From NCBI GenBank assembly GCA_048213135.1, contig PS015434.1, positions 6,153-47,119 on the forward strand: DNA of 40,967 nucleotides. The letters are read 5' to 3'. Every line of letters starts with the position of its first letter. Position 1 is the first letter of the stretch. The notes under the pieces are model-generated. The model worked only from the letters and a program-made list of their open reading frames with translations, searched no databases and was not told where the DNA came from. A program made the translations under genes and the position numbers. Positions 1-40,967 of the stretch are shown piece after piece. The stretch is from Reclinomonas americana ATCC 50394 (Eukaryota).

Positions 1-3
1 AAC

Positions 4-397
4 TCGCAGACTGTTCTTCTGTCGCACCGGCGACTCATTGTCGACACACGAGAGTGCACTCCAGCACAGATCCTGAATGGTCTCCTGCACTCGAGCAAGT
101 GTCACACACACACAGAGATAGAGACGGACTGCGTCAAGCATGAGAGAGAGAGAGACAGACGAAACTCGTATGGTGAACAGCTCCTCCGCTGTTCCCGCCC
201 GCAAGCGCTGTCCCAGAAACTCGCCGCTCGGCTTCAACATGAACAACTCGTCCCATTCCTCATCGGACAGCTCACCACCCGGCTACCACGCACACATGAG
301 CGCAACAAAGACAACAATGGGAGGAAGCAGAAAAAAAAGGGCGCGCAACTTCAAAGAGCTTCTCGTACAAGGCCACTGACTTTTCTCGACGAATGCC
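4..397 (-). CDS. ARMH3: ARMH3/C10orf76 N-terminal exons (about 350-397, 166-282, 4-84), on the strand opposite to the rest of the gene; start codon not seen
   Basis: Spliced at GT-AG sites these read GIRREKSVALYEKLFE/PGGELSDEEWDELFMLKPSGEFLGQRLRAGTAEELFTIR/ETIQDLCWSALSCVDNESPVRQKNSLR, resembling the ARMH3 N-terminus as I recall it (KEKVVLMYDEIF...FWEELFLMK...PIRVVNALQ). Confidence 0.8.
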
Positions 398-716
398 CTT
401 GGATGCAGAGAGAGGAGGTGTGGGTAATGAGGACGATCCTCCGCCTTGTNNNNNNNNNNNNNNNNNNNNNNNNNNNNNNNNNNNNNNNNNNNNNNNNNNN
501 NNNNNNNNNNNNNNNNNNNNNNNNNNNNNNNNNNNNNNNNNNNNNNNNNNNNNNNNNNNNNNNNNNNNNNNNNNNNNNNNNNNNNNNNNNNNNNNNNNNN
601 NNNNNNNNNNNNNNNNNNNNNNNNNNNNNNNNNNNNNNNNNNNNNNNNNNNNNNNNACGTGGACAACTGCTTCTCCTGTGTCTGTCTGTCTGTGCGTCTC
701 ATGTCCGCGAGGTCAG

Positions 717-3141
717 ACGCTGAGCATTGTGCTCAAGGCCGTCTGTCGACGCAAGTGGCGCAACTTTAGCTTTGATGTGCTGGAACTGGTGTGTGGCTTT
801 GATGGCGCCGATGAGTTTTTTGGCACGCTGCTGCGCAAGTGTCGAGCTGTTCTCGAGTCTATTGGCTTTGGTGTGTCCTTTTATGTGTTTGCACGTCCGT
901 CGGATGCCTGCGTCGTTGTGTTCACACGGTGGTGCAGTCGAGCTGAAGATCGCCGTCATGGAGGTGCTGGTCACGGTGGCCATGGCGCACTCCAATGTCA
1001 ACCTCAATGCGCTGCTCGAGTACTTTGTGTTGCACGATCTCACAGAGCCAATACTAGGGGTGTGTGTTTGTGTGCGTGCCACCTTCTCTTCTCGTCACTG
1101 GCGCTGACGGTTGTGTGCTGCTGACAGCTGCTGTGCGAAGTCAATGACAATCAGCAGGTCGTGCTTGATATTTTCGTGTTTCTCGCCGTGCTGATCAACT
1201 ATCAGCGGCACGAGGCCGCCAACGTATACTTGCGCAAACTCAACGAGCTGAAGAGACCCGAGTACTTTGAGGTGCGTGACCGCTTGTGTGACGGATCGAT
1301 GCCCTTTTGTATTCACGTCGATCACATCAGAGTGTGTGTACCTCGCTGTACGTTCTCCTCTCCACCTGGCATCGAGTGTTTGCCGACTCGTCGCAAGCTC
1401 AGTCGGGCCTCCTCCCCTCGCTGTTCTCCATCTTTTCGGTGGTGGCAGAATCGCTCAACATTCCTCCATTATTCGCGGCCTCCACCAACTCGTCACAGAC
1501 GTTGCGCATGCTTGCATGCACCTGTCATTCTTCATCCTCTCGTCGATCTGTTCAACGCTCTTTGCGCAGATTCTACGTCATTGGCGCCCCCCTGCTGGTG
1601 CTCTTCGAGTTGTGCTGCTCCAACGACGCCTTTCTCACGTTTGTCACCACCGAGATGCCGCGTGTGTGTTTGGCCGTGTACCGCGAACAGTTCACGCAGG
1701 CGGTGGTCCAGGAGGGCGGCCCATCGTCGGCACCACCCTCAACGGCAGCTGCGGGAGAGAGTGCCCCGACTGCCGTGTTTCCGGATGCAGGTTCGTGCAC
1801 TGTTTGTCCTTGTGATTTACGAGTGTGCGTCCAACATCTGCCGACAACAGACTGTTATCTGCCGCCATTCTTGGGCGAGTTTATCATGATCTCCAATGTT
1901 ATTCTTCTCGACAACAAGAGCGAGCGCAATCGCCTCTACTCGAAACTCTGTCTCCTCATCTACCGGTGTCTGTCGGAGAACCTGGCTGCCTGCCGATTCC
2001 TGTTCAGACAACTGTGCATCTGCAGCATCACCACATGCTCGCGAGTTGCGTGTCACACAGTTCAATCGTGGGGTGGAAACAGCTTGGTGGCTCATGTCTC
2101 ACCGAGTACGCACACACCAGGACGGCGAGCGTTTCTACCTCGAGCCGTGGGAATTCTGTGGACGTCCCGTGCAGGCCGTATTACCAGTGTTGGCCGGCTA
2201 CATGCGTAACTTTGCGAAGCGGAACCTGGATGTCGAGATATGGAGGTTTGCCTTCTCTGTGTGTCTCGCCATTCTCCGCGGTGAGCTGACGGAGGAGAGC
2301 AGTGTGTGTACCGACGTTTTCCATCGCCTAGTCTGTTATGCACATGCCAATAAGCACAAGCTGGCGATTGACTGGAAGCTGATGTGGTCGGCGCTGCTGA
2401 GGTGGGTGTCACGCTGAGTCTGCATTGTGTTGCTGGCTGCATGTTGACGCGCAGCTGCACAGCTGCACGCCATTCATCTCCGACGACACAGTCTCGACAC
2501 CGCGTGGAGAACAATTTTTGATGAATGTTGCGCAGGTGGTGGTGCCGCGCGATGTTGTGTCGCCCTTTGACTCACCGAGTCCGATTGCAGTATCTCATGA
2601 CGCTGGAGTTGTGTGTGGTCGGTGGCCAGAAGTTTGTGCCCGACGCCGAGGAGATGGATTTCTTGTTTTTCGAGTTGTTGCGATTGGAGGACGAGGTGCT
2701 TGCCACCATCCACCTGGGTGCGTGTGTGAACCCCGATTGAGTGGCACTGCGAGTTTTTCACGACCTCACGTGCGTGGTACGCATGTGCACAGGGAGGAAA
2801 CTGCGCAGTCGGCTGTGTGAGTTTCGGAATCTGGAGGCTGTGTTTACGCATTTTGGTCCCGTATTACGTGGGCAAGTGTTTCACGAAACCGAAGAGGTCG
2901 GTGTACACTTGTTAAACAACGGTGTGATTCTCTGCACATTCTCATTGTTTGTGTCTGTGCGCAGGCACTCGCGGTGCTCAAGTTGCATGCCGATTCGTTT
3001 ACACCACGAGAGGAAGTAATGGGACTCGTGGACTCGTGGGAGGCCTATCGCCCAGCCGAGGACCTCGCATATTTCGGGCAGCTGTTGGTACACGTCGCAC
3101 GGGAGAACTGGGATGTGCGACAACAAGAGGGCGACAAGTAA
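717..3141 (+). CDS. ARMH3: ARMH3/C10orf76 (DUF1741) armadillo-like helical protein, remaining exons
   Basis: Exon from 717 TLSIVLKAVCRRKWRNFSFDVLELVCGFDGADEFF; later VNLNALLEYFVLH, FLAVLINYQRHEAANVYLRKL, LYSKLCLLIYRCLSEN, KLAIDWKLMWSALL; last exon ALAVLKLHADSF...EGDK with TAA at 3139-3141. Multiple short GT-AG introns. Confidence 0.82.
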
Positions 3142-3307
3142 TTGTAGCAACACAATCTCTCTCACACATATTTCATTACCGGAGGCGGGTGGGGGGGACG
3201 TCCACGCAGTCTACTAAGGGGGCAAACAGAACACATAACATGTGCACGTGCGCGACAGACGCACATGCATACTACGAAGAGGGCTAATTTAGAGGGATGC
3301 GCGTCGC

Positions 3308-6300
3308 TCAACTGTCATCCTCGGCTTCCTCTGCTTCCTGTTCTGCAATAGCTTGCTTGGCCTCGTAGTTGGCTTGTGCTTGTGCCAGCGCATGATGGAA
3401 AAGCGTCTGACTCGCTCCCGGCAGTACCGCACAGAGGCCGCCCAAAAACGCACCCTCGTCTGCAAAAAATCAAATGTCACTTTGTGAGCAAGAAAAACTA
3501 GAGCAGCGAGTGTCGGCACACACACAAATACGCAACGCTCATTGAGCTCCGCAAAGAACATGTGCGCATCGACTTCGTCAAGCGGTGACGTGTACGTGGT
3601 GATGTCGTCAATTTCCTGACCACGCTCATCGACATCCGGATCATCGACACCAAATCGACCCTTGGCTTGAAGCTCGGCGCGCTTCGCCTCGTCAATCTGC
3701 GGTGCAGCAAAATGAGTTGATCGCAGCAGCAACAAGAACAGCTAGCGGCGCGGTATCCACTCACGTCTTGCATGAATCGCTGAATCACGAGCGCATCCTC
3801 CTTCTCCAGGAAAGCGTCGCCAGACTTTACACGCAAGCGCAGCGCAGTTGAGATGGTGGAAGCGGACACACAAAGGGGGAAACGAGCACGCACCTCAGGC
3901 TTCCTTTCGAGTTCATCGTCGAGGTCAATCATGTCGTTCAGGCCGTCATCGTCGTCGTCGCAGGATGGGTTGTTTTCCGCTGTCGTCCCAAACACACACG
4001 TTGTCACAATTCAGCAAGTCGAACAAGCAAGAGAGGCTCCACACATTAAAGCAGACCTTCAACAGCATCCGCCAGTCGTGACAGTGCATCAACCAGCACC
4101 TGCAACACCAGTGCAGCGTTCTCCGTCACCAGTGCCGGCACTCCCGGTTGTTGCATGATCGACAGCAGCGAAATCAGACCGAGGCACGTCATCTTTAGGT
4201 CGTGCGAACTGCCGGTGTTTGAAAAGCACACCAGTGAGTGATTACAATCAGCAGCAGACGGACCAATGTGCGCGACGCACCGAGTCAATTGCGGAATAGC
4301 ATCCATCCATTTGGAGAATGCAGCACCAGTGTGGCCGTGGTGCTCCAGCGACTGCAATGCCAGCGTCGGGTCGTAGTAGAAGCAATCGGCAATCTGCAAC
4401 ACGACCGCGACAGTGAGTCCCACAGGCGAAGGAAACGGCGACAAGTGTGTCACACGCACCACATCGACCAACTGGATGGTGAAGCGCATCTTCTGTGGCG
4501 GCTTGGCCACCAGACGCCTCAACGACATCTCCAGGAACTTGGGTATGCATTCGTCGATCTTGCCTCTGCACACTCGACGAAGTTAGCCATGGAGGCGAAC
4601 ACTTGTACACACACCCCTCCTCCCCCTCTCACTCGAGAGTCACAGCAAGCGCGGCAGGTGTCACGAAGTCTCAGTTCAAAGTTGTCATCAACAAAAAAGA
4701 TTATCAGTGCTTCTTAGAAGGTAAACCATCATAGACTGCGTGCGGCGCTGCAGGACCCAAACAAGAAATCTTCCTCTCCCCCCTCCACCCCATGCAACTC
4801 GCCTGCAGTGATGCAACAGAGCCTCCATCATGATTGCGGCAGCGCGAGGCTCCTTTTCCGACGTATCATTTGTGCTGTCCACGCACTGCACGCAAGTGTC
4901 CCCCCACGGTCAGCCAACAATGTCGACAAGAGTAGACAAGAGTTGCAGACTGAGCGACGAACCAACTCGCACATCTCCATCACCATCGCCAAGTAATTGT
5001 CTTCCGGGGTACCGCGCAAGAACACGTCCACGTCGTGCGACAGGAAGTTCTCAAACACCGGTTCAATCTCTGCGCACCACGCGTGAGAAGAGTGGAGACA
5101 GTGCCCTCTTCTGTGCACTTCACATCTCACCTTGGAAGTAGTCTCGAGCACCTCCAGTGACGAACAGCGCATACAGACGACGCATGAATCCGTACGTCTG
5201 CGGCGAGATCACTTGCGTGACAAACAGGAAACTCGACATGATGCGGCACACTTCGTCCAACGAGTCTGTCAGCAACAAACACAAACGGACGAATGTAAGT
5301 GTCTCGCGCGCGCATGAGAGACGTGGTGTGAGGTATCGTACAACGCACCGAGCTCCGACTCCTCGTCCGCCAACATGAGATTGAAAAAGTGGTACAGATA
5401 CTGTTCCATCTCCAGGTAGATCTCCGGTGACGTCTGCACCGTCTCCAACAGCGTCTGCAGTGTCTTCAGGGTGGCGATGCCGGAGTAAATAATCTCCTGC
5501 GTCGCGTTGCCGTCCTTCATTTCTGCGTGGTAGCCGTAGTACACTTGCAACTGAAAATCACGATCAAGTCAGTCAACAGATGGGGGGGGCGGGATGGGGA
5601 GAACAAGGACACACCAGACGATGCAACAGCTCGGCAGCCAGCGGAGAAATAACTTCGCCAAAGTTGACCACGAGTGCCTCCACTCCCGTCACCAGCTCGT
5701 CACTCTCAAACTCCGACATGAGTTGCAACATCTTCTCCGTCAGCTCCGGCACCAGAGGAGCCAGATGTTCGTTGACTGCTCGACGAAGGAGCGTACATAT
5801 GATGAGCACACGAGTAGTGGGGCGAAAAGGCAATCACACACGTCGCGCCGAAACTCTTATCCTCCTGAATAATCTCACGCATGGTTTGCGCCGCGTACAC
5901 TCGCACCACCAGATCGTTCGAGGTGCACATCGAGTTCCACACACCCTCTGTCAGCTGCAGCAGATTGTTGATGTCATTCCACTCGACCAGTGAAAACTTG
6001 TACACCAGCGCAATCGCCTACCATGGGAAACAGTCAGCTCTCTGCCTCCCTCTCTCTCAACGAGCGAACAAGCATATCACAACGCAACTCGCGCTCGCAG
6101 ATACACCACATCCGACGACAACTCCGGGTACACGTGGGTCATCAAAAAGCCCTCCATGTCGTGCTTGTTGCTCGTCGACATCAACAGCACGCCCAACTCT
6201 TCCACTGCGTACAGCGCCGCCTCCTTGTACAGCGTGTTTCGTTCAGCAGGCGGCTGCGCATTGTACCTGCGGAAATGAACAGGCGGTGAGCCAACACGAC

Positions 6301-8286
6301 ACGGTGAGACACAAAAAAGGAACAAGAACGCAACGAGTCCAAGAACTGCGAGATGAAATCCAACAGCGGGCGCATTGTCGACTTCTTTGGTCGATTGGCC
6401 AACATCGACTCCAGCACCGCACAAGCGGTTTTGCGCACAGACCGCACCTCATTAGCGACATCTGTGTGCACAGCACACGATTTGGTGAGATCGGGGAGGA
6501 ACAAGCACTGAGGCACCAGCACCACAAACCATATTCAATGTGCAAGTAATCGTCGGGGGCCTCACGCCACATGGCCAGTGCCTCGTCGGTGAGCAACACC
6601 AACGGGAGGACGTACTCTGTCATGAATGTCAGGGCGTGTGGCCGGATAATATCCCACGCGTCAGCAAGAGTGATGCTGGGGGAGGGGAAGGAGGCGACGA
6701 TCATGAGTGATGCGCCCTCTCCACATAATGGGGAGAAATGAGAATAGCTACTCACGCGCACTCGAAAAAGGTGCATGCGTGCACCACAATCGGGTCCGAC
6801 ACCGAGCTCGGGTTGTCTCTCCGCAGCTGCAAGATGTGCAAGAATGCCTCCGTGCACGGCGCCGAGCACGACTCCAAGAACCGGGCTGAAAAGAGATTGA
6901 TTCGTACATCCTTGCTCATTGTTGTCATGCGACCATGTCTGTGCGGCACACAAACGCGCAATGATGAGCGATTGACGTCCATTGACACGATACACGTAAC
7001 GTACACACAGACCTGATAAAGTACTGCGACAATGTGTGTGCCGCCGCCCTCTTCATCGTCCATATGATGTGCTCGCTGCACACGTCTGGGTGCGTGTTGC
7101 CCGGGAATGTCGGCGGCGTGAGATACAACACACGGACCAGCAACTCGACCACGGCATTCATAATCTCGAATCTCTCCAAAAAGACCGGCGGCAATTCGCA
7201 CTGGTGGTGGTGGCGCGAGGTTGAGTATCAGTCACCGCGGCAACGATGACAAAGGCATGAGGCACTCACCGTGGTCATGTACTGCACAATCTTCAAGCAC
7301 AGCCACGTGTATGTGGCGCGCGCGGCCACCACCGGCGGCAGGCTCGGTGCGTACTCTGCGCATGTCAACGACTGCGTGAGCTGCCGGAGAAACACTTCCG
7401 CAGCACAGCCACCAACAAACCTTTTCCGTTCAGTTCCGCCTCCAGCTCCGACACGGTGGTCTGCAGGAACCCGCCAAACACCTCAATAGACTCGGCGCAA
7501 TAGGCCACCAGTGGGTGACGCTCATCCTTGCGCTTCTTTCTACAGATTCAAGGGGAAGCAAAGTGAGTGTATGCGGGGGAGGAAGATGGAGTAAAAGAGG
7601 GAGACGACCCACCTGTACACATAGCAGAACTGCTTCGCCAAGAGCAGACCCGCATGCACCTCCTCCGGATCGCTGCTCGCCAACAAGCGCGAGATATCGG
7701 CGAGGAGCGTGGGAATGCCGCTCTTCTTCTGCACCACTTCCACACAGTACAACAGCTGATTCCGCACAATCGGCAGCGCCACGACAGTCGCCGCCACAAT
7801 GTGCTGCAAGAAGTAGTGCTTGTCCTCGTCGTTCAGTGGCGCGTACAACTCCGGAACGCCAGTCCATCTGTGGCCACAGCACAGAGAGAGAGAGGCAGTT
7901 GAGCAAGAGGGAGATGAGGTGGGACACGTGAGAGGGTGAGAGTGGGGAGAGAGCGGAAGAGAGTACGGATCACATTTGAGCTCTTTCACGCACCTGAAGC
8001 GGATGAGGTTCTTCAGTTGCACCGAGGCCGCTTGCCGCACATGCGGCTCATACTGCGCGTCCAGTGACACCTCAAAGAGCACTTGAATGAAGCCAGCCGA
8101 GTTGAACAAGTGCTACCAACACACAAACACAAACAAAAGCGTGTGTCTGCACATGCGCACATGCCCATGCCCACACACCAGACGCTCACTCACCTGCTCC
8201 ACATACTCCGCCGCGCGCTGTCTCTCCGCCGCATCCGCCAGCGCCGAGTACGACAAGTGCAAAAGATGGGCAAGCTCCGCGCTCAT
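3308..8286 (-). CDS. IPO7: Importin-7/8 (RanBP7/SAD2-like) importin-beta family protein, about 20 introns
   Basis: MSAELAHLLHLSYS...ERQRAAEYVEQ; IBN_N motif VRQAASVQLKNLIRF; WTMKRAAAHTLSQYFIR; HVYPELSSDVVYLRAR; LMSEFESDELV; CRGKIDECIPKFL; DCFYYDPTLAL; acidic tail YTSPLDEVD; TGA at 3308-3310. Confidence 0.9.
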
Positions 8287-8388
8287 TCTCACAAAGTGAC
8301 GCAAAGTTGGCAAAGGCCGGCAAAGTTCCGCGGAAAATTCCATGGCCGCAGCGCCAAATTTCGTGTACTTCTTCTTGGCGGGCCCGCA
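8287..8388. promoter_or_regulatory. Probable compact bidirectional promoter between importin-7 and the coiled-coil gene
   Basis: Only 102 bp between divergent ATGs (8286 on -, 8389 on +). Contains four CAAAG at roughly 10-bp spacing, CGCGGAAAA at 8329 and GCGCCAAA at 8351. Confidence 0.5.
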
Positions 8389-11381
8389 ATGAGCGACACC
8401 ATGGCCGCCGTGCGCGAGCTTCGTGCTCAACTAGAAAACGAGCTGCGTCGACAAGAGGCACTGGCACAGGCGATTGACCAAGTCAATCATCTGCGTCGAC
8501 CGACTCCACCAGCATCAGCATCATTACCGCCTCCTCCGCCTCTCGTCGAGTCGCAACAAAAGTCGGTGCACGGTGGAATGTATGCGTCGGTGGTCGCCGA
8601 TCTGTCGCCAATGCCTCCGTCTCCACCACCACCACCACTGTCCTTCCACGCAGGTGCTACAGAGAGAGACAGTGGGAGTGAGCGTCATCATCTCACACGA
8701 GTCGTGTATGCAGATGAGGCGTTTGCGCGGCAGCCGCAGCATTCGTATGTGGAGATTGTGCCAGTGATGGCGTCGTCGCAGCAGCAGCAGGAGCACAATG
8801 ATGATCGTCGGTGGCGGCATCAGCGACCGACGGCGGCGGTGAATGGAGCGTTGGCGGATGAGATGGGCGGTCGACCGCGCGACTGGGAGCACTCGGCGTC
8901 GTCGGTGTCGCGGCGATGGCAGACGTCGTCGGCCTCGTCGGCCTCGTCGGCGTCGAGGAGGCGACGTGCGGGTGAGCGGGCGGAGGAGATGGTGACGCCG
9001 GTGGCGCAGCGCGGCAGTGCGATCAGTTGGCGATCGAGTCGGCAGACGCCGGTGGCAGAGGATCGGTTTGCGGAGGCGTTCTCGAAGCCGTCGCCGCTGG
9101 CGGGTCTCGATTCGCGCTTTGTGGAGCGGCGCAGCAATGGGGTGTCGCACGCGGTGTCGCCGGTTCCGTTCTCCTCGTCGCCGCCCAGACAGCAACCGTC
9201 GCCACCACCGCCACCACCGCCACCACCGCCGCCTGCAGCCGTCCCACCACTTTCGGCTGCGCGGTATCCATCGTCCGCGACCAAGTTGTCGGTGAGCAAT
9301 CTGCCGCCGGCAGCAGTGTCGATCGACAGCAATCGGTTGTGGCAGGAGTGGGCCGACACCAAGGTCGAGTTCTCCGGTCTGAAGGCACTCTACAGAGAGC
9401 TGGCCGGCGCAGTGACGCAGTCCATGGTTCGGCGTGGCCTGCACACACGTGTGTATGTGTGAGTACGCAGTGTTTTTACTTACCGCGCGGTGCAGGAGGC
9501 AATGCGTGGCTTGCGCAATCGGCTCGACGAGATTGTCGATCGCGAGGCGGCTGTGGGCAAGGCAGAGCGAGCGATGGGTGACGAGCAGCATCGCATGGTN
9601 NNNNNNNNNNNNNNNNNNNNNNNNNNNNNNNNNNNNNNNNNNNNNNNNNNNNNNNNNNNNNNNNNNNNNNNNNNNNNNNNNNNNNNNNNNNNNNNNNNNN
9701 NNNNNNNNNNNNNNNNNNNNNNNNNNNNNNNNNNNNNNNNNNNNNNNNNNNNNNNNNNNNNNNNNNNNNNNNNNNNNNNNNNNNNNNNNNNNNNNNNNNN
9801 NNNNNNNNNNNNNNNNNNNNNNNATTGGAACATGAGCGGCTGCAGGCAGAGATCGACGAACTCTTGCTGGAGCGTGAGCAGGCGCAGTCGATGCAGTCGG
9901 CGTTTCGCGAGCAGACTGTGCGCATGCAGAACGCGTTGCAGGAGTCGTCGCGTGACGTTGAGCGCCTGGTGGCGACGGTGAATCGACTGCAGGTGGACTT
10001 GTTGCAGGAGAAGGCTCGCTCACGAGGTATGCTGCTTGTTTGTGCAAGCGCGGTTGTGTCGCCGCGTATTCATTTGTGTGTGCACATCGTGGCAGACGAC
10101 CTGTCATCGCTTCGTCGATCATTCCGGCGACTGGAGGAGATTTCTGCCACTCGTCCTCCGCCGACGCAGCAGCAGTTGCAANNNNNNNNNNNNNNNNNNN
10201 NCAGCAGCAACAGCAACAGTACGACAGCGACAGGTGGCATGATGAGCCTGTCAAACTCTCGTCGCGTTCCGAATCACCGCCCACGCGTGGCTTTGCTCAC
10301 CAGCAGCAGCAGCAGCAGCAGCAGCGTGAACGAGAGACGCATCGACAGGACGCATCCATGCTACCGCACATCAAGGAGGAAGTGCAGGCCACCGCACAAG
10401 AGAGCAAAGAGCTTGCGGCGCAAATCGAGAGCGCCGCCAGCGACATGATGCGTGTGCAGGCGCTGGTGGAGCAGTCGCGAGCCGCAAGTCAGAGGTACGT
10501 GCAGATGTGTTTGGACCAGTAACGCGGAAATTCGCACGCCATCCTCACCTGGTACGTAGGGGATTCTCCACGCTGGACGAGGAATTGCGACTGCTGGAGA
10601 ACAGTCTGCGTCGTGAGGTAAGGGAGTTGCGCGCATCGATTGCCCCATTCTCCGCTCACTCGAGCTGGCGACCTGCAGGTGATGCGAACGCATGGCAGAG
10701 GCGCCGAAGTCGAATCGCTGCAAGAGGAGAACTCGAGGCTGCGAAAGCGCATTGAGCTGCAGTTGCAGAATGCGGCTGAGTTGTCGCGCCGACTGCACAC
10801 CCGTCAGCACAGTGACTCGCCGACAAATGAGGCGGCGGCAGCCGCTGCAGCGAGTGAGGTATGGTGTCGGTCACTCGATCGGCAGAAAGGAAGATTTCTT
10901 CTCTCTGTAACTCACGTGCATGACGCGCGCAGTCGCCGTTGCTGGCGCTGCTGACGGATGTGATGCGCGTGGTGGCCATGGTGTTGGATGAGAAGAAGCC
11001 GGCTGCCGAGCCTTCGCTCTCGTCTCTGTACGAACTCATTGGGTCGGTGCCGAGATCCACACCGCTCTCCAACGAGGTATGCGACACGCGTCGACGCTGC
11101 AACGAACGCGCGCACGTGACTCACAGACGACAAACTGTCTGCAGGCGGAGATTCGACGCTTTGCGGTGACGGCCATTCTCACACCACTCAATCACCTACT
11201 GCTGCGACAGCACGCGCTGGAGCAGCTGGCGAGCCGACCGAGCGGCCCACCTCCGGAACGCACACAGAGGGCAACATCAATCCCACCGCCGGGGAACGGG
11301 CATCCGCGGAGGACGGCCACTGTCGGTGTCAATGACGACGAGTGGACGGTGAATGCGCTCTTTGCGGGCGGGCGGCGATAA
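8389..11381 (+). CDS. Unknown proline/serine-rich coiled-coil protein (multi-exon, spans two gaps)
   Basis: MSDTMAAVRELRAQLENELRRQEALAQAI; first exon of about 1 kb with poly-Pro; heptad-rich exons (EHERLQAEIDELLLEREQAQ, VESLQEENSRLRKRIELQLQ); GT-AG introns; ends DDEWTVNALFAGGRR-TAA. Confidence 0.7.
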
Positions 11382-11479
11382 AGAAAGAATACTGTTGGTT
11401 TTAAAAAGAAAGAGAGAAAATAACCTACAACAACTACAATAGCAGCAAGCACAGTGGCGGGCGGAAACACGCGTGTGTG

Positions 11480-12806
11480 CTACGCGCGCGCAACCCCCAC
11501 CGGGGCAGTCGTGAGTCCAACTCGACGGAATGCCTCGGCAAGGTTGGGCACCTCTGGCGGGGGTGCCGGTAGATCCAGTGGCCTCCGTCCCGCAATGGCG
11601 ATTGCAGATGGCAGACTCGGCAGAGCCTGCGCGCATCGCAGCTCGTGAGTGATCTACAATGAAGAGAAGAGCGGCGGCAAAGGGGCAAACACGGCAACTC
11701 ACCGCCACACTGGGTCCAGCAAACGGAGAACTGAGATGCGCACGTCCCGGCGACAGCGGTGATGTGCGCGGTGAGATCGGCAACACGGCACGGTCGGTGG
11801 TACTCCGGGGTGAAAACGCCGACGGTCGAGCGCCACCGGTAGGCGACGCCGAAGCAGTTGCTGACGGTGGTGGTGGTGGCGGAGGCGGTGGTGGCGGAGC
11901 CGAGTGCATGTACTTTAGTGGGTATGCCGTCATGCCGGGGTCGGTCTCCATGTACACTGGCGTCACGTCGGCAGTGTCGCGCACCGAGGCCGCCGACCGG
12001 TCGTCGAATGCCGACATGGACGAGGCCATCGAGGATGTGGACTCGGCGCGCTGGTACTGGACCGACGATTCCATAAGCAACCGCGCGGCCTCCTCCCTTT
12101 GCGTCTGCAACACGTACGCCTGTGCACGCAGGTCGTCTTGCTCGTGCAACAATCGCTGCACTTGGCCGTTGAGAGTGTTGGCTGTGCAAGCACTCAAAGA
12201 AATCAGCACGGCACACACACACACATAGGCAACCTCAATGCATGACGCACCCTCCACAGCCAGCCGCTCGCGCTGCTCCTCGACCTCGCGCTGTCGCGCC
12301 AACCGTCTCCGCAACTCACTGTCGATCTCCCAGTCGCGCAGCCGGACATTGTTCTGCATGGCCAGCACCCCGCGCTCCAGGAGGAAACACTCGGACGCCA
12401 GCAGTCGCTGCTCGTGCATCACATTGGCGAGTTGCACACGAGCGGCGGGCACACAGTGACACAGACTGGTGAGCGTCGTCTCAAACACGTCAATGATCCA
12501 CCCAGATAGCGGCATCTCCGGCAGCGGTGGACACCGCGGCGAGGGCACTGCGGAAGTGGAGTGAGCGCAGGGAGGCGCTGTGCTGTCTGCAGGCAAGGAT
12601 AGCAATCGCGCACCAGCCGATCGAGACACCCGGCGTCGACGCCACCACACTGGCAGCGCAGTCGCCGGAACCTCAGGCAACGCCGTGTAGCCAGCAGCGG
12701 CAGGAATCGACACGGCCGACTGTAGACGGGTGGCCCGCGACGAGTCTGGGGGCGGCACCTGCAGCAGTACATGCGACGACTCCTCGCGACCTGCACGCTC
12801 GTGCAT
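11480..12806 (-). CDS. Unknown coiled-coil/proline-rich protein; 5' end uncertain and may extend into the gap
   Basis: LANVMHEQRLLASECFLLERGVLAMQNNVRLRDWEIDSELRRRLARQREVEEQRERL; poly-Pro; last exon ALPSLPSAIA...VGVARA with TAG at 11480-11482. Confidence 0.55.
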
Positions 12807-12910
12807 CAACAGGATAAGGGAAGGGCGAGGGTGGGTGGGGGAGAGGGAAGAGAGAGGGACGAGTGGAGAGGGAGGGGGAGAAGGAAGGGAGAGGGAGGGA
12901 GACAGCAACA

Positions 12911-13107
12911 GAAGCTGCTCACACACTCAGCAAAGCAACAGCCGCAAGAATTGCACCGAGAGAGAGGAGAGAGCTCAATCTCGCGCAGAACAGTGTTCAC
13001 ACTAGATTGCACACAGAGAGAGAGAGAGAGGAGAGAGCACGGAAAGCTGCTCAGTCTTGCACAAAACAGAGTTCACACTCTGCAAGGCAACAGCCGCAAT
13101 TGCACAA

Positions 13108-13155
<48 letters not shown>
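12911..13155. repeat. Degenerate short direct repeats ending in an (AG)n microsatellite at the gap edge
   Basis: AAGCTGCTCA, GCAACAGCCGCAA, TTGCAC and GTTCACACT each occur at least twice, interspersed with GA runs; (AG)n about 13108-13155. Confidence 0.7.
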
Positions 13156-14264
13156 NNNNNNNNNNNNNNNNNNNNNNNNNNNNNNNNNNNNNNNNNNNNN
13201 NNNNNNNNNNNNNNNNNNNNNNNNNNNNNNNNNNNNNNNNNNNNNNNNNNNNNNNNNNNNNNNNNNNNNNNNNNNNNNNNNNNNNNNNNNNNNNNNNNNN
13301 NNNNNNNNNNNNNNNNNNNNNNNNNNNNNNNNNNNNNNNNNNNNNNNNNNNNNNNNNNNNNNNNNNNNNNNNNNNNNNNNNNNNNNNNNNNNNNNNNNNN
13401 NNNNNNNNNNNNNNNNNNNNNNNNNNNNNNNNNNNNNNNNNNNNNNNNNNNNNNNNNNNNNNNNNNNNNNNNNNNNNNNNNNNNNNNNNNNNNNNNNNNN
13501 NNNNNNNNNNNNNNNNNNNNNNNNNNNNNNNNNNNNNNNNNNNNNNNNNNNNNNNNNNNNNNNNNNNNNNNNNNNNNNNNNNNNNNNNNNNNNNNNNNNN
13601 NNNNNNNNNNNNNNNNNNNNNNNNNNNNNNNNNNNNNNNNNNNNNNNNNNNNNNNNNNNNNNNNNNNNNNNNNNNNNNNNNNNNNNNNNNNNNNNNNNNN
13701 NNNNNNNNNNNNNNNNNNNNNNNNNNNNNNNNNNNNNNNNNNNNNNNNNNNNNNNNNNNNNNNNNNNNNNNNNNNNNCCTGCACCAGTATATCGATTTCG
13801 CTGTTTTGTGGCGGAATTGGCGGTCAAAATGGAGGAAGAAATCCCCAGAGGAACACGGGAACGTAGATCTGCTTCCACATTAGTCGGGGATGATGACGCC
13901 TTCACTTCTTTGCTTGCTTCTCGGATCCGGACACGGCTTTGCTTTGTTAGCCTGGCTTCAGCCCTTTTCCCATATTCGATGTGCCGTGCACGATCGCAGA
14001 AAACGCTATGCGTCTATGCAAGTGCGCCAAATCCACTGGTCAACCACGCTTTCTGTGGTGAAGATCGCAGTTCTCGACTTGTTCGGAGCCCCGAGAGCGA
14101 ACACACACACACAAGAAACCTGCTACTGCCTCGAGATTGGTGTCTATGTTGATGTTTTGTATACGGTTGAACTTCGTCATCAAGAAAGCTGTTGCTTGTT
14201 TGTTGGTGAATGAATTTGTTGTTGTTGTCAATATTGACCGTGTAACAACAGGTACCAGTAACTT

Positions 14265-14501
14265 CTAAACCTTTACTCCCGATATACAATCACCGCACGA
14301 CGCGCACGACGTGCTCGTCGATGTCGACGTGCCGACCGCCTTCAGTGCGCACGTCGACGTGCTGACGGTGAACGTCCAGCTTCCGCACAGCGAGTTTCCG
14401 GAGCACAAGACCGAGCATGCCTGCGCACCGCTGGTTGTCGTAGAGAAGATAGTGCCTCCGGGTTGATCTGCACATGCGTGTGACAGTGAGGGTCTAAGCA
14501 G

Positions 14502-14535
<34 letters not shown>

Positions 14536-17500
14536 AATCTTACACGGCACACACCTGTGAAAAACTGAAAGTTGCCAGAGTTGTACGCTGCCGCCAGCGT
14601 CTTCTTGCCAGAGTACATGCAGTACGATGTGCCGCACACATTGCTGGTCTCGGCGTTCGCTGCCGTGGCCGGAACGACGGCCTGCCAGCCATGTGTGAAT
14701 ACTAAAGCTTACGTTTCCCAACTAAACATACAGGGAGACATGGAAAACACCTTCAGTTGACAAACTGGCATGCCTGTCGCATTTGACGCCGCAGCAGCGT
14801 CCAAGAACACCCACGCCACACATGCAGCATCGCCGTCGCATTTCATGCAGCACGCACTCGCGCTATTCACGTAATGCACGACATAGACATTACCCGGACG
14901 ATCCACGTTCTCCAACTGACACACCTCCATGCCGACTGCGTAGTGCAAAGGTGATAAGTGTGTGCAATGAGAGTTGAACAGCGAGAGAGAGAGAGAGAGC
15001 AAACCTGGTGGGTCAAATACAGAACCGCGCTGCACACACGGACAACTCGAACTCGGCGATGCAGCTGTACCAAAAACGTGCGGACATCAAAATGGTGGTG
15101 CTTTGCTGCTACTACTGCTGCATACGAGTCCACCACGCACCAGAAGAAAGCACAAACGACTTGGTCATCGACGCTGCTGGCGTGCCACTGTCGGTACTGC
15201 GAATCGTCACTCGCAGCTGCCGGTTGACCAGACCAGCCGTCTGCACTTGCAACTGCGATCCAGTAATAGTGAACGCCGTGGCATTTTCGCCACCCGCGAT
15301 CGAGTACGTGAATGTCTGGCCAGCGTTCGCGTCGGTGGTCGACAGTATGCCCACTACGGCGTTAATTGTGGTCGGAACGGCGTACGTGAAGCTTGAAAGC
15401 ACAATATCGGCGGGGGCAGCATTTCCTGCAAAAAATGCAAGTGCAATGAGAGATTACGTATTACCCTCCCGCCCCCCACTCCCCCCAAAAAAGTCGCAAG
15501 CGCAGCACACGCACCAATGGACAACGGCCCAAGCGACTGATACGCACTGCCGGATGCCCAACGGACGCACAGTGTGTACGTACCGACGGCGGCGCCAGCG
15601 GCATTCACGGAGAGATTGACACTTGCGGCGCTTACAAACGTCGCACTCACGCTGGTCGACGCAATCACTGCTGGCGACGCGGCCGTGCAATCAGTCGACA
15701 CAACGAATGCCGCCGCGTCGGCATTGGTGTTGCCCATGCCGCCGCCGGTGAGTGCAATGGCCTGAGCGGCGGCCGCTGAAATTGTCGACACGGACATGGT
15801 GGCTTGTACTGCGCGCGGAGAGAGCAGCAACAGAACTGAGACCGCAGGAGAGAGAGAGAGAGAGGCGCGCAAACGGCCGCAGGCGCAGAAAAGATATACC
15901 TGCACAATTACCACGATCGCTCACAAGTTCGCTGACAGCATAATACATCTAGTACGTCGCCGACGACAACTACCGTCTACACTGCTCTGTACACATTCCC
16001 CTTCACTGTCGTCGCTATTCCTTTCATAGGACACCTCTAGCAAACACTGGGGAACACTTAGAAATGTGCTGCAACGCGGTTCCCCTCCAACGACTGTGTT
16101 CTTCCACATTGCTACAAACATAGACTCGCCATGCCTTCGCGATCCTCTCCCACATGCAATTTTTTGCTAGTACTTGCACTTGATCTAGATATGCACCGTC
16201 TCCTCTTCTGTGACTCACCGACAGTCACCGACCCAGCCAGCACATACACCCCTGCCGGCCGATCTCGAATGCACATGTTGTATGTGCCAGCTGCCGCACT
16301 CGAAGCGTCGAGAAGCACTCGCATACTGCTGCTGCTGGCGAGAACAATCGACTGATACGTCGCCACGACCACCAGTGTACCGTAGCAGTTCTGTGATGGA
16401 ACAATATATAGTTGCTTGTTGTTGAGTGACAGCGTACTGGTGTGTGCATCTCTGCCCAACGCGACTCACCGCATTCGAAGACAGCACTGCTGCTGCCGAG
16501 TCGCCGCTGGTGGACAAGTCGAAAAAATTGGCTGCACGACGTGACGGCGGTAGACGATCAGCAATCAGATAGTGAGAAGAACTGCAAAGCAAAGAACACA
16601 ACTTCCGCTAAGTGCCACTAGCTGCCACGTTCGCCGATGAATGATAGTCGGCGAAACTGCCGATACAGTCATGGTAGCTGTGCGCGAGGCCACTACAAGT
16701 TAGCAAGCTTGTGTGTATGTATCTAGGAGACACCAATAGAGATCTATTTCAAGAGACACTGCTGAAAGCATGAATTGCTGTAGTATACGCACACGATACA
16801 CAAATATACACGCGCTTCTCGCGATGATCGCGTAGTCTGTGCTCTCTCCTGCCTCCTCTCCACTCACCACGTGCCGTGACCAACGGCTGTGGAAGTTCGA
16901 TAAACGAACTCGTCGATAATAACGGCATGTGACACACTGCCATTGGAGCCAACAACGCCCCCGTCCCAGCCGCAACACTTGCCACCGTCAATGTACCACT
17001 CGTCAAACTGCTGGCACCAACGCTGATCAGTGGCGTGGCTGCAGCACTGCAGTCGTTCGTCGGCAAAGTGCACGTCAAGCTCGACATAAACGCGGTGCGC
17101 TCCGCCATAAAGTTGTTCAGCACCTGTGCTGCCGTCAGTGAATTGCTGTGGATACGCAGCCGTGCGATCGTCAGCGAGCCTCGCAGAGTCGCCTCCACAG
17201 TGCCATTGCCGTTGTACTGCGATCCCAACGTGATTGGCGCAGAGGCTGAGATGTTCGGGTTCTTGACAGCTGAACTGGCCAGAAAACCATCGGCGTACAC
17301 TCGTTCTGTTGTTCCGTCGGACGTGAAAACCAAGTGATGCCACGCGCCGGCGCCGGGTACAGAGGACCCCCAAGAAAAATCGTCAGCATAATGAATAACT
17401 GCACCGTACGCAGCGTTGGTGCCGTACACGAATGCAAAGTTGGCAAAATTGGATCGGACACCCCAAGCGACGATAGTCTCCTGCGCCCCAATCACCGGAT

Positions 17501-20096
17501 TCAACACCCATGCTTCGATCGACAGCACAGGACGTACGCCTATCAAGGATGCCGGCGTCGCAACCGACAATGGCATGTATGCCGTGCCGTCAAACTGCAG
17601 ACCACGAACGCCACTCGTCAGCGCCACTGTCACGGTGCTCGCTGTCGCTGTGAAGACGCCACCCAGCAACCCTGCGTTGCTGACCGTGCTGACAGAACCC
17701 AGCGCCAGTCCAGTAGCATCCACCGACACAAGCAGTGAGCCAGCAGTGGTCACAGATATGGCACTGATACCGACGACCCGGGCCGATAGGAACGCGCACT
17801 GCTCCTGTTGGAAGTTGGCCAGCACTTGCGCACCAGTAAGAGTGCCGCTGTGGATACGAATGCGAGCCATGGTGAGTGACGGACGCGCACCGCCCCACGC
17901 CACTGCACTCGAGTCATATTGCGATCCAAGTGTGATCGGCACCGCGTTGCTAATACTTAGCGAGACCTGCACCACTGCATTGGCCAGCACGCCGTCAATG
18001 TACACCCTATCCGTTGTGCCATCCGACGTGTACGTCAACAGATGCCATGCATTCGCTGTCGGCGGACCGCCAGCACCCCACGGTATGTCGCTGTTGAAGT
18101 GAGTCACCGCCCCCCAAGACGAATGAGAACCGAAGCTGAATGAGATACTGCTGAACGGCCAGCGTACGCCCCAAACAACCATCGATTCCTCCGCCTCGAC
18201 ACTCGGATTGTAGACCCACACTTCAATCGTAAACGACGGATTACGGCCAACCAAAGTTGTCGGCGGCGTCGCGACAGAGTGTCTCATGTACGCAACGCCG
18301 TCAAACACGAGCCCACGCATGGCAGACAGCTCCGCTACCGTCACCGTGCCGGCCGCCGTGGTAAACACACCGCCCAGCGTGCCACCATTCGTTACCGTCG
18401 TCAGAGCGCCGAGTGGAAGTGCACTGGAATCGATCGAGACTAGCAGTGAGCCGGCAATCTGCAGCGAGTTCGCTACCACTTTGACCGTGTCGCCGGCGGC
18501 CAGCTGATTGCCGGACACAGTCAAAGAAGTGGCTGTCGACAGTGTCAACACTGACGGTGTTAGAGCCGTGGCACCTACATTCAGCACCGCGACAGCCGGC
18601 AGGCCCGTCACTACTGTAGATGCTGCTTGGTCGGCAAACGTGAATGATGATAGGCTGTACACAGCACTAGACGTATTCGATGCTCCCGTAAAGCCAACCC
18701 ACGCAGAGCTGGCGCCAACAGTTGCCGGAATGTTGACAGTGTACGACTGCGTGGCGGTCGCCAACGTGGTGCTGTCGGTGATTGTGACTGTGAGCGTGGT
18801 GCCGTTATACGTAATGTTGACATTCATCGTGTTGCCGTTCCCGAGAGCGATGCCGTTGGCTGTCAGATCGATCGAGCCGGTGTTGGTCGGTGTGGCACCG
18901 TTGAGATAGAGACCAGTGGAGCTCGTGCCCTCGCCGCTGGTGTCCGCCACGTCAAATTTTACGCACAAACTCGAGCCGACACCGGAATAGCCGAGACTAG
19001 ACCCCCAACCACCAACGCCCAAAGGAGCCTGGTTTTTGATCACAAAACAAACACCTTCGCCACCACCACTCATTCGCAGTGCAAAGCTAGTGGTAAAGTT
19101 CGCGATATTCATCATGCTTGTTGTGAATGCCAAGCCCGGCATAGAACCACCACCAGGGTACAGCAGAATGCCAGCAGCCGAATAACTCGCCACACCGCCC
19201 AGTGTCAGCTGCTGATTCACTTGCAATGCACAAATTGAAGACGCGCCTACCGGACGGCGGCACACAGTGAAGTACGAGTTCACCAGACTGTACGCCACCG
19301 ATACCACCGGCACAGTCATCACCGTGTTCCCAGCGGATACCACGAAAGCAGGAGAGGCGACCACGCTTGTGAACTGCGTAGCAGAGGCGCAGCTCGTGCC
19401 GAACGGCACAAAGCGGATCAAATCAAAGGTGTCGAAACTGGCCCCGGAAACCGTCAGATTCCACATCACGCCCGGGTACAGTGCGACAGGCCCAGTGACA
19501 GCACCCACCGACACAGTCAGCGCACTTATCTGCGTGGGACTGTAGGTGACTTGACTCGAGGGGCTCAAGTATGAAAACGCGAGCACGTCAAAGTTGCCGG
19601 TAACAGCACCAGCACTTGCAGTGAACCCAACCCAGGCCCTACTGGCTCCCATCTGTCCAGGAATATCAACAGCGTACGACTGGGAGGCGGTGGCCAGCGT
19701 TGCTGTATCAGTAATGGTCACAGCGAGCGTGGTACCGTCGTACGTCATGTCGACTTTCATAACGTTGTTGCTGGCCAGAATAACATTGCTCGGCATCAAG
19801 TCCACCGCGCCAGTGCCTGTGGGCGTGGCGCCGTTGAGGTAGAGACCGGTAGATGAGTGGGGAACACCGCCAGAATAGATGTCAAACTTGACACCGACGC
19901 TCGGCGTCAGACCGCAAAAACCAAGGCATCCACCACCAAAGCCGCTGACCGTGGCGCCCATGTTTTGAATGGCAAATGTCATGCCATCTCCGCTGCCCGC
20001 AATGCGCAGGCGAAACGATAACGTGAACTGGGTCACGTCCACCGCGGCTGGAGCAAACACAGAACCAGAGCACCCAATGACGCCAAAGGTGCATAC
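14265..20096 (-). CDS. Large mosaic carbohydrate-binding/adhesion-like protein: 2x L-type (legume-like) lectin, 2x LamG/concanavalin-like, Ig-like segments, cadherin-like, 2x PAN/apple; 5' partial
   Basis: Exon 16868-20096 has two lectin units (GDGMTFAIQN...VGVKFD...TYDGTTLAVTITD...AWVGFTAS) and two LamG-like units (FTIEVWVYNP...WHLLTYTSDGTTDRVYIDG). Short spliced exons follow with a cadherin-like unit (NAAPADIVLS...STTDANAGQTFTYSI) and two PAN-like units (CCMKCDGDAACVAWVF...CQLK; CSVLCSGNSLCGSWTF...CALK). TAG at 14265-14267. Confidence 0.78.
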
Positions 20097-20345
20097 NNNN
20101 NNNNNNNNNNNNNNNNNNNNNNNNNNNNNNNNNNNNNNNNNNNNNNNNNNNNNNNNNNNNNNNNNNNNNNNNNNNNNNNNNNNNNNNNNNNNNNNNNNNN
20201 NNNNNNNNNNNNNNNNNNNNNNNNNNNNNNNNNNNNNNNNNNNNNNNNNNNNNNNNNNNNNNNNNNNNNNNNNNNNNNNNNNNNNNNNNNNNNNNNNNNN
20301 NNNNNNNNNNNNNNNNNNNNNNNNNNNNNNNNCGACGACGACGAC

Positions 20346-20346
<1 letters not shown>

Positions 20347-20416
<70 letters not shown>
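20347..20416. repeat. (CA)n microsatellite
   Basis: About 35 perfect CA units next to the gap, preceded by (GAC)n. Confidence 0.95.
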
Positions 20417-20421
<5 letters not shown>

Positions 20422-20649
20422 CCGCTTATGTGTGGCGGGAAAAATTGAATTTTGCACATGTACAGTGTACAGTAGCGGCCTGGCGAACCATCTGCTAGTA
20501 CACACACGACAGCAGCAGCTGCAGGTGGTGCGCGACAGTACAGCGTGTGGATCTGACACCAGCACTTCTTGCTATCTTGCTGCATTCGCGGTTTCTCTTG
20601 CTGACAAGCCAGCACAAGCAAGACATTTCGACTTTCTTTTGCACTGCAC

Positions 20650-20735
20650 CCGTGATATCTGAGTTTCTGGTGCTCACACGAGATGTTGTTCATCACACGC
20701 ACTGTCTTGTCCTCACTCCCGCTCAGAACGACCAG
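20650..20735 (-). pseudogene. Degenerate single WD40-like repeat
   Basis: LVVLSGSEDKTVRVMNNISCEHQKLRYHG keeps SGSxDKTVRV and a downstream H but lacks the conserved W; it lies downstream of the stop of the WD40 ORF. Confidence 0.4.
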
Positions 20736-20909
20736 TAAATCAATGCTGACTATATAGAAGGCAGCAAGAAAACATAACGACGTGACTACATGAGAGAGGC
20801 CACCCCTCACCAGTACAGCCAAGGTGGATCATCGAGGTGCCGATGCACCACGACTCCCGCCTCCTCGACCACGAAACAACGCAGCACCATCTCCGGCAGA
20901 CACCGCGAA

Positions 20910-21273
20910 TCATGTCCCTCCTCCTCTTCCTGCATCTCCTGGACTGACAGCACGCAAGGCCAAACGCGCCGCCTGCAGCTCCCGTTGCGCGAGGCCGTAC
21001 GGGGTGGACAGCAGTCGCACAGCATTGTCGCGACACCCGATCACCAAGAAGCGACCGTCGACGGTGCACGCGACAGAATACACAAAATCGGAGTGTCCCT
21101 CCAAGCGGCAGACCTCCTCACCACTCGCCAGCGACCACACACGCACCGTCTGGTCCCAACCCCCACTCACGACATGCCGACAGTCGGGAGTGACGGTCAC
21201 CGACAACACCGCGCCGGTGTGCGCCTTTAGGTGTCGCACTTCCTCGCTACTCGTCACAGGCCACACTCGCACC
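20910..21273 (-). CDS. WD40-repeat protein, C-terminal fragment (rest in the gap)
   Basis: VRVWPVTSSEEVRHLKAHTGAVLSVTVTPDCRHVVSGGWDQTVRVWSLASGEEVCRLEGHSDFVYSVACTVDGRFLVIGCRDNAVRL: two classic GH...D..VRVW repeats. Confidence 0.85.
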
Positions 21274-22146
21274 NNNNNNNNNNNNNNNNNNNNNNNNNNN
21301 NNNNNNNNNNNNNNNNNNNNNNNNNNNNNNNNNNNNNNNNNNNNNNNNNNNNNNNNNNNNNNNNNNNNNNNNNNNNNNNNNNNNNNNNNNNNNNNNNNNN
21401 NNNNNNNNNNNNNNNNNNNNNNNNNNNNNNNNNNNNNNNNNNNNNNNNNNNNNNNNNNNNNNNNNNNNNNNNNNNNNNNNNNNNNNNNNNNNNNNNNNNN
21501 NNNNNNNNNNNNNNNNNNNNNNNNNNNNNNNNNNNNNNNNNNNNNNNNNNNNNNNNNNNNNNNNNNNNNNNNNNNNNNNNNNNNNNNNNNNNNNNNNNNN
21601 NNNNNNNNNNNNNNNNNNNNNNNNNNNNNNNNNNNNNNNNNNNNNNNNNNNNNNNNNNNNNNNNNNNNNNNNNNNNNNNNNNNNNNNNNNNNNNNNNNNN
21701 NNNNNNNNNNNNNNNNNNNNNNNNNNNNNNNNNNNNNNNNNNNNNNNNNNNNNNNNNNNNNNNNNNNNNNNNNNNNNNNNNNNNNNNNNNNNNNNNNNNN
21801 NNNNNNNNNNNNNNNNNNNNNNNNNNNNNNNNNNNNNNNNNNNNNNNNNNNNNNNNNNNNNNNNNNNNNNNNNNNNNNNNNNNNNNNNNNNNNNNNNNNN
21901 NNNNNNNNNNNNNNNNNNNNNNNNNNNNNNNNNNNNNNNNNNNNNNNNNNNNNNNNNNNNNNNNNNNNNNNNNNNNNNNNNNNNNNNNNNNNNNNNNNNN
22001 NNNNNNNNNNNNNNNNNNNNNNNNNNTCACACAGAGGCAGTACAGGGGCTTACACGCACGAGCCCGCTCACCTTGGTTGTCATAGCTTGCCTGCGTGCAG
22101 CGAAAGGGAGTGGTCCTGCTTTTGTGGGACATCTCTTCCTTCTCTC

Positions 22147-23022
22147 ATGCGCGCCAACTACAACACATGCGTGGTCCGTCGCTTGCAAGAGAGAGCGTGT
22201 CCGCAGTGCATCTGTCACCCTCCCTCTCACCGTCGCATGCAGGTCGGCCACTCAGTGGTGTTGGTCCCTTATCGCGAGGAGCACGTGCCGCGTTATCATG
22301 AGTGGATGACTGATGCCGCTCTCCAAGGTGCACCACTCTCTCTCTCTCTCCCCCTCTCACACACACTTTCTTGCCTCCCTCCCTCACGATTGCAAGTCAA
22401 GAGCTGACCGAGTCGGAGCCACTGACGCTGGAGCAGGAGTACGCCATGCAAGCTGAGTGGCGTGACGATGAGCAAAGTACGGCTGTGTGGTGTGCACGGA
22501 CAGCACTCTTTGTGCATGTACTCACTGTCGGGTGCCAGAGTGCACGTTCATCCTGCTGGATCGCTCACTGCTGCGCGATGAAAGCGACTACGCGAGTCAG
22601 TTGCAAGCCATGTGTGGCGATGTCAACTTGTTCCTGGGACACGACGATGATGACGACGCGGAGCGGGCCGAGATCGAGGTCATGGTGGCAGAGACAGCTT
22701 CGCGACGCAAGGGAATCGCGCAAGAGGCGGTGCTGCTCATGATGCAGTATGGTGGGTTGCTTCTCTCCGAGTTGGAGACGGCGGTGGCGCACTGCTTACA
22801 TGTGGTGTCTCTCGGGCAGCGCTGCGCCACTTGCCGATCCGTCGCTTCCGTGCCAAGGTGTTGGAGAAGAACGAGCCATCGGTGCATCTGTTCACCAAAC
22901 TCGGCTTCACCGTCGCACGTCGCGTCGAGTGCTTTGGTGAGGTACACATGGATTGGAGTGGCAGTGGCATGGATCCACTGTCGCTGGCCTCCACCGAGTG
23001 TGTTTACGCCAGTGAGTCATGA
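22147..23022 (+). CDS. NAT9: N-acetyltransferase 9-like GNAT protein, 4 introns
   Basis: MRANYNTCV/VGHSVVLVPYREEHVPRYHEWM...ELTESEPLTLEQEYAMQAEWRDDEQKCTFILLD...MCGDVNLFL...AEIEVMVAE...RRKGIA...AKVLEKNEPSVHLFTKLGF...FGEVHM; TGA at 23020-23022. Confidence 0.93.
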
Positions 23023-23070
23023 AAGTATGGAAGCAACAACAATAAGCGTATTACATTCACTCTCCGTCGG

Positions 23071-24771
23071 TCAGTCGCCTCTCAGTGCTCTGTACCGCAG
23101 CAGCGCACTGTGTGGGTCCAACACAATCTCACACAACGGCGACACCTCGTGCTGTGCGGCCTCGGTGCTCTTGCTGGCATGCACAAACGTCAACGATCGC
23201 GCAGTCACCCGCACCGCTGGCAGACCCACGCTGGCGCGACTGTCGCCACCCAACGCCGCCGCGCTCGACGACGACGAACGGACGAGCACCGGGGGTGATG
23301 CAGGAATGCAGTCGCTGGGGTGTCCATTTGAGGTGAGCAGAATGCGCCGTGTGACCTGCCTGAGCATCGGCGCACCAAGCGAGTGCTTCAGCACGTGATT
23401 CCACATGGAGCCGGCGGTGGCGGGCGTGACAGCCGCCACCGCCTGCCGCGTGGTGGCCTGCACCATCTCCGGTGCAAGGCGCGGCAGGCTCGTCACCGCG
23501 CCAAACACAATGAAGCGGCGCGTGGCCAGCAGATCGGCCACCGCGCGAGTCATGGCGGCATTGCGCGCCAAGTGTTGCCGTTGCTGCGAGTGGGAGAGAG
23601 AGAGTGCCGTCAGCACTCGCAGGGTGAAGAGAAAGGAGGAAATGGAAGGCCTTCTTCACGCAACACTGTCGGCACGGTGCACCCAAAAGTGCGATGTCAG
23701 AGAATCAATCACGACCAGCTGCACGGCACCGTCGTCCACACACGCTGACGACGCCGCCGCCGTTGCCTCGGCCGATCGCTTGCCCGTGGCTGCAACAGCC
23801 GCCGCCGCCGCCGCCGCAGCAGCGGCAGCGGCAGCAGCGACCGCAGACTCGACCGACTGCCGCNNNNNNNNNNNNNNNNNNNNNNNNNNNNNNNNNNNNN
23901 NAGCGAAATCAACGCCGCAATGGCCTCGGTGAATCCGTGACACGTGACGACTGAGACGCGCGCCAACGCCGCCGCCAGCACCGACTCATACGCCGCCTTC
24001 TCCATCAACTCGTCCTCCTCCGCCTCCTCGCGTGACGCCAACAGCGCCGCATTCAGCTTCGCCTCGACCACATCAATGAGACGGAACGGCGAAAACTTGA
24101 GATCCAAGTCGACAAACACCACATTCATCTCCAGGCCGCCAACATGCACGTCGCCAATGCGCTGTGGCAACACCGCCGTGGCACACACATCCAACAGCAC
24201 CTCGCTCTTGCCCGACTGCCCCGGGCCATACACCTCGACAAAGTCACCAGCGCGAGAATCCTGTTCATCATCATCTCAGTGTGCTGTCTCTCTTGCTCAC
24301 ACATATGCTCACGCGCGTGTGTAACTTGCAACAGTGAGCGCGCTGCCTCGTCCTCCTCTGTCTCTCCTCCTTCTGCTCTCGCGAGGACCCACGAGTANNN
24401 NNNNNNNNNNNNNNNNNNNNNNNNNNNNNNNNNNNNNNNNNNNNNNNNNNNNNNNNNNNNNNNNNNNNNNNNNNNNNNNNNNNNNNNNNNNNNNNNNNNN
24501 NNNNNNNNNNNNNNNNNNNNNNNNNNNNNNNNNNNNNNNNNNNNNNNNNNNNNNNNNNNNNNNNNNNNNNNNNNNNNNNNNNNNNNNNNNNNNNNNNNNN
24601 NNNNNNNNNNNNNNNNNNNNNNNNNNNNNNNNNNNNNNNNNNNNNNNNNNNNNNNNNNNNNNNNNNNNNNNNNNNNNNNNNCCGCTCACGCACTCGTCGT
24701 CGATGCACACGACGCAGCAGGTCCAACGCTGTCTCGTCGGGCGCAAGAAAGCGCAACACTCGCTCGTCCAT
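23071..24771 (-). CDS. XRCC2: RAD51 paralogue XRCC2 (spans two gaps)
   Basis: MDERVLRFLAPDETALDLLRRV; Walker A EVYGPGQSGKSEVL; AVLPQRIGDVHVGGLEMNVVFVDLDLKFSPFRL; Walker B LVVIDSLTSHFWVHR; C-terminal LRQVTRRILL. Confidence 0.85.
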
Positions 24772-24915
24772 CAAAGTGCAAACACACAGACACGCGGAGA
24801 ATGCGCGGGAACGCGAGCGAGTTGTGATTGTCATTGGCCTCGCTTGCTTTCTTGACATTGCGCGGAGCATGCGTGTGTGTTGTGTGCATTGCGACACAGT
24901 TACACAGGCGCATCC

Positions 24916-26293
24916 ATGACGGCTCATGGTGCGTCGTTGGATGCCTTCATGACACTGAGCGGATGCACGCTTGCGCTTACATAAGCCAATAGTGTCCAGT
25001 GAGCGTCACGCCCTCCGCCACTTTGTTGGGTGCCTTCTCGGCAACCCCGCCTTTGGAGCCACACCCGATGAATGCCGTGTGTATATTACGCGTCTGATGG
25101 AAGCGGGATTGCCGCTGAGTACTCTGGTATTCAGTGAGCAGCGCAACGCGTTTCCTCTTCTCCAGGCCGCCTTGTCGCCGTGCAAGGTGGGCCACGTGGC
25201 AGCCCTCGCCAATGCCCTCTCTCACGTCACCGTCATGTACTCTGGAACGACTGCGATTTACGATTTTGCAGCCTGCGCTGGTGTGTCGTGGCCCGATGAA
25301 TGGGATTTCAGCGAAGAGAGTGTTGCAGACGCCATTGCGGCTTCGTGTTTGCTGAATCCTTCGTTCGCTGACGACGTGCCCACGATGCCGCTCTCGGAAA
25401 TCATCGCCCGTCGGTCTGAGCTTCGCGATGGAGCGGCCGAGAGGATGCAAAAGTATCGCGATGACTCAAGCAAGGCGGTTGATGGTTATGAGGATGGTGT
25501 GTGCTTTGTCTGCTGTTGTCGTCTGTCTGTCGTGTGTGTATTTAAAGCGTGGCCTTCAGAAGCTGTCGCTCGGCGGCGCGAGGCTATTCGTGCCTCCATC
25601 GTGGAACAGCGTGCGCAGCGAAGCCACACGAGCGATGAATCAACCGGGGGTCCACCGTCATCATCAGCAGTAGCTGCGCTTCCAGCTGGCTCGCCTTCCT
25701 ACCTCAGACGAGAGTCTGAGGCTCACGAACTTGCGCAAGTCGACAACTCCAAAAAGTGCGTCTCAGGGTGCAAGTTCTGTGTCGCCTGTGCCGATGTTGA
25801 CGACGATGTTTCTGCACAGCTGTATCACCGTCAACGTTGTTGTCGATCGCACCACTCTACCGCAGCGCTTGCTGGGTTTGCAAACGGATCCGGAGGGGGG
25901 GATGTGGTCGCTGCGATGCCGTGAGAACTGGCATCTTCGTTGCTCGCATGGTAGCGTCGCAGATACCACAGCTCCGGTAGCTCACTGTACAACCACAGAG
26001 CGAGATGCCGAATGGCCCGTCTCAGGGTACCAGAGTTTGTTGTGAATGACACGCCTGCTGCCTGCATAGCTGGGTTCACACAGTTTTCCATTTGCATTCT
26101 CCTTCGTTTCTGCCCGCATGCATCGTCAATGACTGCCACCATGTTGTTGAACAGCCCTGGTTTGCTGTGTCACTGGTGCCGATTCCCTGACCGCCACTCT
26201 TTGAGCGCAGCGATCCAACTGTCGAGAATTCAATATTCGTCTTCTTGCCGCTCTCCGCATTGTGCGACATTGAAGGTCACTGCACCGGGATAG
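24916..26293 (+). CDS. Hypothetical protein (multi-exon; 3' structure tentative)
   Basis: ATG at 24916, short intron, then a long exon SSERHALRHFVGCLLGNPAF...YRDDSSKAVDGYED and further GT-AG-bounded exons. No family recognised. Confidence 0.45.
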
Positions 26294-26432
26294 GGCAAGA
26301 AGCACTAAGAAGCACATGACAGTAAAGTACCATAATCATCTGTGCCCGGTCCACGTCATGCGCTGAGACTGCAACGCACCGAGAAGCATTGGAATGCCGA
26401 TCGACAAGTAGGACAACTGCACTGCACGCACA

Positions 26433-27430
26433 ATGCCTGCGCGATGGCAAGTGCAAGTGGAGATTGTTGCGTTTCTCTCTTTGTTGTGCGCGCGTGTCTT
26501 CCGCAACTGAGCGCGCGCACGCACACGGGCGCAGGTTGAGGCGCGTGAGCTCAAAGGCCGCGACCGCTCAGGCACAAGGTTTGCACTTTCTTGTCTCTCA
26601 CTCACTCACTTTCACTCACTCTCTTACACACGCGCGCGGCACTCCAGCGACCCTGTCATCAAAGTCAAAGTCGGCGACAAGTCGCAGCGTACAAAGACCG
26701 TGAAGAAAGTGCGTGCATGCACAAACTCCGCCACTCACTCTCTGCCTCTCACTCACACACACACACGTGTGCGTGCGTGCATAGGTCAACTCTGCTGTGT
26801 ATGACCACCTCATGTTCTTTGAGATTGACTCGGACTTGCGTGAGACGCGATGTTTGATTCAGGTTGAGTGTTGCATGCGTGCATTCAGCTGTTTGCATTC
26901 TTCCTCAACAAGTCCTTACCGATTTGGTGACACACAGTGCTTTGATGCCAACACCATCACTCGTGACGTGCTCATTGGTCAGTTTGAGGTGTCGCTGGAC
27001 TACATCTATGGCGAGCCCAATCATGAAGTGTGGCGACGATGGGTGCGTGTTGCATGATTCGCCGCTCTTCCCTCCTTCCGTTGTCATTACTCCCTGGTCA
27101 TTTGCAGTCTCCCTCTCCTGCTCTACTTCTTCTCCTTCTTCTTCATCTTCTTCTCCTTGCTCTCCCGTCGCCCAGTCATCTGCGATCGCCTTCTTGTTCT
27201 TGTTCTTCTTATTCTTCTCCTCCGCGTTTCTCTCTCTCTCTCTCTCCAACCCGTTCTCTTGCACATTCCCTCCTTCCGTTGTCATCCTCTTTCTCAGTCC
27301 CTAGTCATCTGCAGGCTTCCTCTCCTGCCCTCCTGCTCTGCTTCTTCTCCTTCTTGTTCTCCTTGCTCTTCCGTCGCCCGGTCTTCCGCGATCGCCTTCT
27401 TGTTCTTCGTTTTCTTCTCCTCCTCCGCGT

Positions 27431-27465
<35 letters not shown>

Positions 27466-30400
27466 CACATTCCCTCCTTCCGTTGTCATCCTCTCTCTTT
27501 ACTCCCTGGTCATCTGCAATCTCCCTCTCCTGCCCTCCTGCTCTACTTTGTCTTCTTCTTCTTCTCCTTGCTCTCCCGTCGCTTGTTCTTGGTTTTCTTC
27601 TCCTCCTCCGCGTGCTCTCTCTCTTGCACATTCCTTCCTTCCGTTGTCATCCTCTCTTTACTCCCTAGTCTTCTTTTTCTCCTCCGCGTGCTTTCTCACC
27701 CATGACTCCCGTGTTATCACCTTCTTTTATGATCTCCCGCATCCCTTTGCCCTTCCTCTCACTGCCTCCCACCCAGGTGGTGCTGCTGGACCCCAAGAAA
27801 CACCAATCCGAAGTGCAGGGCTTTGTCAAGCTGTCGGTCATCGTCATGGGACCTGGGGACACCACCGGTCAGTACACAACAAGTCTCCGTGCTCACTCAC
27901 GCTCCCGTGTTTTGACGTCTCGCGCCCTCCCCGCGCAGCACCGCATCCGGACCTCGACGAGGAAGAGGAGGGCGGGGCGATTGATTCGCTGCAGTCGATG
28001 GTGCTGGCGCCGCCCGATTTTCAACGGCAGGGCGCCGAGTTGCTGGTGCGCGTGTACCGAGCCGAGAATTTGCCAAAGATGGACTCTTGTTGCGTCTGCC
28101 ATGCCACCCTCTCCCTCCTCCTTCCGTTCAATTCCTCACCCCATGCGTAAATCTAGTCGGCAAGATCGATGGATATGTGGCCGTCAATTTCGCCGGCAAC
28201 CCCACTCTCAAGACCGCCATCAAGAAGAACGAGTACAACCCGGTGTGGAACCAGGAGCTCGTGCTGCCCGTGTGGCTGCCGAACTTGAGCGACAAGATCG
28301 AGATTCTCATTCGCGACTGGGATCGCATGAACAAGGACGACACCATCTCGCGGCAGTACTTCACCTTTAGCGACGTGCAGCTGGAGGGGTTCACACCGCG
28401 CTGGATCAACCTGTATGGCGCGCCGCTTAACCCGTCCTTCCGCGACAAGGCAGTGCGCTGCATGCGCTCTGGCAAGGCCGAGCCCACCGAGTACCACGGC
28501 CGTGTGCTGCTGGCCATGACGCACCGTGCGTCGGATAATCCCCTGGTAACTTCCATCTCTTTCTCTCTCTTCGATCTCCTCCACCTCCTCATCAACTCTC
28601 TTTCCTTTGATGCAGTTCGGCGGACCAAACAACATTGCTCCGTGCGAACTGCCGCGCACCCGTGAGTACGTGCTGCGACTGGATCTGTACCAGGGCACAG
28701 ATTTTCCGGCCAATCGCAGTCAGTCGGTGCGCGTCGGCGTCACCTGGGGACAGCACGTGCTGAAGGGCAAGGCCGTCGGCATTCGCAACGGATGTGCGTT
28801 GTGTCATTTGTGTACTCTCTTTCATGACACACTCTCTTACTTCCGGCCATCTGCCGCAGCGTACCCGTGGTACGAGTCATTGCAGGAGATTCGCGCCACA
28901 TTCCCGCACACCATTGACCATGTGCCAGATATTGTTGCGTGACTGACCGTTGCACTTCATCACCTCTGCGTTCCCCTGACCGCGCACGCGAATGGAACAG
29001 ATCCTGTACTTTTCCATCAAAGGCTTTGGCACCACGTCGCGTATCGGTTACTTGCGCTACAGGGCTGCGTTGCGTCAAACTTGCCGCGTTTGCGTCTCTC
29101 TGCATTCTCTTTGTTTCTCATCTCGTGGCAGCGATGTGGTGGGGTTCGACAAGCCGCCAGAGTGGCACTGTGTGACGGCGAATCCCTTGGCGGCCGCGTA
29201 CGAAAAAGATCGCATCCCCGGATTTGCTCTCATCCGGTCCGTGTGCTTGTCTCTCTCGCGTTCGTCCCTTTCGTCATATACTCACGTCTGCGTGCGTTCG
29301 TAGCCTGGCGTTTGGACCGGCCGAAAAGGCGCCTGTTCCCCGACCGCCCATTGCACCGCCGAGGTTCGGTCGTTTCCAGCTGCGCGCGCACGTTTACCAG
29401 GCTCGTGACCTACCGGCCGCGGACGACACGGGCACCAGCGATCCGTACTGCCGCGTAATCTTTGGCTCCAAGGTGAGGGGCCTGCACATCCTTTCGACTC
29501 GGACCACGCTTGTTTTCTCATCATGATGCAGAGTGCGGAAACGGGTGTTCGTTTCGCCACCAACTACCCTCTGTGGTACGAGTCGCTCAGTCTGGATGTG
29601 GAGATTCCCATTGACATGAACTACGCGCCGCGGATTGTGCTGCAGGTGCGCTGTTGGAACGACTCGGTCTCGTGTCTCCTCCCATTTTCCTGCTCATTTC
29701 GCGCGCACTGCAGGTGTGGGACCGCGACAGCACCCTGGACCCTGACGACATGATTGGGCGCTGTGACATTCCGGCCAACACCGCCGGCAAAGGGTGGCCC
29801 GGCGATCCCAAGTGGTACGAGTTGTACATGAATGACCCGAACGACACCATGGGTGGCGTTCTTGCGTCGTTCCAGTTGATTCCACGCGAGGAGGCGGCTC
29901 GCATGCCACCGCCCGGCTCTATCAAGCCGCGCACACAGCCGTGCGTCTTTGAGATCTCGGCCATTGGCCTGCGCAGTCTGCTGCCGGCCGCCGACGGGAG
30001 CGGCAGCAAGTCGCGGGCCAAGAACCCGCGCATCGAGGTCAGCGGTCTCATGCCTTTAATGTCTCACTCCTCCTCTGACTCGTCGCGGCACAGTTCGATT
30101 GCGGAGACTCGAATCGTGTGGTGTCGTCGGCACGTTGCTCGCAACCGACTCCCGAGAATCCCAACCATCTGGAGGTGTGTGTGTGTGTGTATGTCAGAGC
30201 ATGGTTGTCTGCGTGCCTGTGCATGAATCACCAATGCTCGTGTCGGGCAGGCCGTCTACCTCGAGTGCGAGTTGCCTCTGAACGCGCTCTTTGCACCGGC
30301 CATCAATGTCCGTGTGTTTGACGTCGGCGGTCTTCTCGGCGGCGACCGACTCGTCGGTGCCTCGTCCATCTCGGTGGCACCATACATGCCGTGGTCGAAT

Positions 30401-32869
30401 CTCGATATTCCCAAGGTCAGTTCTTCCCTTGTTAGTTCGCCTCCAATGCTTTTCCCGCAGACCCTTCATTCTCCCATCACAGGAGAGCCTGCCGCCGCCC
30501 TTTGATGGTGATATTCCCGGCGCCGCCGGTCTGCCCGGATTTGATGACGACGTGGTGTCGGCAGTGCACCAGATCGAGATCGTGGATCCCATTCCCGAGG
30601 ATCTGCGCGCCTGCAACGAGGTTGTTGGCGATGAAATGCATTTCATCACCGCGGGCGAGCCGAAGCGCACGCTGCCGGAGGTGGACGACACGCACTTGGG
30701 TGGTTTCGAGAGCACGGCAGCCGACGCACTGGCCGGTCGCAAGACTGTAAAGGTGGAGCTGGAGCACACCTTCAAGCAGCTGCCCTTTGACGAGTATCGC
30801 CTCTATCGGTTGGTGGATTGTGCTGGGCTAATTCGTTTCGCTGTATTACCGCACTGACTCGCGATGCGTGCACCGTCCAGCGGCACCACTCGGCAGCAGG
30901 GAGGCTACTTTACGAAACTATGGGCCACCATGGAGAAGAGAGGCGTGCAGAACCCCAAGCACAACAGGTTGCATTCATGTCTGCGTGCTTCTCATCGCTG
31001 CATCATCATCATCTCATGTCGGCGTGTGGCATCGCAGCGGCAAGTTCAAGGGCCGTTTCCGTGTCATTCCGGCGGAGCAGTTGCGCGGTTTGCGTGATCG
31101 CGCCGAAAGCACTGTGTCTGCTGCTGCTCCGGTCGTCCCATCGACCACAATCACCCCGTTTGACATTTTCGACGATCCACGACCCGGCAGTGGCCTTCCG
31201 TCGTTCACTGCTGGTGCCGCTGCGGCAGCTCTGGCCGCCGTCAGTGCGCCTCGCGTGCCGCCCGTGCGAGCGCCCTCTGGCAGCTTCACCGCCGCAGCTG
31301 TGGCAACTGTTCCGCCACCGGCGCCTGTGCCGGCACCGGCTCCGACAGAGACCGTCGAGTTGATCACTAGCCGTTTCGTCCTCCACTCCGCGCCCACGCG
31401 TGTTGCCTCTTGGTGTGAGCTCACCACGGTGTTGCGCAGAGGAGCTTCGTCGCATGTACACGTCACGTGATTTTGTGGTTCGCGTGCATGTGGTGCGCGG
31501 TCGACAGCTCGTACCAAAGGACAGCAACGGCAAGAGCGATCCGTACCTGGTGTTCCGCACGGGCAGCGATCGCCGAGCCAGCGCCAAGTTCATTTCGTGC
31601 GAGCCCGACGTCATCAAGGCGACTCTGGCGCCCGACTTTTGGACCAGCCAGGAGCTGCGTGCGACCATTCCAGGTGACTCGCTGCACATCGAGTGCTACG
31701 ATTGGGACGCTGTCGGCGACCACGACTTGATCGGCGCAACTATTGTCGACCTGGAAAATCGTCTCTTCAGCGAGGAGTGGCAGGCGTTGGAGGCCAAGCC
31801 GTTGGAGCAGCGCACATTGTGGGTGCCGACGTCCAGCTTCCCGCAAGGTCGCCTGGAGCTTGCCATCGACATTCTCACGCCGGAACAGGCGGCAGCGCAG
31901 CCGTTTGTTCGTCTGCACAAGCCGGAGGTTCGCAAGCACGAGCTGCGCGTGATTGTGTGGAACACGGTTTGTCGCATGCGAAAGCAGTGCCACTGCCACT
32001 GGATCTGATAATGTGTTGCACCACAGGAGGACGTTGTCTTCAAGGACGCGAACATGAGTGATCAAATTCTGCGTGCAACCGCACTGTGGAACAACGAGAA
32101 GCTGAAGACGGACACGAACTGGCGCTCGATGGATGGTACGGGCAGGGCGTGTCCTCTGCGCTGATGTGCGCAAGGTTCATTGATGTTGCTGCACAGGCAA
32201 GGGCTTCTTCAACTGGCGCTGGGTCTTCAAGGACGTGGAGATCCCGTGCAAGAATCCGCGCTTGCGAGTGCAGATCTACGATCGTGACATTTTCAAGCCG
32301 AACGATTCGATTGCCGAGTCTGTTCTCAACCTGCGGCCGCTGTTCCGCAAGGTCTACAACCAGCGAGCGCGGCAGGAGATCCCACGACAGTGGATCTCCA
32401 TGACTGTTGCGCATTTCGTCTGCCTGCTGTGCTTGTTTGCCTCGTGCTCACACTTCCATGTCGTCACACACAGCACCCCAACTTCCAGGGCGTGCAGGGC
32501 AAGGTGGAGCTGACGGTGGAGTTGCTGACGGCCGACGAGGCAATGCGCTTCCCCGGTGAGTGGCTGCAATATGATCTCAGTATTTGCTCGGCATGTGCGC
32601 TCATCTCTTGTCAACAGCCGGGCAAGGTCGCGATCCGCCCAACGAGAACCCGCATCTCGACGACCCGCCTCGGCCACCAACCAGTTTTGCGCCGTGGCGA
32701 GTGGACAAGTACGCACAGAATTTCTGGATGAAGTACAAGGTGTGTGTTGTTTATCTTGGCGTTGTTCTCTGTTGCACATCGTTCTCAACGACTTCCACAG
32801 AAACGCTTGATTCTTATCGGAATCGCCGTCCTCGCCCTGTTCATCTGCCTCCTCTTCCTGTTCATCTAA
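26433..32869 (+). CDS. Ferlin-family multi-C2 tail-anchored protein, paralogue A (25 introns by my reconstruction; no DysF seen)
   Basis: MPARWQVQVEI/VEARELKGRDRSGTSDPV; VYRAENLPKMDSFGKIDGYV...NPVWNQEL; FTPRWINLYGAP...EYHGRVLL; LRAHVYQARDLPAADDTGTSDPY; RGRQLVPKDSNGKSDPY...IGATIVDLENR; ELRVIVWNT...TDTNWRSMDGKGFFNWRWVF; GKVELTVELLT...NENPHLDDPPRP; TM LILIGIAVLALFICLLFLFI then TAA. Confidence 0.92.
27069..27690. repeat. Pyrimidine-rich minisatellite (about 4 units of 160-205 bp) in the 734-nt ferlin-A intron 27043-27776
   Basis: Core (CTCTTGCACAT)TCCYTCCTTCCGTTGTCAT...TCCCTRGTC recurs near 27069, 27256, 27461 and 27621; units contain CTCCTCCGCGT and (CT)n of variable length. Confidence 0.85.
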
Positions 32870-32953
32870 CCGGTGATCAGAAGTAGAATAAAACCGCATA
32901 CACTTTTTTGGTCGCACGCACAAGCACACACACAGACATGAGTCTCTCTCTCT

Positions 32954-34570
32954 CTACAGGAGCACAAAAATGAGAACAATGGCCAAGATGATGATGCCGG
33001 CAATGATGAGCTTTGTCTGTACATGGTCATGGTACGCCGTGAGCAACATGCACAACCTCGAAAGAACACGCTGTAAGGAGAGTCAACAAACCTTGTACTT
33101 GAGCCACCTGCAGCAGACAAGCAGAGGAAAGAGACAAGTTAGCACATGAAAAGATGCGGGAAAGAAGCGTGGCACTGCACTGGCGACGCAACCATGTCTG
33201 CGCGTACTTGTCCACTCGCCACGGAGCAAAACTGGTTGCCGGTCGTGGCGGGTCGTCGAGGTGCTGTGGTGTGATGCAAAAAATGCACAATGTGAGCGAC
33301 AATCGGGGAATGCAATCGGCAAGCACGAGATGGCGACGTACAGGGTTCTCGTTCGGAGCCTTGCGCGCCTCGCCGGCCGGATAGCGACGTGCCTCGTCTG
33401 CAAAGCGACGCAGAGTTGAGCATACATCACACACGCCACACACACGTAGCACGCATATGAAAATCAAGTACCGTCGGTCAACAGCTCCACTGTGAGTTCG
33501 ACCTTGCCTTGCACACCGGTGAAATTAGGGTGCTGGCAGCGCTCGGTAAGTCAATCGACGCAATCCTGCGTCACTCGAAATGAAAAACACACACATACCG
33601 TCATGGAGATGAACTGGCGCGGAATCTCCTGTCGTGCACGTTGATTGTACACCTGCAAGCAAGTCACCGTCAGCATGCCAATAAACAGGAGAAATGACGA
33701 CGCTGCATGTGCAACATACCCGGCGGAAGAGCGGTCTCAGGTTGAGCATGGCCTCGGCGATGCTGTCGTTCGGCTTGAAGATATCGCGATCGTAAATCTG
33801 AAACAGAGAACAGTGAGTATCTGGGGGAGAGAGAGTGCAAAGAAAAAATATCACTGGTGGTGGCACACACCTGAATGCGGACGCGGGGATTCGCATTGGG
33901 GATCTCCACGTTCTTGAACACCCAGCGCCAGTTGAAGAATCCCTTGCCTGGAGATACAAAGAATGAGTGACAGGGACCAGAAAAAAAGGAATGCCGGGGC
34001 GACGCGCACCATCCATGGAACGCCAGTTGGTGTCGGTGTCGTGCCTATCGTTGTTCCACATGGAGGTGCCGACCAGCTTGATGTCACTCATTTCCTGTGT
34101 GGGGCACATGCAGTGGATGAGTGAGCTGCTGTGGGCATCAACAGTTTGCACCATTTAGTAAGGCGACGCAACAGCATCCTTGAAGACGACATCGGACTGG
34201 TGACACGAACAGCAGGCATAGCATATAAGTAAATCATGCGCATGTGGGAGCCACATCATTCACACTCGTCGCGTACCGTGTTCCACACGATGATGCGCAG
34301 TTCGTGCATGCGGACCTCTGGCTTGTGCAACTGCTGGAACGGAATGTGCGCTGCCTGTTCCACCGTGTAAATGTCGACGGCCAACTCCAGGCGACCTTGC
34401 GGGAACTTGGACTCGGTTGTCCACAGCGTGCGGTGCTCCAGAGGCTTCGGCTCCAGGCCCTGCCAGTAGGGCGAGAAGATGCGGTTCTCCAAGTCGATTG
34501 TTGTCGTGCCAATGAGCTCGTCCGCTCCCACCGTGTCCCGGTCGTAAACATCAATGTACAGGTTATCGCC

Positions 34571-34607
<37 letters not shown>

Positions 34608-37600
34608 GACAACACACACGGGTACAACGGAGTGCGCGATCTACAACGCACCGGGAAGCGTAGCGCGCAGCTCGCGACTCGTCCAAAAGTCCGGAGCCAG
34701 AGTCTGCTCAATGGTTTCGGCCTTGCATGTGACAAACTTCTCTCCGGGAGTCTTCGCCGCACCGCAGCGGAACACGAGGTAGGGATCGCTCTTGCCGGTG
34801 CGGTCTTTCGGCACAAGCTGGCGACCACGCACAACGTGCACGCGAACAACGTATTCGCGCGTTTGATACAACGCTTGCAGGTCCTCTGCGAACGGCAAGT
34901 GCCGTGAGGATACGCGGCATGCAGTGACCATTGACAAACACAAGTGAAAAACACACCAGTGGTCATCAGCGTAATTGGTTCAGTCGACTCCTCTGGCATG
35001 CCGTCGACCTGCAGGTGCACGCCCGATGGGCCCTCGTTTTCCAAGTCGGCATCAAACGCTTGCGAAGGGCTGCTCGGCTCCGGCGGTCGAATATCCGCGA
35101 GAGAAGTCGAGCGAACAGTGCCCAGATGTGGTGGTAGTTGACGGATGCGCTCCACTGGCACCACACGGAAGTGTCCCTGTGCGAGGATCACACGAGGGTG
35201 AGTGCATGGAGAGGCGATGAGGGGCAACAGCAAAGATGCTAGATGTACATACCTTGAAACGACCGCTGCAGGTGGACGCGAGCATCGAAAGTGAGAAGCG
35301 AAAAGCACTGATGAAAGAAACACACTTCCCGGGTGGTACTCACCAGATGCGCTTGGCGCTCTCAGGATCGCGATCGACCTTCTTGCTCCACATCTTGGTG
35401 AAGAAACCACCCGACTGGCGGGTGCTTCCACGGTACAGCTTGAATGCGTCGAACGGCAACTCGGGGAAATCGTGCTCCAGCTCGTGCTTCACCAGCGCAC
35501 GACCGGAGAGCACATCGGCACCATTGCCTTCGAAACCGCCGAGCAGCTGATCGTCGACCTCAGGGATGGTGCGCTCGGGTTCGCCGCGCGTGCGGAACTT
35601 GAACTCGTGTGCAAACTGGATGTGTGTGACGACGAGTCAGAACATGTCCCGCGGCAAGCACACGACCATGACAAGCACGCGCCAACCTCCTCGTTACAGG
35701 TGCGGAGGTCGTCAGGAATGGGATCGACAATCTCCTGCACCTCACCCACTCGGATCATGTCATCGTCGAAGCCAGGCAGATCACGAGCACCGGGAATGGG
35801 CGCATCAAAGAACTCGACAATGTTGTCCTTTGGAATCTCCATGTTTGACCACGGCATGTAGGGCGCAATCGGAATGGATGTCGAGCCAAGCAGACGCCGT
35901 CTGCCAAACATGCCCGCATCGTGGACACGCACATTGACAGCCGGAGTATACAGCGGATTCAGTGGCAATTCGCATTCCAGATACACGACCTGCGCGCGGC
36001 CATGGTCAAACATGGAGTCAAACAAAAAGCGAAAACAAGAGCACTCTATCTCTCACCTCGAGGTGGTTGGGGTTCTCGGGACTCGGTGTGTTGCACGAGC
36101 GCGTCTGCATCATGGGGAAGACAGAGCTGCCGGCGTCAAACTGCACACAACAACGACCACAGAGTCAGGGCCACGAGCACGCAGTCGCTTGGTGCTAGCT
36201 GGGAGACTCACGTCGATGCGCGTGGTATTCGGGCGCGATTTGGTGCCATTCTCCTCGCCAGCAGGAATCAGCTCACGCAGACCGACGGCCTGAATCTCAA
36301 AGATGCACGGTCGCATTTGCGGTTTGATGGTGGGCGGCAGCGGAACACGAGCGGCCTCCTCGGCCGGGATTAGCTGGAACGAGGCCAGCACCTCACCCTC
36401 GGTGACCGAGTTGTCGTCCATGTACAGCTTGTACCATTGCGGATCACCGGGCCATCGCTTGCCCAGCTTCTCGGGTGCCACCTCGGCACGACCCAGCAGA
36501 TCGTCGGGATCCAGACCGGGGTCCACATCGTACACCTGCAAAACAGCGAAGACTTTCAGGGAAGGTGCGAGAGAAAAATACTCCACTGCCGCTGTGACGA
36601 AACTTGCAATACCACACGCGGCGCAAAGTTGAAATCGGTGGGGATTTCGACATTGAATGCGAGCGTCTCGTACCACAGCGGGAAGTTGGTCACGTAGCGT
36701 GGCGTGGTTTTCTTGGACTGCATCGCGGTTGTTGTCAGTGAAAGCACGCACTATGGGAGAATCAAGAACACGTGCGCGCACCTGACTGCCGAATGTCACT
36801 TTGCAGTACGGATCACTCGTGCCGGATTCGTCGCCAGCCGGCAAGTTGCGTGCCTGGTAAATGTGGGCACGCAGCTGATACCGACCAAGACGAGGGGGCG
36901 CAATGGGCGGCCGCGGAATCGGCGCCTGATCGGCAACACCAAAGTCAAGGCTGTGCAGATGGGGCGGTGAGTTAGCGCACAGAGCAACTCAACAAAGCAA
37001 AATGAATAAACAGCTCACCGGAAGAGGCAGAAACCAGGTGGTTGTTCCTTGTCGTAGGCGGCCGACATTTTGTTGGCAACAATCGGTTGCCACTGCGCAA
37101 TGTGGCCCCATCCAAACACCTCTCTGCCGCAGCGTACCGCAAAGCACACATGAGCGCAACAATAAGCTTCACGAGGCGACAGCCAGCCAGCAACTCAACT
37201 CTGCCGTGTATCGCAGATAACCAATCTCTGACTTGGCGCCAAAACCCTTGATGTAGAAGCGGATAATCTGCACCGAAAAAGTGTGAGAGAGAGTCACCGC
37301 GAGGGCACCACAACACCGACGAGTCCTGCGCAACAATGTCGGGAATAGAGGAGCGATCGGCCGGATACTCGACACGCATGTCGGGGATCTGCTCGTACCA
37401 CGTGTAGGCGCCGTTGCGCACCGACACCGCCTTGCTCATGAACGAGTAGGGGCCGATCGAGATCTGCGCCTGCACGGCCTGACTGCGGTTGGCCGGGAAA
37501 TCGGCGCCCTGATACAAGTCGAAGCGCAAAATGTACTGCTTGGTCGGTGGCAAGGCACACGGATCGAGTCTGCTCGGCGCGTTGGAAGTCTATCGCATCC

Positions 37601-39219
37601 AGCAATCAGTCAAGTGTGCGAGATGACTGACTGCAGCATTCAATCATCTGCGACGACTGCACCTGTGGGTTGTCCTTGGCCGCCACCTTCATGGCCAGCA
37701 AGATGCGACCGTGGTACTCAGTGGGCTCGGCCTTGCCCTTGCGCAGCAGATTGTGGGCCTTGTCACGGAACGACGGTTCCAGCGGCACGCCGTACAGGTT
37801 CACCCAGCGCGGGTTCAGACCGCCCTCCAACTGCACATCGGAGAAGCGGAAAAACATGCGAGCAATGGTCTCGTCCTTGGTGCCGCGATCCCAATCCTGC
37901 GGGGCGACAGAATGTCAGACGAGTGGAGCGTGGAGAGAGAGCACATTTGAAGACACAAACAGAATACTCACTCGAACAATGACTTCGATCTTGTCGCTGA
38001 GGTTCGGCAGCCACACCTGGAATTGCAGCTCGTTATTCCACAGTGGAGTCAGTGTGCTCTTCATGATTTCGGTCCGGCGCTCGGCGTTGCCGGCGGTGAC
38101 CACAGCCACATACGGATCGCACTTGCCGACTGCGCACGGATGATATTCAAAAAAACTTCCGAGTGGACCAGGGCATGGTGGCACAACGCAACAAGTGTCC
38201 ATCTTCGGCATGTCTTCACCGCGGTACACGCGCACGTACAGCTCGGCACCCTGTCGCTGCATACCGGGCGGCATGAGTACGTACTGCTGCAGTGATTGGA
38301 GGGAGCCTTCCTCCTCCGCATCGACTTCCGGTGCCGGTTCTGCACGCAACGCACAATCGCACACGTAAGAAGCAATGAAAAGGGAATGGAAGCAGGGAGG
38401 TTGGTTGGATTACCGATGGTGTCACCGGGTCCAGCGACGGTGATGGAGACACGGACGTAGCCCTGAATCTCATTGCCGTGCTTCTTGGTCTCCATAATCG
38501 CCACCCACGTGCGCCAAATCTGATGGTTCGGCGCCGTGTACACGTAGCTGAGATCGATTTCGAACTGGCCTGCAAACGGCAAGCAACACAGCAGTCAGCA
38601 TCGGCAAGAGAGAGAGAGAGAGAGAGAGAGGAAGGAAGACGAAAAGAAAGAGACGACGGAGGANNNNNNNNNNNNNNNNNNNNNNNNNNNNNNNNNNNNN
38701 NNNNNNNNNNNNNNNNNNNNNNNNNNNNNNNNNNNNNNNNNNNNNNNNNNNNNNNNNNNNNNNNNNNNNNNNNNNNNNNNNNNNNNNNNNNNNNNNNNNN
38801 NNNNNNNNNNNNNNNNNNNNNNNNNNNNNNNNNNNNNNNNNNNNNNNNNNNNNNNNNNNNNNNNNNNNNNNNNNNNNNNNNNNNNNNNNCAAACCCACCG
38901 ATGAGCTCATTGCGCGTAAAGGTGTTGGCGTCGAACACACGAATCACACACGGCGTCTCCTCCAGTCCCGTATCAATCTGGAAAAACATGAGATGGTCCC
39001 ACACGACATTGGCCGACTTCTTTGTGCCTTTGGTCTTCTGCGTCTGCTTGCCCACAGTCACACTGGCCACGGGATCCGAAGTGCCGCTCCGATCGCGACC
39101 TTTCAACTCCCGAGCCTCCAGCTATCATGCATGATCATTCAGCAATCGGGGCTCATGTCACCACAGAAGATCAAGACAGAAAGAGAACTCACCAGCTCAA
39201 CCTGCACCTGGTACGGCAT
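32954..39219 (-). CDS. Ferlin-family multi-C2 tail-anchored protein, paralogue B (28 introns by my reconstruction; one intron contains a gap)
   Basis: MPYQVQVEL/LEARELKGRDRSGTSDPV; VYRGEDMPKMDTFGKCDPYV; LNPRWVNLYGVP...EYHGRILL; LRAHIYQARNLPAGDESGTSDPY; RGRQLVPKDRTGKSDPY...IGTTTIDLENR; ELRIIVWNT; TM LIIAGIIILAIVLIFVLL then TAG at 32954-32956. Collinear with paralogue A throughout. Confidence 0.92.
34574..34602. repeat. (AG)n microsatellite forming the polypyrimidine tract of a ferlin-B intron
   Basis: About 14 AG units; on the minus strand (CT)n lies just upstream of the ATCAG acceptor. Confidence 0.85.
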
Positions 39220-40538
39220 CGCGATGTCTGTGCGTGCGCCTCTCTCTGTGTGCGTGTGTGTGGGAGAGAGAGTGAGCGCGGAGAAATGTCGCAACTCAAC
39301 ACACACGAGCGCACGCGTGAATGCAGCGCATGCAAACCCCTCAAACCAACAAGAGCATGTGTAAGAGCAGGAGGGGCGGGGAAGAGAGAGAGGCACAGGG
39401 AAACAGACAGAAGACGCGGAGTTCGAAACGTCATGCAAGTGGTGGAGAGTGAATCGCGAATCGCACAGCGAGAGGCAGAGACATGCATATACATACACAC
39501 ACACACACACAGAGTGAGAGGCAGCACACAGCGAGCGCACGAACCTCAGTCTGATTGTTTGAGTGAANNNNNNNNNNNNNNNNNNNNNNNNNNNNNNNNN
39601 NNNNNNNNNNNNNNNNNNNNNNNNNNNNNNNNNNNNNNNNNNNNNNNNNNNNNNNNNNNNNNNNNNNNNNNNNNNNNNNNNNNNNNNNNNNNNNNNNNNN
39701 NNNNNNNNNNNNNNNNNNNNNNNNNNNNNNNNNNNNNNNNNNNNNNNNNNNNNNNNNNNNNNNNNNNNNNNNNNNNNNNNNNNNNNNNNNNNNNNNNNNN
39801 NNNNNNNNNNNNNNNNNNNNNNNNNNNNNNNNNNNNNNNNNNNNNNNNNNNNNNNNNNNNNNNNNNNNNNNNNNNNNNNNNNNNNNNNNNNNNNNNNNNN
39901 NNNNNNNNNNNNNNNNNNNNNNNNNNNNNNNNNNNNNNNNNNNNNNNNNNNNNNNNNNNNNNNNNNNNNNNNNNNNNNNNNNNNNNNNNNNNNNNNNNNN
40001 NNNNNNNNNNNNNNNNNNNNNNNNNNNNNNNNNNNNNNNNNNNNNNNNNNNNNNNNNNNNNNNNNNNNNNNNNNNNNNNNNNNNNNNNNNNNNNNNNNNN
40101 NNNNNNNNNNNNNNNNNNNNNNNNNNNNNNNNNNNNNNNNNNNNNNNNNNNNNNNNNNNNNNNNNNNNNNNNNNNNNNNNNNNNNNNNNNNNNNNNNNNN
40201 NNNNNNNNNNNNNNNNNNNNNNNNNNNNNNNNNNNNNNNNNNNNNNNNNNNNNNNNNNNNNNNNNNNNNNNNNNNNNNNNNNNNNNNNNNNNNNNNNNNN
40301 NNNNNNNNNNNNNNNNNNNNNNNNNNNNNNNNNNNNNNNNNNNNNNNNNNNNNNNNNNNNNNNNNNNNNNNNNNNNNNNNNNNNNNNNNNNNNNNNNNNN
40401 NNNNNNNNNNNNNNNNNNNNNNNNNNNNNNNNNNNNNNNNNNNNNNNNNNNNNNNNNNNNNNNNNNNNNNNNTTGACTGCGGACAATCGCCGTCACCGCG
40501 AGCGCCACTGTCCACACACACTCACACGCTCCTTCGCC

Positions 40539-40967
40539 ATGGCCGACGAGATCCCATTCCGCTTCTGGTACAACACGCAAGACACGGCCTGCGTTGCTGG
40601 CGTGCCACTGCGCAACGAGGCAGTGGAAGGGGCGACGGGCGACGATGTCGTGGCGCGCAAGATGGCCGCGCGTTGGTCAAAGTGCGCGCGCGAGGACGCC
40701 ACGCGTGAGGTGTGCATGTGCACGCTCACTGACACCAGTGTGGTGGTGTTGATGCCGGGTCCACCACCGTTGACCGCGGACGAGGACGATGATCAGGAGG
40801 TGAGCACATGCACATTGTCAAGCGCGTGTGTGTGTGCCACTGACAACTGGACCTGTGTGTGTGTAAAAGCCGTTTGCATGGGGCGTCAATGCCAGTGATA
40901 TGTATGCGTATGCAGCAAGTGGCGATGATGGTGGCGCACCTCGTCGAGGACATTCGTGGCCTCTGCG
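40539..40967 (+). CDS. Hypothetical protein, 5' exons, running off the window
   Basis: GCC-ATG-G start, MADEIPFRFWYNTQDTACVAGVPLRNEAVEG..., followed by GTGTGC and GTGAGC donor-like sites and short intron-like segments. Confidence 0.4.

Follow-up and report, generated by a model that had tools for sequence, protein, structure and literature searches.

The 40,967-nucleotide stretch of Reclinomonas americana DNA analysed here (the window) raises the question whether introns may begin with GTT(G/T)(C/A)G, i.e. with the consensus G at +6, and, if so, how such donors would be recognised. An earlier note had listed 20 such sites and proposed that a shifted or bulged register of U1 snRNA is in routine use in this organism, or else that its U1 or U6 snRNA is a variant.

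Models of the two ferlin genes, A and B, were built with a MAFFT nucleotide alignment of both, a purpose-written spliced protein-to-DNA alignment and curation. In the curated models both open reading frames are complete, from ATG 26433 to the stop at 32867-32869 in ferlin A and from ATG 39219 to the stop at 32956-32954 in ferlin B, and the products share 59% identity. C2 domain matches were found on ferlin A exons, and the homologues P0001 and P0003 possess five C2 domains, FerI and Ferlin_C. All 53 ferlin introns have the form GT..[CT]AG, and an N gap is located inside one ferlin B intron (38898-38570). Every boundary was deduced by combining homology with reading frame and coding potential. 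For ferlin class donors, the reading with GT as intron start was compared with the reading that leaves GTT in the exon, using 35 foreign ferlins. Furthermore, a gene finder was applied that relies on codon usage and sees GT only, being blind to the remaining donor bases. Models of non-ferlin genes were derived from coding potential trained on the two ferlins themselves.

Table 1. Ferlin genes, GTT(G/T)(C/A)G class donors and other ferlin donors with T at +3. A slash marks the exon-intron boundary; foreign-ferlin counts are GT reading : GTT-in-exon reading; for other +3 T donors the first intron position is given.
Feature	Positions	Strand	Donor	Gene, intron	Foreign ferlins	Other paralogue or further evidence
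Ferlin A	26433..32869	+				26 exons, 25 introns, 1364 aa, C-terminal membrane anchor
Ferlin B	32954..39219	-				29 exons, 28 introns, 1327 aa, convergent with A
Class donor	26466..26472	+	att/GTTGCGT	A, 1	28 : 0	B 39192, same codon position, ordinary ctg/GTGAGT
Class donor	26863..26869	+	cag/GTTGAGT	A, 4	25 : 3	Intron missing from B; equal lengths, CLIQCFDANT (A), continuous CVIRVFDANT (B)
Class donor	28089..28095	+	ctt/GTTGCGT	A, 7	28 : 2	Equivalent to B 38192, both class
Class donor	28934..28940	+	att/GTTGCGT	A, 10	9 : 13	Equivalent to B 37334, both class
Class donor	29069..29075	+	tgc/GTTGCGT	A, 11	28 : 1	Equivalent to B 37199 (GTTGAGT), both class
Class donor	31373..31379	+	gcc/GTTTCGT	A, 20		+3 nt reading gives in-frame stop; B 34956 equivalent, ordinary ctg/GTGTGT
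Class donor	32406..32412	+	act/GTTGCGC	A, 23	24 : 2	B 33598 equivalent, ordinary acg/GTATGT; -1 change synonymous, ACT/ACG
Class donor	33186..33192	-	atg/GTTGCGT	B, 27	11 : 3	Intron missing from A; equal lengths, YAQTWWLKYK (B), continuous YAQNFWMKYK (A)
Class donor	34166..34172	-	gct/GTTGCGT	B, 20	12 : 13	Intron missing from A; equal lengths, FKDAEMSD (B), continuous FKDANMSD (A)
Class donor	36597..36603	-	caa/GTTTCGT	B, 11	33 : 0	A 29646 equivalent, ordinary cag/GTGCGC; -1 change synonymous, CAA/CAG
Class donor	37193..37199	-	aga/GTTGAGT	B, 8	25 : 2	See A 29069
Class donor	37328..37334	-	att/GTTGCGC	B, 7	24 : 6	See A 28934
Class donor	38186..38192	-	ctt/GTTGCGT	B, 4	28 : 3	See A 28089
Class donor	3530..3536	-	agc/GTTGCGT	Importin-like		77-nt intron, end 3460; blind finder
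Class donor	6082..6088	-	cga/GTTGCGT	Importin-like		71-nt intron, end 6018; coding score, blind finder
Class donor	6328..6334	-	ctc/GTTGCGT	Importin-like		68-nt intron, end 6267; coding score, blind finder
Class donor	343..349	-	gaa/GTTGCGC			67-nt intron, end 283; coding score, blind finder
Class donor	159..165	-	cga/GTTTCGT			81-nt intron, end 85; coding score, blind finder
Probable class donor	23658..23664	-	agt/GTTGCGT	Named XRCC2 in the earlier note		81-nt intron, end 23584
New candidate class donor	758..764	-	aaa/GTTGCGC			89-nt intron, end 676; blind finder only
Listed earlier, unconfirmed	2045..2051	+	GTTGCGT			Weak upstream coding score
Other +3 T donor	26579		GTTTGC	Ferlin
Other +3 T donor	30809		GTTGGT	Ferlin
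Other +3 T donor	30968		GTTGCA	Ferlin
Other +3 T donor	31967		GTTTGT	Ferlin
Other +3 T donor	33091		GTTTGT	Ferlin
Other +3 T donor	35686		GTTGGC	Ferlin B		Ambiguous against GC donor at 35680

All 20 listed positions begin with GTT[GT][CA]G on the strand given for them (15 GTTGCG, 2 GTTGAG and 3 GTTTCG), and our independently built models reproduced both the count of 53 ferlin introns and the coordinates of the 13 class donors attributed to them. As ferlins A and B are paralogues, these 13 correspond to roughly 10 independent donors.

The class is a coherent, abundant signal. Base +3 of the 53 ferlin donors is A in 9, C in 4, G in 21 and T in 19, the latter figure including the six non-class donors of Table 1. 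The motif [GT][CA]G occupies +4 to +6 in 13 of the 19 ferlin +3 T donors; among the 943 remaining GTT sites of the window, 77 have it (odds ratio 24, p = 3e-10). Furthermore, 12 of 15 GTTGCGT heptamers on both strands of the window coincide with listed donors. T was found at +7 in 11 of 13 class donors, to be compared with T at +6 in 23 of 34 donors without +3 T. It should be added that +3 T with the normal +5 G spacing occurs in 5 of the 53 ferlin donors, all five with G at exon position -1. The +4 base of the class is G or T, never A or C, whereas the ordinary +3 is A in 9 and C in 4 of 34 donors; therefore, the two signals are not simply one signal slid by a base. Judging by sequence, GUU(G/U)(C/A)G(U) would represent a second, frequent donor type, with about one quarter of the introns in the window.

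By homology and reading frame, the class sites are exon-intron boundaries at the exact bases listed in Table 1. The foreign ferlins favour GT over GTT-in-exon at 11 of the 13 ferlin sites; in the other paralogue, three class introns are absent and four are represented by an ordinary donor at the same codon position. The boundaries could instead have been misplaced, with true GC-AG donors lying 3 nt downstream and GTT being exonic, or the sites could be errors of gene modelling or, in the form of a spurious extra T, of sequencing. A 3-nt shift always keeps the frame, and with a single foreign ferlin as its guide the spliced aligner placed a GC donor at 28937. A clear foreign-ferlin preference is lacking at 28934 and 34172; at 28934 alone, the GC donor may be an alternative. 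Misplacement is nevertheless inapplicable to GTTGAG and GTTTCG, where the “donors” would be GA and TC. It also yields an extra residue relative to the intron-less paralogue at 26863, 34172 and 33192, as well as at the four sites with an ordinary paralogous donor, is disfavoured by the foreign ferlins at the 11 sites mentioned above and creates a stop at 31373. No association with the -1 base would be expected of sequencing errors, and each of the two reading frames runs uninterrupted through more than 1300 codons. Altogether, we consider misplaced boundaries hardly credible.

The donor-blind gene finder exactly recovered 45 of 53 ferlin introns and picked class donors in 17 of 78 sense-strand introns, as opposed to none of 50 decoy introns. 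Among the seven non-ferlin sites listed previously, five (3536, 6088, 6334, 349 and 165) were chosen by this finder. Both flanks of 3536(-) had high coding scores in matching frames, and an upstream exon of this importin-like gene matched IBN_N. The site 23664(-) is plausible as a class donor: frames are open with positive coding scores on either side and the frame fits; the finder took donor 23729 in its place, and Pfam searches of both flanks gave no match. The remaining site, 2045(+), was not borne out, with an upstream coding score of 9.5 bits over 50 codons and no plus-strand gene predicted there by the gene finder. Conversely, 764(-) was absent from the earlier list.

Exon position -1 differs sharply between the donor types. 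It is G in 2 of 13 class ferlin donors versus 35 of 40 others (p = 3.5e-6), the two exceptions being 26863 and 33192, precisely as the earlier note had it; in the importin-like gene the corresponding values are 0 of 3 and 11 of 15. In all four paralogous pairs that combine a class and an ordinary donor, -1 G is present in the ordinary copy only, and two of these changes are synonymous. At one and the same intron, donor type and -1 base thus change jointly. Apart from one mismatch, GUUGCGU is identical to an ordinary GUGCGU donor taken together with its exon G. The former description, an ordinary consensus with an extra T, is one of two equivalents, the other being G+1 in place of G-1. Counting base pairs against an assumed standard U1 5' end, from which the host's own U1 may differ, we found the shifted register to pair better at all 21 class sites, and the canonical one to do so at 39 of the 40 other donors. 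Under the same assumption, the class helix in the shifted register is weak, with about four Watson-Crick pairs plus a wobble and two internal mismatches, and short U1 helices are predicted for all donor classes.

The explanation that we favour, and to which we give an even chance, is that these are true GT-AG introns of the major spliceosome, whose donors form a second type read one base out of step, in a +1 shifted register. The ordinary donor is exon-G/GUGCGU and the class donor /GUUGCGU; intron G+1 would take the usual place of exon G-1 opposite U1, U+3 that of U+2, and G+6 and U+7 those of G+5 and U+6, while cleavage would still occur before GU. The reader would be a U1 with the standard 5' end, in the shifted rather than the bulged register. 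Of what had been proposed for this DNA, the abundance of the class holds; shifted pairing is favoured over bulged pairing, and a variant U1 may still be the reader. No published description of this donor class was found in the literature.

Other readers can be envisaged. Two U1 variants (or variants of U1 and U6) would serve the two donor classes separately without any register shift, the second U1 5' end being complementary to GUUGCGU, for example through one extra A opposite U+3. The sharp bounds of the class and the heptamer count agree with this, and co-evolved U1 5' ends in Entamoeba and Mastigamoeba, along with the standard and modified U1 variants that Physarum is said to have, are mentioned in bioRxiv 10.1101/2022.06.08.495308. 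However, no snRNA genes were found in the window, and nothing there speaks for a second U1; the loss of -1 G, a direct consequence of the shifted register, would need an extra assumption, and class switches at one intron with few changes are easier with a single reader. We regard two variants as unlikely.

A bulged-U register, with canonical pairing at +1/+2, U+3 (or U+2) bulged and pairing resumed at +4 to +7, is in our opinion quite improbable. It fits an ordinary consensus plus one T, and bulges at +3 (or +2) have been validated in human according to the Figure 1C legend of PMC4856993. Since a bulge costs stability, one would expect -1 G to go on pairing with U1 C9, if not more strongly so; by contrast, the two -1 G in 13 class donors are close to unselected composition, and this base was lost from the class copy in every one of the four paralogous pairs. 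The -1 G pattern favours the shifted register because a bulged one should still gain from this base. Less probable still is a relaxed, mostly protein-driven choice, in which +3 is unconstrained and GU plus a downstream G-U is read with flexible spacing by U6 or proteins (U1C, LUC7), with no defined U1 register. All four bases do occur at +3, +3 T donors with normal +5 G spacing exist, and predicted U1 helices are short throughout. Against it, only one alternative spacing was observed, and the -1 base is opposite between the spacings, G in 5 of 5 +3T/+5G donors versus 2 of 13 of the class, which suggests that pairing on the exon side is given up in return for something specific.

Considered against known systems, the class resembles GC-AG and U12-type introns as a minority within otherwise ordinary genes. 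The U12 donor motif is /RTATCCTT, and class donors begin with GT and do not match it; assignment to GC-AG introns was rejected, the GC reading 3 nt downstream being disfavoured by foreign ferlins at 11 of 13 sites. Among Archamoebae, according to bioRxiv 10.1101/2022.06.08.495308, Entamoeba is described with GUUUGU(U) donors and U1 AACAAAC (5' end ACAAAC), and Mastigamoeba with GUGCGC donors and U1 ACGUAC. As portrayed there, these systems are a precedent for a changed U1 pairing region and, like the window, tolerate or prefer U at +3; the ordinary GC-rich GUGCG(C/U) donors of the window resemble those of Mastigamoeba, Thecamonas and Mamiellales. The two genomes have one dominant donor type with normal spacing, G at +5, in contrast to the two spacings found here within the same genes. 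In mammals, the shifted (+1) register (Roca and Krainer 2009 NSMB, as cited (ref. 10) in PMC4856993) and the bulge +3/+2 register (Roca et al. 2012 Genes Dev, ref. 16 therein) were validated in human cells, as stated in PMC4856993, the Discussion of which attributes 1.5% of 201,541 human 5' splice sites to noncanonical registers of all validated kinds. Bulge sites share with the class one extra intronic nucleotide after GU, but keep -1 G pairing, for which the class has no preference. Mammalian shifted sites are likewise cleaved at GU, with G+1 paired to U1 C9, not C8, the consensus G at +6, not +5, and -1 G unneeded; the test oligonucleotide in Table 2 of PMC4856993, ACA/GUCAAGUAUA, and the class /GUUGCGU have a common architecture. 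The mammalian core is AAGU, whereas that of the class is GC-rich (GCGU or GAGU), and the register of the class is deduced from sequence, not from suppressor U1. Moreover, shifted sites are rare in human, whereas the class here accounts for 13 of the 53 introns curated and for some 17 of the 78 predicted blindly.

Gene models of the two convergent ferlin paralogues, A and B, were rebuilt without those of the earlier note. In a MAFFT alignment of A with the reverse complement of B, exon blocks of about 70% identity, differing mostly at third positions, alternate with stretches of 56-85 bases that cannot be aligned. A spliced protein-to-DNA aligner, which scores GT/GC..AG and no other donor feature, recovered most introns with a foreign ferlin as guide, and the rest were placed by curation. 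The curated models contain 25 introns in A and 28 in B, all 53 of the form GT..[CT]AG; their open reading frames (1364 and 1327 amino acids, 59% identical) are complete from ATG to stop and both end in a hydrophobic C-terminal anchor. The earlier note had counted 53 ferlin introns, 13 of them starting with GTT[GT][CA]G, in which G stands at +6 instead of +5 (hereafter class donors). Both numbers were reproduced exactly by the independent models, and all 20 positions that it had listed, in ferlins and elsewhere, carry the motif on the expected strand.

The window (40,967 bases, about 55% G+C outside gaps, ten N gaps) is intron-dense eukaryotic DNA. Membership of A and B in the ferlin family is indicated by C2 matches on the window exons together with the hydrophobic C-terminus of both models; FerI, Ferlin_C and five C2 domains are carried by their best homologues, the foreign ferlins P0001 and P0003, on which these domains were scored. 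Relatives returned by an exhaustive HMMER search with a ferlin exon (Gefionella, Anaeramoeba, Mantamonas and Diphylleia among those named) were no more than 57% identical to it over the greater part of its length, with one 37-residue stretch at 70%. Another homologous-protein search, with one ferlin exon and one importin exon as queries, gave no match. It should be added that nine metagenome contigs (L001-L009) encode distant ferlin relatives, with 27-31% identity to one exon of A.

Eighteen intron positions are common to both ferlins, seven are found in A only and ten in B only, a difference that, at 59% protein identity, suggests that introns have often been gained or lost in this lineage. 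The two stop codons lie 84 bases apart, and the 3' untranslated regions must therefore be very short or overlapping. The donor of one B-only intron can be read in two ways: GAG/GTTGGCGCG gives the length of the intron-less A, and the rival GGC/GCGTGC, of GC type, adds two residues relative to it. Ferlin A has a single long intron (734 bases), filled by tandem repeats rich in C and T whose translation in several frames gives SLSLSL-like runs; B lacks an intron at this position.

Coordinates of ferlin genes, class donors (intron position +1) and other introns in the window
Feature	Position	Strand	Observation
Ferlin A	26433..32869	+	stop 32867-32869
Ferlin B	32954..39219	-	stop 32956-32954
Ferlin A class donor	26466	+	ordinary GTGAGT in B
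Ferlin A class donor	26863	+	intron absent from B
Ferlin A class donors	28089, 28934, 29069	+	class donor in both copies
Ferlin A class donor	31373	+	ordinary GTGTGT in B
Ferlin A class donor	32406	+	ordinary GTATGT in B
Ferlin B class donors	33192, 34172	-	intron absent from A
Ferlin B class donor	36603	-	ordinary GTGCGC in A
Ferlin B class donors	37199, 37334, 38192	-	class donor in both copies
Importin-like gene class donors	3536, 6088, 6334	-	recovered by gene finder
"ARMH3" class donors	349, 165	-	recovered by gene finder
"ARMH3" class donor	2045	+	unconfirmed; gene finder finds no gene
Probable "XRCC2" class donor	23664	-	gene finder prefers another donor
Candidate class intron, left-edge gene	676-764	-	aaa/GTTGCGCCA
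B-only intron, ambiguous donor	35616-35686	-	donor at 35686, rival at 35680
Long ferlin A intron	27043-27776	+	CT-rich tandem repeats

Of the ferlin donors, 19 have T at +3, and 13 of these 19 continue with [GT][CA]G at +4 to +6, compared with 77 of the 943 other GTT sites of the window (odds ratio 24, p = 3e-10). Furthermore, 12 of the 15 GTTGCGT heptamers present in the whole window, on both strands, fall on listed donors. In the ferlin class donors G occupies +6 in 13/13 and T occupies +7 in 11/13. GT[G/A/C][C/A/T]GT is the pattern of the 34 donors without T at +3: 30 of them have G at +5, 23 have T at +6, and in 29 the last exon base (-1) is G. Five +3T donors keep the normal spacing (GTTTGT, GTTGGT, GTTTGC, GTTGGC), all with -1 G, and one further ferlin +3T donor reads GTTGCAT after cag.

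The exonic base before the intron separates the two kinds of donor. Nearly all class donors had been described as devoid of -1 G, and this was borne out: it precedes 2 of the 13 class donors and 35 of the 40 others (p = 3.5e-6). The same contrast is repeated in the importin-like gene (0/3 class versus 11/15 other donors). In the paralogous pairs that combine a class with an ordinary donor, -1 G is present in the ordinary copy only (4/4), and two of these four differences are synonymous (ACT/ACG and CAA/CAG).

The boundaries of the predicted class introns were fixed by comparison with the paralogue and with homologues. Three of these introns are absent from the other paralogue, and once exactly GT..AG is cut out, the product is as long as the continuous copy; four have an ordinary donor as their counterpart, matching in codon position and phase, and the remaining six form three A/B pairs. 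The GT reading was also compared, across 35 foreign ferlins, each 900 aa or longer, with a reading in which GTT is exonic and the intron begins three bases later, so that the frame is always kept. The foreign ferlins preferred the GT reading at 11 of the 13 class sites, typically by 24-33 to 0-6, the two weakest wins being 11 to 3 and 14 to 2. Votes were divided at 28934 (9 to 13) and at 34172 (12 to 13); the boundary at 34172 is fixed by the intron-less paralogue.

Other ways of reading these introns were considered and rejected. GC-AG introns with an exonic GTT are worse at 11/13 sites, create an in-frame stop at 31373, add a residue relative to the intron-less paralogue at three sites, and are impossible for the GTTGAG and GTTTCG sites, where GA or TC would have to serve as "donors". 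A cut one base later, giving UU..GG introns, requires the next exon to start with G, which is true at one of the seven class introns of ferlin A. U12-type introns have the donor /RTATCCTT and a branch site resembling TCCTTAAC; the class donors read GTTGCGT and similar, and these motifs do not match those of the minor spliceosome. Branch-like motifs CT[GC]A[CT] are found 11-35 nt from the 3' end in class introns as in other introns, and the length range of both is the same. Sequencing error is contradicted by intact reading frames and by the correlation of the class with the -1 base. An origin from introners or repeats was likewise discarded, as class introns share nothing past +7, except for 11 bases that B 34172 and 33192 have in common.

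A gene finder based on codon usage, which knows only GT, [CT]AG and intron length, was run on the ferlins, the importin-like gene and the gene at 1-1372 as sense set. It recovered 45 of the 53 ferlin introns exactly and chose class donors in 17 of 78 predicted sense introns, compared with 0 of 50 antisense decoys (p = 1e-4). Because the ferlins served to train its coding model, this result does not depend on donor sequence but does depend on these genes. With regard to the sites listed in the earlier note outside the ferlins, those in the importin-like gene and both minus-strand sites of "ARMH3" were recovered; the "XRCC2" site and the plus-strand "ARMH3" site were not. "XRCC2" and "ARMH3" are labels of that note only, and a Pfam search with the flanks of the former site and the importin exons gave no match. 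The gene finder is also the sole source of one additional candidate class donor, that of an 89-base intron in the left-edge gene. Predicted class donors account for about a quarter of introns (13/53 curated, 17/78 in the donor-blind prediction), in a sample of 41 kb and four or five genes, with about 10 independent ferlin donors and about 6 others behind all counts; beyond the window the share may differ.

The ordinary heptamer G/GUGCGU, read from -1, and the class heptamer /GUUGCGU, read from +1, differ at one position. Pairing was counted against the standard U1 5' end AUACUUACCUG, assumed as in Table 2 of PMC4856993. With this assumed U1, the register shifted by one base gives more base pairs than the canonical one at 21/21 class sites, and the canonical gives more than the shifted one at 39/40 other ferlin donors. 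Pairing slid in this way would match G+1 with C9, U+3 with A7, G+6 with C4 and U+7 with A3. Because C9 would already be taken by G+1, selection for -1 G should vanish, and the observed loss of this preference matches that expectation. The class hence combines the displaced consensus (G+6, U+7), the greater number of pairs and independence from -1 G. The pentamer UGCGU, which would face the ACAGA box of U6, would also lie one base away from its usual distance to the cleavage site, judging by the pairing scheme outlined in bioRxiv 10.1101/2022.06.08.495308, so that one extra nucleotide after GU would have to be accommodated by the catalytic centre. The proposal of the earlier note that the shifted register is in routine use is partly supported, for about a quarter of the introns of the window, by the loss of -1 G and by pairing counts that presuppose the assumed U1.

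Two other modes of recognition of these donors deserve consideration. A bulged U would preserve canonical pairing at -1, +1 and +2, yet such a register would retain or even increase the need for -1 G, for which the class has no preference; on this indirect ground we rank it below the shifted register. The sharpness of the motif would be explained equally well by a second U1 that is complementary to GUUGCGU at its 5' end. Precedents for it, as described in bioRxiv 10.1101/2022.06.08.495308, are a mixed U1 set reported for Physarum and the U1s that have co-evolved with their donors in Entamoeba and Mastigamoeba. An Rfam search across the window gave no matches, and no snRNA or U1 gene was recognised within it. 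We regard as improbable a major spliceosome with two channels, in which some three quarters of introns would use standard U1 and U6 and about a quarter a dedicated second U1 variant (perhaps also a U6) complementary to GUUGCGU, introns switching channel by a one-base change with loss of exonic -1 G. If true, it would represent a natural genome-wide dual code of 5' splice sites.

If about one intron in four uses a class donor, this would show that the shifted register can be a mainstream and evolutionarily stable intron mark, and it would provide natural test cases, in the hundreds or thousands, of the handover from U1 to U6 with helices out of step with the cleavage site. At that frequency it would also be a source of error in gene prediction, since in this lineage one donor in four would be overlooked or put in the wrong place by splice models that had learned GTRNGT. 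Moreover, donor type and -1 base change together between the introns of the two paralogues, which illustrates cleanly how a splicing signal can undergo compensatory evolution.

To our knowledge, noncanonical U1 registers have been described only from mammals, as rare exceptions studied minigene by minigene. The literature that we found on the shifted register concerned human and tunicate splicing only, and nothing relevant was found on GTTGCG or GUUGCGU-type motifs in splicing; among works tying atypical donors to U1 snRNA, the Entamoeba preprint alone was found. We found no account in which such donors serve about one intron in four, vary together with the -1 base and can take the place of ordinary donors, or the reverse, at the same intron; cross-species counts in Roca and Krainer (2009) or in the bioRxiv supplements could bear on this point. 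The textbook donor GTAAGT occurs only three times in the window, both strands counted, and is found at 0/53 ferlin donors; the ordinary donors are GC-rich (GTGCGT, GTGAGT, GTGTGT), like those reported for Mastigamoeba, Thecamonas and Mamiellales in bioRxiv 10.1101/2022.06.08.495308. The shifted register as a mode of recognition is already known, as a rare exception: both it and the +3/+2 bulge registers have been experimentally validated in human cells, where the validated noncanonical registers combined make up 1.5% of 5' splice sites, as given in PMC4856993.

Follow-up and report, generated by a model that had tools for sequence, protein, structure and literature searches.

How is the 5' end of an intron recognised when the exon before it does not end in G? 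Two neighbouring, convergent genes in a 40,967-nucleotide stretch of Reclinomonas americana ATCC 50394 DNA (the window) raise this question. Ferlin A (26433..32869, plus strand) is predicted to encode 1364 amino acids, with 25 introns and the stop codon TAA, and is collinear with two ferlins, P0002 and P0003. Ferlin B (32954..39219, minus strand) is predicted to encode 1327 amino acids, with 28 introns, one of which (B2) holds an N gap, and the stop codon TAG. The two copies are 61% identical in protein sequence (810/1323 aligned residues), share 17 intron positions and together contain 53 donors. Both predicted products are ferlins, to judge from C2 domains matched on three single exons of ferlin A (E = 2e-13, 2e-12 and 8e-3), from full-length alignment of both proteins with P0002 (itself matching C2 in four stretches, Ferlin_C and FerI), and from hydrophobic C-terminal tails seen by eye in both.

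Every splice junction discussed here is predicted from gene models. Introns were placed with a purpose-built spliced protein-to-DNA aligner whose only splice knowledge was GT..AG, so junction placement is independent of any donor consensus. Guided by the paralogous protein, the aligner recovered 25/25 introns in ferlin A and 28/28 in ferlin B, with one additional segment inside ferlin A (31094-31270), and any alternative GT donor cost 4 to 81 score units against the paralog across all 53 introns. P0002, which derives from a transcriptome, and P0003 served as outside guides. With these, 10-11 of the 13 donors of the unusual class described below were chosen unaided: those at 26863, 28089, 28934, 29069 and 32406 in ferlin A, those at 38192, 37334, 37199 and 36603 in ferlin B with both guides, and those at 34172 (P0002) and 33192 (P0003) with one. 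The donors at 26466 and 31373 in ferlin A were not chosen with either outside guide. P0002 also spans the junctions gap-free, for example at KMDTFGKCDGY, which aligns with the A7 junction peptide KMDS/FGKIDGY, and at WVTMTHPAATG. A donor-agnostic de novo gene finder was exact for only 14/25 introns in ferlin A and 14/28 in ferlin B, and close alternative donors exist for A20, B27 and A25.

These gene models contain a distinct class of donor, defined here as GTT[G/T][C/A]G. Most members read GTTGCGT; GTTTCGT and GTTGAGT are rarer. The original prediction was that shared introns of the two ferlins change donor class together with the last exonic base, and it quoted four such cases, all of which were found at shared positions (A donors are on the plus strand and B donors on the minus strand throughout). 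The first pairs A1 (ATT|GTTGCGT, 26466..26472), whose best alternative scores 19 units lower against the paralog and 18 lower against P0002, with the canonical B1 (CTG|GTGAGTT, 39186..39192). At the second, the canonical copy is A14 (CAG|GTGCGCT, 29646..29652) and the GTT-type copy B11 (CAA|GTTTCGT, 36597..36603), the codons CAG and CAA being synonymous. The third joins A20 (GCC|GTTTCGT, 31373..31379) to the canonical B17 (CTG|GTGTGTT, 34950..34956); A20 is the least secure placement, as its best alternative costs 5 units against the paralog and the region lies outside the guide's coverage. The fourth joins A23 (ACT|GTTGCGC, 32406..32412) to the canonical B24 (ACG|GTATGTG, 33592..33598), again with synonymous codons.

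Three further shared introns are GTT-type in both copies and lack -1 G in both, also as predicted: A7 (CTT|GTTGCGT, 28089..28095), chosen with both outside guides, and B4 (CTT|GTTGCGT, 38186..38192); A10 (ATT|GTTGCGT, 28934..28940) and B7 (ATT|GTTGCGC, 37328..37334); and A11 (TGC|GTTGCGT, 29069..29075) and B8 (AGA|GTTGAGT, 37193..37199). The remaining GTT-type donors belong to introns present in one copy only. B20 (GCT|GTTGCGT, 34166..34172), chosen with the P0002 guide, follows the rule, and two keep -1 G: A4 (CAG|GTTGAGT, 26863..26869) and B27 (ATG|GTTGCGT, 33186..33192), the latter chosen with the P0003 guide. Moving B27 to CCA|GTGCAGT, an alternative donor 12 nt downstream, would lower the score by 14 units with the paralog and by 3 with P0002. 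The single exception that had been named, the canonical B12 (GAC|GTGAGTC, 36205..36211; partner A15, GAG|GTCAGC), is present at a shared position, but six more occur at unshared introns, namely A4, B27 and four canonical donors without -1 G (A3, AAA|GTGCGT; A9, GAT|GTGCGT; B5, CGA|GTGAGT; B26, CCT|GTACGT).

Despite these exceptions, the -1 base and donor class are linked. When the two were tabulated for the 53 ferlin donors, -1 G was missing from 11/13 GTT-type donors compared to 5/40 others (Fisher's exact test, p = 3.5e-6). Counting identical states shared by the paralogs only once leaves 8 GTT-type donors without and 2 with -1 G, against 5 and 26 of the others (p = 4.5e-4). The association recurs in an importin-like gene on the minus strand, independent of the ferlins, where -1 G is missing from 2/2 GTT-type donors and 2/12 others. 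These two donors are CTC|GTTGCGT (6328..6334), on which 2/3 donor-agnostic methods agree and whose junction is gap-free against P0031, and CGA|GTTGCGT (6082..6088), on which 3/3 agree. Pooling the 67 donors of the three genes gives 13 GTT-type donors without and 2 with -1 G, against 7 and 45 others (p = 2.5e-7); -1 G is thus kept in 2/15 GTT-type donors compared to 45/52 others. GTT-type donors make up about one in five (15/67) in these three genes of one 41-kb window.

The paralogs add a comparison within single introns. Among the 17 shared positions, donor class differs at four and the presence of -1 G at five, and all four class switches fall inside the five pairs that differ at -1 (hypergeometric p = 0.0021), with the non-G copy being GTT-type each time. 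The most stringent internal control comes from donors that all begin with GTT: among these, -1 G is present in 6/6 with G at +5 and in 2/15 with G at +6 (p = 5e-4). Of all GTT trinucleotides in this window, 13% outside the ferlins and 21% inside the ferlin region follow a G. The GTT-type donors therefore carry -1 G at the level of background composition, which indicates that selection for -1 G has been lost rather than that G is avoided. There is also a second, classical route to losing -1 G, since all seven non-GTT-type donors without it have both +5G and +6T, compared to 23/38 canonical donors with -1 G.

The intronic bases of the GTT-type donors resemble the canonical consensus displaced by one base towards the intron interior, with G and T at +6/+7 instead of +5/+6. 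G at +6 occurs in 13/13 ferlin members, as the class definition demands, but +7 is not a defining position, and T is found there in 13/15 GTT-type donors (ferlins and importin-like gene) compared to 14/45 canonical donors (p = 2e-4). This frequency is not different from that of T at +6 in canonical donors (32/45). The class is also much more uniform than would be expected if the degenerate canonical consensus had simply been moved by one base. GTTGCG accounts for 9/13 ferlin members and 2/2 in the importin-like gene, and ferlin members have +4 G in 11/13 and +5 C in 11/13, while the matching canonical positions have +3 G in 21/34 and +4 C in 13/34. In other respects the introns are alike, with median lengths of 68 nt (GTT-type) and 71 nt (others) and similar branch-site-like and 3' ends. 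Intron interiors are unconserved between the ferlin paralogs (z at most 2.3) and also within the GTT-type set, and the repeated heptamer therefore appears to be maintained rather than copied. The GTT-type introns do not behave like introner-like repeated introns: interiors gave a mean local alignment score of 8.0 within the GTT-type set, compared to 8.2 within the canonical set and 8.3 across the two.

The offset to +6/+7, together with the split in -1 G between donors with +5 G and those with +6 G, fits a one-base offset in pairing with U1. We therefore consider, with about even confidence, that this organism uses two kinds of GT-AG intron start, the second of which would be read by U1 one nucleotide out of register. 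Ordinary donors (G|GTRNGT-like), the majority, would depend on a G at the exon's last position. In the second kind, where the conserved G and T lie one base deeper, the last exon base would be free. At the U1 5' end, C9 would pair with +1 G, A7 with +3 U, C4 with +6 G and A3 with +7 U, and cleavage would still occur before GU. With C9 taken by +1 G, an exonic G at -1 would add nothing and would no longer be selected. After the ferlin duplication, four shared introns would have switched class, each together with the exon base before it. That U1 reads these sites is what we infer from the patterns, as is any direction given to the class change. One expectation of the shifted register counts against it. 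It would place -1 opposite U10 and -2 opposite G11, but ferlin GTT-type donors have no preference for A at -1 (2/13) or C at -2 (3/13).

Pair counts and energies were calculated with the standard U1 5' end, AUACUUACCUG, as given in excerpts of PMC4856993; the host's own U1 may differ. At the 13 ferlin GTT-type sites the canonical register offers 2-5 Watson-Crick pairs, with 12/13 sites at 2-4, and the shifted one offers 4-6; canonical sites form 5-8 and 1-5, respectively. With this U1, the shifted count exceeds the canonical count at 12/13 GTT-type sites and equals it at B4. Pair counts favour the shifted register, in which +1 G might take over the pairing of -1 G as earlier proposed, but GTTGCGT gains no favourable energy from standard U1. 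Nearest-neighbour energies for A1, A7 and B20 are 2.8 to 6.2 kcal/mol in the canonical register, 3.3 to 6.3 in the shifted register and 2.7 to 5.6 with +3 bulged, and GTTGCGT sites stay above zero whichever register is taken. RNAduplex likewise predicts almost no duplex for 8/13 GTT-type sites (+0.5 to +0.7). The compensatory shifted-register model is partly supported, by the -1 link and the one-base offset and not by the predicted stability of GTTGCGT sites. "Compensatory evolution" fares similarly: class and -1 base do switch together in four paralog pairs, but a shifted T|GTTGCGT has no more pairs than a plain T|GTGCGT, so pair counts leave the compensation unexplained.

This shortfall in energy could instead mean that GTTGCGT introns are recognised by a non-standard reader, such as a protein factor, a second U1 with complementarity to GUUGCGU, or a U1 5' end that has co-evolved (for example with G and C replacing the two pseudouridines). 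The exon would then play no part, as in U12-type introns. The uniformity of the class and its unconstrained exon positions suit such a reader, as does the unfavourable pairing predicted with standard U1 in every register, +4 G and +5 C being poor partners for pseudouridines. On the other side, the lengths, branch-site-like sequences and 3' ends of these introns resemble those of other introns, and the U1 5' end is not known to vary much among eukaryotes. An Rfam search of the window gave no snRNA match. In Entamoeba, according to excerpts of a preprint, snRNAs have co-evolved with altered splice signals (bioRxiv 10.1101/2022.06.08.495308), which we count in favour of such a reader. We regard it as possible, if on the unlikely side.

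Standard U1 might also keep +1 G opposite C8 and +2 U opposite A7, as at ordinary donors, and either bulge out +3 U or hold positions +3 to +5 as an asymmetric loop, so that +6 G and +7 U meet C4 and A3. This accounts equally well for the +6 G/+7 T offset, and the excerpted text of PMC4856993 describes bulge +3 and asymmetric-loop (+3/+4) registers as validated in human 5' splice sites. The bulge energies of GTTGCGT equal or slightly better the shifted ones, and A4, which pairs strongly in both registers, is clearly best as a bulge (-10.5 kcal/mol). B8 points the other way, the shifted register (-4.1 kcal/mol) being the most stable and beating the bulge (+0.3) by 4.4 kcal/mol, with the canonical register at +7.6. 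Moreover, a +3 bulge leaves C9 free for -1 G, which should then help no less than it does at canonical donors, and so predicts no split in -1 G between +5 G and +6 G donors; only 2/15 GTT-type donors have it, close to background. A bulge or loop as the general explanation is therefore unlikely.

It is less probable again that no special register exists and that short introns tolerate weak donors, GTTGCGT being one tolerated form. The -1 link would then arise only from the canonical need for -1 G and the scarcity of G before GTT, in keeping with the match between GTT-type -1 G (2/13) and background (13% and 21%), and the canonical A9 and B26, which lack -1 G, are also predicted to be weak (-1.5 and -1.2 kcal/mol). 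However, this leaves unexplained both a recurrent heptamer with +6 G and +7 T at 13/53 junctions and the presence of -1 G in 6/6 GTT donors with +5 G, which share the same background. Finally, it is highly improbable that the GTT-type donors were created by faulty gene models and that the true junctions lie close by, as the gene finder's partial agreement and the near alternatives at A20, B27 and A25 might suggest, because P0002 crosses the junctions gap-free, alternative GT donors are worse against the paralog at 53/53, and chance would not put the same heptamer at 13 junctions that were each derived independently.

Among known systems, U12-type introns, which have a /RTATCCTT donor and, 10-15 nt before the 3' end, a conserved branch site, likewise combine a sharply conserved intronic donor motif with unconstrained exon bases. 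The GTT-type introns do not fit this type, as their donors are GTT[G/T][C/A]G and not /RTATCCTT; no conserved TCCTTAAC-like branch site was seen near the 3' end, nor a shared 3' motif in the listed intron ends. Classical compensation between exon and intron, in which -1 G and +5 G/+6 U depend on each other, was reportedly noted by Burge and Karlin in 1997 and by Carmel and colleagues in 2004. Canonical donors without -1 G behave in this way, being stronger inside the intron (+5G/+6T in 7/7 compared to 23/38). GTT-type donors lie outside classical compensation, since their pairing in the canonical register (2-5 Watson-Crick pairs) is weaker rather than stronger.

Human 5' splice sites that pair with U1 through a bulge are said to have been described by Roca and colleagues in 2012. 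In the excerpted text of Tan et al. 2016 (PMC4856993), human bulge +3/asymmetric-loop sites often have U at +3 and +4, as in CAG/GUUUAGU. As described there, they resemble the GTT-type donors in pairing +6 G and +7 U with U1 C4 and A3, but they keep -1 G paired with C9, which the GTT-type class does not.

A close likeness is to human shifted-register 5' splice sites, an established mechanism (Roca and Krainer 2009, as cited in the excerpts of Tan et al. 2016, PMC4856993). The same excerpts treat these sites as special and atypical, with pairs running to +8 and measured energies of about -6.5 to -7.6 kcal/mol. Compared to the human sites as described there, the GTT-type donors, predicted here from sequence, are frequent (15/67), uniform (GUUGCGU) and predicted to pair very weakly with standard U1. 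Both belong to GT-AG introns. The human donors fit U1 badly until every pair is moved by one position, with +1 G then facing C9; the GTT-type donors would do likewise to judge by pair counts, though not by the energies of GTTGCGT sites. The human model oligonucleotide in the excerpted text, ACA|GUCAAGUAUA (PMC4856993), also lacks -1 G, as the GTT-type donors do.

Ferlin A (26433-32869, + strand) and its convergent paralog ferlin B (39219-32954, - strand) are predicted to contain 25 and 28 introns, respectively. The window is eukaryotic DNA with a G+C content of about 55%, many short introns and ten N runs. C2 domains were detected on single exons of ferlin A and both proteins aligned end to end with ferlins of other protists, which justifies the ferlin name for A and B. 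The nearest ferlins were P0002, a transcriptome-derived protein of 1281 aa with C2, FerI and Ferlin_C domains, and P0003 from Blattamonas. The best database relatives shared only 44-47% identity with the query exon, and none of the 27 matches (820 candidates) was a protein of the source organism itself. Seventeen intron positions are common to the two genes, with eight found only in A and 11 only in B. The stop codons of A (TAA, 32867-32869) and B (TAG, 32956-32954) lie 84 nt apart (32870-32953), so the 3' ends of the ferlins must be very short or overlap. Intron A5 (27043-27776) is 734 nt, ten times the usual length, with no B intron at the same position; most of it is made up of 2.4 copies of a CT-rich 206-nt unit (27089-27582, 84% matches) and a (CT)16 run. 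Elsewhere in the window, an open frame of 1359 codons spanning an N gap (16752-20828, - strand) appears nearly intron-free as compared to the intron-dense ferlins; the 1115 residues tested contain two legume-lectin-like and two concanavalin-A-like (Laminin_G_3) domains.

Introns were placed with our own spliced protein-to-DNA aligner, which uses only GT..AG, the reading frame and BLOSUM62. Iterative guiding with raw frames of the paralog was rejected because it settled on common read-through artefacts, with GC "donors" at 28098 and 38174. In introns A7 and B4, TGCCA..(A)TGCC directly follows the common GTTGCGT donor (28096-28115 and 38165-38185), and this likeness led the paralog-guided aligner to read through; similarity over the whole interiors of the pair is insignificant (z = 1.5). 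The outside guides P0002 and P0003 were used instead, followed by hand curation of the remaining junctions and a re-test. With the finished paralog protein as guide, all introns were recovered (25/25 in A and 28/28 in B), and one additional GT..AG segment, left out of the counts, was called in A under the B guide. This segment (31094-31270) is 177 nt long, in frame and without a stop, has G|GTTTGC..AG bounds and encodes an Ala/Pro-rich stretch absent from B; it may represent inserted coding sequence or else an intron that is retained or optional.

Replacing the donor of any of the 53 introns by another GT within 75 nt always lowered the score against the paralog, by 4-81 units overall and by 5-32 units for donors of the class GTT[G/T][C/A]G (mostly GTTGCGT, hereafter GTT-type). 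The outside guides alone select 10 of the 13 GTT-type ferlin donors. Those of A1 and A20 are not selected by these guides, which offer no matching sequence there, and those of B20 and B27 are each selected by a single guide. P0002 runs gap-free over junctions (KMDS/FGKIDGY compared to KMDTFGKCDGY, and WISMT|HPNFQG compared to WVTMTHPAATG). A20 is the least securely placed, and for A25 in-frame alternatives lie 6 and 9 nt downstream. A donor-agnostic de novo gene finder gave exact introns in 14 of 25 cases in A and 14 of 28 in B; because of this inaccuracy the table of -1 bases (the last exon base) was kept off the remaining genes, and the finder served as one vote of three in an importin-like gene.

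GTT-type sites account for 13 of the 53 predicted ferlin donors (GTTGCG in nine, GTTTCG in two and GTTGAG in two). The original prediction held that donor class and the -1 base switch together in ferlin pairs, and its donor strings were all found at common intron positions. In the two ferlins, -1 G is missing from 11 of 13 GTT-type donors but from only 5 of 40 others (Fisher's exact test, p = 3.5e-6). When identical states shared by the paralogs are counted once, the numbers without and with -1 G are 8 and 2 for GTT-type donors and 5 and 26 for the others (p = 4.5e-4). Five of the 17 common positions differ between G and non-G at -1, and all four class switches fall within these five pairs (p = 0.0021), the GTT-type copy being in each instance the one without -1 G. 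In two of the four switch pairs the -1 difference is synonymous (CAG/CAA and ACG/ACT). A single exception had been noted, GAC|GTGAGT of B12; this is the sole one at common positions, but six more occur at unshared introns, namely four canonical donors lacking -1 G (A3, A9, B5 and B26) and two GTT-type donors that have it (A4 and B27). These results confirm the observed link between the -1 base and donor class at the predicted ferlin sites.

A gene of the importin-beta family with an IBN_N (importin-beta N-terminal) domain, located at about 3300-8300 on the - strand with roughly 20 short introns, provided an independent sample. The importin N-terminal block yielded no match in a word-indexed protein search; an HMMER search gave four, and the two full-length proteins (P0031 and P0032) were used as guides. 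Their identity is about 27% (274/997 and 275/1000 aligned residues), and for this reason only 14 introns were kept, each backed by at least two of three donor-agnostic votes (the two guides and the de novo finder). Two of the 14 donors are GTT-type, CTC|GTTGCGT and CGA|GTTGCGT, both without -1 G. The other 12 comprise ten with -1 G and two that both read C|GTGAGT. Taken alone, this gene gives p = 0.066 for the association. The three genes pooled comprise 67 donors, with 13 GTT-type sites lacking and 2 having -1 G as compared to 7 and 45 for the others (p = 2.5e-7). Two further GTT-type candidates, at 5854 and 3536, came from a single method and were not counted; both lack -1 G.

Among the 34 canonical ferlin donors, -1 is G in 29, +3 is G in 21, A in nine and C in four, +4 is A in 13, C in 13 and T in seven, +5 is G in 30, and +6 is T in 23 and C in seven. 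The 13 GTT-type ferlin donors have G (11) or T (2) at +4, C (11) or A (2) at +5, G at +6 in every case, and T (11) or C (2) at +7. The +7 position played no part in defining the class, and T is present there in 13 of 15 GTT-type donors of the three genes versus 14 of 45 canonical ones (p = 2e-4); the GTT-type frequency does not differ from that of canonical +6 T (32/45). The offset of these G and T positions means that the GTT-type site reads as G|GTGCGT one base later, with T replacing the first intron G. Six other ferlin donors begin with GTT; five have G at +5 (GTTTGC, GTTGGT, GTTTGT twice and GTTGGC), one does not (GTTGCA), and all six have -1 G. Across the three genes, GTT donors with +5 G have -1 G in 6 of 6 cases versus 2 of 15 for those with +6 G (p = 5e-4), a contrast that is unaffected by the composition bias at G before GTT.

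G precedes any GTT in 13% of cases outside the ferlins and in 21% within the ferlin region; outside the ferlins it is under-represented on both strands (13%, versus 22% before other GT). The -1 G of GTT-type donors is thus at background level (2/13 in the ferlins and 2/15 overall), which indicates a class that is unselected for G rather than one that avoids it, canonical donors being strongly enriched. Outside the ferlins, G precedes only 5 of 51 GTT[GT][CA]G hexamers, a count that was rejected as support since other GTT sites there have 13% (Fisher p = 0.66). With a somewhat narrower ferlin interval excluded, such hexamers number 53. T occupies +3 in 22 of the 67 tabulated donors (the ferlins and 3.3-8.3 kb, - strand). 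In well-studied eukaryotes this position is nearly always a purine, and the splicing machinery here seems unusually tolerant at +3, even in the normal register.

Pairing was computed with the standard U1 5' end AUACUUACCUG (PMC4856993), from which the organism's own U1 may differ. Read in the canonical register, GTT-type donors form 2-5 Watson-Crick pairs, with 12 of the 13 at 2-4; in the shifted register the range is 4-6. Canonical sites form 5-8 and 1-5 pairs in these two registers, respectively. In the shifted register the +1 G, the first intron base, would occupy C9 of U1, and with C9 taken in this way -1 G would no longer be selected. However, several observations weigh against a simple shift. 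Nearest-neighbour energies of GTTGCGT sites are positive in the canonical, shifted and bulge registers, and the only site for which energy favours the shift is B8 (GTTGAGT, A at -1; -4.1 kcal/mol). The pair count of shifted GTTGCGT is not above that of T|GTGCGT, nothing at the exon positions of GTT-type donors points to pairing with U10 or G11, and the class varies far less than would be expected if the degenerate canonical consensus had simply been displaced.

Such uniformity, combined with a free exon, would be expected if the site were read by near-perfect complementarity, and a co-evolved or second U1 therefore stays a live rival. GTT-type and other introns have similar 3' ends and branch-like motifs, with median lengths of 68 and 71 nt. 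The Rfam scan of the whole window gave no matches, and hence no RNA gene or snRNA inside it. In its strongest form, which we consider rather unlikely, GUUGCGU (about one fifth of introns) would have its own reader, either a dedicated U1 variant or a U1 whose 5' end has co-evolved and no longer matches ACUUACCU, which is near-universal, amounting to a third recognition mode beside U2 and U12, and the ferlins would have been caught swapping introns between two modes.

Reading of GTT-type donors by a +3 bulge or an asymmetric loop is another alternative. It accounts for the one-base offset as well as the shift does and is favoured by energy for A4 (-10.5 kcal/mol), but it leaves C9 free, so that -1 G should be kept, contrary to the data. 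Both kinds of register have been validated in human cells, according to PMC4856993 and the review PMC9311317. The shifted register is the best of these several readings, although unproven.

Interiors of A and B introns are unconserved (z at most 2.3 in 16 pairs compared; the pair with the N gap is not a shared one), and GTT-type introns are no more similar to each other than other introns are, so recent gene conversion and an introner (repeated-element) origin were both rejected and the heptamer is kept by selection. Donors without -1 G take one of two routes: GTT-type (13 cases in the three genes) or a strong canonical site, with both +5 G and +6 T in 7 of 7 versus 23 of 38 with -1 G. A4 and B27, which are GTT-type and retain -1 G, could be intermediates. 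Relatives were sought among metagenome contigs. None of the 39 stretches matched in a protein-pattern scan with P0001 was confirmed, and no match came from a degenerate DNA pattern built on a peptide that both ferlins conserve, which left no orthologous introns for comparison.

The old ferlin paralogs constitute a natural swap experiment in which class and last exon base change at four common introns. Should RNA confirm the junctions and the pattern prove genome-wide, this would be a natural system in which to study how U1 register and cleavage site are uncoupled, would reveal how the last exon base becomes free for coding and would test the co-evolvability of the U1 5' end. Gene finders trained on GTRAGT-like donors would then misplace about one fifth of donors in the genome. 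A literature search for GTTGCG or GUUGCG as an intron donor or splice site gave nothing relevant by title among the matches listed. In humans, non-canonical U1 registers are rare special cases from minigene work; here the idea may apply to a large and well-delimited fraction of ordinary introns. The closest known kind to GTT-type donors is the human shifted-register 5' splice site. The GTT-type donors would differ from it in being frequent (15 of 67), in having another and uniform sequence, and in being coupled to the last exon base in an old paralog pair.
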